Source of the DNA: an uncultured Alphaproteobacteria bacterium
Lineage (GTDB): Bacteria > Pseudomonadota > Alphaproteobacteria > RF32 > CAG-239
Direction of reading: 5' to 3'
DNA length: 64,000 bases
Assembly (NCBI GenBank): GCA_944390455.1
Contig: CALXPU010000005.1
Coordinates: 9,252-73,251, forward strand
Both the position numbers and the translations under genes were made by a program. The notes under the pieces were generated by a model, which was not told the origin of the DNA, searched no databases, and worked only from the letters and a program-made list of their open reading frames with translations. Position 1 is the stretch's first letter; every line of letters starts with the position of its first letter. Shown piece by piece: positions 1-64,000 of the stretch.

Positions 1-1
1 G

Positions 2-1003
2 AACTATACTTTTGAAAACTTTGTTGTTGGAAAAACAAATGAATTTGCATATGCTGCCGCTCGTAAAGTAGCAGAATCTAAAAATGTATCTTTCAATCCT
101 TTGTTTTTATACTCTAGTGTTGGGCTCGGAAAGACTCACTTGATGCACTCCATTATTTGGCACATTAAGAAGAATGACCCTACTCGCAATGTCATCTATT
201 TAACAGCAGAACAATTTGTTTATAAGTTCGTTAAAGCTTTGCGTTACAAAGATACAGCAGCTTTCAAAGAACAATTCCGTTCTGTAGATGTCTTGATGGT
301 TGATGACTTCCAATTTATGGGAAATAAAGGCACTACTCAAGAAGAATTCTTCCACACATTCAGCTCATTAGTTGAAGAAGGAAAACAGGTTATTATTTCT
401 GCCGATAAATCTCCGACAGATTTGGATGGCATTGAAGAACGTTTGAAATCTCGTTTAGTTGGTGGTTTAGTTGTAGACATTATGCCAACAAACTTTGATT
501 TGAGAATGGGGATTCTCCAAAAGAAAGCAGAACTTATGGGTATCGAGCTTCCGCAAAAAGTTGCTGAATTTCTGGCTCAAAAAATTACTTCTAACGTTCG
601 CGAACTTGAAGGTTCTTTGAAAAGAGTTGCTGCACACTCTCAACTTTTGTCTGGTAAAGAAATCACTTTAGATATGACACAAGATGTTCTCAAAGATATG
701 TTGCGTTCTATTGATAGAAAGACAACTATCGACGAGATCCAAAAGAAAGTTGCTGAACACTTTAATATTTCTGTTAAAGAGCTTCAATCTTCTCGCAGAG
801 CAAGAACTGTGGCAAGACCGAGACAAATTGCGATGTACTTAGCAAAGCAATTAACTTCTCGTTCTTTACCTGAAATCGGACGTAAGTTTGATAGAGACCA
901 CACAACGGTTATGCATGCGGTTAGAAAGGTTGAAGAGTTGATTATTGAAGATCAATCTTTAGCTGAAAATATTGAAATTTTGAGAAGAACTCTCGAAAAC
1001 TAA
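2..1003 (+). CDS. dnaA: Chromosomal replication initiator DnaA, 5'-truncated by the window edge (the reading frame is open from position 2)
   Basis: AAA+ Walker A motif GLGKTHLMH, the sequence [11 protein letters not shown], and a C-terminal helix-turn-helix DNA-binding region ([33 protein letters not shown]). The frame continues upstream of the ORF-track Met at 101. Confidence 0.9.
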
Positions 1004-1110
1004 AGTTCAATAAAAAAACTTGTTGAAGACTTATTTTTTGACTTCTGATTTTACTGATTTGTGCTACAGTATGGAAAGATAAAAATAAGTCTTTTTTTAG
1101 GATAAAGATA

Positions 1111-2229
1111 ATGAAATTTACAATTGAACGCGCACATCTATTAAAGACTCTCAGCCATGTTCAGAGCATTGTTGAGAAAAGAAACACCATTCCGGTTTTA
1201 TCTAATGTTAGAATCGAGGCAAAAGACTCTTGCATCAATTTTAAAGCAACGGATATGGATATTGAAATTACTGAAATTGTTGAAGCTCAGGTTATTGAAC
1301 CAGGTGCAACAACAGCTCCAGCTCATATGCTTTATGATATTGTAAGAAAACTTTCCGACGGTTCTGATGTTGAAATTGCTTATCCAGATGAAAAAAATGC
1401 TTTAAGCATTTCTTCAGGGCGTTCTAAGTTTTCTTTATCTACTATCGGTGTTGAAGATTTCCCGATTATTTCAGGAGATGACTTACCGGTTAATTTTGAG
1501 ATTAGTCGCGACGAGCTCAAGACTCTTATTGATCGTACGCAGTTTTCAGCCTCTGTTGAAGAAGCTCGTTATTACTTAAATGGTCTATACGTTCATGCTA
1601 AAAATGAAGGAGACACAAAGGTTTTAAGAGTAGTTGCAACAGATGGTCATAGATTGGCTTGCGCCGAATCCCCTCTTCCTGAAGGAGCTGAGAAATTAGA
1701 AGGTGTTATCATTCCAAGAAAATCTGTTCTTGAGATTAGAAAGTTACTTGATGATGCTTCTACCGAAACAGTTTCTATGGCTTTATCTGAAAATAAAGTT
1801 CGTATCTCTTTTGAAGACATTACTTTAACTTCTAAACTAATAGATGGAACTTTCCCTGATTATGAGAGAGTTATTCCAACAGATAATGATAAAATTTTGG
1901 AAGTAAATGTTAAAGAATTAGCTTCAGCTGTAGACCGCGTTTCTGTTGTTACAGAGAGAAGTCGCGGCATTCGTATGATTACCGACACAAATCGTGTTAC
2001 GATTGCAGCTTCTAATGCTGAACTGGGTAACGCTACTGAAGAATTGGAAGCTAAATATGATAAAGATCCGATTGATACCGGTTATAATTTCCGTTATTTA
2101 TTGGATATTTTAGCTCAAATTAAAGGTGAAGAAGTTCGTTTCAGTTTATCCGGCAGTGCCGCTGCAACTGTTATCAATGATACTTCTGATAATAGCGCCA
2201 TCTATGTTTTAATGCCAATGAGAATTTAA
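1111..2229 (+). CDS. dnaN: DNA polymerase III beta sliding clamp
   Basis: 372 aa. The N-terminus MKFTIERAHLLKTLSHVQSIVEKRNTIPVLSNV is typical of alphaproteobacterial DnaN. A ribosome-binding site AGGATAAAG lies upstream. Confidence 0.93.
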   Translation: MKFTIERAHLLKTLSHVQSIVEKRNTIPVLSNVRIEAKDSCINFKATDMDIEITEIVEAQVIEPGATTAPAHMLYDIVRKLSDGSDVEIAYPDEKNALSISSGRSKFSLSTIGVEDFPIISGDDLPVNFEISRDELKTLIDRTQFSASVEEARYYLNGLYVHAKNEGDTKVLRVVATDGHRLACAESPLPEGAEKLEGVIIPRKSVLEIRKLLDDASTETVSMALSENKVRISFEDITLTSKLIDGTFPDYERVIPTDNDKILEVNVKELASAVDRVSVVTERSRGIRMITDTNRVTIAASNAELGNATEELEAKYDKDPIDTGYNFRYLLDILAQIKGEEVRFSLSGSAAATVINDTSDNSAIYVLMPMRI

Positions 2230-3468
2230 GTGAGCGCTGTAGTTTCCTACAATTCTATGATAGATGATTCTAAGGTTAGGTCTGCCGTAAGGCGCCTGAC
2301 CTTAGTTAATTTTCGGAACTATAAATACCTTCGTCTGAATCTTAATATGCCATTTGTTATCCTTGGTGGAGAGAATGGTAGCGGCAAAACAAATGTGTTA
2401 GAAGCTGTTTCTTTTCTTTCTCAAGGACGTGGCTTGCGTAACGCAAAGCTTTCCGAGGTCAAAACCTTTGATTTCTTAGCAAATCAGCAATCTTCTCCTG
2501 TTTTTATTAATAATAGTGGATGGGCTGTATCTGCTCAAGTTGAAAAATTTGGCGAAGAATTTAATATAGGGACTGCTGTTGAAAGCGTTGTTAAAGAATT
2601 TGAATATAACGAAACGAAAGAAGTAGAAAGAAGAATCGTTCAAGTAAATAATCAAAAGCTTTCTTCTCAAAACGAACTAGGCAATTACCTTTCCGTCATT
2701 TGGGTTACTCCGCAAATGGACCGATTATTTCAAGGTGGTTCACAATTACGTCGCAGTTTTCTTGATAGAATCGTTTATGCTTTTGATGTTGAACATGCCA
2801 GAAGAATCTCCACATATGATAATCTTTACAGACAGTGGCTTCAAATTCTTAAAAGTGGTAATATTAACACATCTTGGCTCAATGCCTTAGAAGAACAAAT
2901 GTCTGGTATTGGTGTTGCAATTGCTGCGGCCAGAAGAGAACAAGTTCAAAAGCTAAATATTTTCATTGAACAGAATCCTGACGATATATTCCCCGATGCA
3001 TTTCTCTCTTTAGACGGTACAATTGAAAAGATGCTTGATGATAAACCAGCTATTTACGTAGAAGACTTTTATAGAGAATCTTTGTTTAATCAACGGCGCA
3101 GCATTCTTTTTAATGATGCAAGCAGTAACTTAAACAAAACAGATTTATGTGTTCTTTACAAAAAGAAAAACGTTCCGGCAGCTCTATGTTCTACCGGAGA
3201 GCAGAAGTCTTTGCTTTTGAGCATCATTCTTGCTCATGCAAAATCTTTATTACACTCTCGAGGTGTTCCGCCTATTTTGTTATTAGATGAAGTTGCCGCG
3301 CACTTGGATGATACAAAGAAAGAGGCTTTTTTAGCCAAGATTAACAGTTTACAGCTTCAGGCGTGGCTTACGACGACTGATTTATCTGAATTTGCGAATC
3401 TGAAAGATGTTGCGCAATTTTTTGAAGTAAAAAACAACACCGTTAGAGAAGTTTCCTTATCCTTTTAA
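2230..3468 (+). CDS. recF: DNA replication and repair protein RecF. The ORF track starts at GTG 2230; ATG 2257 (MIDDSK...) is the more likely start.
   Basis: Walker A GENGSGKTNVLEA, the sequence LVNFRNY, and the SMC-like signature CSTGEQKSLLLSIILA with LLLDEVAAHLD. Confidence 0.88.
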   Translation: MSAVVSYNSMIDDSKVRSAVRRLTLVNFRNYKYLRLNLNMPFVILGGENGSGKTNVLEAVSFLSQGRGLRNAKLSEVKTFDFLANQQSSPVFINNSGWAVSAQVEKFGEEFNIGTAVESVVKEFEYNETKEVERRIVQVNNQKLSSQNELGNYLSVIWVTPQMDRLFQGGSQLRRSFLDRIVYAFDVEHARRISTYDNLYRQWLQILKSGNINTSWLNALEEQMSGIGVAIAAARREQVQKLNIFIEQNPDDIFPDAFLSLDGTIEKMLDDKPAIYVEDFYRESLFNQRRSILFNDASSNLNKTDLCVLYKKKNVPAALCSTGEQKSLLLSIILAHAKSLLHSRGVPPILLLDEVAAHLDDTKKEAFLAKINSLQLQAWLTTTDLSEFANLKDVAQFFEVKNNTVREVSLSF

Positions 3469-3494
3469 TGATATTTAAGAACTGTCTATATTTT

Positions 3495-4469
3495 TTAAAA
3501 CTGTTCAAATTCGTGTTTTAAATCGCGGTCAAACATAGAGCGAATCGTTTGTTTTATATCAGCCTTTTCATATATTACACGGTATAGTGCTTGGCATATT
3601 GGCATATTAATATTTTCTCTGTCTGCTATATTCTTAACAGCTTTCAACGTGTAATATCCTTCGGCCAATTTAGAAAAGTGCTCACCTTTAGCAAACATTT
3701 CGCCAAACGTTCGGTTATGACTATGTTTAGAAAACAATGTTGCTTCATAATCCCCTAAATGAGATAAACCGTAGGCTGTCATCGGATTTCCTCCGTAATA
3801 TTTAATAAAACGCCCAATCTCTATGGGAGCTCTTGCCATCAAAGCACCTTTTAATCCATACCACTCTAAACCATCTAAAATGCCAGCAGCTATTCCGATA
3901 ACATTTTTCAAAGCTGCACCCACCTGATTACCAATAAAATCTTCTCCATAGTAAAAGCGTATTAAATCGCTCTGAAGCATTTTTATGGCTTTATCTTTCA
4001 CAGCGTCTTCATTACTGTCAATTACTGCGCAGGATGGAACTCCTTTTACATAATCCTGTACATGCCCTGGTCCGCCAAGAGTTGCAATATGGATGGGTTG
4101 CTTTATCTCTTCTATCATTACAGAGCTCAATAGAGTTGCTTGAGGTTCTTCCAAACCTTTCATTGCCAATAAAAAAGTTTTTCCAGCTATATTATAACCA
4201 TTTAATTCCTTAGCTAAATCTCTTAGATTTTGACTGCCGATTGAAATAATTATAAAATCATTATCAAGAACATCTGAAATTTTTTCATACAAATACATAT
4301 TATCACTCAGTGTTAAATATGCATTTTGCCGTGTTTCTTGCATTTTTTTATATTCAGGAGAATTTGGGTGACTGTAAATTTTGACTCTATCCATTTTGCA
4401 ATGAGTTGCTGCGTACCAAGCTAAAAAGGTTCCCCATCTACCACCACCAATAACAGAAATTTCCGACAT
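3495..4469 (-). CDS. gpsA: NAD(P)H-dependent glycerol-3-phosphate dehydrogenase
   Basis: N-terminal Rossmann motif VIGGGRWGTFLA and overall GpsA-like length and sequence (324 aa). Confidence 0.85.
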   Translation of the reverse strand: MSEISVIGGGRWGTFLAWYAATHCKMDRVKIYSHPNSPEYKKMQETRQNAYLTLSDNMYLYEKISDVLDNDFIIISIGSQNLRDLAKELNGYNIAGKTFLLAMKGLEEPQATLLSSVMIEEIKQPIHIATLGGPGHVQDYVKGVPSCAVIDSNEDAVKDKAIKMLQSDLIRFYYGEDFIGNQVGAALKNVIGIAAGILDGLEWYGLKGALMARAPIEIGRFIKYYGGNPMTAYGLSHLGDYEATLFSKHSHNRTFGEMFAKGEHFSKLAEGYYTLKAVKNIADRENINMPICQALYRVIYEKADIKQTIRSMFDRDLKHEFEQF

Positions 4470-4569
4470 AGCTAAGCCTCCTCTGTTTTATATACAGATA
4501 ATCTATGCCATAATATATACTTTAGCAATCAACTTTCTAAAGAATCAACAGGGAGACCAAATTTCAAAT

Positions 4570-4947
4570 TTAAGATTTTTTCTTAATTCTTTGGCGACCA
4601 ATAATCGCATTAATATAATCAAATTTAGCAAATGATTTGTACGCATAATCTAAGCTTTTGTTATCATAACCATAAAATACTTTATTCGCTAAGCCCTTAA
4701 TGGCGTCATCAATCTTTTTGAAAGCTTCGTTATAATCTTTGCTAAAATTATTTTTTGTTTTCTTTTGAACTAAATCATGGTAGGCGGCGATAACCTTTGC
4801 CGTTTCATCTGCCGAATTAGCATACCCTTTTTTCTCAAATTCATGCATAATTTGAGCTGTAGTCTGGTAAAAACACTTGTTTGTCAAAATACTTTTTTGT
4901 GTTTCATTTTTGCTATCAATTATCATGGCGAAAACGTAAACCTCCAT
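4570..4947 (-). CDS. Hypothetical protein with no recognisable motif
   Basis: A 125-aa ORF in a gap between gpsA and rpmH. It is K-rich and soluble. The true start may be an internal Met (MIIDSK). Confidence 0.4.
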   Translation of the reverse strand: MEVYVFAMIIDSKNETQKSILTNKCFYQTTAQIMHEFEKKGYANSADETAKVIAAYHDLVQKKTKNNFSKDYNEAFKKIDDAIKGLANKVFYGYDNKSLDYAYKSFAKFDYINAIIGRQRIKKKS

Positions 4948-5143
4948 AGTATATAAATTTTATACCACATAGATTTTATTTTTCAAGTGATTTTATATCT
5001 ATCACCTTGCTTCTTTAGTGTACCATCTATTTGTTTAAAAAATTATTGACTTCTTTTTCTTTTATATTATAAACGCTGTTGTAAAACCGAGAAGTAACAT
5101 TTGTTTACTTTTAAATAATTAATAATTAACCGGAGATTTTAAT

Positions 5144-5278
5144 ATGAAACGTACATATCAACCAAGTAAATTGGTAAGAGCTCGTCGCCATGGTTTTCGT
5201 ACTCGTATGGCTACAGCTGGTGGTCGGAAAGTTTTAGCTGCTCGTCGTGCTAGAGGTCGTAAAAAACTTTCAGCTTAG
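5144..5278 (+). CDS. rpmH: 50S ribosomal protein L34
   Basis: Translation read by hand: [44 protein letters not shown] (44 aa), preceded by a GGAG ribosome-binding site. It is absent from the ORF track because of its small size. Confidence 0.95.
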
Positions 5279-5289
5279 TCTTTTCGCAG

Positions 5290-5661
5290 ATGACTAAAAT
5301 AATTGTTTTCAAAAAAAGAAAAGATTTTTTAAGAGTCGCTCAGGCATTTTATGTTGCAACTCATAACATGGTGCTTCAGGCGGCTCTTAGTTTATCTGAA
5401 ACAGATAATTTATTTGTCGGGTATACTGCCACTAAAAAAATTGGTAATGCAGTTTGTAGAAATCGTAGCAAAAGACGATTAAGAGCTGTTGCGCATGAGG
5501 TTTTGCCTGTTTATGCCTTGCCTAATGTTGACTATATTTTTATTGCACGTAACTCCACGGCATCTTGCCCTTATTCCGAATTAAAAAAAGATACTATTTA
5601 TGCTATAAAGCGCATAAATAAAAACTTCATTCAAGATACTGTTGAAACAACAACTGATTGA
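5290..5661 (+). CDS. rnpA: RNase P protein component
   Basis: 123 aa and basic, with the RnpA RNR motif region ([10 protein letters not shown]). It lies immediately downstream of rpmH. Confidence 0.88.
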
Positions 5662-5677
5662 TTGGATTAGTATTAAT

Positions 5678-5950
5678 ATGTTCAATATCTTTTCTTTTTT
5701 TAGTATTTTTTTTCAAAAAATATCTCTTATCCTTCTAAAATTTTATAAAAATGCAATATCGCCATTTCTTCCGCATGCTTGCCGTTTTACACCAACATGT
5801 TCAGAATATATGATGCAAGCCATCCAAGTACACGGCGTAATAAAGGGAATCTATTTGGGAATTAAACGACTTTTGAGATGTAATCCTTGGGGTGGACATG
5901 GGTATGACCCAGTTCCGCCAAAACACCTAGAAAACAAAGATAAGGGTTAA
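5678..5950 (+). CDS. yidD: Membrane protein insertion efficiency factor YidD. The start is taken at the internal Met MFNIF; the ORF-track start at 5642 overlaps rnpA.
   Basis: YidD signature [45 protein letters not shown]. Confidence 0.85.
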
Positions 5951-6033
5951 CTCTTCACTTAGACTTTACAAAACGTCTTTTTTATATTAGAAAGACAGAA
6001 ATTATTTAATTAAACTCAGGAGAGACACTACAA

Positions 6034-7701
6034 ATGAAAGATGACTTAAGATCTCTGTCTTTGGCAATTTTACTATCCTTCATTGCTATATTTACTGTTA
6101 ATTACTTTTTTGGAATTAATAAAAGCAGTACTGTACAAAAGCAAGTTTCTGAAATAGAACAAGTTGCCAAGAAATTGGAGCAAGTTAACACTGAAAATAA
6201 AGTTATAAAAACAACTCAGGAAATTCTTGCTGAAGACAAACGAATTGACTTTAAAAACGATGCTGTTTCGGGCAGTATTCGTTTGAAAGGCGCTCGGTTT
6301 GATGATTTATATTTAACAAAATACAACGTTTCTCTTGAAGATAATAATTCTAAAATTGAACTTCTAAAACCTGCTAATACCGATAATCAATATTTTGCAG
6401 ATTTGGGATGGCTGTCTTTAGATAAGTCATTAAAATTGCCAACAGCTGATACAATTTGGAACACTAATGATTCTGAATTGACTCCAGGTAAAACAATCAC
6501 TTTAACGTGGAACAATGGTAATGGACTTGAATTTGTTCGAAAAATTTCTTTAGACCAGAACTATCTTTTTACTATTGATGATACAATTTTTAATAATTCT
6601 GATCAAGAAATTGACTTGTTTCCTTATGCTCTTATAAGCCGTAATATAAAAGATTTTGCGCAGACACGTTCTGTCGTTCATGAGGGAATGAATGGTGTTA
6701 TTGATAATACATTGCAAGAATTCAAGTACGCTGATTTAGATGCAAATGACAGTGAAAAATTTGAAACTAAAGGTGGTTGGGCCGGTTTTTCTGATCGTTA
6801 TTGGTTTTCTGCTCTTATTCTTGATGATAATGATAATGTCTCTGTCACCTTCAAAAATAATGGCGATTATAATTATCAAGTAGATTATCTTGGCTCAAGA
6901 TTGATAGTTCCTGCTCATAAATCTCAATCTTACTCTTATCGCTTTTTCTCTGGCGCTAAAGAGGTTAAATTACTTGATTCTTATACAAAAGATAACAATA
7001 TTCCAAAGTTTGATTTAGCTGTAGATTTTGGATGGTACTATTTCTTAACCAAGCCGTTTTTCTATATTCTTGATTTTCTTTATGGTTTTCTTGGTAATAT
7101 GGGATGGGCTATTTTGTTATTTGCCGCACTTTTACGCTTGTGCATGTTTCCGATTGCTAATAAATCGTACACGAGCATGGCAAAAATGAAAGCTTTACAG
7201 CCGAAAATTAATGATATTCGCGCAAAGTATGGTGACAATCAGATGCTTATTCAACAAGCTACTATGGAACTTTATAAACGTGAGAAAATTAATCCAGCAG
7301 CGGGATGTTTGCCTTTATTTATACAAATCCCTGTATTTTTCTCTCTTTACAAGGTATTGAATATCTCTATTGAAATTAGACATGCTCCTTTTATCGGATG
7401 GATTAAGGACTTGTCTGCTCCAGACCCATTAACTTTATCACAAATTCTCCATATCTATGTGCCTGGATTTATTGACATTGGTTTATGGCCGATTTTCATG
7501 GGCTTTACGATGTGGATGCAACAAAAACTAAATCCAGCTCCTGTAAATAAAGACCAAGCAAGAATGTTTGCTTTAATGCCTGTTTTCTTTACATTTATGC
7601 TTGGACATTTTGCTTCTGGTTTGGTTATTTACTGGACGCTCAGCAATATTCTTTCTATCATACAACAGAAAGTTATTATGCATAAAAATGGAGTTGACTA
7701 A
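6034..7701 (+). CDS. yidC: Membrane protein insertase YidC
   Basis: 555 aa with an N-terminal transmembrane segment, a large periplasmic domain and the C-terminal conserved 5-TM core (sequences NPAAGCLPLFIQIPVFFSLY and LVIYWTLSNILSIIQQ). Confidence 0.9.
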   Translation: MKDDLRSLSLAILLSFIAIFTVNYFFGINKSSTVQKQVSEIEQVAKKLEQVNTENKVIKTTQEILAEDKRIDFKNDAVSGSIRLKGARFDDLYLTKYNVSLEDNNSKIELLKPANTDNQYFADLGWLSLDKSLKLPTADTIWNTNDSELTPGKTITLTWNNGNGLEFVRKISLDQNYLFTIDDTIFNNSDQEIDLFPYALISRNIKDFAQTRSVVHEGMNGVIDNTLQEFKYADLDANDSEKFETKGGWAGFSDRYWFSALILDDNDNVSVTFKNNGDYNYQVDYLGSRLIVPAHKSQSYSYRFFSGAKEVKLLDSYTKDNNIPKFDLAVDFGWYYFLTKPFFYILDFLYGFLGNMGWAILLFAALLRLCMFPIANKSYTSMAKMKALQPKINDIRAKYGDNQMLIQQATMELYKREKINPAAGCLPLFIQIPVFFSLYKVLNISIEIRHAPFIGWIKDLSAPDPLTLSQILHIYVPGFIDIGLWPIFMGFTMWMQQKLNPAPVNKDQARMFALMPVFFTFMLGHFASGLVIYWTLSNILSIIQQKVIMHKNGVD

Positions 7702-8345
7702 TGAACGAAGTAAACGCTCAGCAAACAGAAAATTTTTCTCTCGGTCGCGATTTCTTTAATAAAAAATGTACTTTTATGTTAAGTGTTGCAAATCTTAAGC
7801 AACTTCCTAATGGTGATCGTTCGGAGGTTGCTTTTGCTGGGCGTTCTAATGTTGGTAAGTCTAGTTTAATTAACGCTCTATTTGGGCAAAAAAAACTAGC
7901 TAAAACATCTTCAACACCGGGAAGAACTCAACAACTCAATTATTTTAATCTTGATGATAAATTGTATTTAGTGGACTTACCCGGATATGGCTTTGCTAAG
8001 GCTCCTAAGGATATTGTTCGTAATTGGCAACAGCTGATAAATTCTTATCTAGTTGGTAGACCAAATCTCAGACGCGTTTTTCTTCTTATTGATTCAAGAC
8101 ATGGCATTAAGAAAATTGATTCAGAAATTATGGATATGCTAGATAAGGCTGCTGTTACTTATCAAATTGTTTTGACTAAAGTTGATAAAATTAGTGCTGC
8201 TGCGCTTGATAAAATCGTAAAGGAAACGCAGCAGCAACTTAAAGAGCATACAGCTGCTCACGTATCTGTTTTAAAAACAAGTTCTGAAAAAAATTTATTC
8301 TTAGATGAACTAAAAAATGAAATTGCTGAATTAGCAAATTTCTAG
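7701..8345 (+). CDS. engB: Ribosome biogenesis GTP-binding protein EngB/YihA
   Basis: G1 motif GRSNVGKSSLINAL, G3 motif DLPGYG, G4 motif TKVDK. The start overlaps the yidC stop (ATGA). Confidence 0.9.
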   Translation: MNEVNAQQTENFSLGRDFFNKKCTFMLSVANLKQLPNGDRSEVAFAGRSNVGKSSLINALFGQKKLAKTSSTPGRTQQLNYFNLDDKLYLVDLPGYGFAKAPKDIVRNWQQLINSYLVGRPNLRRVFLLIDSRHGIKKIDSEIMDMLDKAAVTYQIVLTKVDKISAAALDKIVKETQQQLKEHTAAHVSVLKTSSEKNLFLDELKNEIAELANF

Positions 8346-8348
8346 TTC

Positions 8349-9329
8349 TTAGGTTATTTCTGTTATACCACGAATGTTTCCGTCTCTAACGATTTGTACC
8401 ACATGAAGTTTGCGGCGCATTTCTTCTATTGTTTTTTCTACATCAATATTAGGTTGAGTTCTCATGATACGTTTTACAAAAGCTTCGTAAGCAGCCGTTG
8501 AACTTTCTGCGTGGATTGTTGCTAAGCAGTTGTCGTGTCCGGATCCCATCAACTCCCAGATTGCTCCGGCATTACTCGTTGAAATTTCTCCGCCGATAAT
8601 TGCATCTGGTGTGAAACGCACAATTAAGTCAATTACCTTTGAGTAGTCCATTGTATTGGTTTGCTCTGTACGTGACAGAACAATATGTACTCTATTGGGC
8701 TGTGGTACATTTAATTCTCGAGTATCCTCTACGGTAATAACTCGCTTATGTATATCTAACAGCTTTAACAGGTTATTCAATAGCGTTGTTTTACCGGTAC
8801 CGGTACCGCCGCTTACCAATATATGGTCACCACGTCGCAAAGCCAATAATAAACGTTCATAAGCATCGTCTGGGTCTTTAATGTTCTTTAAAGGGTTTAT
8901 TTCTTTTAATTTTTTTCCTTGCTCTAGTCCATAGTCTCCAAAACCAAATGCGACATCATCGGTATGTAGACGGATTGTTATTGCAATTCCACCAGTTGCT
9001 GCATCATCCAGATCATATTCAATATTTTTTCCAGCGACCCCAGTGAAACGGTGTCCTCCAGGAATTCTCGCATAGACCACAGGAGATCCATTTATCGGAT
9101 CAAATTCTTGGTCATTTAAATTTGCAATAATATGAAGCAAATTTGTCAGATATTCTCTGGTTAATTTAGGATCTTTGTAATTAACCCATGGAAAAGCTCT
9201 TTTTCCACGCAAGCGTAGCCATATATCTCCCGGATGATTTATGGCGACTTCTTCTATATTTTCTTGTTCATACCAGTATGATAAAGGTCTTAATACCGAG
9301 CATAGAACTTCATCCTCTAGTTTTCCCAT
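8349..9329 (-). CDS. virB11: T4SS ATPase VirB11
   Basis: 326 aa. Walker A LVSGGTGTGKTTLLNNLL, Walker B-like HKRVITVEDTREL, and a His box (GSGHDNCLATIHAESS). It is convergent with engB, with only 3 nt between the two stop codons. Confidence 0.85.
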   Translation of the reverse strand: MGKLEDEVLCSVLRPLSYWYEQENIEEVAINHPGDIWLRLRGKRAFPWVNYKDPKLTREYLTNLLHIIANLNDQEFDPINGSPVVYARIPGGHRFTGVAGKNIEYDLDDAATGGIAITIRLHTDDVAFGFGDYGLEQGKKLKEINPLKNIKDPDDAYERLLLALRRGDHILVSGGTGTGKTTLLNNLLKLLDIHKRVITVEDTRELNVPQPNRVHIVLSRTEQTNTMDYSKVIDLIVRFTPDAIIGGEISTSNAGAIWELMGSGHDNCLATIHAESSTAAYEAFVKRIMRTQPNIDVEKTIEEMRRKLHVVQIVRDGNIRGITEIT

Positions 9330-9397
9330 TTATACACTCCCTTTTTGCCTCATTTATTGTAGCAAATATTCTATACTTCGTCAACACGATACATGCA

Positions 9398-12300
9398 TTA
9401 GAATAGTTCAATATCTCCAGAAATTTCTTCTTCGCTCTCCGGAGCTTCTGTTACTGAACCATCTGCAGCCGGCGGAGGAATTGCTCCTACATTTTTGCGT
9501 GGTTGCTGTTGGTTATTTTGGCTATTACCACTATCTAACAAAGGAGTGCCACCATTGTTACTCGTATTGTTTGCATTATTTGTTTGAGCTTGGTTGCCTA
9601 AGATAACCTTCTGACTGCCTTGAGAATTGTTCTTTTCTACTGTAGAGGTTGTGGTTCCACCACCGCCACCATAGAATGTCTCATTTACCAATCCTCCTTC
9701 GCCACCTCCCGGTACGGCTGTAGCTACACCGCGTTGAATATCTTTTGTGCTTCTCAACCATAAATCTTGCATCGGATAAATTATTACTCTTGTACCCGCT
9801 GGAATATACGTTACTGGCTGTATTTGAGATTTACTATCAATAATCTCTTGTAAAATTTGATCCATTTTTTCCATAAATTCTTGTCTTGCATCTGATGCGG
9901 CTTGTTGTTTTGAAGTTTCCACTTCTCCGGTACTATCTTCGTCAGCGGCCATCATATATGTAATTGCTGAAGTTACCATAGTACCAACAATCGGCAATGT
10001 GTATTTCTTCACTAACTGTTCATCAACATAACCCAATGCACCACCACCACGTCCTTGTGCATCGCCAGTTTGAGTTCTTCCCGGTGAAAGTAAAAATGCT
10101 ATACCATCTGGGCGGATAATTCTCTCCCAAGATATGTCTAACTTTACACCACCACTTGTATTATCAAATCTTGCCTCTGTATCTGTTGTTTGCAGACCGC
10201 CAATTATTCTACTACCAGCTGGAATAATTACGTTACGTCCAGAATCACCATAAATATTTCGTTCAACTATCGCTGTTACCGGAGCGGAACCTAAGGATAT
10301 TAATGAACGCGCCAGAACTGCCGGTATTGGTTTATCTCCCGTAATCATATTATCCATATTCACTCTTAATGTTGACACCGTACGTTTCATGCCCCAGTCA
10401 TCTTGCCAACCGGTATATGAAGCTGCATCATATCCTGGTTCTATTTTGGCGGCAACGAGTGTTCTTCTTCGTTCATCTTGAAGTTGTGATAATATTGCAG
10501 CTCGTCTTGGATTATACCTTCCACCAGGGCCAACACCTCCGCCAGGACCGACATTGGTTATTTCATCACCACTGCTATATGGATTTATGGTTGCTCCTGT
10601 TGCTATCTGTTTCCACCAATTTGCATTCATCCCTTTGCTATCTGCTGAGGCACGTTGTTTTTCAAAATCACCAACTTTATTTCCTTCATTATCGAATATT
10701 TCTCCTTTTTCGTTGGCGCTACCAACAACAGCACCTGATTCATCTATTACTTTATTATTACTGTATACATCTCCAATATAACGTCCTCCTGGGGTTACAG
10801 CTATTCCCACAACTTGATAATCTTCTTTAGTTTCAAGAGCGGCTTGCTCTTCCGGACTTAATGTTTCTTCTATCTGTTCTTCTGTTTTGGAAGCAACATT
10901 TTCAATTTCAGTATTTATACTATTTTCTTCTTGATTTTCGTCTTCAATCTCAGTTTCAGATGTTTTTACTTCTGATGCCTCAGGCGTTTTTTCAACAATC
11001 TTTTCCTCTTTGGGTTCCGATGGACGGCGATAGTATTGTAATTTTCCAGCTTGCCCCAATACATCTCCTGAAGGAGAAATTACTCTACCTTCTTCATCTA
11101 TTTTTCCTATTTCTATGTTTTTTATATTTACAACACTACCATCTAGGTTCAAGTGCCCTATTATTTGATTATCTTTGTTCCTTATTTCATAATCTCTTAG
11201 ACCGCGCCCTATTAGATTTTGTTTCTTATCTAAAACAAATCCTTGATAAATAGATCCTTTTATTTCTCCCATTATGCTATATACTCGACCATTCTTGGCG
11301 ATATATCCTATGGTTTTTCCTTCATTATCATATACATATAAATCATACAAAGCATAACCATTGTCGCCTTTTTTAGTTTTCACTTCTCCGGTATGGAGTA
11401 CATAACCTAAATTTTCACCATTATCTGAGACAACACTGCCATCTGGTTTTACGCGCCCTAAATAAATATTATTCGCATCAAAGGCTACCGTGTATTGGAA
11501 AGGTACACCTATGTTCTTTCCATCCTTAGAGCGGATACTGCCGTCTAAATCTATAGTAGCAATTTGTATGCCGGAGGTATCTACAACATTTCCATAAAAA
11601 TTTGTATATCCCAGTATTTTATTATCAAATCCCATTACAGACATATACGGAATTATTTGCCCGATAATTTCTTTTTGAGCATTTCTTACTTTTCCATTGC
11701 TATCTATACACCCTAAATTTTGATTATTATAATTAAGGACATTACCTGATGAATTGCTTACGCCAATTGTATCTCCCCCTTCTCCATTTACTGCACGGGG
11801 TTGTACAACATAACCTATTACTTCTTCTGTTTCATTTACGACCTGCTTATTTGCTAATATCATACCCAAATAAGCATCTTTAGATGTTCTGGCTTCACCA
11901 CTATCTGATACAATACCTATGACTTTGCAATCTGGTGAAATAACAGTCCCCATCTCTAAGGCTTTTCCATATAAAGCTCCCATGTTATCCAGAACATATC
12001 CATTTGAACTTATTTTTCCAATTATTTCCGTTCCCTTGGTTACTTGTCCCGTCAGGCTATTTGCCCCCAGATAATCGCCATTAATACTTACACTGATTGG
12101 AGCATTGCTTGCACGTCCATAATTTTGCGAAAAACGTTCTGATATTCCAACTACATTATTATCCGGTAAGATTTTTGCAAAAACTTTATTTTGTGAATTT
12201 ACCACCAAATTTCCAGAATTAACAACACCTTGCATTTCTCCTTCAAAATTTGTAATAAATTTACTTTCCACCATTTTTCCGAGTAACTTATTATTTTTAT

Positions 12301-13759
12301 CTAAGAATATTCCGTTTCCCGTAAATTTAGCTATTTCATTTAATGAAGGATTTTCGGTTTTGCCTTCGTTGGACGTAAAGGACAATGTCGTGCCATCATC
12401 TGTATAAATTCCACCTTGCTTAATATTTATACCGCTAATATCCCCATTTTCATCAAAGATATATCCATATGGTGATATTTTATAGGCTATTCCATTTGCA
12501 CTCAGGCCTGTATTTATTCCACTTATACCTAAAAACTCATTGTTATTGTTAAAGCACAAATTATCTGCCAGCGTTTTTCCTATTACTCTGCCATTATTAT
12601 CTACTGCATCATTTTGACGTATTGTACCTAAATCTACACCTTCTAGAGAAACTATTTTACCGCCAACTGCAGCATTTGCCTTTAAATTTCCTAAATAATC
12701 AAATACAGGTCCTTCTGAATTTATTATACCTATGACATTGCCTTTTTCATCAATAACTTTACCAGATGCACCGATTGTACCGATTACATTTCTTTTACTT
12801 AAAACTTTGCCATCTGCTGTAATTCTTCCTAAATATTTTCCGTCAAGCGTATTGGCTGTTGCAGCCATATTAACGGTAAATCCGATTGTATTTCCATCTT
12901 TGTTTATTACTCTATTTCCATTTACGGCACGTGCAACAATTGTTCCCTTATTTACAACTTCGCCATTATAGCTAACTACGCCGATATATTGTCCATTATT
13001 ATTAAAAGCATAGCCATTATCTACAACATGCCCTATGGCTTGACCTTCTTTATTGTACACATATCCATTTGCATGGATGTTACCAATAATATTTTTTTTC
13101 AAATCCATCACTTTTCCATCTGGGGCTATGCTTCCCAGATATTTACCTACTGATGATATTACCATTTTGGAGGTAATCAATTTTCCCAGCAATCTAATTT
13201 TATTTTCAGTTCCGGCAAGAGAATATACATAACCACTAGCTGTCACATAGCCTGTATTTTCACCTGAAAGATTGTAGAATTTTCCATCTCCTGATACGCG
13301 ACCCACTACTTGTCCTGCGTCATTGTATACAAGGTTTGGCGATACAGACGCGCCTAGAATATCGTAATTATCATTTACAACCAAACCATTTGGGAGAACT
13401 TTACCGATTAAGCTATCATTTGCAGAAGTAACAGAGCCATCGTTATTAATTTTTCCCAAAATACTGTTATTGTACGAGATAGCTATACCTTGAGGAACAA
13501 CTCCACCGATAAGATTGTTTTCATTATCGTATACAAAACCATCTGCAGTAATGTATCCTATCAGTTCATTGTTGCTGTTGATAACTGAACCGTCTGGTAT
13601 TACTTTTCCAATCAAGTCTCCATTAAAATTAAGTGCGCTAATATCCGCAGCCATTGCACGCAAACTTATGGCTACAAATAAAACAATCAATCTTATTATT
13701 TTGCTCAGTTTTCTTATGCTTTTATGCAAATCAATTCCTCCGGTTTTGCGCAACTTCAT
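9398..13759 (-). CDS. virB10: Giant VirB10/TrbI-family T4SS protein (1453 aa). It has an N-terminal transmembrane anchor, about 860 aa of a degenerate 17-residue tandem repeat, an acidic E/K-rich linker, the TrbI/VirB10 C-terminal domain, and a further 104-aa G/N/Q-rich tail.
   Basis: The C-terminal region (residues ~1085-1349) carries VirB10 hallmarks: RVNMDNMITGDKPIPAVLARSL, IPAGSRIIGG, GRGGGALGYVDEQL and IPAGTRVIIYPMQDL. A transmembrane helix (IIRLIVLFVAISL) sits near the N-terminus. The repeat consensus is x-x-D-G-x-[IV]-V-D-x-x-G-x-[IV]-I-G-x-[AV]. Confidence 0.8.
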   Translation of the reverse strand: MKLRKTGGIDLHKSIRKLSKIIRLIVLFVAISLRAMAADISALNFNGDLIGKVIPDGSVINSNNELIGYITADGFVYDNENNLIGGVVPQGIAISYNNSILGKINNDGSVTSANDSLIGKVLPNGLVVNDNYDILGASVSPNLVYNDAGQVVGRVSGDGKFYNLSGENTGYVTASGYVYSLAGTENKIRLLGKLITSKMVISSVGKYLGSIAPDGKVMDLKKNIIGNIHANGYVYNKEGQAIGHVVDNGYAFNNNGQYIGVVSYNGEVVNKGTIVARAVNGNRVINKDGNTIGFTVNMAATANTLDGKYLGRITADGKVLSKRNVIGTIGASGKVIDEKGNVIGIINSEGPVFDYLGNLKANAAVGGKIVSLEGVDLGTIRQNDAVDNNGRVIGKTLADNLCFNNNNEFLGISGINTGLSANGIAYKISPYGYIFDENGDISGINIKQGGIYTDDGTTLSFTSNEGKTENPSLNEIAKFTGNGIFLDKNNKLLGKMVESKFITNFEGEMQGVVNSGNLVVNSQNKVFAKILPDNNVVGISERFSQNYGRASNAPISVSINGDYLGANSLTGQVTKGTEIIGKISSNGYVLDNMGALYGKALEMGTVISPDCKVIGIVSDSGEARTSKDAYLGMILANKQVVNETEEVIGYVVQPRAVNGEGGDTIGVSNSSGNVLNYNNQNLGCIDSNGKVRNAQKEIIGQIIPYMSVMGFDNKILGYTNFYGNVVDTSGIQIATIDLDGSIRSKDGKNIGVPFQYTVAFDANNIYLGRVKPDGSVVSDNGENLGYVLHTGEVKTKKGDNGYALYDLYVYDNEGKTIGYIAKNGRVYSIMGEIKGSIYQGFVLDKKQNLIGRGLRDYEIRNKDNQIIGHLNLDGSVVNIKNIEIGKIDEEGRVISPSGDVLGQAGKLQYYRRPSEPKEEKIVEKTPEASEVKTSETEIEDENQEENSINTEIENVASKTEEQIEETLSPEEQAALETKEDYQVVGIAVTPGGRYIGDVYSNNKVIDESGAVVGSANEKGEIFDNEGNKVGDFEKQRASADSKGMNANWWKQIATGATINPYSSGDEITNVGPGGGVGPGGRYNPRRAAILSQLQDERRRTLVAAKIEPGYDAASYTGWQDDWGMKRTVSTLRVNMDNMITGDKPIPAVLARSLISLGSAPVTAIVERNIYGDSGRNVIIPAGSRIIGGLQTTDTEARFDNTSGGVKLDISWERIIRPDGIAFLLSPGRTQTGDAQGRGGGALGYVDEQLVKKYTLPIVGTMVTSAITYMMAADEDSTGEVETSKQQAASDARQEFMEKMDQILQEIIDSKSQIQPVTYIPAGTRVIIYPMQDLWLRSTKDIQRGVATAVPGGGEGGLVNETFYGGGGGTTTSTVEKNNSQGSQKVILGNQAQTNNANNTSNNGGTPLLDSGNSQNNQQQPRKNVGAIPPPAADGSVTEAPESEEEISGDIELF

Positions 13760-16700
13760 CTAATACATATCCGGAAACCTGATTTCGGATATTTACATAT
13801 GAGCCATTACTCTTCAAATATCCGATTTTCCCGTTTGTTAGACTATATATTGTTCCGTTTGAGGCTAGTCTTCCTAAAAACTTTCCATCATTCCCTAATA
13901 TATTAGCACCAATTTTATAGCTATGTCCCAATATTTTTCCATTGTTATCTACAACTAAATTTGATGATATAATTTTTCCGATTACAGATCTTTCTTTATT
14001 CAGCACTTTTCCTTCTGCATTTACAAAGCCGACAACTTGATCTTCCTCATTGATTACAATATCATCTTCAACAAGTTCACCTATTAAAAAGCCCTTATCA
14101 TTAACGGCTTGTCCAGAATTTAAAATATGGCCTATTTTAGTATTTTCCGTAGAAATGATGCTACCATCTGCAACAACTTGTCCTATTATTTTTCCTGAAT
14201 AATTGAGAACAACACCTCTTTTTACAACATTATAGTTTTTATTTGATGTTCCGCCAGGAAGGATTGTGGTGACAATGTTATCTTCATCGTCAATAATATC
14301 ACCAAGTGCATTTAAGTATCCTCTTGTCTTTCCTTGAATATCTATAACAAAGTCTTCTTTTATAACTTCACCTATTATTTGTTTGTTTTCATCCAGAATA
14401 TGCCCTTCTGAACCGACATTACCACTGACGTTTCCATCTACATCTATTACTTTACCACTTTTGCTCACATAACCTAAATATGAACCGTCATAGCCAATAC
14501 CAACGCCTGTTTTTACCAAACCGCCTTTGTATTCTCCTTGTTTATCAAACATTCTCCCTTTGCCGTCAATATACCCTAATTCGGTTCCCAAAACGTCGAT
14601 TACTTTTCCGGCGTCATTAGCTATGCCAATATAATTTCCGTTAAAGTCAACCACGGTGCCTTTATTAATTATTTTTCCGGCTTTCTTAGAATAGAATGAG
14701 TTGCCTTCGTATACAAATTTATCAACAGCTATTCCTTTTTGATTATAGACATAACCATCCGCAAATAAATGCCCTATCGTATTTCCATTTGCATCTACGA
14801 CAATGTTCTTTTCTGGCAGTAACACGCCTTTTACTTCCAGTTTAGGATTTACTAAGTATTTATTTAGCAAGACCTTAGTATTTGGAATGACGGTTTGATT
14901 ATCATATTTGAATGTTGATAAATTATTTATGAAATCGCCATTTACACCGAAAGCCTGAGTTTTATCCATAACCTGACCTATGATGAAGCCATCTTTATTC
15001 AATATTTCTCCATCTAAGTTTGCGCATCCGATTGCCTGTAAACCATTTTTGACAGTACCGTCTTGATTTAGGGGGCCCATCATCTCCCCGCTATAATATA
15101 ATCCATAGCTCGGTTCAAAGACTTTTCCTATTAGTTTTCCGTCTTGGTTTAATACCCCACCATCTGGATTTACACATCCAACATAGCCACCTTCGTCATT
15201 GCGGACAAAGCCGTCATATCCAGCTTTACCAATGATATTACATTTTTCATCTCTTACGATGCCTACTTTTGCTATATCGCCAACATAGTTACCATCTTTG
15301 TCAACAATTGTGCGGTCAAACATCATTCTATATTCTGTTTCTTTTCCATCTTTTTTTACTTTAGCATCTCTGTCTACATATCCCAGATGTTGACAGCCCC
15401 ATCCTACAGCCATTCCTCCAATCACCGTTTTGCCTATTATTTTTTCTCCTTCTATGGATTTTATTAGTGAATTTGGCAAAATTTTACCGACGATTTCTTC
15501 TTTGTTATTAATAACTTCACCTTTGTTATTAATTATTCCCAGACTATAACCGGCAGGAGAAATTGCTATCATGTCTTTTTTAACAACAGTTCCTATTCTT
15601 ACGCCTCGAGAACTGATAACATTACCATTCTCATCAATGTAACCTATAACGATACCATTTGCGTTATAAACTTTTCCGTCCTCTCCGATATACCCTATCA
15701 CATTTCCATTTTCATCTACGGCTAAATTTGAGTAATCGCCGACTTGACCTACAATTTTGCCATTTTCATCTACGGTAAAATCAACCATTCCTCCTACTTT
15801 ACCGATTATGTTTCCTTTACTATCCTTTACACTACCATCTTCTTGAACAGTACCTATTACATTGCCATTTAAATCTCTGGCAATTCCGTTTTCATCAACA
15901 TAACCGATAACATTTCCAGCTTCATCTAATATAGCTTTTCTGGAAATAACTTTTAAGTTTCCGTCTCCATTTTCAGCCAATCGGCCAATAACTTCGCCAT
16001 TGCTTCCATAAACATTTCCATCTTCAGCAACAAATCCTATGACTTTTCCATTATTGCCAATGACTTTTCCTTTGTCGTCCACATAGCCAATAACATTACC
16101 ATCTTTATCTAATACTACTTTGGCAAAATCACCGGCCTTTCCGATTATATTACCATTTATATCGTTAATACTTCCATCTTCCCCTAAATATCCGAGAAGT
16201 TTTCCATCAAAATCGCGGACTGTGCCATCTTCATCCACATATCCTATAACATTGCCATCTTTATCATAGGCTAATTGACGATTTATGTCTGCTTTGCCGA
16301 GAACTTCTCCGGTTACGCCGATGATATTTCCATTTTCATCCATAAAACCAATTAGTTCACCATTTTCTCCATAAACTTTTCCGTCGTCTTCAACATAACC
16401 GATAACATTACCATCTTTATCCAATGCTAATGTCTTTGTATCTCCGGTTTTACCAATTTCTCTTCCATAAGCGTCTATAATGCGCCCATCTTTAGTGGCT
16501 TTTCCCAGCAAATTACCCTTAAAATCGTAGACATTTCCGTCTTTATCAACGTAACCGATTACTTTGCCATTTTTATCGTATGCCAATGTTCCCTTTTTAT
16601 CTACATTACCGATGACTTCATTAGTGTTATTTAAAATATTACCATTTTCATCAACATAACCGATAACATTGCCTTTGAAATCTTTCACTGTTCCGTCTTT

Positions 16701-19700
16701 ATCTACAAATCCTATAACTTTTCCATTTTTATCGTAAGCTAAATTTTTTGCTCCGCCAACTTTACCAATAATTTTACCATTTTTATCAAGAACATTACCT
16801 TTTTCATCAACTTTTCCGACAATGTTACCGTTTTCATCAATTACATTGCCGTTTTCATCAACATAACCGATAATATTGCCGTCTTTATCATATGCCAGCT
16901 TTACACTTTTGCAGGCTGTACAAATAACTTCACCTACAGCTTTTACTTCATTATCTTTGGTTACATAACCAATTAATTTATTATCTGAACTAAAAGCAAA
17001 ATTATTTTCTTTCATATAGCCGATAACATTATTTCCATTGTCTCTAAGCGTTTTCTTATCTGCGTCTAACTTGCCAATTACATTTTCTTTGGCACCCAAA
17101 ACATCGCCTTTTATATCGACAATACCAATAATTTTATCTTCGTCGCCTTTAACATAGTTTTGCGCATCAATATAGCCAATAACATTTCCTTCTGATTTTT
17201 GGACTACATTTAATAATTCCCCTGTTGTACCAATCAGTAGTCCTTTATTATCAACCACATCTCCATTTTTGTTAGAACCTAAAGTTTTGCCACTAAAGTT
17301 TTTCACAACGTTGTTCTTATCTAAATAACCGATTACAAGCCCTTGCTTATTTTTTATAATTTTTTTTCTAACGCAAGTACGACCAATAATTTTGTCACCA
17401 GCCTTAATTACGTTTCCATTTTTATCTATAAAACCGACTAATTTGCCATTTTCATCTACTACACGACCATTTTCTACATAACCGATAATGTTGCCGTTTT
17501 TATCTGTTGCTACTTGTCTATATTCTCCGGCTTTTCCGATGACTCTTCCGTTTTTATCCAGAATACTTCCGTCTTCAGCCATTCTTCCTATCAGATTTCC
17601 TTTAAAATCTTTAACTGTTCCATCTGGTGTAACATAGCCGATGACTTTACCATTTTTATCATATGCTAATCTTTTGAAGTTCCCTGCAACACCTAACTTT
17701 TCACCGCTTGAAGCAATTATATTTCCGTTTTTATCAACGACACCTATAATTTTTCCATCACAATTTATGACGCGTTTTTTCTCGTCTATATAGCCAATAA
17801 ACACACCTTGATTGTTGAAGGCAAGCTCTTTTATGCCACCGACTTTTCCAATTATTTTGCCATCTTTATCAACGACATTTCCTGACGAATCTTTTTTACC
17901 AATAACGCTTCCGCCACAACCTTTAACAGTACCATCCGTATCAACATAACCAATAAATTTACCGTTTTTATCGTATGCAATTTCTCTTGAAGTTCCGGCT
18001 TTTCCGATGATTTTTCCATTTGTTCCTATTATTTGCCCTTTGTCATCTACATAACCTAAAAGAGCGCCATTTTTACCGATGACACGACCTTTATCATCAA
18101 CAATACCAATAACATTACCCTTTTTATCAAAGGCAACCGTTGCATAGTTACCAGCCTTTCCGATTTTTTGGCCATTTTTACCAATAATTTCCCCTTTATC
18201 GTTTACTTTTCCGATAACATTGCCTTCAAAATCAATAACATTTCCGTCATCATCTATATAACCTATAGGCTTTCCATCTTTTCCTAAGGCTATTCTTTTT
18301 TTGTTGCCATTTGTATCAGCCTGTTTGGTACTTATGATATTCCCGTTTTTATCAACATTACCAATATGTTTGCCATTGTGATCAAAAACACGACCTTGCT
18401 CATCTACATATCCAATGACTTTTCCATTTTTATCCAAAGCTAATTTGGCATACGCTCCAGCCTTTCCGATGATTTTTCCGTTTTTATCTACAATATTACC
18501 ATCTTTATCTACTTTTCCGATAACATTTCCCTTAAAATCTTTAACCGTGCCATCTTTGTCAACGTAACCGATAACATTGCCATCTTTATCATACGCCAAT
18601 CTTCTGCTTACGCCAACTTTTCCAATAACATTTGATTTATTTTTATCTTGATCAAATTTAACAACTTTTCCGTTTTCATCTATATAACCTATAGCCTTAC
18701 CATCTTTATCATAGACAATCTTGCGACTTTCTCCATTTGTACCTATTTTCTCTTTAGCTATTTTGTATACGTTACCGTTTTCATCAACATATCCAACAAC
18801 ATTTCCGTCTTGGTCAACAACACTGTTATCTGGCATAACAACGCCTAAAACATTGCCATTTTCGTCAACAACAATATTTCCTGATGATGTCACCTTTCCG
18901 ATAACATTGCCATTTTCATCGACAACCTCTCCGTTTTCATTTAATCGTCCAATGATTTTTTTAGGGTCATTAATATCTACAACTGTTCCATCTGGTAATG
19001 CACGACCAATAATTTTGCCATTTTTATCATATACAAATCCAGCCTCAACGGCTTTTCCAATGATTTCACCGTTGCTATTTACTATCGTTCCATCAGGCAG
19101 AGCCTTGCCAATAACTTCTCCTTGTAAATCAACAACAGTTCCGTCTGTTTTAACATAGCCAATAATATTGCCATCTTTATCGTATGCCAATTTCATATTT
19201 TGGGCAACGCCGATGATATTACCATCCGAATCAACAATCAATCCGTCTTCATTAACTTTACCGATAATGTTACCGTCTTTGTCATGAACATTTCCGGCTT
19301 CATCAATGTAACCTATAATTTCACCATTAGGCCCTATAGCTAGACGATGAGCCCCGATCCCCCCATCATCACCAATGGAGCAACCACTTCCAGCACTACA
19401 ATTTTGTTGGTTGTCTTCTGGGTATACTGCACTGCCTCTAATGCTTACTTCCTCAGATTTGGCACTTGATTTATCTAATCTGGTTTCATACCATATTATT
19501 TTGAAATTATTTTGAACATTCCCCGGTAAGTGTGGCGCCCAAGTTATTAAAACATTGCACGTTTCATCACCTCGTAAATCACGGTTTCTACATTTATCTC
19601 TAAAATCAAAACCATCTTCCGTTTCTTCTACAAGCTCAACCCTTTCTATATGTATGCTTTCACTACCATCCGTTCCTATCGTTAAAACGCTTTGATTTTG

Positions 19701-20009
19701 AACATCAACCCCCAGAACAAATTTGTTCATATTAATTTGTGCTGGCGTTACTTTTATTGGCTTGCTCTTTCCTTCACCTGTTGTTGCTTCGGTATCTATA
19801 AATATTGGACCTGCATCTGCACCTATTTCAGGTAAGATATTCTGATTTTCCACAAAATCAGGCGCATCCTCTTCTGGGTTATAAACTTCTGTATCAGAGG
19901 ATATTACAAGCAAACCAAACAAAAAGAAACAGAATGCGATAATTCCTATCGTAAAAATTATCTTTCGAGTTTTTCTCTCATATTCTTCAAACCGAGTATT
20001 TTCACTCAT
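13731..20009 (-). CDS. 2092-aa bitopic repeat protein between virB9 and virB10. It has an N-terminal transmembrane segment and is then made almost entirely of tandem 17-residue 'DxDGxVIGYVDENGNV'-type repeats. It resembles the N-terminal half of the adjacent VirB10 but has no TrbI domain.
   Basis: A single hydrophobic helix (IIFTIGIIAFCFFLFGLLVI) lies near the N-terminus. Period-17 repeats such as LPDGTVVDENGNVIGKA and DKDGNVIGYVDENGNVI run for well over 100 units. The repeats at residues ~230-1330 are very regular; the more C-terminal ones are degenerate. The gene overlaps the virB10 start by 29 nt and the virB9 stop by 4 nt. Confidence 0.7.
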   Translation of the reverse strand: MSENTRFEEYERKTRKIIFTIGIIAFCFFLFGLLVISSDTEVYNPEEDAPDFVENQNILPEIGADAGPIFIDTEATTGEGKSKPIKVTPAQINMNKFVLGVDVQNQSVLTIGTDGSESIHIERVELVEETEDGFDFRDKCRNRDLRGDETCNVLITWAPHLPGNVQNNFKIIWYETRLDKSSAKSEEVSIRGSAVYPEDNQQNCSAGSGCSIGDDGGIGAHRLAIGPNGEIIGYIDEAGNVHDKDGNIIGKVNEDGLIVDSDGNIIGVAQNMKLAYDKDGNIIGYVKTDGTVVDLQGEVIGKALPDGTIVNSNGEIIGKAVEAGFVYDKNGKIIGRALPDGTVVDINDPKKIIGRLNENGEVVDENGNVIGKVTSSGNIVVDENGNVLGVVMPDNSVVDQDGNVVGYVDENGNVYKIAKEKIGTNGESRKIVYDKDGKAIGYIDENGKVVKFDQDKNKSNVIGKVGVSRRLAYDKDGNVIGYVDKDGTVKDFKGNVIGKVDKDGNIVDKNGKIIGKAGAYAKLALDKNGKVIGYVDEQGRVFDHNGKHIGNVDKNGNIISTKQADTNGNKKRIALGKDGKPIGYIDDDGNVIDFEGNVIGKVNDKGEIIGKNGQKIGKAGNYATVAFDKKGNVIGIVDDKGRVIGKNGALLGYVDDKGQIIGTNGKIIGKAGTSREIAYDKNGKFIGYVDTDGTVKGCGGSVIGKKDSSGNVVDKDGKIIGKVGGIKELAFNNQGVFIGYIDEKKRVINCDGKIIGVVDKNGNIIASSGEKLGVAGNFKRLAYDKNGKVIGYVTPDGTVKDFKGNLIGRMAEDGSILDKNGRVIGKAGEYRQVATDKNGNIIGYVENGRVVDENGKLVGFIDKNGNVIKAGDKIIGRTCVRKKIIKNKQGLVIGYLDKNNVVKNFSGKTLGSNKNGDVVDNKGLLIGTTGELLNVVQKSEGNVIGYIDAQNYVKGDEDKIIGIVDIKGDVLGAKENVIGKLDADKKTLRDNGNNVIGYMKENNFAFSSDNKLIGYVTKDNEVKAVGEVICTACKSVKLAYDKDGNIIGYVDENGNVIDENGNIVGKVDEKGNVLDKNGKIIGKVGGAKNLAYDKNGKVIGFVDKDGTVKDFKGNVIGYVDENGNILNNTNEVIGNVDKKGTLAYDKNGKVIGYVDKDGNVYDFKGNLLGKATKDGRIIDAYGREIGKTGDTKTLALDKDGNVIGYVEDDGKVYGENGELIGFMDENGNIIGVTGEVLGKADINRQLAYDKDGNVIGYVDEDGTVRDFDGKLLGYLGEDGSINDINGNIIGKAGDFAKVVLDKDGNVIGYVDDKGKVIGNNGKVIGFVAEDGNVYGSNGEVIGRLAENGDGNLKVISRKAILDEAGNVIGYVDENGIARDLNGNVIGTVQEDGSVKDSKGNIIGKVGGMVDFTVDENGKIVGQVGDYSNLAVDENGNVIGYIGEDGKVYNANGIVIGYIDENGNVISSRGVRIGTVVKKDMIAISPAGYSLGIINNKGEVINNKEEIVGKILPNSLIKSIEGEKIIGKTVIGGMAVGWGCQHLGYVDRDAKVKKDGKETEYRMMFDRTIVDKDGNYVGDIAKVGIVRDEKCNIIGKAGYDGFVRNDEGGYVGCVNPDGGVLNQDGKLIGKVFEPSYGLYYSGEMMGPLNQDGTVKNGLQAIGCANLDGEILNKDGFIIGQVMDKTQAFGVNGDFINNLSTFKYDNQTVIPNTKVLLNKYLVNPKLEVKGVLLPEKNIVVDANGNTIGHLFADGYVYNQKGIAVDKFVYEGNSFYSKKAGKIINKGTVVDFNGNYIGIANDAGKVIDVLGTELGYIDGKGRMFDKQGEYKGGLVKTGVGIGYDGSYLGYVSKSGKVIDVDGNVSGNVGSEGHILDENKQIIGEVIKEDFVIDIQGKTRGYLNALGDIIDDEDNIVTTILPGGTSNKNYNVVKRGVVLNYSGKIIGQVVADGSIISTENTKIGHILNSGQAVNDKGFLIGELVEDDIVINEEDQVVGFVNAEGKVLNKERSVIGKIISSNLVVDNNGKILGHSYKIGANILGNDGKFLGRLASNGTIYSLTNGKIGYLKSNGSYVNIRNQVSGYVLDEVAQNRRN

Positions 20010-21973
20010 TGTATTCTGACCACACTACAAAATATACCATTACGCCCTAGTTGACTGCAAATATTATCTCCTTCTTCCAGAGATTTAACCGGTCCAACAC
20101 GCAAATGAAAAACTTCTTTTCCTTGTCCGTCTGCCGGTGTATCTACGGAATAGAATGGTTGATATTTGCCTAGTGTTGCTGAATAATTCTTTGAAATATC
20201 ATTCCATAATTTCTCTAAATTATTTACATCTTTATCCGTTCCTAACTCTATAGAAATATTACTTTCATCGGTATTTGCGAATACTTTTCCTTCTCTAAAT
20301 TCTTTGAGCAAAGCTTCTGTTTCAGCTGAAACAACGGAATTATGCTTTTCTAAATCATTATCTTTAGGCGTAATCAACACCGGACTAGAGTTATTACTTG
20401 AGTTACCGATTTTTGACGCACCATTAGGTATCTGTATATTTTGTTGTGTATCTTTTTGATACGTAACAGATGCATTTGGCTTATCATTATATTGAGGCGT
20501 TACAAATTCAGCACCATTTGCTTTTATATCATACTGCCCCGTTAGATTTTCTTGCTTTTGTTCAACTTCTGGAGCTGCAACAAAAGTTTTTGCTTTTGGT
20601 AAGGTATCTAATAATGTTGTTTCCTCACCAGCGGCTTGTCCTTGAGAAGTTCCTTTGGAAGCGGCATTATTTGTTTCTGCAACTACAGGTTTAACTTGAG
20701 CACCATTTGTTGTACCTTTCTTTCCACTAATCATATCCTCATAACTCAATCCATTAGAATCTGTTGATGAAGAGTTGTCTTTAGTTTCGGCTGGCCCAAA
20801 GAATGAGCTTATGCCAAAGAAAGAATCTTTTTGATTATTGTTATTCTCCGCCTTCTTTCCATAGACGTCCTCATAGTCTTCAGAATTTTGTTCTTCATTT
20901 TCCGTAGTCTTTTGATAACGTTTTGCTTGTAAATCCCATTCATTTGTTTTTGCATAAACAGTATTTTCCAAACCATCCGAATCTGCTCGTCTTAGTTTTA
21001 AGCATACAATTCTTTTACCGCTACGAAGAACCATATCGCCCATACCTTCTACGATTATCAAACGGTTGTTTGGACCTGCCGTTCTAAAACCTACCGGAGT
21101 TTCTGAGCGCTCTACGATTAAGGTTACTATCGGTCTTTGGTTAGATGTAAGAGCTTTATCTCCTAAATCAATATATGTAAAAATATTATCTCTCCAGACG
21201 CGCTCCGGTGCTATTACTATATCATCAGGATTTGGAACATATACCTCAATATCAAAACGAAACTTTGTTGGATCTACCGGTATTTTTTCAATCCAGTCTT
21301 CCTTTTGTAAATCTCTTGTAAAGGTCGCATCTGCACTGCTGCCATTTTGGCCATAACTATTTGCATTTATATGTCCACCGCTATTATTGCTACCAATTAT
21401 TGCTGAACCATTTGCGTTTTGACGTCTTTTAACAACTTCTATATCAATAATAGCGTTGGTTATTCTATCTGTATTAACGGTTTCACTTTGAACATAAAAA
21501 ACATATTTATTACCCGAACGTCCGAAAACAATCATATTGGTATCCACACCAACAAATTGAGAAGAATCCGGATAAACCATTAAGCTTGAAGGGCCTTGAA
21601 TTTCTGCATTAAAAGATTGCCCATCACCGATATATACATTCTCTATAACTTCCCAATTTGGGAAATTAATCAATGTATACATTCCTTCTCTAACTCTTAC
21701 TGGTAAAACCAACTCAGGCGTCCAATAGTATTTTGTATATCCAGGACGCGTCTGTCCCTCTCCCATATGCTGCAAAGGATCTTTCCACGCGCTTTGCATC
21801 ATTCCAAGAGATCCTACACCCCCTAAATAATTCAAATTTGTGGCAGCGTAGTTACCTTGACTTTGGTCTGCATTCTGATCAAGATTATCTTTTGTTACTT
21901 GTGCTTGTACGGCAGGAACCAAAACACCTGCTGATATTAATATTACGGATAAAATGTTTGTAATTTTCATCAT
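20006..21973 (-). CDS. virB9: T4SS outer-membrane core protein VirB9, extended to 655 aa. It has a signal peptide, a VirB9 domain of about 300 aa, a N/Q/S/T-rich low-complexity spacer of about 280 aa, and a C-terminal SPOR-like domain.
   Basis: Signal peptide MMKITNILSVILISAGVLVPAVQAQ. The gene sits between virB8 and virB10. The C-terminal ~75 aa (ISIELGTDKDVNNLEKLWNDISKNY...GKEVFHLRVGPVKSLEEGDNICSQLGRNGIFCSVV) fit the two-lobed SPOR pattern (xVQlGaF...lyRVrvGPf..a...c..L...g..c.vv). Confidence 0.7.
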   Translation of the reverse strand: MMKITNILSVILISAGVLVPAVQAQVTKDNLDQNADQSQGNYAATNLNYLGGVGSLGMMQSAWKDPLQHMGEGQTRPGYTKYYWTPELVLPVRVREGMYTLINFPNWEVIENVYIGDGQSFNAEIQGPSSLMVYPDSSQFVGVDTNMIVFGRSGNKYVFYVQSETVNTDRITNAIIDIEVVKRRQNANGSAIIGSNNSGGHINANSYGQNGSSADATFTRDLQKEDWIEKIPVDPTKFRFDIEVYVPNPDDIVIAPERVWRDNIFTYIDLGDKALTSNQRPIVTLIVERSETPVGFRTAGPNNRLIIVEGMGDMVLRSGKRIVCLKLRRADSDGLENTVYAKTNEWDLQAKRYQKTTENEEQNSEDYEDVYGKKAENNNNQKDSFFGISSFFGPAETKDNSSSTDSNGLSYEDMISGKKGTTNGAQVKPVVAETNNAASKGTSQGQAAGEETTLLDTLPKAKTFVAAPEVEQKQENLTGQYDIKANGAEFVTPQYNDKPNASVTYQKDTQQNIQIPNGASKIGNSSNNSSPVLITPKDNDLEKHNSVVSAETEALLKEFREGKVFANTDESNISIELGTDKDVNNLEKLWNDISKNYSATLGKYQPFYSVDTPADGQGKEVFHLRVGPVKSLEEGDNICSQLGRNGIFCSVVRIQ

Positions 21974-21992
21974 ATAAATATCCTACACTCTA

Positions 21993-22751
21993 TTAATTTG
22001 TTTTCCGTTCAACCTGCTTATAATCAAGCACAGTAAATCCTAATGGATTTTTTAATCTTTCGCCAAAAGTTACCCTTTTTGCTCTGTATTGTATTTTTAT
22101 TGAAGCCAACCATACACTTAATCTAGGTGTTTCATATTCTGGCATCATATCTTCTACTCTGAACTCCACTTGCCACCAAGTTTCGCCGCGCTCACCACCA
22201 ACTTCTGTTACAGATGATATTTTAATATTTCTGGTTATATTGTGATTACGAATTAAATCTATTGCCTTATCTGCAAAAGTTTCTCTAAACTGGCTATATA
22301 CCCCAGGAGAAGACATTTCTTGTATTGTACTTCCAGCACCCCAACGTTGTTCCATCTCTTCCACATTATTTACAAATGTATTTCGTAGGAGGACGTACTC
22401 TCTTACAAAGATTTCTGTCAGATATTTATATTCATATATATTCTTAACAGGATGGATTGTATATATCTGGTCTTTTTTTTCTGCAAAACTAAACAAATAT
22501 GGCTCTATGCGATATAATGGCATAATAGCAAACACTACGTATGTCAGTATTAAATTGCAACACAGGCTAACGGCAAAAATGATAGCAAAAGCACGCGCGG
22601 TCCACAAGTACCTTTTTTCTGTTGCATTTTCCACAACCACATCTGCACTTCCTTTTTTTTGAGGACGCGCCATTCTGGGACGAGGCTTTTCTCCCCCTTG
22701 TCCCTCCAATAGTAGTTTTTTAGTATTTTCAGAAGATACTTGTTCGACCAT
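21993..22751 (-). CDS. virB8: T4SS protein VirB8 (paralog 2)
   Basis: 252 aa bitopic protein with a transmembrane segment (AFAIIFAVSLCCNLILTYVVFAI) and the C-terminal VirB8 motif NPLGFTVLDYK. Confidence 0.7.
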   Translation of the reverse strand: MVEQVSSENTKKLLLEGQGGEKPRPRMARPQKKGSADVVVENATEKRYLWTARAFAIIFAVSLCCNLILTYVVFAIMPLYRIEPYLFSFAEKKDQIYTIHPVKNIYEYKYLTEIFVREYVLLRNTFVNNVEEMEQRWGAGSTIQEMSSPGVYSQFRETFADKAIDLIRNHNITRNIKISSVTEVGGERGETWWQVEFRVEDMMPEYETPRLSVWLASIKIQYRAKRVTFGERLKNPLGFTVLDYKQVERKTN

Positions 22752-22762
22752 CTCTTTCCACC

Positions 22763-22951
22763 TTAGCTGATAGCCTTAAACCAATCCGGTAAAGTTTTGG
22801 GCAACTCTACTTCAATGCAAGCACATGGTGATAATTTTAATTCGTAGACATCTTTACCAATACCTACAGGCTCTGGCTCATAGTAGCTACCTACTAAGTT
22901 ACAAGCGGCTAATATTAATACTGCAGAACCAATAATTATTGCTTTATACAT
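22763..22951 (-). CDS. Small lipoprotein in the VirB7 position (candidate VirB7)
   Basis: 62 aa with a lipobox (ILAAC), located between the two virB8 paralogs upstream of virB9. The assignment rests on position, size and lipobox only. Confidence 0.35.
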   Translation of the reverse strand: MYKAIIIGSAVLILAACNLVGSYYEPEPVGIGKDVYELKLSPCACIEVELPKTLPDWFKAIS

Positions 22952-23095
22952 GATTAACCCTCTAAATAATTTTTCATCTATTTTATACTTAAAACTTTTA
23001 TTTTTAAAAGTCTAACGAGAAAATAAATTGCCTCGACTTATCAACAGGCTAAATCGCTTTATTGGTACAGTAGCATATGAATACTTAAAATTTTT

Positions 23096-23854
23096 TTAAA
23101 TCTCTATTTCACTCTGAAAATAACTATATACAACAAATCCCAGAGGATTTAATAAGCGTCGATAGGCTGTTCTTCTATTTGGATCTACATAGCCTCTGAT
23201 ATTTGCGGTCCAGAACCTTTCTTCAATAATCGGCTCAACACTGGCGCGACGGCTTAAACGATTTTGTTTGAACGTAAAATCATAGGTTTTAAACTCTATT
23301 TTCCATGTGTTGCTATTTTCACCACCGGTTCTTTCTACAGATAGTATTTCTACTGAGCGACTACTTTCTTTATCCATCATTTCTTCTTTTAATTTTGGAA
23401 AAACTTTTTCAAATTCTTTATATACCGGATAGGTTGATAAATATGAAACAAGACCGCCCCACAACCATCTATTATTCATCTCTTTTTCATCTTTAATATA
23501 GGTATTACGCAATTCTACGTATTGTTTCATAAAATTTATCATCATCTTTTCACGAGAATCCATCCAACGATCTACGCGCTCTCTTTTTACCAAAGATTGA
23601 GAATCTGATAATTCTACAAATAGTTGAGGGTCTATGACTATTTCTGGAGCCAACTTTAGTATGGATAATGTGGTGCAAACACCGTATAACAGCGACACTG
23701 TTGCCAGCATCGCCATTAAACGGCTTATCCACTTATAATAAATCAATTTAGCTCTTTTTACTTCAACGACATCTTCTGTTATAAATGCCGGTGCTTCTTT
23801 AGGCTTTCCTTTATCTGCTATTTGCAGTATTTTTTGATTTATTAAATTTACCAT
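23096..23854 (-). CDS. virB8: T4SS protein VirB8 (paralog 1)
   Basis: 252 aa with a transmembrane segment (LMAMLATVSLLYGVCTTLSIL) and C-terminal NPLGFVVYSYFQ. It is the same length as paralog 2 and similar in overall sequence. Confidence 0.7.
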   Translation of the reverse strand: MVNLINQKILQIADKGKPKEAPAFITEDVVEVKRAKLIYYKWISRLMAMLATVSLLYGVCTTLSILKLAPEIVIDPQLFVELSDSQSLVKRERVDRWMDSREKMMINFMKQYVELRNTYIKDEKEMNNRWLWGGLVSYLSTYPVYKEFEKVFPKLKEEMMDKESSRSVEILSVERTGGENSNTWKIEFKTYDFTFKQNRLSRRASVEPIIEERFWTANIRGYVDPNRRTAYRRLLNPLGFVVYSYFQSEIEI

Positions 23855-23874
23855 TCTTTCTTTTTATTCCTCGC

Positions 23875-26800
23875 TTAATATATTGGTGAATAAGGAACAG
23901 CTTGGCTTTGGTTATCCATAGAAGTCAAACCTTCTTCTGTTGCATCCAGAGAAGCTTTTCGGTTTGCTTTTGCTTCCTCAACGGCTTCTTTGACCTCTTC
24001 CGGTGTTGCATTTGGTTGGATGTAGGAAAGTTCGTCCGCATCAACTTCAAAAGAATCTAAGTAATCTTGAATATTTTGGATACGTTCTGTCACTTTCTCA
24101 TTACCTTCTATAGACTTAACCTCATTAAATCCTTCATATTCTCCGTCTTCATCACTATATCCATTTAATGCCTTCTTAATAGCTTCATCTTTCAAGTCAT
24201 TAAGTTTGCAGAAGATGGTGTCATAGTATGAACCAGATCCAGATTGTGCACATTGTACATCATATGCATCATCTGCTGAATTTTTCGCTAATCCTCCATT
24301 TTCCATTATATATGTTGCGCAAACACTATCTGCGTCATCTCCACTTTCGCCATTGACGGTTTCACCATAATTATGAAGTTGTCCGCATAATGTTTGTAGA
24401 GAATCTATAACGTCTTCTTTATTCTTTTCTAGAGATGTTAAAGCTGTGTGTTCTGCGTTTACAGCCTCTAAGAAAGAACCTATAAGATTTCTCTTAAATA
24501 CAGCTGTGTCTGCTCGTTGACGTTCAATACTATTTTCCTGATTGTTATCATCCAGCAGGTAGTTATAGATATTCTTTAAGATTGGGCGATATTGTAAATC
24601 ACCATTCAAGAATTGACCTAATTCGCTGTATTTTGTATACATCGGCTCAGAGATGCTGCCCAGACTACCTTGTAATGCTTTGGATTTGTTATCATCTTTT
24701 GCATCATGGTCAGCTAATAAATGACGAACTCCTCCCTTATAGCTTTCAACTTCTTGGCATTCCTCAACTTTAGCAATACCGCTTGGTAGTCCAGAACGTT
24801 GCTTAAATTGAATATCTCTAACATTATCACCTCCGGCAATATCAATGTATTTGCCTCCTAATTTGCATGGATATACACCGGCTCTGTCAATAATGGTTCT
24901 GTAATGCCATTCTGCAGCACCATCAATTCCTTCATTGTTTAGATATTTTTTCAACTTATCTAAACCATAGGAGCGTTCAACAAATGTATGTTGATACTTT
25001 TCTGGTCCAGGTCTTAAGTTCGGCGTTGCTAGTAAATATCTCCATACTTCAGGAATATATTCAACAGCGTCTTCTGTTCCTTTGTATTTCAAATCAACAA
25101 GAGCTGACAGTGATGGTTTACCATCTTGTTGGGGCACATCATCATAGTCTAAAGCGCTAAAGTAAAATACTTCTCTTACCGGAGCCAGGTTCAACAAAGG
25201 TTTTCTTGGCGCGCGATAGTCACGTCCGTCATTTTCATCAAAGACGAAGTTTGTATTATCACGTCCGAATTGAGCAAAAGTATTTGTTCCTTCATATCCG
25301 CCTCTTGCTGGTAAGGCTGCAAAGTAATCATCATCTGTTGCTACATTATCCGGCATACCAAAGACTTCCTGTAAATTAATTTCTGCTGCATCTAAAATAC
25401 TCTGATTTTCAGCTTTCTTTAAGTCTTCAAGTAACTGGTAGTGTCTTGCAGTTACAGCTTGGGTACCTTCAGCAGCTCCGTCTGCGGCATAATTATCGTG
25501 TTTGTAGATTTCTGGATTTGCTTCAGTGCCTTCCTTACCGGTTACACCCCACTCTTCCATAACTTCTGTTACTTCTTCAACGGCTGCATCAATTTCATCT
25601 TTAACAATTTTATCAGCTTTATTGATATATGCGTTACTGCCTTCAGCTAAATCAGCTTTTGCTTCCTCTACGGATTTCTCTTTTAAGGCTTTTGCCAGCG
25701 TTGTTGGTGTATATAGCCCATCTGCTACACCATATGGTGCCAAGCAGCCTCCTTCTACAACAAATTTTCTGACTACTTTTCCTTCGTTACTTAGTTTATT
25801 TGCCGCGTAGCTTAGCCATGAACCATCTGCAAACCATCTGTCTTCAATACCTTTTTTGACTAATTCCGGTAATTCTCCGGCAACGGCACTTTCGCTATTC
25901 GCCGAGCCATTGCCATACATTACTCGGGCTATTGTCCAACTCAGATTGTCATATTTATATTCATGGCTGTATCCATCTCGACATATAACTCCCAAAGGAC
26001 CATATCCTTTGCACCATTCACGATTTTCGCTAACCATTCTATCTGGTTCGGTACCATCTTCTTTGGTTTCCAATTTATCTTCAAATTCTTTATTTGCAGC
26101 TTCTAATTCAGCTTGTCCTTCTTCTGACTTCCTTATATAGTCTTCTGCAAATTTTGTTGCCGTATTCTCTAGTTGTTCATTCAATGAATCAATTTTATCT
26201 TGTAAAACGTTCATCATTGACTGTGTACTGTCTATTTCTGTATTTTGAGTGGTGATGACTTTGTCTAAATCCTCTATCTTATCGAATTTATCATCATCAC
26301 GTGTGTTTTCATCATACGGCTCTTCTTTATTTGCTGTATTTCTATATTGTGAACATACTTCATATGTATCATCATTTTCCGGTGCTCCATAGCAAATGTA
26401 TGCTAACTCTTCTTTAAGAGCAGGAATTTGGCCAATTCTCTGTGCTAGTGTTGGATTTTCAAACTTATCTAAATCCTCTCCCGCACCGATGGTTAATGAT
26501 TCAATTTCCTTTTGTAGGCTCTTGGGTTTCGGGCTTCTTTCATCTAAACGTGCTTGCAATTCTTCAACACGATTTTCCAACTCTTCTATTTGTGAAGTAA
26601 TTGCTGATACTCTCTTTAATGAGCGTTGGCGCTGTTGAATAGCATCATTTTTTATATCTGTTGCATCACTTAATTTCTGACCATAAGAGCTTCTTTGGGC
26701 AATCGTTGCTTGCAGCTGTGATTTAAGATCTTTTATATCACTTTCGTACTTTTGAATGAATGCCTTTAATTCTGCTTCAATCTTCTTACGCAATTCCAGA

Positions 26801-34792: not shown

Positions 34793-37240
34793 TTAGACTC
34801 CATTAAGATATTTGGTTACGAATCCATCTTCACCAAATTCTTTTACGAGACTTTCTACGAGTAATACATTTTTAATGCCGGAATTGTACAATTTCAGATA
34901 TGGACCTAATCCGCTTAAATTTACATCCAAAATCACAGATTCACCTTCTCCGTTCTCTCCTGCATCCGGTCTTTTTAATAATATTGCATAAGGACAATCC
35001 CTATAAGATTTACCACTTATAAAGTCATATTCACTGTCAGTTAAATTCCATTTTGCATATGATTCAGGAGTTGCTTGAGTATTTCGGAAGAAAATCATAG
35101 TCTTACATTGTCCTCTTACTGCATCTCCTACGCCTAGCGTATCTACAATATTGGGTTGTTGGAATGCACACAAATAAGCTTGGCGCTTTTTACGTCCTTC
35201 TTGCAAACCTTTAATAAAGTTATCTCTAAACATTTCATGCTTTAACATCGGCGCCGTTTCATCAATCATAATGAGGGCTGGCGCTCCTGTTTCCGTACTT
35301 TCTGATTGTATTCTATGCATGATGTAACTAATTGAAGCTGCCGCCAATACATCATCATCAAAGATCTCTGTAAAGTCAAAAGCTACAAATCTATTTGAGC
35401 TTAAATCCAAACTGTCATGTTCCGCATTGAATATATTTCCATATTGATCTGGATTAATCCATCTATACAACTCTCGACGCATTGTACCTGTTGGCGAAAA
35501 ACAGCTCTTGTATAAGTTCTTCAGTACACGCTCTTCTGGTCGCAAGTAATCAAATGCTGTTGTTACCGCGCGTGCTGCTTCTCTTTCTGAGAGTGCATCA
35601 TTAGCCATAGTAATAGCTTTCAGCCAGTTACGTAAGAAGGCTCTGTTACTCATTGTATCCCTTGAATCAAATGGGTTCAACGATACATTCTTTCTATCAC
35701 CACTAAATCCTACATATGCCCCTTGCACCATATGAGTGAATATTTCCGCACCACGGTGTCTATCAAAGAAGTACACTCTCAAATCCCCATGTCGCATAGC
35801 TTGGCCGGCTAAAAATGTCAGTAATGTCGTTTTACCTTGACCGGTCGGTCCTACGATGCAACAGTGCGCCACCGCTGATTCTGCAGCTGATATATGGAAT
35901 TGAAATCTATATGGGGAGCCGCTCATGGTTCTGAATACGGTAATAGCACCCTCACCCCAGTCACTTCGTGGCAAACCTGTTGACAATTGCTCAAATGAAA
36001 CTGCCAAAGCGACTATTCTTGATAAATAAAAATATGTTCGCCCACATGTATCATAGCCCGGAAACTGATTAAAGAATGTTGCTTGTGCTATCCAATTTTC
36101 TCTTACTGGGGTTACACTGAAAAGACGGCATATTCTTTGAACTTCACTTTCGCCGAATTCTATTTCTTTAAGAGAATCACCTTTTAATATAAAGCTCATG
36201 GAATATTCAACTAAAGACTGGTGGTCTGCATCGCTATCTTCAATAGCTGCCAAAGCTTCGCTATATTGCGCTACTACATCTGATGAAAAACTTGTTACTT
36301 CCGCCATTTTTTGTTGTTGAACTAAAATCATACGTGCTTTAGGCTTAAATAGCGGATGAATATGGTGAAGAACTGTTAACTCGCAGTCTATTGCCAATAA
36401 TGAAGATATCATTCCTTCATCCATGTAGTCTCCGGAGTTTCTTATCCCCATAGTTAAAGCAAATTTTTCTTTTCCTCCTGAAAAGAATTTTATTATCCCT
36501 TCCTCGCCGGTGAAGTGTATACCATCCGAACTCAGCATTTCTTTTAACTGAAAACCTTGTGCTCCTCTAACTTTAGGGAGAGGTTTACTTATCGGATTTA
36601 GAACTCTGACAAAAGGATACACAGGGCTCATTTCAGCAGAACTCTCATCATCTTCGTATAGAACTTTTATACCATAGTCATTAAGGTTAGCCATGACTGA
36701 TTGAGATGCGAAGTTTAAATCTTTAACAGCATCTTTTCTGTCTTCTATTGATAAGATAATATAGTGGTCATTCTTATAAACACGACTTAAATTTTCACGC
36801 CATGTATCATCTACTATTTTAAGCCATTTATTTCCGAAATCCGCCTTATTTTTTTCCATCGGGACACGGTCACGTATTGTTAAAACACGGCACGTTACTT
36901 GCAAGTCTGCCATATTATCAAGCCAAGATTTTCTCGCCTCAAACATTGACATAATTGTTTCTTCACGGGCTGACGTTAAATCAACACCCTCCACTTTGAA
37001 TACACGCACATATGTTCCATTGCTACATCTTAGGGTTGAACCATCTGATAGTAGACTATCAAACGGCAAAAAGTCCGCAACCCTTGATTCACTTGGCTGC
37101 GGTAAAACCCATGTTCCAATTTTTGAAACTAATGAAATAGCTATGGCTGCTGCAGATATAATACCTAAAGTAGCAACAATCGCGTCTGCACTTTGCAAAC
37201 CCGCCATAAATAATGTGTAAAAATCAAAATCAAGGTTCAA
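34793..37240 (-). CDS. virB4: T4SS ATPase VirB4
   Basis: 815 aa. The N-terminal membrane-associated region and the VirB4/CagE/TrbE family Walker A motif VGPTGQGKTTLL are present. It overlaps virB3 by 11 nt. Confidence 0.9.
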   Translation of the reverse strand: MNLDFDFYTLFMAGLQSADAIVATLGIISAAAIAISLVSKIGTWVLPQPSESRVADFLPFDSLLSDGSTLRCSNGTYVRVFKVEGVDLTSAREETIMSMFEARKSWLDNMADLQVTCRVLTIRDRVPMEKNKADFGNKWLKIVDDTWRENLSRVYKNDHYIILSIEDRKDAVKDLNFASQSVMANLNDYGIKVLYEDDESSAEMSPVYPFVRVLNPISKPLPKVRGAQGFQLKEMLSSDGIHFTGEEGIIKFFSGGKEKFALTMGIRNSGDYMDEGMISSLLAIDCELTVLHHIHPLFKPKARMILVQQQKMAEVTSFSSDVVAQYSEALAAIEDSDADHQSLVEYSMSFILKGDSLKEIEFGESEVQRICRLFSVTPVRENWIAQATFFNQFPGYDTCGRTYFYLSRIVALAVSFEQLSTGLPRSDWGEGAITVFRTMSGSPYRFQFHISAAESAVAHCCIVGPTGQGKTTLLTFLAGQAMRHGDLRVYFFDRHRGAEIFTHMVQGAYVGFSGDRKNVSLNPFDSRDTMSNRAFLRNWLKAITMANDALSEREAARAVTTAFDYLRPEERVLKNLYKSCFSPTGTMRRELYRWINPDQYGNIFNAEHDSLDLSSNRFVAFDFTEIFDDDVLAAASISYIMHRIQSESTETGAPALIMIDETAPMLKHEMFRDNFIKGLQEGRKKRQAYLCAFQQPNIVDTLGVGDAVRGQCKTMIFFRNTQATPESYAKWNLTDSEYDFISGKSYRDCPYAILLKRPDAGENGEGESVILDVNLSGLGPYLKLYNSGIKNVLLVESLVKEFGEDGFVTKYLNGV

Positions 37241-37520
37241 ATTTGTGCCCTTTCACTTTGTATAAATTCTGTGGCACCACATTTGTTTGCCCAAAGGCTT
37301 GTATCATTCCTGATAAGTGAGGATCTTTTGCTCCAAGCGCAACAACAATTAAATGCCCCAGTACAATACTTATAATAAATACAAGGGGGTTTACATCTCC
37401 CATTCCGATTGCCATGAACATAAAAGGTATTTGCAATCCAGCATTTAACGCTGTCGGCAATACCGGCCCCCAGAATAATTTGGGAGGATTAGCTACCGCT
37501 TTTAATATTATATCTTTCAT
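37230..37520 (-). CDS. virB3: T4SS protein VirB3
   Basis: 96 aa. The N-terminus has the VirB3 pattern (KAVANPPKLFWGPVLPTALNAGLQIPFMFMAI), with two predicted transmembrane helices. Located directly upstream of virB4. Confidence 0.75.
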   Translation of the reverse strand: MKDIILKAVANPPKLFWGPVLPTALNAGLQIPFMFMAIGMGDVNPLVFIISIVLGHLIVVALGAKDPHLSGMIQAFGQTNVVPQNLYKVKGHKFEP

Positions 37521-37598
37521 GGCTTAACCCCTCTGTTGTCATATATACATATTAAGCCTGAATATCTTAAAATTTATTAAATTTATATTTTTTTATTT

Positions 37599-37955
37599 CT
37601 AGCTGCCCAGGCTACTATGTGATACTGTATTCATATAAGTATCTTTGAATTCTGTTTGTAATTTTGCGTGACTTCCTGTGAAGTAGTCAATAATCGCACC
37701 AGTTGCAGAGAGCATAAACAAGCTGATAAAAATATATCCTAGGTGCTTAAAATTGATTTTTCCACTTATCGCTAAAAATGTAAACATAACGATACCAAAA
37801 CAAGATATTGCGTATGCAAATACACGCAACTGTGATGCGAAAGATATCGTTTTTTGCTTTAGCGACGCAAATACTCCTGCCGCCATTGCATCACCACTCA
37901 TTAATACAATTACAGCGATACACATTATGCAGAAAAACATACTTTTTTTCGTCAT
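37599..37955 (-). CDS. virB2: VirB2/TrbC-family pilin (paralog 3 of 3 in transcription order)
   Basis: 118 aa with a signal peptide (...DAMAAGVF) and two hydrophobic helices, the VirB2 architecture. There is an 11-nt gap to the preceding paralog. Confidence 0.6.
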   Translation of the reverse strand: MTKKSMFFCIMCIAVIVLMSGDAMAAGVFASLKQKTISFASQLRVFAYAISCFGIVMFTFLAISGKINFKHLGYIFISLFMLSATGAIIDYFTGSHAKLQTEFKDTYMNTVSHSSLGS

Positions 37956-37966
37956 CTCATCATCTC

Positions 37967-38290
37967 CTATGTTCCCAATGCGATATCTTCAGCGATTGAA
38001 GATGCTCCATCCGGCGCAAACATCGCAACAAACCCTGCGCATAAGCTAATTACAACCAGACCCAATATAATTGCGGTTAGCCACTTCCAGTTAATATTTC
38101 CGAAAAATCCGCCAATACATACTGCAATTATACCTACAGCTGAGGCTGGGTAAATAATTTCTCGTAATCCCGAGAAAATTTCTTGTCCTGACGAGATTAA
38201 AGAGCCAAAAGCACCGGCAGCATTTGCCGCTGAAGGTGCCAGCAAAATCAACATCAACAATGCGTAGAAAATTTTATTATCTCTTTGCAT
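37967..38290 (-). CDS. virB2: VirB2/TrbC-family pilin (paralog 2)
   Basis: 107 aa with a signal peptide (...SAANAAGAFGSL) and two transmembrane helices (IIAVCIGGFFG, ILGLVVISLCAGFVAMF). Confidence 0.65.
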   Translation of the reverse strand: MQRDNKIFYALLMLILLAPSAANAAGAFGSLISSGQEIFSGLREIIYPASAVGIIAVCIGGFFGNINWKWLTAIILGLVVISLCAGFVAMFAPDGASSIAEDIALGT

Positions 38291-38402
38291 CTCAAAATCT
38301 CCCCTATAATTATTTGTATTATATCACAAATTCATAAAAATATCTAGAAAAAAATGCGCAGCATCACTTACGATATCATGTTGTTTTTACTGTGTTTATT
38401 TG

Positions 38403-38428
38403 CTTGTAACAAAAACTTCACACTCTAG
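38403..38428 (-). promoter_or_regulatory. Conserved 23-bp motif (plus strand cttgtaacaaaaacttcacactc) upstream of virB2 paralog 2. It is a putative promoter or operator; the minus strand gives a -35-like TTGTTA, 17 nt, then TAAAAA.
   Basis: A near-identical copy sits at 39016..39038, upstream of virB2 paralog 1. This is a direct sequence comparison. Confidence 0.45.
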
Positions 38429-38502
38429 ATTTTTCTGTTTTTTCTTTTTTATTATCTCTCGTGTTTTTCTTACATGCTTTCGTTTATCAAAAATAATTTT
38501 TT

Positions 38503-38535
38503 AAATAAAAAAAAGGAGCGCTTTTCGCGCTCCCC
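38503..38535 (-). terminator. Rho-independent terminator downstream of the first virB2 paralog
   Basis: The minus strand reads GGAGCGC-GAAAA-GCGCTCC followed by a run of about 10 T. On the plus strand this is stem 38515..38521, loop 38522..38526, stem 38527..38533, preceded by A10 at 38505..38514. Confidence 0.75.
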
Positions 38536-38555
38536 TTTTCTTTATTTGTTGGTTA

Positions 38556-38906
38556 TTATACACCTGTACCAGAGTTAACAAATGTATCGCCTGTTTGACC
38601 AGAAGTAATGTTACCACCAGTAGCGTAGTTAACAATCGCACCTGCAGCAGCCAAAATAGCCAAACCTACAGCCAAACCAGCAAACCATGTCCATTTTACT
38701 TTTCCGAAAATAGCTTGGAACGCAATACCGATTAAACCGAACGCACCAACTACGAAAATAATGGTTTTAATATGTACGAACAATTGTAAAGCTTTGTCCA
38801 TACCTGTTTGCATAACACTGTCTTCTGCAAATGAAGCATTTGCAAAGAGCACTGTAAACACAAATGCTAAGGAGCAAAGTGTAAACATCTTTTTCAAGTT
38901 TTTCAT
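38556..38906 (-). CDS. virB2: VirB2/TrbC-family pilin (paralog 1, first in the operon). The start is taken at MKNLKKMF...; the ORF-track start at 38933 is 9 codons upstream.
   Basis: Signal peptide (...FANASFAEDS) plus two transmembrane helices (IIFVVGAFGLIGIAFQAIF, FAGLAVGLAILAAAGAIV). It is followed by a strong intrinsic terminator. Confidence 0.65.
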   Translation of the reverse strand: MKNLKKMFTLCSLAFVFTVLFANASFAEDSVMQTGMDKALQLFVHIKTIIFVVGAFGLIGIAFQAIFGKVKWTWFAGLAVGLAILAAAGAIVNYATGGNITSGQTGDTFVNSGTGV

Positions 38907-39012
38907 ATCAGTTCTCCTAAATTCATTATACATTAATTACTTTACAGCAAATTTAAAAAAATTTCAAGCCTTTTGACGGCCACCATCTTTGCGCTAACAT
39001 ATTGTTTTAATT

Positions 39013-39040
39013 ACTCTTTTATTCTTGTAACAAAAACTTC
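39013..39040 (-). promoter_or_regulatory. Second copy of the 23-bp virB2-upstream motif. It is the likely promoter or operator for the whole minus-strand vir operon, and possibly also serves the divergent gene at 39197.
   Basis: The sequence cttgtaacaaaaacttcacactc is identical to the copy at 38406..38428. The minus strand gives TTGTTA, 17 nt, then TTAAAA. It lies in the 263-bp intergenic region between divergent genes. Confidence 0.45.
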
Positions 39041-39196
39041 ACACTCCGTACATCTCCCTTTAAGCGTTTTTTATTTCTACTTAATGCGATTTTGTTGTTA
39101 TTAGTTTGTAAATATGCTTGCTAATGTTTTTATTTAATGTTTAAAATATGGTTAATTTCAGGTTTGGGCATTTATATTTAGGAAGCATCTTAATTT

Positions 39197-40588
39197 ATGT
39201 GGGAATTTAGGAATTTTGTTTTAGGTTTCAGCTTATCTCTGGTTAGTGTATCATTAACCAGTCATTTGTTAGCCTCTCCTTCTCACGTAGCAAACGCTTA
39301 TAACTATGATGCAAATCTCTCTATAGATTTGTACAAGAAAAATGACAGCATCACTCGCAAAATCGTTTTTTCTGATATTCATAAAGCTTCTTTATCTGTA
39401 CAAGAACCTATTAATACGGCTTCATTACCTTTAACCTCCCACACCTCTGAAGTTAAACTTGCGGACTTATCTCTTTCACAAGAGGTTTCTTCCACATCAG
39501 ATGTTGTATATTCCCCTGCAGATATTAACGGTTCTGAAGATGATGAGATTTTAAGTATCAATATTGACAATACTATTCCAATAGATATTGAAAATACTTC
39601 TGACGCAACATATAATGCCGAAGTATCTTACGGAGACGATACAGATAATAAAATAGCCTTACTTCCTACTGAAGTAACTACCGACGAATCAGAAACTTCA
39701 TTTGATTCTCCTTGGGTTGTTGCACAGGGAAGCAAGCATATCAAAAATAAAAAACTACTTGAAAAATACGCTCCAGAAGCTTCCGGAAAGCCCGTTTTAG
39801 ATGATTTGAAACAATTAGCCAAGAATGACGATGAAGTATCCTACAAAGTTGCCGAAAGAATTAAGCAAAGCATCATCTTTCCTATACCTGATGAAATTTT
39901 AAATGATGAGAATTTGACTCCAACTTTCATTTCTCCAAAGCTGACATCTTCTAATCCTAAAACAGCCTCAACAAAGAACAAAAAAGAGGACACCTCCGTT
40001 AAACCCTCTATAGAAAAGCCTTCCCTGAAAATAATTTCCAAAACAACTCCAGAGACCAAAACTGCGGCCAAAGAGCAAAAAGCCTCTAAAGGTATTTTAG
40101 ACAACATATCCTCCTGGTTCTCCCCTTCTACAGAGAAAGAAAAGGTTACATCTAAAACTGTAAAAAATAAAATCACACCATCATACAGCAGTCAAGAAGA
40201 GCAACGTACTCAGGATACATCGTCCACAATATCTTCAAACGATGCTTTGGTTAGTTTTTATGAAACAATACAAGAAACGCAAAAAGAGCAAGATGCAAAC
40301 AAAATTATTCCGTCTGAACTTAAACTATCGTTTCAACCAGATAGAGCCGAGATATCCGGACAAACTCTCCGCTGGTTAAAAGCCTTTTCTGAAAAGTCAA
40401 AAGAAAAGAACAATTATCTACAAATCAGACTAGACGCAACAGCACCGATAGAACTACAAAGAAAACGTTTGAATCTCCTTTACACCATTTTCATGAATAA
40501 CGGAGTTGATTTCAAAAAAGTTGACACAGTATTTTCATTAACTGAGCCAAACACATTTATTATAAGAACGATAAAAATACAGGAGTAA
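39197..40588 (+). CDS. Secreted S/T-rich protein of unknown function with a C-terminal globular domain. It may be pilus- or T4SS-associated.
   Basis: A 463-aa ORF with a signal peptide (LVSVSLTSHLLASPSHVANA), a long S/T/E/K-rich low-complexity middle section, and a C-terminal ~90-aa domain (LRWLKAFSEKSKEKNNYLQIRLDATAP...). It is transcribed divergently from the vir operon. Confidence 0.4.
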   Translation: MWEFRNFVLGFSLSLVSVSLTSHLLASPSHVANAYNYDANLSIDLYKKNDSITRKIVFSDIHKASLSVQEPINTASLPLTSHTSEVKLADLSLSQEVSSTSDVVYSPADINGSEDDEILSINIDNTIPIDIENTSDATYNAEVSYGDDTDNKIALLPTEVTTDESETSFDSPWVVAQGSKHIKNKKLLEKYAPEASGKPVLDDLKQLAKNDDEVSYKVAERIKQSIIFPIPDEILNDENLTPTFISPKLTSSNPKTASTKNKKEDTSVKPSIEKPSLKIISKTTPETKTAAKEQKASKGILDNISSWFSPSTEKEKVTSKTVKNKITPSYSSQEEQRTQDTSSTISSNDALVSFYETIQETQKEQDANKIIPSELKLSFQPDRAEISGQTLRWLKAFSEKSKEKNNYLQIRLDATAPIELQRKRLNLLYTIFMNNGVDFKKVDTVFSLTEPNTFIIRTIKIQE

Positions 40589-40678
40589 TGTTTATTTTGA
40601 AAATTAATCAACAAAACGTTTTATAAATAAAGTGTTACGCTTGATTAATTAAATTTTAATATTTATTGTAATGCTAGG

Positions 40679-41782
40679 TTGGATTTAACAATGGGTCGAA
40701 ATATGAAAAAAAGTTTTTTATTACCGTTTTGTTTATTATGTGCTTGTGGATTTTCTGCTTGTAGCAGTTTCTCCACAAAAAACGAAACAAGTGCTTATAT
40801 TCCAGAAGAAGAAGCACCTATCATTGATGCAACTGTAAATCCTAATAATCGTTGCGGAGTTAATGGCATCAGTTGTAATGACACTGCATTGGTTAACTAC
40901 ACAAAAACTGAAGCCGATTACAGAGCTTATGGCGAAAGAACTAAAAGAGATCATTTGTATACCCAATCTGCGGCAGGCAATAATTTAACTGCCACAATTC
41001 AACCAGATGTTGAAAATGATGTTGTGGTTGCTCAGCCATCTGTCACAGTAAGTGATACGGTAAGAAAAAATAGAACACCAAAATATGTTGTTGATGATGG
41101 TGTATTTAGCGAAACAGGTAAATTAGAGTTAGAGACGTCCCCAAAATCTTATGAAGCTCCAAATAACTATGGATTGGACAAGCAAGTTCCTCAAAAAACT
41201 CGTACAGCTCAACAGAAACCTACCGCAAAAGAGACACCTACAAAGATCGGCCATGCTGATAACATTAAGTTACCAGAAATCAAAGAAATCAGACAAATTA
41301 AAAAGAGTGTTGCCGAAGATGGTTCTTCTTACGAAATTGTTTGTGAGGAAGATTGTGACGATATAATAGATGACGATGTTATTACTTCAGAATTCACGGA
41401 AGAATCTTTTGATATTGCTGACTATGTTGATGATGAAAACATTGAATTTACAGAGGTTGGTAAAGCAAAACAAATTACCGATGTTGATATTAATGAGATT
41501 CAAGTTGGTGATGACACTATATTGACATGGGAAGCTGAAGAAGGAGAAAATTTGCGCGAATTGCTTACCAAATGGAGTGCGATGTCTGGTTGGAAGCTGT
41601 TATGGAATACTAACAGAAATTATATCTTAAATGCCGGTGTTATGTTTAAAGGTAAGTTTGCTGATGTTAGCTCTGCTTTGATTAGAGCTTTTGCTAGAGC
41701 AAGACCTGCACCTATTGCTACATATTACAAAGGGAATCGTGTTATAGTTGTTGAAACAATGGAGAATGAGAATGCATACTAA
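40679..41782 (+). CDS. PilL/TcpQ-like lipoprotein (type IVb pilus secretin-associated pilotin-like protein)
   Basis: Lipobox LLCACGFSAC. The C-terminal TcpQ-like pattern is LTWEAEEGENLRELLTKWSAMSGWKLLWNTNRNYILNAGVMFKGKFADVSSALIRAFARARPAPIATYYKGNRVIVV. Located directly upstream of the secretin gene. Confidence 0.5.
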   Translation: MDLTMGRNMKKSFLLPFCLLCACGFSACSSFSTKNETSAYIPEEEAPIIDATVNPNNRCGVNGISCNDTALVNYTKTEADYRAYGERTKRDHLYTQSAAGNNLTATIQPDVENDVVVAQPSVTVSDTVRKNRTPKYVVDDGVFSETGKLELETSPKSYEAPNNYGLDKQVPQKTRTAQQKPTAKETPTKIGHADNIKLPEIKEIRQIKKSVAEDGSSYEIVCEEDCDDIIDDDVITSEFTEESFDIADYVDDENIEFTEVGKAKQITDVDINEIQVGDDTILTWEAEEGENLRELLTKWSAMSGWKLLWNTNRNYILNAGVMFKGKFADVSSALIRAFARARPAPIATYYKGNRVIVVETMENENAY

Positions 41783-43376
41783 TAAGAAACATTTACTTGG
41801 ATTTGCAGCGTTTTTACTTTTAGGTGTTGCATCTTGTTCGTTGCCTACCGATTATGATGCGGCATTAGAGAGAGATGTTGAAGCAACCATTAAGCATAAG
41901 GAAGATGCTAAAGCTCCTCAAACAGTTGCAGATACAGATGTTATCAGAATTAAAGATGATATTTGGTTAGGTGACACCAGTGAGATTGAATATGAAGGAG
42001 ATAAACCCTTACCGCACTATTTAGAAACTTCTGATGGCGTTACTTTGGTAAGTAATAGACCTATTACACTTTATGAAATTGGCAACATGGTTAGCCAAAT
42101 AACTTCTATTAAAGTTCGTTTTGCACCACAATTGGAAGGTGCTGCAAAGGCAGCGGCTGATAAGAATGCTCCAACCATTTCAAAAGTGGGATCTAAATGG
42201 TCTGATACATCCCGTATGCTTGTTTCTTACAAGGGGTCATTGAGCGGTTTATTAGATGAGGTATGTTCACATTTTGGTGTGTGGTGGAAATATGAAAATG
42301 GAGAAATCTATATTTACAAATACACTACAAAAACATTTACGTTGTATACATTACCAACGAAGCCATCTATGACATCTAGCGTAAGTAGTTCTTCTGGTGG
42401 CGGTACCATTACGAGCGGTGTATCCGGTATTGATTTGTGGGGCAATATTGTTACGGCTGTAAAATCCATGCTGGGAACAGGATCCAGTCTCGTAACAGAC
42501 CCGATGAACGGCACATTGACAATTACGGCAACGCCTACAGAAATAAAAAAAGTTGCTAAATTTGTTAATGAACAAAACATTAGATTGTCACGTCAAGTAG
42601 CTATTAGTGTTAAAGTGCTTCAGGTTGAAGTTGACGAATCTCGTGGTTTTGGTTTTGATTTAAATGCAGCATTTAAAGATAGAACAGCTTCTGGCGGAAA
42701 TATCACTTTAGGTGACAATAACTTTGGTCCTACAGGTCTTATTGATGGTAACAGTGGCATGTCCATGAAAATTTTGAGTGGTGATGTTACAGTTAATGCT
42801 GCAATTCAAGCTTTATCTACTCAAGGTGTTACAACATTGGTTACCAGTGGTACTGTTACAACAATGAATAATAAGCCGGCACCTATCCAAGTAGTTAAGA
42901 CACAGAACTACATTTCAGAATATACGAAAACGAACAATGGTACCGTAGGCGGTGAAGCAAGCTACGATGTTACTGTTGAAACAGAAGAGATTGAGACAGG
43001 CTTTACTTTAGACGTTTTACCAAGGATTATGGATCATGGTCGTTTGATGATGTTATTCAGCCTTAACCTTTCTGATTTACTTGACTTGGAAAATGTAAAC
43101 TTAGATAGTTCGGAAGAATCTGGTTATATTCAGAACCCGATTATAGAGGAAAGAGGTTTCTCTCAAGAAGTTGCATTAAAATCAGGTGAGACTTTAGTTC
43201 TTTCTGGTTATGAACGTGTTGAGACAACTAGTGATAAAGCCGGTTTAGGTGCTGTTAACAATAATATTCTGGGTGGTCACCAAAAAGTTGATAAAACTCG
43301 TAGCATTGTTGTTATTTTGTTAACCCCTGTTGTATTAGAATCACCTTTGATGCCAGAATCTCGTATGAAATTTTAG
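41748..43376 (+). CDS. Type IVb pilus secretin lipoprotein (PilN/TcpC/BfpB-like)
   Basis: Lipoprotein signal (LLLGVASCS). The C-terminal secretin domain reads GETLVLSGYERVETTSDKAGLGAVNNNILGGHQKVDKTRSIVVILLTPVVLES. Confidence 0.65.
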   Translation: MLKQWRMRMHTNKKHLLGFAAFLLLGVASCSLPTDYDAALERDVEATIKHKEDAKAPQTVADTDVIRIKDDIWLGDTSEIEYEGDKPLPHYLETSDGVTLVSNRPITLYEIGNMVSQITSIKVRFAPQLEGAAKAAADKNAPTISKVGSKWSDTSRMLVSYKGSLSGLLDEVCSHFGVWWKYENGEIYIYKYTTKTFTLYTLPTKPSMTSSVSSSSGGGTITSGVSGIDLWGNIVTAVKSMLGTGSSLVTDPMNGTLTITATPTEIKKVAKFVNEQNIRLSRQVAISVKVLQVEVDESRGFGFDLNAAFKDRTASGGNITLGDNNFGPTGLIDGNSGMSMKILSGDVTVNAAIQALSTQGVTTLVTSGTVTTMNNKPAPIQVVKTQNYISEYTKTNNGTVGGEASYDVTVETEEIETGFTLDVLPRIMDHGRLMMLFSLNLSDLLDLENVNLDSSEESGYIQNPIIEERGFSQEVALKSGETLVLSGYERVETTSDKAGLGAVNNNILGGHQKVDKTRSIVVILLTPVVLESPLMPESRMKF

Positions 43377-43385
43377 GAGTTTGCA

Positions 43386-53011: not shown

Positions 53012-53725
53012 TTATTTTTCTCCAGATAATCTCTTATTAAAATATTCTTTGAAATCATCATAACTACGCGAACCTCTAATTAGTTCTTTTCCATCTTTTC
53101 CTGTAACGATAAAAGATGGCGTTCCTTCAATTTCAAAAGTTTTAAGAGCACTGTCAAATGTCAATAATATATCGCTAGTTAACTTTTTATCATCATCACA
53201 TTTTTGTATTTCTGCATCACTCATCCCCATTTCTTTGGCATATTTATTTAACGCCTCTTTTTTACCTGAGTAGAACCAATCTTTCTTCTTGTATAGTGTT
53301 GTTATAAATTCTTCATATTTTTCTGGAGGCAAACAATATGATAGCTTAGCTGCTCTCATTGAAACAGCGTCTATTGGGAAATGTATAAAGACAAATTTTA
53401 ATTTTCCGGTGTCAATAAAATCTCTTCTAACTTTAGGTAATATGTAATTATGAAAATCACTGCAGTGGGAACATGCCATAGAGGAAAAAGCATACATTGT
53501 TAATGGCGCATTTTCCTTTCCTTCTATACGCATTTGAGAAGCGCTTAGCTGAATATCTCCACTGACCTTTTCTGAAAATTCTGTTTTTGCTTGCGCCGTA
53601 TTAGATAACACGGGAGTACCATCTTTAAAAACGAATCCTTTAGCATTTAGATATCCATATGCACACATAATATAAACAACAATTAATGCCAAAGCGCGAC
53701 TTATTCGTTTGATTATTTTCAACAT
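53012..53725 (-). CDS. DsbA-family periplasmic thiol:disulfide oxidoreductase
   Basis: N-terminal transmembrane or signal region, a thioredoxin-fold active site CSHCSDF, and a DsbA-like length of 237 aa. Confidence 0.7.
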   Translation of the reverse strand: MLKIIKRISRALALIVVYIMCAYGYLNAKGFVFKDGTPVLSNTAQAKTEFSEKVSGDIQLSASQMRIEGKENAPLTMYAFSSMACSHCSDFHNYILPKVRRDFIDTGKLKFVFIHFPIDAVSMRAAKLSYCLPPEKYEEFITTLYKKKDWFYSGKKEALNKYAKEMGMSDAEIQKCDDDKKLTSDILLTFDSALKTFEIEGTPSFIVTGKDGKELIRGSRSYDDFKEYFNKRLSGEK

Positions 53726-53730
53726 TTCAT

Positions 53731-54246
53731 TTACCCCCGATTTGATATAATTACACTTTCACCTAATTTTGTTAAAATTTCCTTTAATTTCTCGTCTTTT
53801 ATATCTCCAACAACCTCATCCATATATTTTTTTTCATCATCATTAAGTTTTATCTCTTCCTTTTCTTTTTTTATCGGTTTAATCTGTGGTTTTAATTGAA
53901 TATTCTGACTAATATTGACTTTGTGTACAGCTTTATATCCGAAATATGCATTTAATTTTTCTAGCAGATATTCTTCTTTATGCTGCATTTCCAGTGCAAA
54001 ACCTCCTACAGGCACTTCTATATACAGAGTTCGAATATTTTCTCTATGGTTATATTTTACTTTTATCGGATAAGCAAAAGATGCTATCTCTTGCCCAACA
54101 ATATCTCGCCAATTTAACAAGATATCAGCCTCAACAAAATCCTCTGCAGACATGATGTCTTTAACCAACGGGACAAATATACTCCCTAAACTTTCCAATT
54201 CTTTGCAGTGTGGCTCTTCGGATATATGTATCTGGACTTTTTTCAT
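53731..54246 (-). CDS. DUF721/DciA-like protein (putative replicative helicase operation factor)
   Basis: 171 aa. The pattern is DciA/DUF721-like (ILLNWRDIVGQEIASFAYPIKVKYNHRENIRTLYIEVPVGGFALEMQ) with a K/E-rich tail. The gene lies upstream of xerD. Confidence 0.4.
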   Translation of the reverse strand: MKKVQIHISEEPHCKELESLGSIFVPLVKDIMSAEDFVEADILLNWRDIVGQEIASFAYPIKVKYNHRENIRTLYIEVPVGGFALEMQHKEEYLLEKLNAYFGYKAVHKVNISQNIQLKPQIKPIKKEKEEIKLNDDEKKYMDEVVGDIKDEKLKEILTKLGESVIISNRG

Positions 54247-54250
54247 ATTA

Positions 54251-55159
54251 TTATTCGTTTTCTTTTTGTTGTTGAGTTAAGGGATGGCGTTTTTTTACCT
54301 CATCCACCAATCTTTCTGTTGTAATATGGGTATATATCTCCGTTGTTACGATATTTTCGTGTCCGAGCATTTTTTGAATAGAGCGTAAATCTGCGCTATT
54401 GTTCACTAGTCTTGTAGCAAATGAATGTCTTAGAATATGCGGATGAACCTTTTCAGGAGAGATTCCAGCTTTTGCTGCCAATTTTTTTAAGCTCTTAAAG
54501 AATCCATCTCTTGTTATATGACCTGATAAAGACTTTTCCGATGGGAACATCCAACTACTTTTGCGATTGCCTATAAATTTATTTCGAACTTCCAAATATT
54601 CCAGCACATCACTTATTACTTCTTTAGTAACAGGCACTATTCGTTCTTTACTACCTTTTCCACATATTAATATCTGGCGCATATCATAATTGATGGCATT
54701 TTCAGGAAGAGCCACCAACTCTGACACTCTTAATCCAGAAGAATACATTAATTTGACCATTACATGCATTCGCATGAAAGAAAAAGTTTTTTTTGATTTT
54801 GCCACCGCACAAATCTTTTTAATTTCTTTTGCAGTCAGAAAATATGGAAGACTTTTGCCTACTTTGGGAGTTCTTAACTTATTTGCCGGACTTTCTTTTA
54901 TAATATTTTCACTCTGTAAAAATTTAAAAAACTCTCGTATACACGATATTTTTCGAGAAAGTGTCTTTGGTGTATTTCCGGTTTCTTTCAGTTCTTTCAG
55001 ATATTGTTCAATATCCTCGGTAGTAATATTTTCAACATTTTGTTGTATAACTGATGATAAGAACTGCTTTATGTCATTTTTGTAAGCTCTAAGAGTATTA
55101 AGGGCCGCGCCTTCCTCCACAGCTTTCGCATCTAAAAATTCATCTATGTAGTCTCTCAT
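54251..55159 (-). CDS. xerD: Tyrosine site-specific recombinase XerD/XerC
   Basis: 302 aa. The catalytic C-terminus HPHILRHSFATRLVNNSADLRSIQKMLGHENIVTTEIYTHI (R-H-R-Y pattern), plus an N-terminal core-binding domain. Confidence 0.85.
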   Translation of the reverse strand: MRDYIDEFLDAKAVEEGAALNTLRAYKNDIKQFLSSVIQQNVENITTEDIEQYLKELKETGNTPKTLSRKISCIREFFKFLQSENIIKESPANKLRTPKVGKSLPYFLTAKEIKKICAVAKSKKTFSFMRMHVMVKLMYSSGLRVSELVALPENAINYDMRQILICGKGSKERIVPVTKEVISDVLEYLEVRNKFIGNRKSSWMFPSEKSLSGHITRDGFFKSLKKLAAKAGISPEKVHPHILRHSFATRLVNNSADLRSIQKMLGHENIVTTEIYTHITTERLVDEVKKRHPLTQQQKENE

Positions 55160-55403
55160 TTGCTAAGCTTTAATTCCACATTGGTTTCTACGCGTTGTTG
55201 TTCTGGTGTTATATCTTTACATGCTGTATATGCTATTCCCAAAACCACGACACCTAAAATCAAATATAGAATATATTTATTATTTCTATTTTTCATCTTT
55301 CTCTCCCTTAATAAATACCAGCTTTTCAAATTTCGTTAAATAGATATTGATTATTATTATTATCAATATATCCTTGATTGTAAAGTGTGAATAATAATTT
55401 TTT

Positions 55404-55973
55404 ATGAAGAATAATATGACAACAGTTAATAAAATTATATTGCTCGTCGGTCTTATCGGAAGCGGTAAGACAAGTGTCGGTAAAAGACTTGCAAAAAAAT
55501 TAGGTCTTCCTTTTATTGATGGGGATCAGGAAATTGAAAAAGCTGCAGGTCTTTCCGTTATAGACGTTTTTAAGTGTTTTGGAGTTGAAGAATATAGAGC
55601 CGGAGAAGAAAGAATAATGAAAAGGCTCTTATCTGGTTCACCATGTGTTTTAGCTTCTGGTGGCGGAGCTTTTGTTGCTGATCAAACGAGAGCTTTGGCT
55701 AAAAAAAACGCACTAACAATTTGGCTTAAAGCTGATATTGATGTTTTATACAGTCGTACAGCCGGCCGAAAAAGGCGCCCCTTTTTACAATGCAGCGACT
55801 CTAAAATTAAAAGTAAACTACAAACTTATATTGATGAGGAATATCCTTATTATTCCGAGGCTGATATTATGGTTGAAACAAAAAATGAAGCCGTAGATTG
55901 CACTGTTGGACGCGTTATGAAAGCTATTGAAGCTTATTTGAACGATAAAACTAGAGAAAAGGATGCTTTATGA
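55404..55973 (+). CDS. aroK: Shikimate kinase
   Basis: P-loop LIGSGKTSVGKRLAKKLGLPFIDGD and a small kinase-sized protein of 189 aa. Confidence 0.85.
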   Translation: MKNNMTTVNKIILLVGLIGSGKTSVGKRLAKKLGLPFIDGDQEIEKAAGLSVIDVFKCFGVEEYRAGEERIMKRLLSGSPCVLASGGGAFVADQTRALAKKNALTIWLKADIDVLYSRTAGRKRRPFLQCSDSKIKSKLQTYIDEEYPYYSEADIMVETKNEAVDCTVGRVMKAIEAYLNDKTREKDAL

Positions 55974-56689
55974 GAACATTAAATCGTCTTCCAGATGAAC
56001 TTAGATCTGTTGAAATTATCCCTAATTTTAATCCTTATGCGGAAGGATCTTGTCTTATTAAATGTGGCAATACTCATGTTATATGTACCGCTACAGTTGA
56101 TGAAAAAGTTCCTTTATGGCTTAAGAACGAAGAGAGAGGTTGGATTACCGCTGAATATGCTCTTTTACCAAGAGCAACTTCAACTCGTGTATCTCGTGAA
56201 ACGCATGGCGTTGGTGGGAGAACTCATGAAATTCAACGTTTGATTGGACGTTCTTTACGTTCCGTTGTTGATTTATCCGTTTTAAAAGGATTTTCTATTT
56301 TAATTGACTGCGATGTTATTCAAGCAGATGGTGGTACAAGAACAGCATCCATCACAGGAAGTTTTGTTGCTCTTTATATTGCTCTTTCTAAGATGGTTAA
56401 AGAAGGAAAGCTTCCGTATAACCCTATTCGGGAATTTGTTGCGGCAATTTCTGCGGGGATTTGTCATGGTGAATTTTTGCTAGACTTAGAATATATTGAA
56501 GACTCTTCTGCTCAGGTTGATGCAAATTTTGTTTTAACTGAAAGTGGAAAAATTGTTGAAATTCAAGGCACTGCCGAGGGAGAACCTTTTTCTCAAGATG
56601 ATTATGCTCATTTGATGGCGCTTGCTCAAAAAGGTGTTGAAGTATTAATTCACAAACAAAAAGAGGCTCTGAAGAATGTTAAAATATAA
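55970..56689 (+). CDS. rph: Ribonuclease PH
   Basis: 239 aa with the sequences GGTRTASITGSFVAL and DCDVIQADGG. The start overlaps the aroK stop. Confidence 0.9.
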   Translation: MRTLNRLPDELRSVEIIPNFNPYAEGSCLIKCGNTHVICTATVDEKVPLWLKNEERGWITAEYALLPRATSTRVSRETHGVGGRTHEIQRLIGRSLRSVVDLSVLKGFSILIDCDVIQADGGTRTASITGSFVALYIALSKMVKEGKLPYNPIREFVAAISAGICHGEFLLDLEYIEDSSAQVDANFVLTESGKIVEIQGTAEGEPFSQDDYAHLMALAQKGVEVLIHKQKEALKNVKI

Positions 56690-57278
56690 AGAAATAATTT
56701 TTGCAAGTCACAATCAGGGAAAAATTGCTGAAATTCGTGAACTTTTAGCTCCTTACGGCGTTAAAGTTTTATCTGCGCGAGACTTAGATTTACCTGATGT
56801 TGAAGAAACAGGAAAAACGTTTGAAGAAAATGCTTATATTAAAGCTCTAGCTGCAGCTAAAGCTCAAAACATCCCTTGTTTTGCGGATGATTCAGGATTA
56901 TGCGTTGATGCCATTGGCGGAAGACCAGGTGTGTACACTGCTCGTTACGCTCCGAATCGAGATTTTAATCTTGGTATGGATAAATTATTAAAAGAATTGG
57001 ATGAAACAAATTCCAAGAACAGAGCTGCTCATTTTTCTTGCGTTATCGTTTTTGCACAACCAGATGGCTCTTACAAATCTTTTGAAGGCAGAGTTGACGG
57101 AAATATTGCTTTATCTAAAACAGGCTCTGCCGGCTTCGGATATGATCCTATTTTTATTCCGACTGGATTTTCACGTTCCTTTGCAGAATTCTCCAGTGAA
57201 GAAAAAAACAAGATTTCACATCGTGGCCGAGCTTTACAGAAATTTGTTGCCTATTTAATTGGAGAAAATGAAAATTAA
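56676..57278 (+). CDS. rdgB: Non-canonical purine NTP pyrophosphatase (RdgB/HAM1 family)
   Basis: 200 aa with the sequences IIFASHNQGKIAEI, FADDSGLCVDA and GFGYDPIF. Confidence 0.85.
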   Translation: MLKYKEIIFASHNQGKIAEIRELLAPYGVKVLSARDLDLPDVEETGKTFEENAYIKALAAAKAQNIPCFADDSGLCVDAIGGRPGVYTARYAPNRDFNLGMDKLLKELDETNSKNRAAHFSCVIVFAQPDGSYKSFEGRVDGNIALSKTGSAGFGYDPIFIPTGFSRSFAEFSSEEKNKISHRGRALQKFVAYLIGENEN

Positions 57279-60187
57279 TGCCTGCGACTTCTTCTCATCT
57301 TTTTAATATTCCGCTTAGCTGCTCCTTTTGGAACACATTGGCTAAACTCTATATTGATAAATATCAAGGTGATTATTTACAACTCGCTAATGTGCTTTTT
57401 TTGCTTCCTAATCGAAGAGCTTGTATCGACCTCGCTAATGCCTTTGTACGAATCCATGGCAGAGCTCCGGCTATTCTCCCCCAGATGCTCCCCATTGCTG
57501 ATATGGATGATGATGAGGTGTTTTTTAGCGGATTTAATCTTGATGAGATGTTTGATGCTGAAAATCAGACCATTAGTCGCGATGAAAGGCTCTTTTTATT
57601 CACACGTTTAATTATGTCAAAGCCGTCTGATTTCGGACTGAAACAAATTTCTTTGGCTCAAGCTCTTAATCTGGCTATTGATTTGGCTAAATTAATAGAT
57701 ACTGCTATCAATCAAGGTTTGTCTTTTGACAAGTTACAAGATTTAGTGCCTGAAAAATACGCAACTCACTGGCAAGAAACTCTTAAATTACTTAAAATTA
57801 TTACAGAATTCTGGCCAATGATTTTAAAAGAAAGAGATGCTGTTGATGCTTGTACTCTCAAAAACTCACTGTTATTTAAACAAGCTCAAATTTGGGAAAA
57901 GAATCCTATATCTCAAAATATTGTGGTTGCTGGCGTTACGGCTAGTTTTCCGGCGATTATATCTCTTTTAAAAAGTATTATAAATTTACCTAATGGTGAA
58001 ATTTATTTTTCTGGAATTGATCGCTTTGCAAATCAAGCCTATTGGGACGCTGTAGATGAAACGCATCCACTTTTTGAAACCAAATCTCTTTTAGAATTAT
58101 TAGAAATATCTCCGCAAGATGTTATTGATGTTTTATCGCCAAGTTTGCCTGAGCGAGAACAACTTATCTCAGAAATTATGCGCCCCGCACCTGTTTCTGA
58201 TGAATGGCGAAGAATTTACGGCTCTTTTGATTTAGATAAAGCTATCAGTGGGATTTCTGTTATTAATTGCCGCTCTCAACGAGATGAAGCGTTAGCTATT
58301 GCTCTAAAAATGCGCGAAGTTCTAAACACGCCGGAAAGGACTGCCGCACTCATTACATATGATAGAAATTTGGCTCGTCGTGTCGCTTCTGAATTAGAGC
58401 GTTTTGAGATAAAAATTGATGACTCTGCCGGACTGCCGCTTTCCTTAACATCTATTGGTATATTTTTCCGTTTATTAGCAGAAGCGGCCGGTAATATGGA
58501 ATCGGATATTGCTTTTATTACCTTATTAAAGCATCCGTTTATGTTGGTCGGAATGAATGCTTCTGATTTCAGGAGTATGGTTTACACTTACGAAACAGCT
58601 TTGCGACAATCTCAGATACAAGGCCTTTCTGAAGAAAGTTCTCGTTTTGTAAAAAGGATTAAAGATATACTGTCAGATTTTGCTTTATATTTAGAAAATC
58701 CTTCAATTTCCTTTAAAGAAATTCTGGAAAAACATATCACATTGGCTGAGGTGTGTGCTACTTCGGATGCTCTTGCAGGAAGTTCCGTATTATGGAAAGG
58801 CGATGCCGGTAAAACTGCTGCAAAATTTTTCACTCAATTATTATCTTCCTCTGAAACATTAGGAAATATTAATGGGCAAGACTACTTGCCATTGTTGTGT
58901 GAATTAATGGGGCTAGAAAGCGTTAGAGCCAGATATGGAACACACCCTCGTTTAAGTATTCTTGGTCCGATTGAAGCTAGATTGCATCATTTTGATACGG
59001 TTATTCTTGGTGAAGTGAATGAGGGTATTTGGCCGAAACCTGCACAGGCTGATATGTGGATGTCTAGACCTATGAAAAAAGATTTTGGCTTTAGTTTACC
59101 GGAAAAAGCTATCGGTATTCTCGGAGCTGATTTATGTGGCTTTTTAGCTGTACCTCAGGTTGTTATTACACGAGCTGACAGAGTAGATGGCGTGCCAATG
59201 AAAAAATCTCGTTGGTTGCTCCGATTTGAAACGGTTTTAAAAGCTATGCAATCTGATATTTTAAAAATTACTGATACTGGATTTTCGTCTTTAGCGAATC
59301 GACTTGATAAACCTAACGCATATACCCCTATAAAAGCGCCGGCTCCCTGCCCACCGCTTTTTGCTCGTCCTCGACGTTTATCAGCCAGTGGTGTTGATCT
59401 GCTTATTCAAGATCCCTACTCTGTTTTTGCTAAATATATCTTAAAACTTTATCCTCTTGATGATTTAGACCAAGAAAAAGACCAGAGAGATTATGGTACG
59501 CTTATTCATGCCATTATTGAAGATTTTAATAATATGTATCCAGCTGAACTTCCAGAGAATCCTTTAGATGTTTTAATCACTTTGGGTAAAAAATACTTTG
59601 ATGATTTTGATATTTCTCCTGATTTAGAAGCATTTTGGTGGCCTAAATTTTTGAAAACAGCTGAATGGATTATTCAACAAGAGAAAGATTATCGTCATTC
59701 GGTTAAATTGGTTCATAATGAAATAAAAGGTGAAATTAGCTATAATCTCCCAAATGGTCCTTTTACATTTACTGCTAAAGCTGACCGTATTGACGAACTA
59801 AAAGATGGTTGTTTGAATATTCTTGATTATAAAACAGGGAAAATTCCCTCATCAAAAGAAGTGCAAAGTGGTCATGCCTTGCAGCTCCCTTTAGAGGGGC
59901 TTATCGCTTCTAAAGGTCATTTTGAAACTATTGCCAATACGAATGTTCAAAAATTAATTTATTGGCAATTGGGTAATTCCGTCTTGGAAATAACACCTCA
60001 AAATGATGATATTTTGCAACGCACGGAAGAGTATCTCTTAAAATTAGTTGAAACTTTTGATTTTGAAACTACTCCTTATCATTCTCGCCCTATTCCAAAA
60101 TTTATTCCGAAAAATAGCGACTATGAACATTTGGCGCGTATCAGAGAGTGGTCGGTTCAAGAAGACGGAGAAAGCAATGAAAACTAA
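57278..60187 (+). CDS. addB: Double-strand break repair protein AddB (alphaproteobacterial type)
   Basis: 969 aa. It lies immediately upstream of, and overlaps, the UvrD-like addA gene. It has a C-terminal PD-(D/E)XK-like region (DRIDELKDG...LDYKTGK). Confidence 0.75.
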   Translation: MPATSSHLFNIPLSCSFWNTLAKLYIDKYQGDYLQLANVLFLLPNRRACIDLANAFVRIHGRAPAILPQMLPIADMDDDEVFFSGFNLDEMFDAENQTISRDERLFLFTRLIMSKPSDFGLKQISLAQALNLAIDLAKLIDTAINQGLSFDKLQDLVPEKYATHWQETLKLLKIITEFWPMILKERDAVDACTLKNSLLFKQAQIWEKNPISQNIVVAGVTASFPAIISLLKSIINLPNGEIYFSGIDRFANQAYWDAVDETHPLFETKSLLELLEISPQDVIDVLSPSLPEREQLISEIMRPAPVSDEWRRIYGSFDLDKAISGISVINCRSQRDEALAIALKMREVLNTPERTAALITYDRNLARRVASELERFEIKIDDSAGLPLSLTSIGIFFRLLAEAAGNMESDIAFITLLKHPFMLVGMNASDFRSMVYTYETALRQSQIQGLSEESSRFVKRIKDILSDFALYLENPSISFKEILEKHITLAEVCATSDALAGSSVLWKGDAGKTAAKFFTQLLSSSETLGNINGQDYLPLLCELMGLESVRARYGTHPRLSILGPIEARLHHFDTVILGEVNEGIWPKPAQADMWMSRPMKKDFGFSLPEKAIGILGADLCGFLAVPQVVITRADRVDGVPMKKSRWLLRFETVLKAMQSDILKITDTGFSSLANRLDKPNAYTPIKAPAPCPPLFARPRRLSASGVDLLIQDPYSVFAKYILKLYPLDDLDQEKDQRDYGTLIHAIIEDFNNMYPAELPENPLDVLITLGKKYFDDFDISPDLEAFWWPKFLKTAEWIIQQEKDYRHSVKLVHNEIKGEISYNLPNGPFTFTAKADRIDELKDGCLNILDYKTGKIPSSKEVQSGHALQLPLEGLIASKGHFETIANTNVQKLIYWQLGNSVLEITPQNDDILQRTEEYLLKLVETFDFETTPYHSRPIPKFIPKNSDYEHLARIREWSVQEDGESNEN

Positions 60188-63100
60188 TATTGATATTGAA
60201 AAAGATAATTTATCTCAATTAGCAACCAAACAACAGTCTTCGGCTTCGAATCCTCTTAATTCTGTTTGGGTGGAAGCTTCGGCGGGAACAGGAAAAACAA
60301 AAGTTTTATCTGATAGAGTTTTACGCTTGTTACTCGCAAAAGTTAATCCAGCCAAAATTCTCTGTTTAACTTATACAAAAGCAGCAGCTGTTGAAATGAA
60401 CGAGCGTATTGCCAAAAGACTGAGTACTTGGGCGGTTGAAAGTGATGAGGAGTTATCTCATGAGTTAGATAAACTGCTTAATAACGATTACTCTTCAACC
60501 AACAAAGAGCAACTTCTAACTTTTGCTCGAACCTTGTTTGCTATCTTATTAGACACTCCCGGAGGAATGAAAATCCAGACCATTCACAGTTTCTGTCAGG
60601 ATATTCTTAAGCGCTTTCCTCTGGAGGCGGGCATCTCTCCGTATTTTGAAGTTATGGATGATAGGCGTTCTAAAGAGATTTTGCAAAATCTCAAAATTGA
60701 ACTTTTAAGACAGGCTGATATTGATGCGTCTAGTCCTTTAGCACAAGCAATTACATATTTAACACAGCATACGAGTGAATATAAATTCCCCGAAATTATG
60801 AATTTAATTACAGAGAATCGTAGCAAAATCGACAATTTGTTACTGAAATTTGACAATGATATAACTCGTATTATTCAGTTGTTGGAAGAGAAACTTGCCG
60901 TTAAAATTTCACTTGATGTTGAGGATATTCAACGAGATGTCCTCTCTTCTATTGATAAGGATAATTTAAAATTCGCTATTGATGCTTTTAATCAGGGAAG
61001 CAAAGAAGATTTGAAACGTGCTCAAGTTTTTGTAGAAATCGCTACAACCGAATTTTCTTCTTCACTATATGACAAGTATAAAAAACTTTTTTTAACGGAT
61101 AAAGGACAAATCAGAGCATCTTTAGCCACCAAAGCTATCATCACTAAATTTCCTGAAATTTTATCTTTTATGACTAATGAGGCCGATAAAATTCTTATCG
61201 CAGAGCAGCGAATCGCATCATTAAATGTCTTAAAATCTACCGCTGCCGTGCTCTATATCGCTCAATGTATTATTTCTCAGTATCGTGAATATAAAGAACT
61301 TTACGCTGCTCTTGATTATGAAGATTTGATTGTTATTACACGCCGTTTGCTTGAAGATAAATCTGTTGCCGATTGGGTATTGTTTAAACTTGATGGCGGA
61401 ATCGACCATATTTTAATTGATGAGGCGCAAGATACTTCTCCTTCTCAGTGGGCCATTGTTCGCGCATTAACACAAGAATTTTTTGCAGGCTTAGGCTCTT
61501 ATCAAGATGCTTTGCCACGCACCGTGTTTGTTGTGGGCGACAGAAAGCAATCTATTTACAGCTTCCAAGGTGCTGATCCTAACGAATTTGATAAAATGTA
61601 TCATTATTTTGATGAGAGAATCCATGATTTCAAAAAAGTACATCTTGATGTATCGTTTCGTTCTACAAAAGCTATTATGGATTGTGTTAATTTGCTTTTT
61701 GAAGTTAATACAGCCAAAAAAGGAGTGGTTCCAGACGGCGAACACATTAATCACCAGCCTTTTCGTTTAGGAGATGGCGGAAAAGTTGAAATTTTCCCGC
61801 TATTGCATCCGGAAGAAAATTCTTCAAAGGATAAATATAACTGGATCATTCCGATTAGTCGTGAGCAAAACTCCTCCGTCTCCAATATTCTTGCCAGACA
61901 AATTGCTCTAAATATAAAACAGATGGTCGAAAATAAAGAAATTCTGGCTTCAAAGAATCGTCCTATTCGGTATGGTGATTTTATGTTTCTCGTTCAACAG
62001 CGTAAAAGTTTTGTTGAAGAATTTGTTCGTGCATGTAAGGATATTGGCGTTAGTGTTGCAGGTGTTGATAAGCTTAAACTTTTAGAACAAATTGCCGTGC
62101 AAGATTTGATTTCTCTTGGTAAATTTCTTTTGTTGCCTACTGATGATTTATCTCTTGCAGAAGTGCTAAAATCTCCTATTTTTGGCCTTAATGACGACGA
62201 CTTATTTACTCTGTGCTTTAAAAGAGATGGGACTTTATTCAAAAATCTCTTAAAAAATTCTGATTATGCTTCTGTTGGAGAACAACTTAAATCTTTACTC
62301 AACTTGGTGGGATTTGTTCGTCCATTTGAATTATTTAATACTGTACTAGTACAACTTAAAGGGCGTTCTAACTTTGTTGCACGTATGGGAAGTGAGGTTG
62401 AGGATGTTTTAGATGAATTCTTAAATCTTGCTATAATTTTTGAACAAACGCATACACCTTCTCTTGAATCCTTTATTTCTTGGATTTTGCAAGATGAAGT
62501 TATTATTCAAAAAGAAATGGAACAAGGTGAAAGCGATACCGTTAAAATTATGACTGTTCACGGTTCCAAAGGTTTGCAAGCTCCTATTGTTATTTTAGCA
62601 GATACTACCAAAATTAAAAATAAATCCAGAAAAAGTGAATTTTTGTGGGATAAAGATGAGTTATTTTATTTTCCTCTTTCCGCCAGTTCTTATGACAATA
62701 ACTGCAATACAATAAAAAATGCAAATTTAGACGCTGATTTTGATGAATATCGTCGGTTATTGTATGTTGCCCTTACTCGAGCCGAAGATAGACTTTATAT
62801 TGCCGGTTTCACTAAAACAAAAGATGCAGATGAACAGTCTTGGTATAAACTTTTAGCTAATAATCTAACCTCAAACGTAACTCTTGCTGAAGGTGATAAA
62901 CGTATCGTTTATACCGTTCCTCAAGAAAATGTGGTTGAAGTAAAAAATAAAACTCCACAAGCGGTATCTATTGATGTTGATTATTCAACAATTTTAGCTC
63001 CTGCACCGATTGAGAATCCTTTGGCTAAGCCTTACACTCCATCTAAAGATACTGTAGATGAGGAAGAAATTGTTGCATCTCCTCTGGAAGAGCAAGGTAA

Positions 63101-63557
63101 TTTTTATAGGCGCGGTACTGTTATTCATAAATTACTGCAATACATTGGCGCTCTAAAAGAGAATCAACGAGAATTCGCTGCTTTTGAATTTTTGAAAAAA
63201 CATTTACCAGATTTTCCCGAATCTGAACACCGGCAAATTGTCACAGAGGTTATGAATTTATGTACCCGTTTTCCGGAACTATTTTCTGCAAACTCAAAGG
63301 CTGAAGTTCCTATTATTGGCGAAGTTGATGGAAAAATTATTTCAGCCAAAGTTGACCGGCTTCTTGTTCTATCTGATAAAGTTATTATTGTAGACTATAA
63401 GACGAATCGTCCGGCTGCAAAAACTTTAGCAGATGTTCCTGAAGCTTATTTTACTCAACTCCATTCTTATAAAGAATTAGTACAACGTATTTATCCGAAC
63501 AAACTTATTGAAACTTACTTGTTGTGGACTAATACTTGTAATATGATGAAAGTATAA
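60177..63557 (+). CDS. addA: Double-strand break repair helicase/nuclease AddA. The start is taken at MKTNIDIEK; the ORF-track N-terminal extension overlaps addB and is probably not translated.
   Basis: UvrD/Rep helicase motifs (Walker A ASAGTGKTKVL, DEAQDTSPSQW, VGDRKQSIYSFQGAD, VHGSKGLQAPIV) and a C-terminal RecB-like nuclease motif (VDRLLVLSDKVIIVDYKT). Confidence 0.85.
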   Translation: MKTNIDIEKDNLSQLATKQQSSASNPLNSVWVEASAGTGKTKVLSDRVLRLLLAKVNPAKILCLTYTKAAAVEMNERIAKRLSTWAVESDEELSHELDKLLNNDYSSTNKEQLLTFARTLFAILLDTPGGMKIQTIHSFCQDILKRFPLEAGISPYFEVMDDRRSKEILQNLKIELLRQADIDASSPLAQAITYLTQHTSEYKFPEIMNLITENRSKIDNLLLKFDNDITRIIQLLEEKLAVKISLDVEDIQRDVLSSIDKDNLKFAIDAFNQGSKEDLKRAQVFVEIATTEFSSSLYDKYKKLFLTDKGQIRASLATKAIITKFPEILSFMTNEADKILIAEQRIASLNVLKSTAAVLYIAQCIISQYREYKELYAALDYEDLIVITRRLLEDKSVADWVLFKLDGGIDHILIDEAQDTSPSQWAIVRALTQEFFAGLGSYQDALPRTVFVVGDRKQSIYSFQGADPNEFDKMYHYFDERIHDFKKVHLDVSFRSTKAIMDCVNLLFEVNTAKKGVVPDGEHINHQPFRLGDGGKVEIFPLLHPEENSSKDKYNWIIPISREQNSSVSNILARQIALNIKQMVENKEILASKNRPIRYGDFMFLVQQRKSFVEEFVRACKDIGVSVAGVDKLKLLEQIAVQDLISLGKFLLLPTDDLSLAEVLKSPIFGLNDDDLFTLCFKRDGTLFKNLLKNSDYASVGEQLKSLLNLVGFVRPFELFNTVLVQLKGRSNFVARMGSEVEDVLDEFLNLAIIFEQTHTPSLESFISWILQDEVIIQKEMEQGESDTVKIMTVHGSKGLQAPIVILADTTKIKNKSRKSEFLWDKDELFYFPLSASSYDNNCNTIKNANLDADFDEYRRLLYVALTRAEDRLYIAGFTKTKDADEQSWYKLLANNLTSNVTLAEGDKRIVYTVPQENVVEVKNKTPQAVSIDVDYSTILAPAPIENPLAKPYTPSKDTVDEEEIVASPLEEQGNFYRRGTVIHKLLQYIGALKENQREFAAFEFLKKHLPDFPESEHRQIVTEVMNLCTRFPELFSANSKAEVPIIGEVDGKIISAKVDRLLVLSDKVIIVDYKTNRPAAKTLADVPEAYFTQLHSYKELVQRIYPNKLIETYLLWTNTCNMMKV

Positions 63558-63642
63558 AACTTTATATTATTATGTAGATATATCTTTAATATTTGAGTGA
63601 TATAAACTATATTAATATTAGTAAATATTTATTGCGAAAGGG

Positions 63643-63963
63643 ATGACGATGATATCTATTAATGATAGCCAATTTGAACAAGAAGTTATTCAATCTAAGG
63701 GATTGGTTTTAGTTGATTTTTGGGCAGAATGGTGTGGCCCTTGCCGTCAGTTGGGTCCAGTATTGGAAGAAGTTTCTAAAGAAATGGGTGATAAAGTAAA
63801 AATTTGCAAAATGAATGTTGATGAAGCTCCAGCAACAGCTGCAAGTTTTGAAATTAGAAGTATTCCTACTCTTTTCTTATTTAAAGATGGTGAGAAAATC
63901 GATTCAAAAGTTGGTTTTAACTCTCAAGCAACTATTGAAGATTGGTTGAATTCTCATATGTAG
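63643..63963 (+). CDS. trxA: Thioredoxin
   Basis: 106 aa with the active site WAEWCGPCRQ. Confidence 0.95.
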   Translation: MTMISINDSQFEQEVIQSKGLVLVDFWAEWCGPCRQLGPVLEEVSKEMGDKVKICKMNVDEAPATAASFEIRSIPTLFLFKDGEKIDSKVGFNSQATIEDWLNSHM

Positions 63964-64000
63964 TTTTTACTATTCTAATTCTTTTTGCAAAAAGCGAGAT

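What the first reader, a model, noticed from the sequence alone, without database searches (positions are those of the whole stretch)
8349..38933. Atypical VirB-type T4SS locus of about 30.6 kb on one strand, with CagY-scale repeat proteins, five VirB5 paralogs, three VirB2 paralogs and duplicated VirB8
The locus reads contiguously on the minus strand as virB2 x3, virB3, virB4, five VirB5/TrbJ-like secreted proteins, virB8, a virB7-like lipoprotein, virB8, virB9, a 2092-aa repeat protein, a 1453-aa virB10, and virB11. Most genes overlap or sit less than 80 nt apart. A canonical virB operon is about 10 kb. This one is three times larger, because VirB9, VirB10 and the VirB5 family carry long extensions and because a 6.3-kb repeat gene is inserted. 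The combination does not match any single described family. It has the multi-VirB2 and duplicate-VirB8 flavour of Rickettsiales rvh, the multi-VirB5 flavour of Bartonella Trw, and CagY-like repeats. It also lacks VirB6 and VirD4 locally. It is a candidate for a previously undescribed host-interaction T4SS variant in an AT-rich (probably host-associated) alphaproteobacterium.
Basis: partly seen in the sequence, partly recalled or inferred. Interest (0 to 1): 0.9.

Follow-up and report, generated by a model that had tools for sequence, protein, structure and literature searches.

The report
Giant repeat-laden type IV secretion locus
An uncultured group of gut Alphaproteobacteria carries, fixed in its chromosome next to the replication origin, a 30.6-kb relative of a plasmid DNA-transfer machine. 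The locus and its surveyed surroundings hold no DNA-transfer genes, but the locus has gained about 3,000 residues of beta-hairpin repeats and a set of fast-evolving secreted proteins, so it is probably a cell-contact or protein-export organelle.

Summary
Window 8349-38933 (minus strand) is one tightly packed VirB-type type IV secretion (T4SS) locus: VirB2 x3, VirB3, VirB4, five signal-peptide proteins, VirB8, a 62-aa VirB7 lipoprotein, VirB8, VirB9 with a SPOR tail, a 2092-aa repeat protein, a 1453-aa VirB10 and VirB11.

- Only two of the five "VirB5 paralogs" (387 and 727 aa) show a VirB5 N-terminal module. The other three are unassigned.
- The repeats are beta-flower hairpin repeats (Pfam PF21785/PF21784), not CagY-like. 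They are degenerate at the DNA level.

The large genes are real: identical proteins recur in many contigs.

The locus is conserved in at least 58 species-level gut genomes, always beside a type IVb pilus cluster. In three species of the window's genus-level group it sits at the same origin-proximal site.

Its closest plasmid relatives (VirB4 30-36% identical) are compact operons. The two best matches carry a relaxase and VirD4. Neither gene, nor VirB6, occurs in 1.28 Mb of related neighbourhoods.

Best reading: a domesticated, non-conjugative T4SS used for surface contact or export. That function is inferred, not shown. I rate it a new variant of a known kind.

The parts
38556..38933 (-). virB2 paralog a (pilin). 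Public gene calls start at 38906 (116 aa). It appears to be its own transcription unit.
   Evidence: Pfam TrbC 40.6 bits. Signal peptide plus 2 TM. Gene calls. A terminator follows it.
38507..38535 (-). Intrinsic terminator after virB2a: hairpin GGGGAGCGC-GAAAA-GCGCTCC followed by T8.
   Evidence: Read directly from the sequence. The same stem was found by the scan.
39024..39046 (-). Copy 1 of the identical 23-nt motif GAGTGTGAAGTTTTTGTTACAAG, upstream of virB2a. Putative shared promoter or operator.
   Evidence: 2 exact copies in the window, 0 expected by chance. Kept in close relatives.
38403..38425 (-). Copy 2 of the 23-nt motif, upstream of virB2b, where the long operon starts.
37967..38290 (-). 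virB2 paralog b
   Evidence: Pfam TrbC 33.3 bits
37599..37955 (-). virB2 paralog c. Below the Pfam cut-off but pilin-like.
   Evidence: TrbC 20.7 bits. BLAST to Microvirga VirB2 E 1e-8. Signal peptide plus 2 TM.
37230..37520 (-). virB3 (96 aa, two TM helices). Overlaps virB4 by 11 nt.
   Evidence: BLAST to annotated plasmid VirB3, E 5e-8. Median 83% identity among 33 related species.
34793..37240 (-). virB4 ATPase (815 aa)
   Evidence: TIGR00929 381 bits. TrwK in PDB 164 bits.
33550..34713 (-). Secreted 387-aa protein with a VirB5-like N-terminal module. Sits at the VirB5 position.
   Evidence: hhalign 96.9% against plasmid VirB5-position proteins. TrwJ E 0.0017. Fastest-evolving gene of the locus.
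31305..33488 (-). Secreted 727-aa paralog of the 387-aa protein: VirB5-like N-terminus plus a long helical extension.
   Evidence: BLAST E 1e-26 and hhalign 99% to the 387-aa family.
30607..31305 (-). Secreted 232-aa all-helical protein, family unassigned.
   Evidence: No Pfam or PDB hit. AF2 pLDDT 53.
29238..30614 (-). Secreted 458-aa protein, family unassigned.
   Evidence: No Pfam hit. hhalign to VirB5 only 48%, and 0.2% after trimming.
23875..29256 (-). Secreted 1793-aa acidic protein with 29 cysteines, family unassigned.
   Evidence: No family hit here or in orthologues. Composition.
23096..23854 (-). virB8 paralog a
   Evidence: Pfam VirB8 49 bits
22763..22951 (-). virB7-like lipoprotein (62 aa, lipobox LAAC, conserved SPCACI motif).
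21993..22751 (-). virB8 paralog b
   Evidence: Pfam VirB8 67.8 bits. Bartonella and Brucella VirB8 in PDB.
20006..21973 (-). virB9 (655 aa): CagX/VirB9 domain at aa 80-325 and a C-terminal SPOR domain at aa 581-653 (window 20015-20233).
   Evidence: The C-terminal match is also seen in Erythrobacter VirB9.
13731..20009 (-). 2092-aa protein with an N-terminal membrane anchor (TM at aa 17-35) and at least 86 beta-hairpin units of ~17 aa (beta-flower repeats). Its gene overlaps virB9 by 4 nt and virB10 by 29 nt.
   Evidence: PF21785 E 7e-142. Unit counts. AF2 model all hairpins, pLDDT 77.6. The exact protein is on 14 contigs.
9398..13759 (-). virB10 (1453 aa): N-terminal TM, ~1000 aa of beta-flower repeats, TrbI/VirB10 domain at aa 1139-1335 (window 9755-10345).
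   Evidence: Same architecture in the 120 best cluster representatives listed.
8349..9329 (-). virB11 ATPase (326 aa)
   Evidence: TIGR02788 160 bits
39197..50639 (.). Adjacent type IVb pilus cluster, transcribed away from the T4SS. It holds a TcpQ-domain protein, a PilN-family secretin, PilO, an assembly ATPase, a PilC/GspF-family (PilR-position) membrane protein and a bundlin-like pilin, plus a PilT-like ATPase on the minus strand (49692-50639). It is always found next to the T4SS.
   Evidence: The adjacency is conserved in the related loci with enough flank.

Best explanation
This is a chromosomally fixed, vertically inherited descendant of an alphaproteobacterial P-type (VirB-like) conjugation apparatus. 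It has been converted into a non-conjugative surface organelle in a clade of uncultured gut Alphaproteobacteria.

**Shown.**
- The energising and channel core is intact: VirB3, VirB4, two VirB8, VirB7, VirB9, VirB10 and VirB11.
- Relaxase, the VirD4 coupling protein, VirB6 and VirB1 are absent from the locus and its surroundings in every species examined.
- The pilins and the five signal-peptide proteins change about 5 to 15 times faster at the amino-acid level than VirB4.

**Inferred mechanism.**
- One pilin gene has its own terminator and shares a 23-nt upstream motif with the operon start. It probably supplies the bulk pilus subunit.
- The 387- and 727-aa proteins probably use a VirB5-type N-terminal module to sit at the pilus tip or stalk and present variable C-terminal parts.
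- VirB10 and the co-translated 2092-aa protein are both anchored in the inner membrane. Together they would place about 3,000 residues of beta-flower hairpin arrays per pair in the periplasm. These arrays would enlarge or brace the core complex, much as the repeat regions of CagY and DotG are thought to do.
- The SPOR tail of VirB9 would tie the complex to peptidoglycan.
- The machine, together with the neighbouring type IVb pilus, then mediates contact with host or other cells, or carries the operon's own Sec-exported proteins to the surface. It does not transfer DNA.
For: - Core gene identities.
- Conservation: the same gene order occurs in 58 species-level genomes (VirB4 64-98% identical), always beside the type IVb pilus cluster.
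- The distal half of the locus is conserved in the distant group, including the beta-flower protein and beta-flower VirB10.
- The chromosomal site is the same (VirB11 | yihA-yidC-yidD-rnpA-rpmH ... recF-dnaN-dnaA) in three species of the near group (the window plus two) whose synonymous sites are saturated.
- Closest plasmid systems (VirB4 30-36% identical, against 22-27% for the other listed records) are compact operons. The two best matches, about 13-15 kb from VirB2 to VirD4, carry a MobA/MobL relaxase and VirD4. The third lies on a MOBQ-typed plasmid.
- No VirD4, relaxase, VirB6 or VirB1 by tblastn in 1.28 Mb of window plus related loci.
- No polytopic membrane protein in the locus.
- Median identity across 33 related species: VirB4 91%, VirB3 83%, pilins 58-69%, secreted proteins 30-43%. 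dN is 0.013 for VirB4 and 0.185 for the 387-aa protein.
- VirB5 N-terminal module.
- Terminator and duplicated motif.
- Beta-flower arrays. The family description gives lipid- or wall-binding associations (PMC10584680).
Against: - Function is inferred from gene content only.
- VirD4 and VirB6 could lie elsewhere in these ~2-Mb genomes. The nearest chromosomal relatives of VirB4 (49% and 40% identical) do have their T4SS genes scattered.
- Gene-wide dN/dS is below 1 for every gene and dS is saturated. Fast evolution is shown, but diversifying selection is not.
- Three of the five secreted proteins have no assigned fold.
- The location and stoichiometry of the beta-flower arrays are not known.
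- VirB10's N-terminus could be a cleavable signal peptide rather than an anchor.
Confidence: 0.5

Rival explanations
1. It is a complete effector-translocating T4SS, like Rickettsiales rvh or Brucella and Bartonella VirB. The missing parts (VirD4, VirB6) and the effectors are encoded elsewhere in the genome. The secreted operon proteins are pilus or accessory parts.
For: - The full ATPase set, VirB4 plus VirB11, is kept.
- The nearest chromosomal VirB4 relatives sit in split or scattered T4SS loci among housekeeping genes. One of them lies near an ankyrin-repeat protein.
- VirB8 duplication recalls rvh (my knowledge).
Against: - No VirD4 or VirB6 in the 64-kb window or in 66 related loci of up to ±10 kb.
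- The locus itself is compact, not scattered.
- The closest conjugative relatives also lack a recognisable VirB6 in the operon. A missing VirB6 may therefore be a trait of this subfamily rather than a sign of scattering.
Confidence: 0.28
2. It exports its own Sec-dependent cargo in two steps, as the Bordetella Ptl system does with pertussis toxin. The 232-, 458- and 1793-aa proteins reach the periplasm by Sec and are pushed across the outer membrane by the T4SS as toxins or adhesins.
For: - All five proteins have signal peptides.
- The system has no coupling protein locally. Ptl also lacks VirD4 (my knowledge).
- The 1793-aa protein is cysteine-rich and acidic, like an extracellular protein.
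Against: - No toxin or enzyme domain was detected in any of them or in their orthologues.
- Ptl keeps VirB6 and lacks VirB5 (my knowledge), which is the opposite of this locus.
Confidence: 0.12
3. It is still a DNA-handling machine. It could be part of an integrated conjugative element whose relaxase lies further away, or a ComB-like DNA-uptake system.
For: - Its closest plasmid relatives are transfer operons on relaxase-bearing plasmids.
- The VirB10 C-terminal domain scores slightly better on the ComB10 model than on the VirB10 model, though both are far below their cut-offs.
- R64-type type IVb pili accompany conjugation systems (my knowledge).
Against: - It sits at the same origin-proximal site in three species whose synonymous sites are saturated. 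The only integrase-family gene in the window is about 15 kb beyond the T4SS end, among housekeeping genes. No relaxase or VirD4 is nearby.
- ComB systems lack VirB11 and VirB5 (my knowledge).
Confidence: 0.07
4. The giant genes are assembly or gene-calling artefacts of collapsed repeats.
For: Highly repetitive coding sequence.
Against: - Identical 2092-aa and 1453-aa proteins recur on many contigs.
- Orthologues of comparable length exist in many species.
- The DNA repeats are only 60-79% identical.
Confidence: 0.01

Closest known systems
Alphaproteobacterial plasmid transfer operons: Microvirga sp. VF16 pMVF16-3, the Erythrobacter aureus YH-07 plasmid, and 'Ca. Paracaedimonas acanthamoebae' plasmids
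   Same: - Closest sequence relatives: VirB4 36%, 34% and 30% identical, VirB11 about 42%, VirB9 about 36-38%.
- Same order: VirB2, B3, B4, B5-position protein, VirB7, B8, B9, B10, B11.
- Same small lipoprotein with the PCACI motif.
- The two closest (Microvirga, Erythrobacter) have no recognisable VirB6 in the operon.
   Different: - The two closest operons span about 13-15 kb from VirB2 to VirD4, lie on plasmids, and carry a MobA/MobL relaxase and VirD4. The Paracaedimonas plasmid is typed MOBQ and has a weak TrbL/VirB6-like gene.
- They have one pilin, one VirB8, and a VirB10 of 529-590 aa.
- They have no beta-flower protein and no 1793-aa protein.
Bartonella Trw T4SS
   Same: - Functional analogy (my knowledge of Trw): a plasmid-derived T4SS that lost VirD4, multiplied its pilus genes (VirB2, VirB5) and serves host-cell adhesion.
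- Here there are three VirB2, two VirB5-like proteins and no local VirD4.
   Different: - Trw amplifies VirB5-VirB6-VirB7 units and is closely related to R388 Trw (my knowledge).
- Here there is no VirB6. VirB4 matches R388 TrwK only distantly (164 bits) and is 22-24% identical to classical plasmid VirB4s.
- This locus also has giant repeat proteins and two VirB8.
Helicobacter pylori Cag T4SS (CagY) and Legionella Dot/Icm DotG
   Same: The design principle is shared: a VirB10-family C-terminal domain preceded by a very long repeat region, in an enlarged core complex (my knowledge).
   Different: - The repeats here are ~17-aa beta-hairpins of the beta-flower families. CagY and DotG use other repeat types (my knowledge).
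- The DNA repeats are degenerate.
- A second, separate 2092-aa repeat protein is present.
- No Cag-specific families were hit.
Rickettsiales rvh T4SS
   Same: Chromosomal and vertically inherited in host-associated Alphaproteobacteria, with duplicated VirB8.
   Different: - rvh has several giant VirB6 paralogs, duplicated VirB4 and VirB9, no VirB5 and scattered islands (my knowledge).
- This locus has no VirB6, single VirB4 and VirB9, VirB5-like genes, and forms one compact operon.
Beta-flower proteins (Pfam PF21784 and PF21785; Durairaj et al. 2023, PMC10584680)
   Same: The repeat regions match these families strongly (E 7e-142 and 7e-60). The model is made only of hairpins and has no solved relative, as that paper reports for the fold.
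   Different: - The described beta-flowers are single domains of about 100 aa with unknown function.
- Here they form arrays of 1,000-1,900 aa, fused to or co-encoded with VirB10.
- No held paper mentions both VirB10 and beta-flower.

Membership tests
P-type (VirB/MPF-T-like) type IV secretion system | VirB4-family ATPase | tested here: met
   TIGR00929 381 bits (below the 643 trusted cut-off, which shows divergence); Pfam CagE_TrbE_VirB; TrwK in PDB 164 bits.
P-type (VirB/MPF-T-like) type IV secretion system | Outer-membrane core: VirB7 lipoprotein, VirB9 and the VirB10 C-terminal domain | tested here: met
   CagX 54 bits; TrbI 98 bits; a 62-aa lipoprotein homologous to those at the VirB7 position in plasmid systems.
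P-type (VirB/MPF-T-like) type IV secretion system | VirB2 pilin, VirB3, VirB8 and the VirB11 ATPase | tested here: met
P-type (VirB/MPF-T-like) type IV secretion system | VirB5 pilus-tip protein (Pfam PF07996) | tested here: inconclusive
   No Pfam hit. The 387- and 727-aa proteins match the VirB5 N-terminal ~70 residues by profile comparison (96.9%; 85% after trimming) and match TrwJ at E 0.0017. The C-terminal parts are unrelated.
P-type (VirB/MPF-T-like) type IV secretion system | VirB6 polytopic inner-membrane protein (TrbL, PF04610) | tested here: not met
   No polytopic protein in the locus or window apart from YidC, the PilC/GspF-family (PilR-position) protein of the type IVb pilus and AtpB. 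No tblastn hit in 1.28 Mb of related loci. The rest of the genome could not be searched.
Conjugative transfer system | Relaxase and type IV coupling protein (VirD4/TraG) | tested here: not met
   Absent from the window and from 66 related loci. Present in the two closest plasmid relatives. The rest of the genome was not searchable.
Rickettsiales rvh | Several large VirB6 paralogs, duplicated VirB4 and VirB9, no VirB5, scattered islands | tested here: not met
   No VirB6, single VirB4 and VirB9, VirB5-like genes present, one compact operon. The defining list comes from my knowledge.
Bartonella Trw | Tandem amplification of trwL (VirB2) and trwJ-trwI-trwH (VirB5-B6-B7) units; close kinship to R388 Trw | tested here: not met
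   Three VirB2 genes, but no VirB6 and a single VirB7. VirB4 matches TrwK only distantly (164 bits).
Cag T4SS / CagY | Cag-specific components, and CagY repeat regions encoded by highly similar DNA repeats | tested here: not met
   Only the generic CagX and CagE families were hit. The repeats belong to the beta-flower families and are 60-79% identical at DNA level.
Beta-flower repeat proteins (PF21784/PF21785) | Match above the Pfam gathering score, and a hairpin repeat with a [DNEQ]xxG tip motif | tested here: met
   464 and 200 bits against a cut-off of 38. At least 86 hairpin units. The model is made only of hairpins. Whether they close into discrete flowers was not determined.
Xanthomonas-type bacteria-killing T4SS | Large VirB7 with an N0 domain, and VirD4 that recognises XVIPCD effectors | tested here: not met
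   VirB7 is only 62 aa and there is no local VirD4. The defining list comes from my knowledge.

The most novel reading that the evidence does not exclude
This could be a previously unrecognised architectural class of T4SS-derived organelle, working without VirB6 and without a coupling protein. Beta-flower hairpin arrays would build a new envelope-spanning scaffold. A family of proteins carrying only the VirB5 N-terminal docking module would display fast-evolving heads. It would act together with a linked type IVb pilus as the main colonisation or contact device of a widespread, uncultured order of gut Alphaproteobacteria. It would also give the beta-flower fold its first functional context.
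Probability: 0.25. Interest if true: 0.8.

Novelty: new variant of a known kind. Interest (0 to 1): 0.62.

Why it matters
These Alphaproteobacteria recur in human, mouse, ruminant and chicken gut metagenomes, yet the held papers that name them report only their abundance. A 30-kb secretion machine kept at the same chromosomal site across many species, together with a pilus cluster, is likely central to how they live in the gut.

For T4SS biology, the locus offers three things:
- a natural case of a conjugation apparatus turned to another use;
- an apparently VirB6-free operon;
- a third, independent way of inflating VirB10 with repeats.

For protein-fold biology, it places the orphan beta-flower fold inside a defined machine.

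Tried and rejected
- **AlphaFold of the 232-aa protein.** Run with a 27-sequence alignment. It gave pLDDT 53 and pTM 0.29, and Foldseek against the PDB gave nothing below E = 1. No conclusion is possible.
- **Profile of the 232-aa family against the PDB.** Nothing found.
- **hhalign of the 458-aa family** against the non-VirB5 proteins at the same position in the plasmid systems. No relation.
- **N-terminal similarity of the 232- and 458-aa families.** The 96% score collapses to 18% once signal peptides are roughly trimmed. I do not count it as homology. The trimming was crude and also cut into the PVxD motif of some sequences.
- **dN/dS.** Synonymous sites are saturated even against the closest species. 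All ratios are below 1, so I make no claim of positive selection.
- **Promoter and terminator scan.** Counts are not above the shuffled expectation. Only the terminator after virB2a and the duplicated 23-nt motif are taken further.
- **Pseudo-alignment of overlapping internal repeats.** It misaligned and was replaced by non-overlapping segments.
- **Pfam on orthologues of the secreted proteins in the distant group.** No informative domain.
- **Rfam and tRNA scans of the window.** Nothing found.
- **Literature searches** for RF32 or CAG-239 T4SS, and for VirB10 with beta-flower. Nothing relevant found.

Full report
**1. What is there**

The ORF map shows an unbroken minus-strand array from 38933 down to 8349. 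Neighbouring genes overlap or lie at most 146 nt apart. The one exception is a 265-nt gap after the first gene.

Pfam and NCBIfam identify the following:
- two TrbC/VirB2 pilins above the cut-off, and a third below it;
- VirB4;
- two VirB8;
- a VirB9/CagX protein of 655 aa with a C-terminal SPOR domain;
- a 1453-aa protein whose residues 1139-1335 are the TrbI/VirB10 domain;
- VirB11.

Three further assignments rest on comparison with plasmid systems:
- The third pilin is the best of the three BLAST matches to a plasmid VirB2.
- The 96-aa, two-helix protein matches annotated VirB3.
- A 62-aa lipoprotein (22763-22951, lipobox LAAC, motif SPCACI) is homologous to the small lipoproteins at the VirB7 position in two plasmid systems.

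Between VirB4 and the first VirB8 lie five genes of 387, 727, 232, 458 and 1793 aa. All five have signal peptides and none has further membrane helices.

Between VirB9 and VirB10 lies a 2092-aa gene. Its product has one N-terminal membrane helix followed by beta-flower repeats (PF21785, E 7e-142). The first ~1080 residues of VirB10 carry the same repeats (E 7e-60).

**2. It is not an artefact**

- The identical 2092-aa protein is encoded on 14 contigs read from public assemblies.
- The identical VirB4 is indexed in 66 blocks of the collection.
- The 120 best VirB10 cluster representatives all combine beta-flower repeats with TrbI and are 1374-1767 aa long.
- At DNA level the repeats have periods of 51 and 156 nt and are only 60-79% identical. 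Repeat collapse is therefore unlikely. CagY-style recombination between near-identical repeats (my knowledge of CagY) is unlikely for the same reason.
- The protein has at least 86 hairpin units of ~17 aa, partly grouped as 52-aa triplets.

**3. Whose locus it is, and how it is inherited**

The flanks are housekeeping genes. On one side lie dnaA, dnaN, recF, gpsA, and then yidC-yihA, which abut virB11. On the other side lie a type IVb pilus cluster, a PilT-like ATPase and ATP synthase F0 genes.

A scan of one genome per species found 58 loci with VirB4 64-98% identical. All are gut metagenome-assembled Alphaproteobacteria from human, mouse, ruminant and chicken. Examples are "Proteobacteria bacterium CAG:495", "Ca. 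Scatocola" and "Acetobacter sp. 46_36". From memory these belong to GTDB order RF32; I did not test this.

In the near group (VirB4 at least 82% identical) the order is pilus cluster | B2a B2b B2c B3 B4 387 727 232 458 1793. This order holds in all loci with enough flanking sequence.

In the distant group (about 70% identical) the same frame holds, with some differences:
- The number of secreted genes differs.
- The beta-flower protein is shorter, at 1146-1353 aa.
- VirB10 is 1569-1767 aa.
- VirB8-VirB7-VirB8-VirB9 is unchanged.

Two further near-group species have the locus at exactly the same site, next to yihA-yidC-yidD-rnpA-rpmH and dnaA-dnaN-recF. Their beta-flower proteins are 2197 and 2619 aa. 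Synonymous sites are saturated even between the closest species. The position has therefore been stable for a long time. This is vertical inheritance, not a recent mobile element.

**4. Where it comes from**

Against 72,556 plasmids the best VirB4 matches are these:
- Microvirga pMVF16-3, 36% identical;
- a Sphingosinicella plasmid, 34%;
- an Erythrobacter aureus plasmid, 34%;
- three "Ca. Paracaedimonas" plasmids, 30%.

The other listed records are at or below 27%. Classical systems from Agrobacterium, Xylella, Campylobacter and enterobacterial plasmids are at 22-24%.

The Microvirga and Erythrobacter loci are compact operons spanning about 13-15 kb from VirB2 to VirD4. They run VirB2, B3, B4, a VirB5-position protein, one or two unknown proteins, VirB7, B8, B9, B10, B11 and VirD4. 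A MobA/MobL relaxase precedes them. The Paracaedimonas plasmid is typed MOBQ.

An exhaustive search of 1.8 billion cluster representatives shows a continuum of relatives. The best is 49% identical, followed by 40, 39 and 38%. There are 510 representatives with E below 1e-30. The 49% and 40% relatives sit in chromosomes among housekeeping genes, with the T4SS genes split or scattered.

The window's system is therefore one branch of a wider, poorly described alphaproteobacterial T4SS lineage with both plasmid and chromosomal members.

**5. What is missing**

tblastn was run with VirD4, relaxase, VirB6 and VirB1 from the related or classical plasmids. It finds nothing in the window plus 66 related loci, 1.28 Mb in total.

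No polytopic membrane protein other than YidC, the pilus platform protein (PilC/GspF family) and AtpB exists in the window.

The Microvirga and Erythrobacter operons also lack a recognisable TrbL/VirB6. The Paracaedimonas plasmid has only a weak one, at 23 bits.

**6. The "five VirB5"**

- The 387- and 727-aa proteins are paralogs (E 1e-26; hhalign 99%).
- A profile of 26 orthologues of the 387-aa protein matches five plasmid proteins from the VirB5 position at 96.9% probability over ~73 N-terminal columns. Two of those five pass Pfam PF07996. The probability is 85% after rough removal of signal peptides.
- The same profile hits R388 TrwJ at E 0.0017.
- The match covers only the N-terminal module.
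- For the 232-, 458- and 1793-aa proteins the comparisons fail. The one structure prediction tried was unusable.

I therefore count two VirB5-like proteins and three unassigned secreted proteins.

**7. Rates of change**

Median identity to the window across 33 near-group species:

| Protein | Median identity |
|---|---|
| VirB4 | 91% |
| VirB3 | 83% |
| Pilins | 58-69% |
| 232-aa protein | 43% |
| 458-aa protein | 39% |
| 727-aa protein | 38% |
| 1793-aa protein | 33% |
| 387-aa protein | 30% |

Against the closest species, dN is 0.013 for VirB4 and 0.185 for the 387-aa protein. All dN/dS values are below 1 and dS is saturated. The pattern fits exposed, weakly constrained or host-facing proteins. 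It does not prove positive selection.

**8. Regulation hints**

The first pilin gene is followed by a strong hairpin plus T8 terminator at 38535-38507.

An identical 23-nt motif lies upstream of both the first and the second pilin gene. It has two copies in the window, none expected by chance, and is kept in close relatives.

This suggests a separately terminated, highly expressed pilin unit and a co-regulated long operon. That is inference.

**9. Mechanism and rivals**

The most economical reading is a domesticated P-type T4SS that no longer moves DNA. It would build a pilus-like surface structure with variable tip and accessory proteins. Its core would be enlarged by beta-flower arrays and tied to peptidoglycan by the SPOR tail of VirB9. 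It would work with the adjacent type IVb pilus in contact with host or other cells.

The analogies come from my knowledge:
- Trw for the loss of VirD4 and the multiplication of pilus genes;
- CagY and DotG for the repeat-inflated VirB10.

The main rival, which I put at about 0.28, is an ordinary effector translocator whose VirD4 and VirB6 lie elsewhere. The scattered relatives make this plausible.

A Ptl-like export of the operon's own Sec-dependent proteins is a variant that the data do not exclude. DNA uptake or conjugation is unlikely. An assembly artefact is excluded.

**10. Novelty**

Every core part belongs to known families, so this is not a new kind of system. The following combination is not described in the held literature:
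- chromosomal fixation across a gut clade;
- constant linkage to a type IVb pilus;
- no VirB6, VirD4 or relaxase in the locus or its surveyed surroundings;
- two VirB8;
- SPOR-tailed VirB9;
- beta-flower arrays in VirB10 plus a separate 2,000-aa partner;
- proteins that keep only the VirB5 N-terminal module.

I rate it a new variant of a known kind, with interest 0.62.

Noticed in passing
window 39197-50639: A complete-looking type IVb pilus cluster lies next to the T4SS and is transcribed away from it. It holds a TcpQ-domain protein, an R64 PilN-family secretin, PilO, an assembly ATPase, a PilC/GspF-family (PilR-position) membrane protein, a bundlin-like pilin and a PilT-like ATPase on the opposite strand. 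The adjacency holds in the related loci with enough flank, in both the near and the distant group.
   Followed up: partly
L034:6720-9524; also L032, L033, L036, L037, L042, L045, L059 (ORFs of 850-1781 aa): In the distant group (VirB4 about 70% identical) the third VirB2-like gene is enormous, at 850-1781 aa. The L034 example has a ~370-aa Ala/Lys/Glu-rich segment before the pilin hydrophobic core and ~500 aa after it. It has no Pfam hit. A pilin with such extensions is unusual.
   Followed up: partly
window 39024-39046 and 38403-38425 (minus strand): An identical 23-nt motif, GAGTGTGAAGTTTTTGTTACAAG, lies upstream of both virB2a and virB2b. Close relatives keep one or two copies. It may be a shared operator or promoter element.
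   Followed up: partly
window 34752-34780 (minus strand): A perfect sigma-70 consensus (TTGACA, 17 nt spacer, TATAAT) lies in the 79-nt gap between virB4 and the 387-aa gene. It could be an internal promoter for the secreted-protein genes. Promoter-like sites overall are not enriched over shuffles.
   Followed up: no
L063 (Microvirga pMVF16-3) and L064 (Erythrobacter aureus plasmid): The closest relaxase-bearing plasmid relatives also lack a recognisable TrbL/VirB6. At that position they have a 228-aa three-helix protein plus a 428-aa secreted protein, or a 453-aa soluble protein. This T4SS subfamily may manage without a canonical VirB6.
   Followed up: partly
L074 and L075 (VirB4 49% identical) and L076 (40% identical): The nearest VirB4 relatives outside the clade are chromosomal and split. 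One has VirB3-VirB4 alone between Mur ligase and a penicillin-binding protein, with a lone VirB11-like ATPase and an ankyrin-repeat protein nearby. The other has VirB3-B4-(60 aa)-B8-B9 followed by housekeeping genes. This recalls the scattered layout of Rickettsiales.
   Followed up: partly
window 20015-20233 (VirB9 aa 581-653): VirB9 ends in a SPOR (peptidoglycan-binding) domain. The C-terminus of the Erythrobacter plasmid VirB9 matches it. No VirB1-type lytic transglycosylase is present in the locus.
   Followed up: no
window 1-8345: The locus lies in the origin-proximal gene block: dnaA (cut by the window edge), dnaN, recF, gpsA, then yidC-yihA. Minus-strand coding gives a strong negative GC skew across the T4SS.
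   Followed up: no
L038 (CAVBCV010000002.1): A contig carrying this alphaproteobacterial locus is deposited under the name 'Lachnospiraceae bacterium'. This is probably a binning or naming error in the public record.
   Followed up: no
window 53012-53725: A DsbA-like thioredoxin gene lies about 14 kb from the locus. It may be relevant to the 29-cysteine secreted 1793-aa protein, or it may be coincidental.
   Followed up: no

Follow-up and report, generated by a model that had tools for sequence, protein, structure and literature searches.

A probable ancient division of a giant beta-flower VirB10 into two abutting genes in uncultured gut and rumen Alphaproteobacteria

In the window (the whole stretch of 64,000 nucleotides that was analysed), the place between virB9 and virB11 holds two long ORFs, ORF A and ORF B, which lie in different frames and appear to overlap by 29 nt. 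Are they the pieces of one gene broken by a frameshift, the outcome of a duplication, or two genes that separated long ago? The original prediction considered them two halves of one ancestral repeat protein, and in substance this held, as relatives have an unsplit VirB10 in the same context that joins the N-terminal module of ORF A to a TrbI domain. The coordinates, lengths and different frames of the ORFs were likewise correct, and so was the repeat type assigned to both (PF21785, E = 7.2e-142 for A and 7.3e-60 for B); the 29-nt overlap, however, did not survive as biology, a start at TTG 13729 being likely.

The locus, the two proteins and their junction

The T4SS that contains ORF A and ORF B is chromosomal, P-type and rvh-like, and the bacteria that carry it form a clade of uncultured Alphaproteobacteria from gut and rumen. 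The gene order is virB8-lipoprotein-virB8-virB9-A-B-virB11 in the window and in the related loci L005 and L006/7; the A-B pair is adjacent in 76 genome loci, 39 of which have virB9-A-B. ORF B has the position of the VirB10 family, between virB9 and virB11, and the relatives keep this order. Here the two virB8 copies share a strand, the small ORF between them (22763..22951) has a lipobox, and three virB2-like genes are present. Within the 64-kb window there is one virB4 and one virB9, the latter with a weak SPOR-like match below the Pfam cutoff at the C-terminus of its product. Several large, unrecognisable membrane ORFs occupy the positions of virB6 paralogs; no Pfam VirB6 match was found in these large upstream ORFs, nor was virD4 found after virB11 at the window locus.

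Table 1. Features of the virB9-virB11 region, in window coordinates.
Feature	Coordinates	Strand	Remarks
virB9	20006..21973	-	CagX domain (Pfam); overlaps the ORF A start by 4 nt
ORF A ('VirB10-N')	13731..20009	-	2092 aa; tail, TM helix, PapD-like domain, CxxC, beta-flower hairpin arrays
ORF A transmembrane anchor	19899..19967	-	~aa 15-37
ORF A ASH/PapD-like Ig domain	19425..19757	-	aa 85-195; common to the N-terminus of unsplit giant VirB10
ORF A beta-flower hairpin arrays	13758..19352	-	PF21785/PF21784
Upstream in-frame ATG	13757..13759	-	source of the apparent overlap; probably unused
ORF A conserved tail EVAQNRRN and stop	13731..13757	-	TGA at 13731..13733
GGAGG Shine-Dalgarno for virB10	13737..13741	-	within ORF A codons R-R; 7 nt upstream of TTG 13729
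TTG, probable true virB10 start	13727..13729	-	1 nt past the ORF A TGA; positional homolog of the relatives' start
ORF B, longest ORF (ATG)	9398..13759	-	1453 aa
ORF B ('VirB10-C') from TTG	9398..13729	-	1443 aa; signal peptide, irregular beta-flower arrays, acidic linker, TrbI, low-complexity tail
ORF B signal-peptide-like N-terminus	13649..13729	-	followed by ADISALNFNG
ORF B TrbI/VirB10 C-terminal domain	9755..10345	-	aa 1139-1335 (ATG numbering); PF03743, E = 6.9e-28
virB11 ATPase	8349..9329	-	PF00437, E = 2.3e-26; directly downstream of virB10

The anchor of ORF A is a 22-residue uncharged run, IIFTIGIIAFCFFLFGLLVISS, which reaches 2.89 in a 19-aa Kyte-Doolittle window and belongs to a helix of residues 5-37 in the AF2 model; a transmembrane run of ~22 residues is found in 89/89 A-type and 84/84 unsplit proteins. 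The PapD-like domain was modelled with a pLDDT of ~90-96 and matched CEP192 ASH (7e-7) and the HYDIN PapD-like domain (3e-6) in Foldseek. When the N-modules of A-type and unsplit proteins were aligned (alignment A1), Y10, P89, G100, F134, C140, C151, W157, P159 and W173 were invariant. ORF A has no TrbI domain. Its match to PF21785 scored 464 bits (cutoff 38) over 21 stretches, and the AF2 model of its last 330 aa consists of hairpins throughout (36 strands, pLDDT 86.5, pTM 0.81), with no fold match in the PDB (TM<=0.17). Super-repeats of 52 aa (156 nt) at ~15600-19300 are expanded in the lineage of the window, and this expansion accounts for the ~930 aa by which ORF A exceeds the A of distant split genomes. 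At the DNA level the repeat families have a 156-nt spacing and copies 60-79% identical; TRF returned one array of 2.6 copies at 78%. Across the homologs P0001-P0026 and 63 complete genome-locus copies, the architecture and C-terminus of ORF A are unchanged, and EVA(K/Q/R)NRRN followed by the stop is the C-terminus of all A-type proteins.

ORF B aligns colinearly with the 76 genome loci and with B-type proteins, P0053 among them. Its PF21785 match scored 200 bits over 7 stretches, and a profile of its TrbI domain hit ComB10 (2bhv, 4e-30), CagY (4e-14) and Xanthomonas VirB10 (5e-13), with matches to TrwE, TraF and Xanthomonas VirB10 also at 1e-7 to 5e-13. The cytoplasmic tail and inner-membrane helix that the VirB10 family joins to TrbI are missing from ORF B, the anchor being on ORF A. 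Each ORF had been credited with its own N-terminal transmembrane helix, and a hydrophobic segment is indeed present in both; that of B, MHKSIRKLSKIIRLIVLFVAISLRAMA, has the look of a cleavable signal peptide and differs from the transmembrane helix of A, since in its 27 aa the uncharged core has 10 residues and leads to a predicted cleavage point at AMA/ADIS. In 76/76 B-type proteins the N-terminus is 26-36 aa long and combines a basic n-region with a short h-region; positions -3/-1 hold small residues (mostly AxA), and a conserved (D/E)I(S/T)A(L/I)(N/D)F follows directly. A transmembrane-like hydrophobicity window is reached by only 29/77.

The 29-nt overlap requires the ATG at 13759 to be the start of virB10, and it is probably an artefact of choosing the longest ORF. 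No Shine-Dalgarno sequence precedes this ATG, which arises from the ORF A codons GAT GAA (D-E), read as CCT/CCG GAA in more distant orthologs, and which is absent or stopped in frame in the close relatives L014 (ATG AAG TAG), L019 (CCA TGA), L021, L022 and others. Judged from the junction sequences, virB10 likely starts here at TTG 13729. The motif CGGAGGAA, just before the stop of ORF A and inside its last codons (N-R-R-N), is kept in nearly all 76 loci. In 72/76 related species genomes the stop of A is followed by a start codon at 0-7 nt, and in 71/76 at 0-4 nt, the junction consensus in these 71/76 being GAAGTnGCnAAnAAyCGGAGGAAy-stop-(0-4 nt)-TTG/ATG/GTG. Across the related genomes TTG is the usual start codon, and within the window's clade only L027 (ATG) and L039 (GTG) depart from a TTG separated from the stop by 1 nt. 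Gene callers of public assemblies picked the ATG, which counts against the TTG. Translational coupling, which the original prediction had suggested, is plausible: the Shine-Dalgarno sequence lies inside the tail of A, a single nucleotide separates stop from start, and neither a terminator nor an above-chance promoter was found at the junction.

Conservation of the split and the unsplit relatives

We compared 76 related species genomes with a readable junction and 63 loci spanning all of A. The split, the position of the stop after EVA(K/Q)NRRN and the signal peptide of B are conserved in 76/76, down to 49% TrbI identity, and in 63/63 loci both genes are complete, adjacent and codirectional, their order matching that of the unsplit protein. 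The two-gene form being present in all 76, we regard it as an old stable gene split; the sequences point to one ancient, fixed event, not to a recent frameshift or a slippage switch. Two well-separated, independently conserved orthologs had been proposed as the mark of a stable duplication: the genes are independently conserved, but they abut.

The sister gut clade has a single VirB10 of 1,930-2,609 aa (84 protein clusters, P0027-P0120), made of the N-module of ORF A (tail, membrane helix and PapD-like domain) and a C-terminal TrbI. These giants, such as P0027 (2,290 aa) and P0033 (2,609 aa), are one ORF without an internal signal peptide, and they are like A and B in N-module, repeat type, TrbI and operon position; their TrbI is 45-52% identical to that of ORF B. 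The order is virB8-small ORF-virB8-virB9-one virB10-virB11 in L008/L009 and L090, and virB9-one virB10-virB11 in L091, that is, an unsplit ortholog in the same genomic context, as a fission implies. The ancestor of >3500 aa that had been envisaged finds no counterpart here, the unsplit relatives having at most 2,609 aa and the A of the window being enlarged by its lineage-specific repeats.

Neighbour-joining trees gave one bipartition between split and unsplit proteins, with 100/100 bootstraps, for TrbI (B against unsplit) as well as for the N-module (A against unsplit). Rooting with ComB10, CagY and Xanthomonas VirB10 placed the root on this same branch, but weakly: both clades were monophyletic in only 16/100 bootstraps. 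By profile mapping, A 1-240 and B 1141-1500 each have a unique counterpart, at unsplit 1-225 and 1807-2083 respectively, so that the unique ends are complementary, as in a fission pair. The repeat arrays share one segment of the unsplit protein and their order is partly scrambled: A 1501-1620 and B 61-180 both best match unsplit ~378-500 (scores 150 and 161), and the match of B 601-840, to unsplit ~510-715, breaks the order. The shared match and the scrambled order make a one-step split in place insufficient, and as both halves match the same part, at least a partial duplication seems to have been involved. Two routes may be envisaged: a stop arose in place together with a new start, or there was a tandem duplication after which the copies lost complementary parts.

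Origin of the two genes

Our preferred reading, with a probability of roughly three in four, is that a giant beta-flower VirB10 was divided once, long ago, that the division became fixed, and that ORF A and ORF B are its products; the observed architectures, synteny, conserved junction and single split/unsplit branch underlie this reading. We infer a fission, as opposed to a fusion, because anchor and TrbI are joined in a single chain in every other known VirB10. ORF A would have retained the short cytoplasmic tail and the inner-membrane helix, together with the PapD-like domain in the periplasm and a long array of hairpins. ORF B would have kept further hairpin arrays and the TrbI barrel, which with VirB9 and VirB7 would build the outer-membrane core; where the membrane anchor stood, B would have gained a Sec-type signal peptide. 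The genes would be co-transcribed and translationally coupled, the last four codons of A serving as the ribosome-binding site of B. The two proteins would then bind each other non-covalently in the periplasm, probably by way of their beta-flower arrays, restoring the link from inner to outer membrane that a single VirB10 chain provides elsewhere, and would thus work as a two-chain VirB10.

An unlikely alternative is that A arose by tandem duplication and neofunctionalisation, as a virB10 paralog without TrbI that became an independent accessory, with B alone as the functional VirB10. The blocks of A and B that both best match unsplit ~378-500, the plasticity of repeat arrays in evolution and the combined length of A and B (~2,550-3,700 aa, above most unsplit proteins) agree with it; yet B lacks the tail-TM-PapD module and A lacks TrbI, so that their unique ends are strictly complementary, and a complete VirB10 next to A was seen in none of the genomes. 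The absence of the N-module of A from B also goes against the simple duplication of this module offered by the original prediction. The stop/start coupling with a Shine-Dalgarno sequence inside A, in 72/76 species, suggests matched synthesis. The accessory role given as an example is that of an inner-membrane periplasmic scaffold, for which DotF beside DotG in Dot/Icm offers a functional likeness.

Very improbable, in our opinion, is the reverse polarity, with the two-gene state ancestral and the giant VirB10 of the sister clade a gene fusion. In its favour, the tree has a single bipartition whose two sides are about equally deep (mean TrbI distance 0.45 vs 0.47), and the outgroup root on it is weakly supported; a fusion, however, would have had to erase the signal peptide of B and the conserved tail of A without trace and, the other characterised VirB10/TrbI proteins having anchor and TrbI in one chain, would need an earlier fission too. 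The one-chain VirB10 proteins in the PDB are CagY, TraF, TrwE and Xanthomonas VirB10, and Rickettsia VirB10 is likewise one chain (PMC2653234). As for a recent frameshift or nonsense mutation in one gene, or an assembly error, reversible by slippage or bypassed by programmed frameshifting, only the raw look of the locus speaks for it, where two long ORFs of one strand share a repeat type and overlap in different frames, and we give it a vanishingly small chance. The ORF A protein is identical on 14 contigs from several samples, with B gene calls of equal length and position, and the junction DNA of L001, the sole locus compared, is identical to that of the window, which rules out an assembly error. 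Besides the distribution of the split over 76 species genomes, the junction holds no homopolymer or slippery run, a fusion would bury the conserved signal peptide of B, and the frame of B relative to A varies among the 76 with start offsets of 0-5 nt, so that no frameshift or readthrough product is conserved. Neither a private lesion, nor a lack of own start signals, nor decay, the marks of a frameshifted pseudogene or assembly artefact, was found. The recent interruption with reversion by slippage that had been put forward is thus refuted by the comparative data.

Comparison with described systems

The canonical VirB10/TrbI proteins (A. tumefaciens VirB10, pKM101 TraF, R388 TrwE, Xanthomonas VirB10 and H. 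pylori ComB10) have TrbI in common with ORF B, and the canonical gene lies, as here, between virB9 and virB11. They are, however, single chains of ~380-480 aa with cytoplasmic tail, TM helix and Pro-rich linker, whereas here the tail, the helix and an extra PapD-like domain are on the separate ORF A, B has a signal peptide, and ~900-1,900 aa of beta-hairpin arrays replace the linker. CagY of the H. pylori Cag T4SS (1,927 aa) is also a very large VirB10 homolog with a long repeat region before a TrbI-like domain, similar in size to the unsplit relatives, which share its one-chain state; the window locus has two chains, and the repeats of CagY are unrelated to the beta-flower hairpins found here, which are modelled as all-beta. 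Near-identical direct repeats drive recombination of cagY; in ORF A, the modest identity of the DNA repeat copies gives no sign of repeats of this type.

In the Rickettsiales rvh T4SS, two virB8 genes flank a small ORF and are followed by virB9-virB10-virB11, and the Rickettsia VirB10 is a single protein of 481 aa (PMC2653234). The window locus is rvh-like in its chromosomal location and in the duplicated virB8 around a virB7-like small ORF, then virB9-virB10-virB11; it differs in that virD4, which follows virB11 in rvh, does not do so here, and the multiple virB6, virB4 and virB9 paralogs of rvh were not recognised in the window.

No literature linking beta-flower repeats to VirB10 was found. 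The beta-flower proteins (PF21784/PF21785) have a hairpin repeat with a (D/N/E/Q)xxG turn, which ORF A and ORF B also contain, and both ORFs match the family in Pfam. A further mark of the family is that the hairpins close into discrete flower-like barrels of four-, five- or sixfold symmetry. The published examples consist of one small domain of ~96 residues, and some are lipoproteins whose function is unknown (Durairaj et al. 2023, PMC10584680). In the window, by contrast, hairpins by the dozen line up into arrays thousands of residues long, within a core subunit of a T4SS.

A VirB10 divided between two genes

In the literature, VirB10 is the T4SS subunit whose single chain connects inner and outer membrane (PMC6120205). 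In the window, Pfam matches and gene order place both the upstream repeat gene (ORF A) and virB10 (ORF B) inside the virB operon. The Pfam 'five-fold beta-flower' family, PF21785, matched 21 stretches of A (E=7.2e-142) and 7 stretches of B (E=7.3e-60), and TrbI (PF03743, E=6.9e-28) was found only in B, with no match in A. VirB10 is a known component, of which this split form is a variant; it is conserved throughout a large clade of uncultured gut bacteria.

Features of the virB region in the window
Feature	Position	Strand	Remarks
ORF A	20009→13731	minus	2092 aa
ASH/PapD-like Ig domain and CxxC	19425-19757	minus	directly after VirB10 membrane anchor; also at N-termini of homologous clusters P0027-P0120
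52-aa (156-nt) super-repeat expansion in A	15600-19300	minus	lineage-specific
Longest virB10 ORF	13759→9398	minus	1453 aa, frame other than A's
virB11	8349-9329		downstream of B
virB9	20006-21973	minus	upstream of A
62-aa lipoprotein ORF	22763-22951	minus	between two virB8 copies; lipobox LAAC (LILAAC, then N)
Five consecutive ORFs, virB4-virB8 interval	23875-34713	minus	1793, 458, 232, 727, 387 aa
VirB2/TrbC-like pilin genes, three in tandem	37599-38933	minus	
VirB2/TrbC-like gene 1	38556-38933	minus	3e-10
VirB2/TrbC-like gene 2	37967-38290	minus	6e-8
VirB2/TrbC-like gene 3	37599-37955	minus	5e-4, under Pfam cutoff

A protein search with A returned homologs of three architectures. A-type proteins (clusters P0001-P0026; 1,155-1,581 aa) have the N-terminus of A, no TrbI and, in all cases, the C-terminus ...EVA(K/R)NRRN. 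Unsplit giants (84 clusters, 1,930-2,609 aa) unite an A-homologous N-terminus with a C-terminal TrbI. B-type proteins (P0053 and others) have a signal peptide followed by (Q/A)EITAIDFNGDLIG..., repeats and TrbI. Across A-type and unsplit proteins, the N-terminal tail, transmembrane segment and PapD-like domain (the N-module) align with invariant Y10, P89, G100, F134, C140, C151, W157, P159 and W173, plus the CxxC. A hydrophobic window of transmembrane grade is present at the N-terminus of 89/89 A-type and 84/84 unsplit proteins and of 29/77 B-type proteins. In 76/76 B the N-terminus is a stretch of 26-36 aa made up of a basic n-region and a short h-region and ending in small -3/-1 residues (mostly AxA), directly after which the conserved mature N-terminus begins; substrates of signal peptidase I show this pattern, and cleavage would be expected from the sequence.

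A scan of species-representative genomes with the TrbI alignment gave 80 loci, in MAGs of gut origin (human, mouse, ruminant and deer) that carry the labels 'uncultured Alphaproteobacteria', 'Acetobacter sp. 46_36', 'Proteobacteria bacterium CAG:495' or 'Azospirillaceae'. These best 80 loci had the split form only, with A then B directly at every informative locus and virB9-A-B wherever the flank extended to virB9. The split was seen in all 76 species genomes whose A-B junction was readable, which contradicts a recent date for the gene interruption considered in the original prediction. The full order, e.g., in L005, a 258-kb contig from the human gut, and in the MAG GCA_017475935.1 (L006/L007), is virB8-lipoprotein-virB8-virB9-A-B-virB11. 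Unsplit relatives have virB8-small ORF-virB8-virB9-[one giant virB10]-virB11 (L008/L009 and L090) or, at L091, virB9-[one giant virB10]-virB11. The union of N-module and TrbI in the 84 unsplit clusters, and the operon position seen at L008/L009, L090 and L091, bear out in substance the proposal that A and B together represent a single ancestral VirB10. In one MAG (L045, CAYJKS010000009.1, 2100-6402) the B-type gene seems to be interrupted, with an N-terminal ORF of 205 aa and a TrbI ORF of 1,194 aa in its place, which may be a genuine secondary disruption or an assembly error.

The A-B junction and the start of virB10

A and the longest virB10 ORF have 29 nt in common, in different frames. In A's frame the junction reads ...GAT GAA GTT GCG CAA AAC CGG AGG AAT TGA T TTG CAT AAA..., such that the ATG at 13759 is formed from the GAT GAA codons of A and lacks a Shine-Dalgarno sequence, while a TTG at 13729 lies 1 nt past the TGA and 7 nt past GGAGG. 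The consensus of the 76 readable loci is ..GAAGTnGCnAAnAAyCGGAGGAAy-stop-(0-4 nt)-start. The start codon, mostly TTG, is at most 7 nt from the stop of A in 72 of the 76 and at most 4 nt in 71; the remaining four have a spacer of 15-25 nt with a separate ribosome-binding site. TTG with a 1-nt spacer is found throughout the window's own clade except at L027 (ATG) and L039 (GTG). The upstream in-frame ATG exists in only part of the close relatives and is directly stopped in others (L014 ATG AAG TAG, L019 ...CCA TGA). As the start abutting A's stop is conserved and the upstream ATG is not, the 29-nt overlap is probably an artefact of taking the longest ORF; the ORFs, coordinates and common repeat family first described are otherwise correct. 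Orthologous loci likewise have A and B as two genes throughout, abutting (<=7 nt) in 72/76. Public gene calls carry the same overextended start: gene callers stretch virB10 to the spurious upstream ATG and name the N-terminal half merely 'DUF3659 protein'.

The conserved C-terminal N-R-R-N of A doubles as the ribosome-binding site of B, and neither a terminator nor a promoter above chance was found at the junction. With the Shine-Dalgarno sequence in A's tail, this makes translational coupling of A and B plausible, as originally suggested, through stop/start adjacency rather than through the overlap. Assembly error is ruled out as the origin of the split, since 14 contigs, drawn from several metagenomic samples, encode the identical A protein together with a B call that agrees in position and length, and the junction DNA of L001, the sole locus compared, is identical to that of the window.

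Origin of the split and evolution of the arrays

Trees built by neighbour joining from TrbI sequences (77 B-type, 84 unsplit) and from N-module sequences (89 A-type, 66 unsplit) each had a single bipartition of split from unsplit, in 100/100 bootstraps, and TrbI depth within the groups was alike (0.45 vs 0.47). Adding ComB10, CagY and Xanthomonas VirB10 (PDB-alignment segments) to the TrbI tree did not place its root, these outgroups being too distant. From the architecture of characterised VirB10s, we infer fission rather than fusion: Rickettsia VirB10 unites membrane anchor and TrbI in a single polypeptide of 481 aa (PMC2653234), the PDB homologs combine the two likewise, and, all other characterised VirB10s being single-chain, a fusion would need an extra, earlier fission. 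Two N-module profile searches yielded no shorter 'module + TrbI' intermediates, one returning contig-end fragments and the other being swamped by giants with multiple ASH domains.

A comparison of A and B with the unsplit proteins by single-sequence BLASTP and sliding-window colinearity was set aside, since the repeats gave near-equal alternative placements and only the N-module and TrbI were placed uniquely. In profile mapping, A 1-240 fell on unsplit 1-225 and B 1141-1500 on unsplit 1807-2083 with no rival placement, such that the unique ends of A and B are strictly complementary. For the arrays we used hhalign profile-profile alignment, whole-length and in 120-column blocks, in both directions and with two independent subsets; block placements were reproducible, with small margins, and the map was overlapping and partly out of order. 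The first ~110 mature residues of B matched best unsplit ~360-500 (155-194 vs 115-149), B 181-360 matched ~960-1160, B 601-840 matched ~510-715, out of order, and the rest of B was colinear to the end; the irregular part of A matched ~321-700 and, with lower strength, ~890-1006. For the clade of the window, unsplit ~378-500 is the best match of both A 1501-1620 and B 61-180 (scores 150 and 161), so that one in-place stop with a new start is not sufficient. On these alignments it is likely either that the gene was duplicated, at least in part, with complementary loss afterwards, or that beta-flower units were shuffled later; the block mapping as such does not discriminate between an in-place split and duplication with loss.

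The longest unsplit protein has 2,609 aa, and in many split pairs A and B add up to about 2,550-2,650 aa; the ancestor was therefore not the >3,500-aa protein first imagined. The A of the window is ~930 aa longer than distant A-types owing to the expanded super-repeat; A has about 2,000-2,250 aa in its clade and about 1,040-1,400 aa in split genomes distant from it. The repeat DNA, whose copies in A are just 60-79% identical, has no sign of a cagY-like recombination switch; the conserved junction speaks against the reversion by slippage that had been proposed. In another subclade B is the expanded partner (2,081-2,366 aa in L043, L046, L047, L060 and L089).

Predicted structures, proposed working and neighbouring genes

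In the AlphaFold model of the N-module, a disordered linker connects a long helix (aa 5-37) to an Ig-like sandwich (aa 85-195; pLDDT about 90-96), which in A is ASH/PapD-like by Foldseek (CEP192 7e-7, HYDIN 3e-6). We know of no report of such a domain in a VirB10. The ASH/PapD-like profile matched >9,000 multi-ASH giant proteins in a library of 1.8 billion proteins. The last 330 aa of A were modelled as 18 beta-hairpins and a short terminal helix (pLDDT 86.5, pTM 0.81), and a PDB fold search with this array found no meaningful match (best TM 0.17). The beta-flower fold, which received its name in 2023 on the basis of AlphaFold models, has no known function (PMC10584680); the core of a secretion machine would be its first cellular context. 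We found no literature linking it to T4SS or VirB10, nor on a split VirB10 or the T4SS of RF32.

We tentatively propose, at roughly one chance in three, that the envelope is spanned by two non-covalent chains, an anchored PapD/beta-flower chain and a secreted beta-flower/TrbI chain. In the most likely arrangement, A would be anchored in the inner membrane and extend its PapD-like domain and arrays into the periplasm; B would be exported, its arrays pointing inward and its TrbI taking a place beside VirB9 and VirB7 in the outer-membrane core. Coupled translation would deliver both chains together, and array-array contacts between A and B would restore the trans-envelope link. If so, copy number or symmetry of the inner- and outer-membrane parts would be uncoupled, and thousands of beta-flower hairpin residues per subunit pair would form a periplasmic T4SS superstructure of a novel kind, in gut commensals that are abundant. 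VirB10 is described as responding when VirD4 and VirB11 use ATP (PMC2653234), and the system would be a natural experiment on whether this 'energy sensing' needs one continuous polypeptide. With the anchor half stably apart from the outer-membrane half in a large gut/rumen clade of Alphaproteobacteria, nature offers a test of whether covalent continuity of VirB10 is required.

Upstream of virB9 lie virB8, the 62-aa lipoprotein gene, a second virB8, the five ORFs, virB4 and the three virB2-like genes. The 62-aa ORF is probably VirB7, and a small ORF at that position is conserved in split and unsplit relatives alike. The five ORFs occupy the place of the virB6 paralogs in rvh-type systems; four had no Pfam match and the 727-aa ORF had two sub-cutoff matches only, and the 1793-aa ORF is kept in relatives (1324-1415 aa in L005/L006). 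Beyond virB11 (window 5290-9329), we found no virD4 but a GTPase gene, yidC, rnpA and rpmH on the opposite strand; the same neighbours in L005 indicate a chromosomal T4SS whose site is fixed in this clade. With 655 aa, VirB9 is long, and it has a weak C-terminal SPOR-like (peptidoglycan-binding) match at aa 581-653 (PF05036, E=3.6e-4, 21.2 bits vs a cutoff of 21), and a faint SPOR match was also recorded in its L006 ortholog.

Follow-up and report, generated by a model that had tools for sequence, protein, structure and literature searches.

We found that an uncultured low-GC gut alphaproteobacterium carries on its chromosome what is likely to be the core module of a P-type (VirB/ComB-like) type IV secretion system (T4SS), covering its outer-membrane and periplasmic parts; in this reading, a 62-aa lipoprotein acts as VirB7, one VirB8 protein (VirB8B) is canonical and a second (VirB8A) is an old tandem duplicate. 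In the window, by which we mean the whole 64-kb stretch of DNA that was analysed, the genes run on the minus strand in the order VirB8A, lipoprotein, VirB8B and VirB9, all co-directional in the ORF list (Table 1); the initial annotation had described two 252-aa VirB8 proteins with NPLGF motifs around a small lipoprotein, upstream of virB9, and its coordinates were confirmed by the ORF list and Pfam. All 83 related loci, which come from uncultured Alphaproteobacteria of the gut and rumen (80 species-representative genomes fetched, out of 252 matching stretches), keep this order. The virB8A, lipoprotein and virB8B genes all show a dN/dS of ~0.04, indicating strong purifying selection, with values that are approximate because dS (~1.5) is near saturation. 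The conserved order and the low dN/dS together argue that the arrangement is not due to chance.

Table 1. Features of the T4SS locus and their positions in the window.
Feature	Position	Strand	Description
Operon, upstream part	23875–38933	-	three VirB2 pilins, VirB3-like ORF, VirB4, five signal-peptide proteins
VirB4	34793–37240	-	Pfam
virB8A	23096–23854	-	252 aa, upstream faster-evolving VirB8 paralogue
Non-coding spacer	22952–23095	-	144 nt, between virB8A and the lipoprotein gene
VirB7-type outer-membrane lipoprotein	22763–22951	-	62 aa, start MYKAIIIGSAVLILAAC
virB8B	21993–22751	-	252 aa, canonical, conserved VirB8 copy
virB9	20006–21973	-	655 aa, CagX/VirB9 + SPOR
Operon, downstream part	8349–20009	-	beta-flower repeat protein, VirB10, VirB11 (Pfam, NCBIfam)
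Beta-flower repeat protein	13731–20009	-	2092 aa (Pfam/NCBIfam)
VirB10	9398–13759	-	beta-flower extension of ~1100 aa (Pfam/NCBIfam)
VirB11	8349–9329	-	Pfam/NCBIfam

The T4SS genes form a single contiguous operon with one VirB4 and one VirB9 within the 64-kb window, in which no polytopic VirB6 and no VirD4 were recognised; a literature search found no record of such a T4SS in RF32-type gut Alphaproteobacteria. The five upstream signal-peptide proteins, assigned from hydropathy and N-terminal sequences, are 387, 727, 232, 458 and 1793 aa long, and VirB10 reaches 1453 aa. The 1793-aa protein is a repeat protein like the 2092-aa one, and with VirB10 these two represent an unusual enlargement of the machine. 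Between virB8A and the lipoprotein gene lies a spacer of ~100–150 nt in most loci, whereas the other operon genes abut or overlap. Two motifs in this spacer, TGTTGATAAGT (23036–23046) and TTAGACTTTTAAAA (23002–23015), are kept across both subclades, and each has one exact occurrence within the window. The spacer had no match in Rfam and no terminator was found in it; a sigma-70-like match at 23008–22980 was weak and not above chance. The spacer is a candidate for an operator or internal promoter that would serve virB7-virB8B-virB9.

The initial annotation was right that both paralogues are genuine VirB8 proteins, as Pfam and AlphaFold models that match solved VirB8 structures show. Their matches to PF04335 (VirB8A: E 8.7e-13, 49 bits; VirB8B: E 1.6e-18, 67.8 bits; Pfam scan) are well above the curated gathering cut-off of 23.2 bits and span profile positions ~17–209 of 213. 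The two share 30% identity (BLASTP E 3e-25; hhalign E 9e-37), and both end in ...LNPLGF..., with NPLGF at residues 236–240 in VirB8A and 235–239 in VirB8B. In the 24 genomes checked (23 loci besides the window), both copies carry the form NP[LIV]GF, including NPVGF in the B copy of locus L089 and NPLGF in the aligned B copy of L031. Each protein is bitopic, with a cytoplasmic N-terminus, one transmembrane (TM) helix (~48–66 in VirB8A and ~58–76 in VirB8B, the sole hydrophobic segment of each by hydropathy) and a periplasmic NTF2-like domain; the cytoplasmic part of VirB8B carries an invariant N-x-x-EKRYLWTARAFA, that of VirB8A retains Y-x-W-x-x-R, and VirB8A has a loop insertion of ~12 residues (195–208) relative to VirB8B. 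The AlphaFold models of both consist of a long N-terminal helix followed by a helix and beta-sheet domain. That of VirB8A (pLDDT 78) matched R388 TrwG and the Bartonella, Agrobacterium and Brucella VirB8 structures in Foldseek (target-normalised TM-score 0.70–0.77), and that of VirB8B matched VirB8 structures with target-normalised TM-scores of up to 0.81; the best phmmer match of VirB8B in the PDB was Bartonella VirB8 (4kz1, E 2.6e-6). The R388 TrwG structure matched by the models is part of the arches and the inner-membrane complex.

Judged by their sequences, VirB8B is the conserved one of the two and the orthologue of the VirB8 that related systems have in single copy, and VirB8A evolves faster. 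At least 95% conservation was seen in 74 alignment columns of VirB8B vs. 33 of VirB8A, and members of the deeper subclade are 45–50% identical to the window copy for VirB8B vs. 36–40% for VirB8A; moreover, the single-copy VirB8s of related systems scored 14–46 bits higher on a profile of the B copies than on one of the A copies. In neighbour-joining (NJ) trees (capped distances, sequences 17–30% identical), the A copies (81–91% bootstrap) and the B copies (87–88%) each formed a monophyletic clade, and the two topologies mirrored each other. VirB8A would thus be an old tandem duplicate that predates the radiation of the gut clade and has stayed intact under purifying selection. The gene is intact wherever the contig permits; in L089 it looks split, but the break is a scaffold gap of Ns, and a reading as a pseudogene was rejected. 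It is very improbable, and largely refuted by these data, that VirB8A is a duplicate without a role of its own, either redundant or in decay: it is less conserved than VirB8B and has the lower Pfam score, but it is intact, evolves at the same dN/dS as VirB8B, retains NPxGF, the TM helix and Y-x-W-x-x-R, and is confidently predicted to adopt the VirB8 fold.

An alternative origin, which we consider unlikely, is that VirB8A, along with the upstream genes for secreted proteins, was left over from or brought in by another T4SS that merged with the resident operon. This would agree with the NJ tree, which places A outside a group of B and the single-copy VirB8s (L087, Erythrobacter, Sphingosinicella) and joins A with B in 21–27% of bootstraps, and with the conserved spacer, whose regulatory-looking motifs divide virB8A from virB7-virB8B-virB9. 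However, the VirB8s closest to A among those compared are the B copies (27.5% mean identity), followed by L087 (24%), with the rest at 16–22%; no other core component is duplicated at the locus; and the outside branching of A can be explained by its faster rate (a long-branch effect). Since the A and B topologies are mirrored, any such fusion would predate the whole clade. Under the preferred tandem duplication, the two copies probably co-assemble or hold distinct positions in one machine, rather than VirB8A serving a separate one, because both retain the NPxG dimerisation motif; hetero-oligomerisation is thereby predicted.

Its sequence and gene position identify the lipoprotein as the VirB7 of the locus, with VirB9 as its predicted binding partner. 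The lipobox noted in the initial annotation is present (L-A-A-C, with Cys17 at 22901–22903) behind a signal peptide, together with two further cysteines, C43 and C45. The mature protein of 46 aa contains P-V-G-I-G-K, then K39-L-S-P-C43-A-C45 (22817–22837) and a C-terminal LPDWF. Its family comprises at least 56 cluster representatives and 879 proteins, in which C17, K39, C43 and C45 are invariant (the lipobox Cys also in all 83 loci); the family alignment shows a core K-x-S-P-C-x-C, whose K, S, P and two C vary little or not at all, and, 11 residues past the lipid Cys, a P-[VI]-G-[IV]-G-[KR] that is almost invariant. Across the 83 loci the mature part hardly differs, whereas the signal peptide has drifted (dN 0.04 vs. 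0.21). That the lipoprotein occupies the VirB7 slot, as the initial annotation suggested, is borne out by homologues directly before virB8-virB9 in five independent single-VirB8 systems (on Erythrobacter, Microbulbifer and Sphingosinicella plasmids and two other contigs), where they lie between the gene at the VirB6 position and virB8-virB9-virB10-virB11-virD4.

[quoted passage not shown] When the family profile was run against 1966 six-frame ORFs, the top match was the annotated VirB7 of pVir (E 0.003, a match that rests on an 8-residue core). Of the comparisons with VirB7 and RvhB7 proposed in the initial annotation, the one with VirB7 gave a match (pVir VirB7/ComB7) and the one with RvhB7 did not: RvhB7 has YEIKSPCV vs. 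YELKLSPCA in the lipoprotein and does not match the family profile significantly (E 0.65). Pfam and NCBIfam gave only generic lipid-attachment matches, and no curated family, for the lipoprotein and 26 relatives, with the Pfam TraN model PF20898 matching 1 of these 27 (E 0.028). In the PDB the family profile found TrwH and DotD, both through the signal peptide only, and the mature part shows no similarity to solved VirB7 structures (TrwH, TraN). In a profile search of a set of 5.8 billion proteins the best 120 matches all fell within the same clade.

The lipoprotein is small, lipidated and encoded within a T4SS operon, features that an entry-exclusion or accessory protein of the TrbK/EexN kind, rather than a structural VirB7, could share, and a single remote member of the family matched the EexN model below threshold (E 0.045; 13.7 bits vs. 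a cut-off of 33). We nevertheless hold this to be highly unlikely, and the TrbK alternative raised in the initial annotation found no support: the TrbK and EexN models of Pfam and NCBIfam have no significant match in the window lipoprotein or its family; its gene follows the VirB6 position and directly precedes virB8, whereas R46 has EexN between virB5 and virB6, and TraN (VirB7) directly before virB8; the family occurs in chromosomal systems without a relaxase (the window and L087); and the mature lipoprotein is almost invariant across species and is matched by an invariant Cys in VirB9.

That cysteine is Cys324 (codon 21002–21004), which is invariant in 85 of 85 VirB9s. VirB9 consists of a signal peptide, a CagX/VirB9 domain (80–325; PF03524, E 2.2e-14), a low-complexity linker and a C-terminal SPOR domain (581–653; E 3.6e-4), and its phmmer search of the PDB returned nothing relevant. 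Cys324 aligns with C262 of Agrobacterium tumefaciens VirB9, C344 of pVir VirB9 and C241 of R. typhi VirB9a. A. tumefaciens C262 is the known disulfide partner of VirB7 (VirB7 Cys24). The lipoprotein has two non-lipid cysteines and VirB9 just one cysteine outside the SPOR domain; in R46, TraO has a Gly at the aligned position and TraN has no extra Cys, so that both cysteines are missing there. VirB9, in which the initial annotation had suggested looking for a matching cysteine, thus has an invariant one, and, judging from the alignment, the lipoprotein and VirB9 Cys324 are most likely joined by a disulfide. We envisage that the lipoprotein is exported, lipidated on Cys17 and binds the C-terminal beta-sandwich of VirB9, where one Cys of K-x-S-P-C-x-C would bond Cys324, as in the Agrobacterium Cys24–Cys262 pair, and the second may link adjoining VirB7 copies. 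VirB8B would play the usual part of a VirB8: bitopic in the inner membrane, it would form the arches with its periplasmic domains and touch VirB4 with its N-terminal tail.

Several known systems have an annotated VirB7/TraN in the slot that the lipoprotein occupies here (pVir, the Ti plasmid, R46). The C. jejuni pVir and Helicobacter ComB-type systems likewise place a small lipoprotein directly before virB8-virB9; the pVir VirB7 core, KKSPCAC, fits the family consensus K-x-S-P-C-A-C exactly, and among the NCBIfam models ComB10 gives the window VirB10 its highest score (E 9.8e-33, below the model cut-off). However, the pVir VirB7, the sequence with which the core was compared, is 42 aa long and has neither P-V-G-I-G-K nor the LPDWF end, pVir carries a single VirB8, and its VirB8 and VirB9 are only ~20% identical to those of the window. 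A. tumefaciens shares the virB7-virB8-virB9 order, a lipoprotein with a second Cys and the aligned C262, but the mature part of its VirB7 has no detectable similarity (profile E 3.8), the NCBIfam VirB7 model NF010433 matches it (E 2.5e-38) and not the window lipoprotein, and its VirB9 has no significant blastp match to the window VirB9. The closest annotated relatives found are the MobA/MobL-associated T4SSs of Erythrobacter aureus (NZ_CP031358) and Sphingosinicella (NZ_CP035502) plasmids. In these Sphingomonadales systems too, virB8 is preceded by a member of the lipoprotein family, annotated as 'hypothetical protein' or left unannotated, and VirB9 has the Cys plus a C-terminal SPOR Cys pair; they differ in being plasmid-borne, with a single VirB8, a relaxase and VirD4, and in lacking giant beta-flower proteins.

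The kinship with the Rickettsiales rvh system that the initial annotation read into the duplicated virB8 was not supported. The likeness is local: two VirB8s flank a KSPC-type VirB7, the adjoining VirB9 has a conserved Cys predicted to bond VirB7, and one VirB8 is conserved and the other more divergent and faster-evolving, as for RvhB8-I and RvhB8-II. In addition, multiple VirB2 copies, of which there are three here, recall Anaplasmataceae, and one related metagenome-assembled genome (L010) is labelled 'uncultured Rickettsiales'. These points could indicate that the duplication is homologous to rvhB8-I/rvhB8-II and the locus is an rvh-type T4SS, or a free-living sister with an ancestral co-directional order, but this seems improbable to us. 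In comparisons with Rickettsia sequences from supplementary file 3 of PMC2653234, A and B were 27.5% identical to each other and only 17–19% identical to the Rickettsia paralogues; A paired with RvhB8-II, and B with RvhB8-I, in 0 of 300 bootstraps each; and RvhB8-II scored 30.9 bits on the B profile vs. 11.6 on the A profile. Identity between the rvh paralogues does not exceed 19%, and NPxG has been lost from RvhB8-II (PMC4676284), whereas the 30% identical copies here both keep NPLGF. Islet C of rvh contains rvhB9-II, rvhB8-II, rvhB7, rvhB8-I, rvhB9-I and further genes, and in Rickettsia virB9a and virB8a lie on the strand opposite to virB7, virB8b and virB9b (virB9a<-virB8a, virB7->virB8b->virB9b), as opposed to the co-directional locus here. 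Furthermore, rvh has duplicated VirB4 and VirB9, a multiplied large VirB6 and scattered islets, none of which is seen in the window, where VirB4 and VirB9 are single. By blastp, the window VirB9 also lies much nearer to those of the Sphingomonadales plasmid systems (38–39% identity) than to R. typhi VirB9a (E 5e-6). The VirB8 duplication is most likely convergent with that of rvh, because A and B pair with neither RvhB8-I nor RvhB8-II and because gene orientation and VirB9 copy number differ; the resemblance is one of architecture, and shared descent is not demonstrated.

The practical importance of these findings is modest, as every component comes from a well-known machine. Nonetheless, the 'hypothetical' lipoprotein of hundreds of metagenomic T4SS loci emerges as their missing VirB7, so that annotation can be improved. 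Divergent VirB8 paralogues within one T4SS were stated to be unknown outside Rickettsiales (2015 structural study, PMC4676284); here, two VirB8s around virB7 are fixed in the 80 species-representative genomes fetched, which belong to host-associated, probably extracellular Alphaproteobacteria. Both copies are structurally canonical, and they therefore offer a comparative handle on paralogous VirB8s in the arches and the inner-membrane complex. We tentatively propose, as a possibility that we rate below even, that this large gut and rumen clade has evolved a two-VirB8 (heteromeric) T4SS independently of Rickettsiales, with the duplication perhaps tied to the enlargement of the machine, and a widespread, unannotated KxSPCxC class of VirB7 disulfide-locked to VirB9. 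If true, both paralogues keeping a canonical NPxG interface, the machine could serve as a second natural experiment, one easier to work with, on the need for two VirB8s in a T4SS.

We found that the genes for the two VirB8 paralogues (VirB8A and VirB8B), the lipoprotein between them and VirB9 all belong to one long minus-strand T4SS operon, and the coordinates, lengths, ILAAC lipobox and NPLGF ends given in the initial annotation all match the ORF list. The operon runs from three VirB2 pilins and a VirB3-like ORF through VirB4, five signal-peptide proteins, VirB8A, the lipoprotein, VirB8B and VirB9 to a 2092-aa beta-flower repeat protein, a 1453-aa VirB10 and VirB11. Its chromosomal surroundings are housekeeping genes on one side (dnaN, recF, gpsA, yidC, engB) and addAB with a type IVb pilus cluster on the opposite side, at a window GC of ~36%; across the 64-kb window we recognised neither VirD4 nor a relaxase nor a polytopic VirB6.

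Coordinates of the VirB7-VirB9 region, its spacer and its neighbours in the window
Feature	Position	Strand	Remarks
virB10	9398-13759	-	
beta-flower repeat ORF	13731-20009	-	between virB9 and virB10
virB9	20006-21973	-	655 aa; CagX/VirB9 plus C-terminal SPOR domain
virB8B	21993-22751	-	252 aa; ORF list 17-28 kb
lipoprotein gene	22763-22951	-	62 aa; ORF list 17-28 kb
non-coding spacer	22952-23095	-	144 nt, just upstream of lipoprotein gene
spacer motif TTAGACTTTTAAAA	23002-23015	-	conserved across both subclades
spacer motif TGTTGATAAGT	23036-23046	-	conserved across both subclades
virB8A	23096-23854	-	252 aa; ORF list 17-28 kb
five consecutive signal-peptide genes	23875-34713	-	387, 727, 232, 458, 1793 aa; without Pfam family
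VirB3-like ORF	inside 37241-37598	-	93 aa; no Pfam match
three tandem VirB2/TrbC paralogues	37599-38933	-	
middle VirB2 paralogue	inside 37956-38555	-	under the 110-aa ORF listing limit; PF04956 E 5.9e-8
type IVb pilus-like cluster	40679-49677	+	divergent from T4SS operon; TcpQ-like, secretin, PilO, T2SSE ATPase, T2SSF, bundlin-like pilin

Several neighbours are unusual in build. The 2092-aa protein joins an N-terminal TM helix to ~24 beta-flower/DUF3659 repeats, VirB10 carries a ~1100-aa beta-flower repeat extension ahead of its TrbI domain, and counterparts of both are kept in relatives (2197 aa and 1457 aa). VirB9 ends in a peptidoglycan-binding SPOR domain (residues 581-653) attached through a long low-complexity linker, and 82/85 VirB9s keep the SPOR cysteine pair C639/C649, the Erythrobacter and Sphingosinicella plasmid copies among them. 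Several of the five signal-peptide proteins resemble each other at the mature N-terminus (AxAF(I)WPVID...).

The arrangement is widespread. We detected 853 VirB8B homologues (E <= 0.001), the few named ones being uncultured Alphaproteobacteria MAGs, and scanning a single genome for each species gave 252 relatives, from which 80 loci were kept (gut MAGs from human, mouse, chicken and ruminants). Among the names these carry are 'Acetobacter sp. 46_36', 'Azospirillum sp. 51_20', Candidatus Scatocola (placed by NCBI in Rhodospirillales incertae sedis) and, once, 'uncultured Rickettsiales'. In a tblastn survey the order VirB8A, lipoprotein, VirB8B, VirB9 held in 83/83 loci wherever the contig extends far enough, and a further lineage, L089, has the same gene order; the split in the VirB8A of L089 is only apparent and comes from an N-filled scaffold gap.

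Both paralogues had been called VirB8, and both score well above the curated PF04335 cut-off of 23.2 bits (VirB8A, 49 bits, E 8.7e-13; VirB8B, 67.8 bits, E 1.6e-18). They are 30% identical (E 3e-25; profile-profile E 9e-37), have one TM helix each, and keep the NPxGF motif in each species checked. The periplasmic domains of their AlphaFold models (pLDDT 78 and 76) resemble solved VirB8 structures with a target-normalised TM of 0.70-0.81, namely R388 TrwG (arches and inner-membrane complex), those of Bartonella, Agrobacterium and Brucella, and pKM101 TraE. VirB8A has a ~12-residue loop insertion between two strands, and 33 of its columns are strictly conserved vs. 74 in VirB8B. NJ trees recover an A clade (bootstrap 81-91%) and a B clade (87-88%) of the copies from the window and related loci, with internal topologies that mirror each other, and the duplication is therefore older than the radiation of the group. 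The three closest single-copy VirB8s (distant relative L087, Erythrobacter, Sphingosinicella) are 27-33% identical to B vs. 19-24% to A, and for all five related single-copy VirB8s the B profile outscores the A profile by 14-46 bits; judged by this greater closeness to B, VirB8B is the canonical copy and VirB8A the derived one. Comparison of close relatives puts dN/dS at ~0.04 for each of A, B and the lipoprotein, an approximate value with dS near saturation, and none of the three genes is decaying.

The lipoprotein had been assigned to the VirB7 slot, and this placement held up: homologues lie directly 5' of a single virB8-virB9(-virB10-virB11-virD4) on Erythrobacter aureus, Microbulbifer and Sphingosinicella plasmids and two further contigs, and the annotated VirB7/TraN of pVir (a C. 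jejuni plasmid), pTiC58 and R46 occupies the same position. An exhaustive phmmer search (1.84 billion representatives) yielded a family of 56 clusters, in whose alignment the lipobox Cys17, K39, C43 and C45 are invariant and P28, G30, G32, S41 and P42 nearly so, which defines the motif P-V-G-I-G ... K-x-S-P-C-x-C. Over 83 loci the mature protein is almost unchanged and the signal peptide drifts (dN 0.04 vs. 0.21). The annotated pVir VirB7, MKILKISILTITIIFFSACATTNKEIPKKSPCACNYDVIKIS, contains the family core as KKSPCAC and was the top family-profile match among 1966 six-frame ORFs (E 0.003). A '[KI]KSP'+Cys motif is common to Rickettsia VirB7 and ComB7 (Gillespie et al. 2009, PMC2653234); R. 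typhi RvhB7, the VirB7 of the Rickettsiales T4SS (rvh), carries it (…APYEIKSPCVS…), with a family-profile score that is not significant (E 0.65).

The proposed matching cysteine in VirB9 was also found. Cys324 is invariant in 85/85 VirB9s of lipoprotein-bearing systems and aligns with three residues that are known or predicted to pair with VirB7, namely A. tumefaciens VirB9 C262, pVir VirB9 C344 and R. typhi VirB9a C241; C262 is the disulfide partner of VirB7 according to Gillespie et al. 2009 (PMC2653234), citing earlier experiments. In R46, our negative control, TraO is free of cysteine (Gly at the Cys324 column) and TraN has none besides the lipobox. From its position, motif and partner cysteine, the lipoprotein is thus identified as VirB7, despite the lack of any family covering it in Pfam, NCBIfam or the PDB. 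An entry-exclusion identity was also considered and fails by sequence and by position (in R46, EexN is encoded between virB5 and virB6).

We propose that the lipoprotein would be exported, lipidated at Cys17 and bound to the VirB9 C-terminal domain, with a disulfide to Cys324 through C43 or C45, a scheme that we moderately favour; speculatively, the remaining cysteine may bridge adjacent VirB7 copies, by analogy with the VirB7 homodimers of Agrobacterium. VirB8B would fill the canonical VirB8 role. VirB8A could, with about even confidence, be a retained, specialised paralogue, probably co-assembling with VirB8B because the NPxG interface is kept in both. The conserved spacer might, again speculatively, control virB7-virB11 from within the operon, as a promoter or operator. 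Its two motifs are invariant or nearly so across both subclades, although the adjacent proteins are only ~47% identical, and in exact form each occurs once in the window; Rfam matched nothing in the spacer, and no sigma-70 match there was convincing. Copies of the two motifs with one and two mismatches lie side by side at 62063-62087 (+), within the addA-like coding region, probably by chance.

According to the literature, rvh typically has virB7 between two VirB8 genes, with virB8a/virB9a on the opposite strand and VirB9 duplicated as well. The rvh VirB8 paralogues, RvhB8-I and RvhB8-II, share at most 19% identity, and RvhB8-II has lost the NPxG motif (PMC4676284). For the relation to RICKETTSIALES, the VirB8 tree was extended with sequences of R. 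typhi and R. africae, taken from the supplement of Gillespie et al. 2009. Bootstrap support for pairing A with RvhB8-II and B with RvhB8-I was 0/300 each (NJ), the window paralogues are 17-19% identical to either Rickettsia paralogue (A vs. B, 27.5% in the same comparison), and the B profile gives RvhB8-II a higher score than the A profile does. In blastp comparisons the nearest counterparts of the window VirB9 are in the Sphingomonadales plasmid systems (38-39% identity), followed by pVir (E 2e-8) and then R. typhi VirB9a (E 5e-6); similarity to Agrobacterium VirB9 is not significant. In L087 (GCA_030425825.1, JAUHZY010000002.1, 12427-13827), VirB4, lipoprotein, VirB8 and CagX/VirB9 are followed directly by a secretin-family gene, with no VirB10 there. 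The pairing bootstraps, low identities, profile scores and VirB9 matches therefore make the rvh-like arrangement best read as an independent duplication, in a T4SS lineage with ComB7/RvhB7-type VirB7-VirB9 anchoring. A duplication common to rvh and the window system is improbable, though NJ trees and such deep divergence leave some room for it. The initial annotation thus stands on the identities of the parts and the VirB7-VirB9 cysteine idea, and loses its implied rvh ancestry.

Divergent VirB8 paralogues within one T4SS were unknown outside Rickettsiales as of the 2015 VirB8 study (PMC4676284), and the window system is apparently a second, convergent case. As that study knew of none, this very widespread two-VirB8 system is of moderate interest, to which the odd operon companions (giant beta-flower proteins, VirB9-SPOR, triple VirB2) add some more.

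Follow-up and report, generated by a model that had tools for sequence, protein, structure and literature searches.

A conserved box upstream of two VirB2 pilin genes, a putative shared regulatory site in gut and rumen Alphaproteobacteria

Related loci and the layout of the pilin cluster

Tandem trwL (virB2) copies in the Bartonella Trw system are recent and mutually similar, and are thought to diversify the surface. As in Trw, a P-type type IV secretion locus here opens with tandem VirB2-type pilin genes, but the copies (26-31% identical) are ancient, unlike the recent copies of Bartonella. The trwL genes are mentioned in PMC2653234. In Anaplasma phagocytophilum, virB2 paralog promoters are bound by Tr1, and there as here several VirB2 paralogs belong to an alphaproteobacterial type IV secretion system and have separate promoter regions, bound in Anaplasma by one transcription factor (PMC13410764) and here putatively under one. 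However, the eight Anaplasma paralogs lie apart from virB3-virB4 and undergo tick/mammal switching, whereas here three copies stand directly ahead of virB3-virB4 and the two identical boxes described below point to co-regulation; moreover, Tr1 is a cI/Cro-type HTH protein, for which palindromes are expected, whereas the box here is a direct repeat. In Brucella, an 18-bp VjbR box marks the virB promoter, which IHF also regulates (PMC4602199); the same paper (with Sieira 2004 cited therein) places it under BvrR (OmpR family) and HutC as well. The likeness lies in a conserved box of ~18 bp at type IV secretion promoters, to which IHF and BvrR contribute in Brucella. In contrast to the single Brucella promoter ahead of virB1, whose VjbR box is shared with the effector genes vceA and vceC, the box here is duplicated inside the cluster and was found at pilin genes alone; the two boxes are unrelated in sequence, and IHF enters as a consensus match only. 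In Caulobacter crescentus, CtrA sites upstream of pilA tune the amount and timing of expression (PMC11264516). This too is an alphaproteobacterial pilin gene with elements well upstream of the core promoter, there response-regulator direct repeats of the form TTAA-N7-TTAA; but PilA is a Tad/Flp-type pilin and not VirB2, its gene has four degenerate sites (one at -35), and the box described here (TGAA-N7-TTAC), at most a candidate CtrA site, matches the CtrA consensus at 6/8 core positions. A pilin gene with its own promoter and terminator, and an operator shared by secretion promoters, are thus principles known from Anaplasma, Brucella and Caulobacter; the value of the present locus is therefore local rather than conceptual, and the shared box is a solid yet fairly ordinary piece of gene-control wiring.

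The host lineage is widespread in human, mouse and ruminant gut metagenomes, and has an unusually expanded chromosomal type IV secretion system adjoining a type IVb pilus. The head of the cluster in the window (the whole stretch of DNA that was analysed, 64 kb) contains the following genes:

38906..38556, minus strand: VirB2/TrbC pilin paralog 1 (116 aa; Pfam PF04956, 38.1 bits)
38290..37967, minus strand: VirB2/TrbC pilin paralog 2 (107 aa; PF04956, 33.3 bits)
37955..37599, minus strand: VirB2-like paralog 3 (118 aa; PF04956, 20.7 bits, under the cut-off)
37520..37230, minus strand: virB3-like ORF (96 aa; assigned by position only)
37240..34793, minus strand: VirB4 ATPase (TIGR00929, E 1.6e-113)

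Paralogs 1 and 2 pass the gathering cut-off of the TrbC/VirB2 family (PF04956, 27.9 bits), whereas paralog 3 falls below it and is tied to the family by BLASTP (E 9e-10 against paralog 1, E 9e-8 against paralog 2). Each of the three translations reads as a signal peptide followed by two hydrophobic helices (predicted cleavage contexts, at the slash: ...ASFA/ED, ...ANA/AG and ...AMA/AG for paralogs 1, 2 and 3), and the genes lie directly ahead of the virB3-like ORF and virB4, the neighborhood expected of VirB2. The Pfam and BLASTP results, the layout and the adjoining virB4 bear out the view of the earlier note that three VirB2 paralogs head the operon. The true start of paralog 1 is the ATG at 38906, preceded by an AGGAGA ribosome-binding site; paralog 2 is the first gene of a long operon, and paralog 3 begins 11 nt after it, without a promoter module of its own. 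The virB3-like ORF sits between the pilins and virB4, overlaps the virB4 start and is 83-99% conserved in relatives; it had no match in Pfam or NCBIfam. The pilin proteins had no match in NCBIfam, nor had the region any in a plasmid database (blastn, distant mode). Pairwise identity among the pilins is 26-31% (27% for paralog 1 against paralog 2) and their order is kept in most relatives examined. Paralog 1 is the best conserved of the three across species, and the assembly collection contains 116 blocks in which a protein identical to it is recorded.

A conserved box at two pilin genes

Paralogs 1 and 2 are each preceded by a copy of the same 23-mer, whose conserved core, 18 nt long, lies about -111 to -94 from the predicted start of the respective promoter (P1 or P2, below):

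39024..39046, minus strand: box 1 (23-mer), core TGTGAAGTTTTTGTTACA at 39043..39026
38403..38425, minus strand: box 2 (identical 23-mer), core TGTGAAGTTTTTGTTACA at 38422..38405

The earlier note had reported this duplication; the two copies are real, while the positions it assigned to them (39016-39038 and 38406-38428) need shifting by 8 and 3 nt. With up to three mismatches allowed, the 64 kb still contain the 23-mer exactly twice, and any match was found in 0 of 100 shuffled sequences. In a weight-matrix scan of the window the two boxes scored 36 bits and the next best position 10 bits.

Among five species fetched by protein similarity rather than by motif, the 18-mer is 84-90% identical, whereas the 40 nt upstream of it are 31-33% identical, about random. 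All relatives examined had the box ahead of both paralog 1 and paralog 2, and between strains it is invariant while the stretch from the terminator of paralog 1 to box 2 is hypervariable, with an indel of 11-12 nt. This island of conservation points to a cis-regulatory element, selectively maintained and common to both promoter regions, and to that extent supports the earlier proposal of a duplicated promoter or operator cassette. Identity of the boxes at 23 of 23 positions is no relic of a recent duplication, since the pilin paralogs are only 26-31% identical to each other. The two sites of one genome share 94% of their bases and vary in concert (in the distant relative L017, both sites read TTAAAC...GG), a pattern that would fit two candidate targets of one protein, although some of the identity within a genome could stem from gene conversion between them.

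An exact scan of 185,579 species genomes for the 18-mer returned 42 matches, of which 15, from 12 gut or rumen Alphaproteobacteria MAGs, precede virB2-family genes by ~120 nt. Matches outside the virB2 lineages (Gastranaerophilales, Nanoarchaeota, Tenacibaculum coding regions and singletons) appear to be at about the level of a rough chance estimate, or to reflect conserved coding sequence. The window's own species was not among the genomes matched and copy number was therefore taken from three sister genomes, each of which has exactly two copies, both at these pilin positions and nowhere else; these are incomplete MAGs searched by exact 18-mer matching, in which degenerate copies would be missed. 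The counts speak against the earlier worry that the 23-mer might be a generic genomic repeat, and the further copies once envisaged, such as ones ahead of unlinked virB6 or virD4, were found neither in the window nor (as exact 18-mers) in the three sister MAGs. What the sequences show is that the elements are present and conserved, that their spacing is kept and that they belong specifically to virB2-family genes. The association extends to a stand-alone virB2-like gene in another genomic context, whose product is 42% identical and which is preceded by the box, 60 nt, TTGACT, 17 nt and TAGCAT. In a rumen lineage of three genomes (L039, L072 and L086) the box is inverted, 96-98 nt upstream of the pilin ATG, and its half-sites are split by an extra 10 nt.

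Could such a box persist without a dedicated regulator, through a structural role of the DNA (phased T-/A-tract curvature or a nucleoid-protein site), with gene conversion perhaps adding to its uniformity? The T5 tract in the box and the A-tracts at +7 to +12 and +19 to +25 after it would suit this explanation, as would the higher identity between sites within a genome (94%) than between species at one site (84-90%). We nevertheless regard it as quite improbable: curvature elements tolerate change, yet the G, C and flanking bases of the box are invariant while the pilins are only 42-75% identical, and the inverted, split half-sites of the rumen lineage resemble the grammar of a protein site. 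Gene conversion in turn would require sharp tracts of 18-23 nt to recur in every lineage, which is implausible, and would leave conservation between species unexplained.

Core promoters, IHF-like elements and the terminator

Five further features complete the two promoter regions:

38939..38967, minus strand: predicted core promoter P1 (TTGAAA, 17 nt, TAAAGT; 9/12 in a promoter scan)
38318..38346, minus strand: predicted core promoter P2 (TAGATA, 17 nt, TGaTATAAT, an extended -10; 10/12 plus TG)
38995..39007, minus strand: IHF-consensus-like element 1 (AAACAATATGTTA, 8/9 to WATCAANNNNTTR)
38374..38386, minus strand: IHF-consensus-like element 2 (AAACAACATGATA, 7/9 to WATCAANNNNTTR)
38507..38541, minus strand: intrinsic terminator after paralog 1 (A-run, 7-bp GC stem, T8)

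The -35 elements of P1 and P2 each start exactly 60 nt after the TTAC of the respective box, and in all site-1 copies box and -35 are 59-60 nt apart, with unconserved sequence between. At P1, a TTGAww -35 and a -10 of the form TAnnnT are conserved in 12 species (TCTAAT in L017), and at P2 all 11 aligned relatives (11/11) have an extended -10 of the form TGnTAnnnT, mostly TATAAT or TATACT. Both proximal sites thus have the features of sigma70 core promoters and are predicted to act as such, with transcription starting near 38932 (P1) and 38311 (P2).

The box had itself been proposed to be a promoter, in which TTGTTA would serve as -35 and, 17 nt further on, TAAAAA or TTAAAA as -10. An activator might overlap this -35 in the manner of CtrA, and on such a model a distal and a proximal promoter would stand in tandem ahead of each pilin unit, with a leader of ~90 nt. 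Hexamers and spacing are indeed present on the coding strand at both copies, the 22 sites compared have a semi-conserved T-AAAA-C-AA block at +17 to +25 from the box, and the spacing of 16 nt between a TTAA-like half-site and an AT-rich hexamer recurs at the canonical TTAA-N7-TTAA upstream of a divergent pilus operon; in CtrA-activated promoters, moreover, the site usually lies at -35 (PMC11264516). The pair scores only 8/12, however, and lacks the final T of the -10, the best-conserved feature of a sigma70 -10 (the position is A in about 71% of the 22 sites), for which reason it is absent from the promoter-scan list that includes the proximal sites. A -35 would leave the 11 conserved bases upstream of TTGTTA unexplained, the IHF consensus fits the semi-conserved block better, and the predicted leader has no conserved RNA structure. 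In addition, the box faces away from the pilin gene in the rumen lineage, and a fixed 59-60 nt to a better-conserved sigma70-type site would be needless. The box is probably not a core promoter, and we consider this explanation unlikely. Other sigma-factor readings (sigma54, sigma28 and ECF/sigmaE type) were compared by eye with their consensus sequences and none fitted; for sigma54, the window has TAG where GG is required. A leader peptide of 15 codons upstream of paralog 1 was also discarded, being unconserved at site 2 and having non-synonymous strain substitutions.

The two IHF-like elements stand in the same register (+20 to +32 after the box), with the A-tract at +7 to +12 ahead of them. 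In a fixed-register scan, the match to the IHF consensus at register +20 averaged 6.45/9 over 22 sites against a background of 3.24, and at least 8/9 was reached in 9/22 sites against 0.12% of background positions. The elements thus combine WATCAANNNNTTR with an AT-rich tract upstream, as expected of IHF sites, though as a consensus match only, and it is only from this match in AT-rich DNA that we infer a bend.

The terminator stem (38533..38515; GGAGCGC-GAAAA-GCGCTCC, then T8) comprises 7 GC-stem pairs, or 15 pairs with the flanking A:U pairs included, and has a folding energy of -21.9 kcal/mol (z = -6.4 against shuffles). Relatives have a hairpin and T-run in this position too, but their stems differ entirely in sequence (in four of them GGAGCGCG, GGCGTCGC, GGGGAG and GATCGGAAG, all followed by a T-run; -22 to -36 kcal/mol), so the terminator is conserved across species by structure, through compensatory changes in the stem. 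Energy, z-score and structural conservation agree with the earlier description of a strong terminator after the first pilin. In L017, a 601-aa gene is inserted between terminator and box 2, and the terminator stays with gene 1 and the box with gene 2. Given the predicted terminator, paralog 1 would form a stand-alone transcription unit, and the succession of promoter, gene and terminator likely marks it as the major pilin.

A read-through transcript would include box 2, which lies ~80 nt past the terminator, so the element might instead act at the RNA level, as part of a leader, as a small RNA or as a processing site in transcripts from further upstream. Rfam gave only a sub-threshold, terminator-like match that falls on the terminator (SpF25, 30.4 bits against a cut-off of 48), and a consensus fold of the leader computed with RNAalifold had -1.4 kcal/mol and no covariation, on which grounds RNA-level explanations were dropped; there is also no co-oriented transcript upstream of box 1, and the box is inverted in the rumen lineage. 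We regard action at the RNA level as very improbable.

A shared upstream site and its candidate regulators

With moderate confidence, we consider it probable that a single sequence-specific DNA-binding protein recognizes a far-upstream site (UAS or operator) with the 23-mer at its core, and that this site belongs to a module of ~150 bp. The module, duplicated together with the pilin gene long ago, would consist of the 18-bp box at about -111 to -94, an A-tract, an IHF-like bend site at about -75 to -63, the -35 at +60 from the box, the -10 and then, ahead of the ATG, a short leader and a strong ribosome-binding site. Module 1 would drive paralog 1 alone, and termination of its transcript would allow the presumed major pilin to be made in large excess. 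Module 2, beginning directly after the terminator, would drive paralogs 2 and 3, virB3 and virB4, and probably also the rest of the ~30-kb type IV secretion cluster. With a predicted promoter module of the operon in that position, the terminator-limited read-through once proposed to feed the downstream genes is not supported. Since both modules have the same box in the same geometry, the two units would be under the same regulator with decoupled outputs; the identical boxes suggest co-regulation rather than differential expression of alternative pilins, as had been envisaged, and the terminator would decouple amounts only. We infer protein binding, the identity of the regulator and the transcription starts from sequence, and as to the sign of regulation we lean to activation. 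It is worth noting that a site centered near -103 is far upstream for a sigma70 activator, and that the model relies on a bend of the IHF type.

As a direct repeat, the box can be written TGTKA-N6-TGTTA. Its period is 11 bp, counted from the start of TGTGA to that of TGTTA, and a third element, GTTA or GATA, follows 33 nt further on. Direct repeats with such a period are typical of winged-helix response regulators of the OmpR/PhoB/CtrA family, and the box looks like a putative OmpR/CtrA-family site. In Escherichia coli, OmpR sites at ompF and ompC include F1 (TTTACTTTTGGTTACATATT) at about -100, and IHF also acts at ompF. The box resembles these sites in its apparent tandem half-sites of 10-11 bp, in GTTACA with a T-run and in its place near -100 of a predicted sigma70 start, where the high-affinity OmpR site lies. 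The half-sites of the box agree at only 4/5 bases, and its N7 spacer is as invariant as the half-sites, which is more than a simple response-regulator site would need. The window boxes fall short of a CtrA box, with TGAA-N7-TTAC matching TTAA-N7-TTAA(C) at 6/8 core positions; two distant relatives (L013 and L017) have TTAA-N7-TTAC, at 7/8 core positions one base from the CtrA consensus. The box was also read as a CRP/NtcA-type palindrome (TGTGA-N8-TTACA), and this was rejected: the TGT-N12-ACA spacing is wrong for the family, and the left half is lost at site 2 of L013 and L017, where the direct-repeat reading survives. No regulator gene was found among ORFs of at least 150 aa in the window. 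The box is sharply defined and pilin-specific. DNA-affinity capture with it, or an analysis of co-occurrence across MAGs, could lead to the regulator, and it could be used to predict co-regulated genes.

A more specific version of the shared-site explanation is tentative and, in our judgement, somewhat doubtful. Here the box and the phased IHF-like site, kept with the 60 bp fixed at two anciently duplicated promoters across the gut/rumen Alphaproteobacteria MAGs sampled, would form the operator of a dedicated pilin regulon under a CtrA- or OmpR-family response regulator, coupling the type IV secretion pilus to the cell cycle or to a host/gut signal. On this version the same factor may also act on the adjacent type IVb pilus operon through a canonical box, and a perfect TTAA-N7-TTAA is found at 39141-39155, in the same intergenic region and upstream of that divergent operon.

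Pilin paralogs and their neighbourhood

The DNA comes from an uncultured gut Alphaproteobacterium and carries three pilin genes (paralogs 1 to 3), followed by a virB3-like ORF and then virB4.

Pilin genes and predicted promoters
38906..38556, minus strand: paralog 1, VirB2/TrbC pilin (Pfam TrbC/VirB2, 38.1 bits)
38290..37967, minus strand: paralog 2, VirB2/TrbC pilin (Pfam TrbC/VirB2, 33.3 bits)
37955..37599, minus strand: paralog 3, VirB2-like (Pfam TrbC/VirB2, 20.7 bits, under cut-off; BLASTP homology to paralogs 1 and 2)
38967..38939, minus strand: predicted promoter P1 of paralog 1, TTGAAA-17-TAAAGT (promoter scan)
38346..38318, minus strand: predicted promoter P2 of paralog 2, TAGATA-17-TATAAT with TG extension (promoter scan)

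Relative to the Pfam gathering score of 27.9 bits, paralog 3 fell short, but it is homologous to the other two by BLASTP (E = 9e-10 and 9e-8) and shares their arrangement, a signal peptide plus two hydrophobic helices. Pairwise identity among the three was only 26-31%, so they appear to be ancient duplicates. Paralog 1 is the best conserved of the three, and an identical protein was found in 116 blocks of the assembly collection, MAG GCA_949282825.1 among them. The cluster downstream is a divergent, expanded P-type type IV secretion system with the following content.

Type IV secretion cluster content
Two VirB8 paralogs
VirB9 with a SPOR domain
A 2092-aa beta-flower/RHS-repeat protein, between virB9 and virB10
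VirB10, 1453 aa, with beta-flower repeats
VirB11

The unusually expanded cluster (window 8349-34713) also encodes a 1793-aa protein and several proteins of 232-727 aa with no family match. Neither a coupling protein (VirD4) nor a relaxase was found within the 64-kb window. An R64-type type IVb pilus operon is transcribed divergently from 39197, and the whole block is chromosomal, flanked by dnaA-dnaN-recF/yidC and ATP synthase F0 genes.

The observation in the earlier note of an identical 23-mer upstream of paralogs 1 and 2 was confirmed, with its coordinates, off by 8 and 3 nt, corrected to 39024-39046 and 38403-38425; the interpretation placed on it was partly supported. Exactly two copies occur in the 64 kb, even at three mismatches (0/100 shuffles with any match). 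The terminator proposed after paralog 1 also stood, as a GGAGCGC-GAAAA-GCGCTCC hairpin followed by T8 (−21.9 kcal/mol; z = −6.4 versus shuffles). It is kept as structure, not sequence: in four relatives the stem at this position is wholly different, yet a T-run always follows.

Conservation and specificity of the box

To establish conservation, relatives were chosen by protein identity, not by motif. In four such loci (paralog 1 identity to that of the window: L011, 88%; L013, 81%; L015, 74%; L017, 71%), the 18-nt core of the 23-mer, TGTGAAGTTTTTGTTACA (the box), was present upstream of both paralogs 1 and 2. Identity between species was 84-90% across the core; across the 40 nt upstream it was 31-33%, approximately random for the base composition. 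Among strains of one species, the stretch from the terminator to box 2 was hypervariable (an 11-12 nt indel and many substitutions) and the box was invariant. Within one genome, sites 1 and 2 were 94% identical and covarying, with L017 reading TTAAAC...GG at both sites and most other species TGAAGT...AA/AG. Gene order was the same in three of the four loci; L017 differs in having a gene between paralogs 1 and 2, with the terminator remaining with gene 1 and the box with gene 2, which supports assigning each element to its unit. The inserted gene (L017:3673-5478; 601 aa, function unknown) is oppositely oriented and sits after the paralog 1 terminator and before box 2.

The earlier note had raised the possibility that the 23-mer is a ubiquitous generic repeat. 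With a weight matrix built from 22 sites, the two boxes in the window scored 36 bits, and no other position scored above 10 bits. An exact 18-mer scan of 185,579 species genomes returned 42 matches. In 12 gut or rumen Alphaproteobacteria MAGs, 15 of these precede virB2-family genes by about 120 nt; CASFTO, CASDOS and CASFSV each had two copies and no more, both where expected. The remaining matches fell in conserved coding regions of unrelated taxa, or were singletons close in number to a rough chance estimate. Among the matches listed from a metagenome collection, at least nine more contigs had a virB2-family gene adjoining the box. A stand-alone virB2-like gene in another genomic context (L042, 42% identical) kept the box, the 60 nt and a TTGACT-17-TAGCAT promoter. 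From these scans and L042, the box belongs to virB2-family promoters and is not a generic repeat. The product of the L042 gene (L042:5972-6739) is extended at its C-terminus by a Gly/Ser-rich stretch of about 100 aa, and the gene adjoins neither virB3 nor virB4. Further copies upstream of other genes had also been suggested, but exact 18-mer searches of incomplete MAGs yielded none outside the virB2 family in these lineages. Exact matches to the 18-mer also occur about 140 nt before a porin gene in an unrelated proteobacterial lineage (L037:3045-3200, L075) and, at a similar distance, before a zapA-like gene in a Rickettsiales MAG (L027:1283-1443, L103), and either may be chance; the porin case is reminiscent of OmpR sites such as ompF F1. 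A 1098-nt metagenome contig (L100:94-1067) has two modules of the paralog 1 type, spaced 956 bp apart and identically flanked; either the major pilin unit has been duplicated in tandem there, or the contig was misassembled.

The box as a probable upstream site

At both copies of the 23-mer, the TTGTTA, 17 nt, TAAAAA/TTAAAA hexamers previously read as a promoter are present as described, but they score 8/12, lack the final T of the −10 (A in ~71% of sites) and were not listed by the promoter scan. The proximal sigma70 promoters of the two genes are better matches and more conserved: P1 retained its −35 (TTGAww) and a −10 of the form TAnnnT (TCTAAT in L017) in 12 species, and the extended −10 of P2 (TGnTAnnnT) was retained in 11/11 aligned relatives. 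In the window, the proximal −35 hexamers of both genes begin exactly 60 nt past the TTAC of the box; the distance was 59-60 nt in every site-1 copy, with the intervening sequence unconserved. Box-to-promoter length is constrained, unlike the region upstream of box 2, where indels occur even between strains. A semi-conserved block at +20 to +32, preceded by an A-tract, fits the IHF consensus WATCAANNNNTTR (mean 6.45/9 matches versus a background of 3.24), and 9 of the 22 sites reached at least 8/9 versus 0.12% of window positions. One rumen lineage (L039, L072, L086) carries the box in inverted orientation, 96-98 nt ahead of the pilin ATG and with diverged flanks; forward half-sites come after it, set an additional 10 nt apart (GTGAAcTTTT-N10-TGyTAC; L039:300-440, L072:1327-1439, L086). 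Because of the proximal promoters, fixed spacing, missing final T, IHF-like block and rumen inversion, the box is most likely an upstream protein-binding site, an operator, rather than a core promoter. The proposed "duplicated promoter or operator cassette" holds as a conserved regulatory site, but not as a core promoter.

An RNA-level role for the box was excluded as far as computation allows, with neither an Rfam family nor a conserved RNA structure found for the element. The inverted box of L072 points towards a tRNA gene, with 67 nt between it and the start of that gene's TTGATT-17-TATACA promoter. Immediately before the paralog 1 ATG, TGTATAATGAATTTAGGAGAA (window 38912-38932) is almost invariant in 12 species, exceeding the need of a ribosome-binding site alone; since it contains TATAAT but lacks a matching −35, it may serve as a second promoter or in translation control.

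Proposed module and candidate regulator

These features would form an ancient module of ~150 bp, duplicated together with its pilin gene: box (about −111 to −94), A-tract, IHF-like bend site matching the consensus (about −75 to −63), sigma70 promoter, short leader and strong ribosome-binding site. Gene 1, with module 1 ahead of it and the terminator behind it, would be transcribed on its own, presumably as the source of the major pilin. Paralog 3 begins 11 nt after paralog 2 and has no regulatory module of its own; module 2 would drive paralog 2, paralog 3, virB3, virB4 and probably the rest of the cluster, in place of the terminator read-through earlier suggested to feed the downstream operon. 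The terminator would decouple the amounts made from the two units. Identical boxes in identical geometry imply that both units would be co-regulated by one factor, which runs against the differential expression of alternative pilins previously envisaged.

The principle is already known. In Anaplasma phagocytophilum, Tr1 binds the promoter regions of the eight virB2 paralogs (PMC13410764); the Brucella virB promoter carries an 18-bp VjbR box that effector genes also have, with IHF and BvrR contributing to regulation (PMC4602199); and at Caulobacter pilA, CtrA sites upstream of the −35 one tune timing (PMC11264516). The window locus resembles these cases as a new example of their known kinds. 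As far as we found, no description of the box sequence itself exists; the lineage is uncultured.

The box can be read as a TGTKA-N6-TGTTA direct repeat whose period is 11 bp, a grammar typical of OmpR/PhoB/CtrA-family response regulators; no regulator gene was found within the 64-kb window. In L013 and L017 the box reads TTAA-N7-TTAC, one base off the CtrA consensus, and the window box, TGAA-N7-TTAC, falls outside the CtrA-box class. A perfect TTAA-N7-TTAA (TTAACCATATTTTAA), the canonical CtrA-box form and including the TTAACCAT variant, lies at 39141-39155 in the same intergenic region as box 1, ~45 nt before the orf463 ATG; orf463 opens the divergent type IVb pilus operon. This perfect repeat was invariant in 10/11 relatives, with one substitution in L015, and only the rearranged locus L043 was without it. 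The site is followed by 16 nt, TTATAT and then an AGGAAG ribosome-binding site, and is adjoined by a second conserved block, AGCAAGCATATTTACAAACTAATAACAACAAAAT (~39090-39122).
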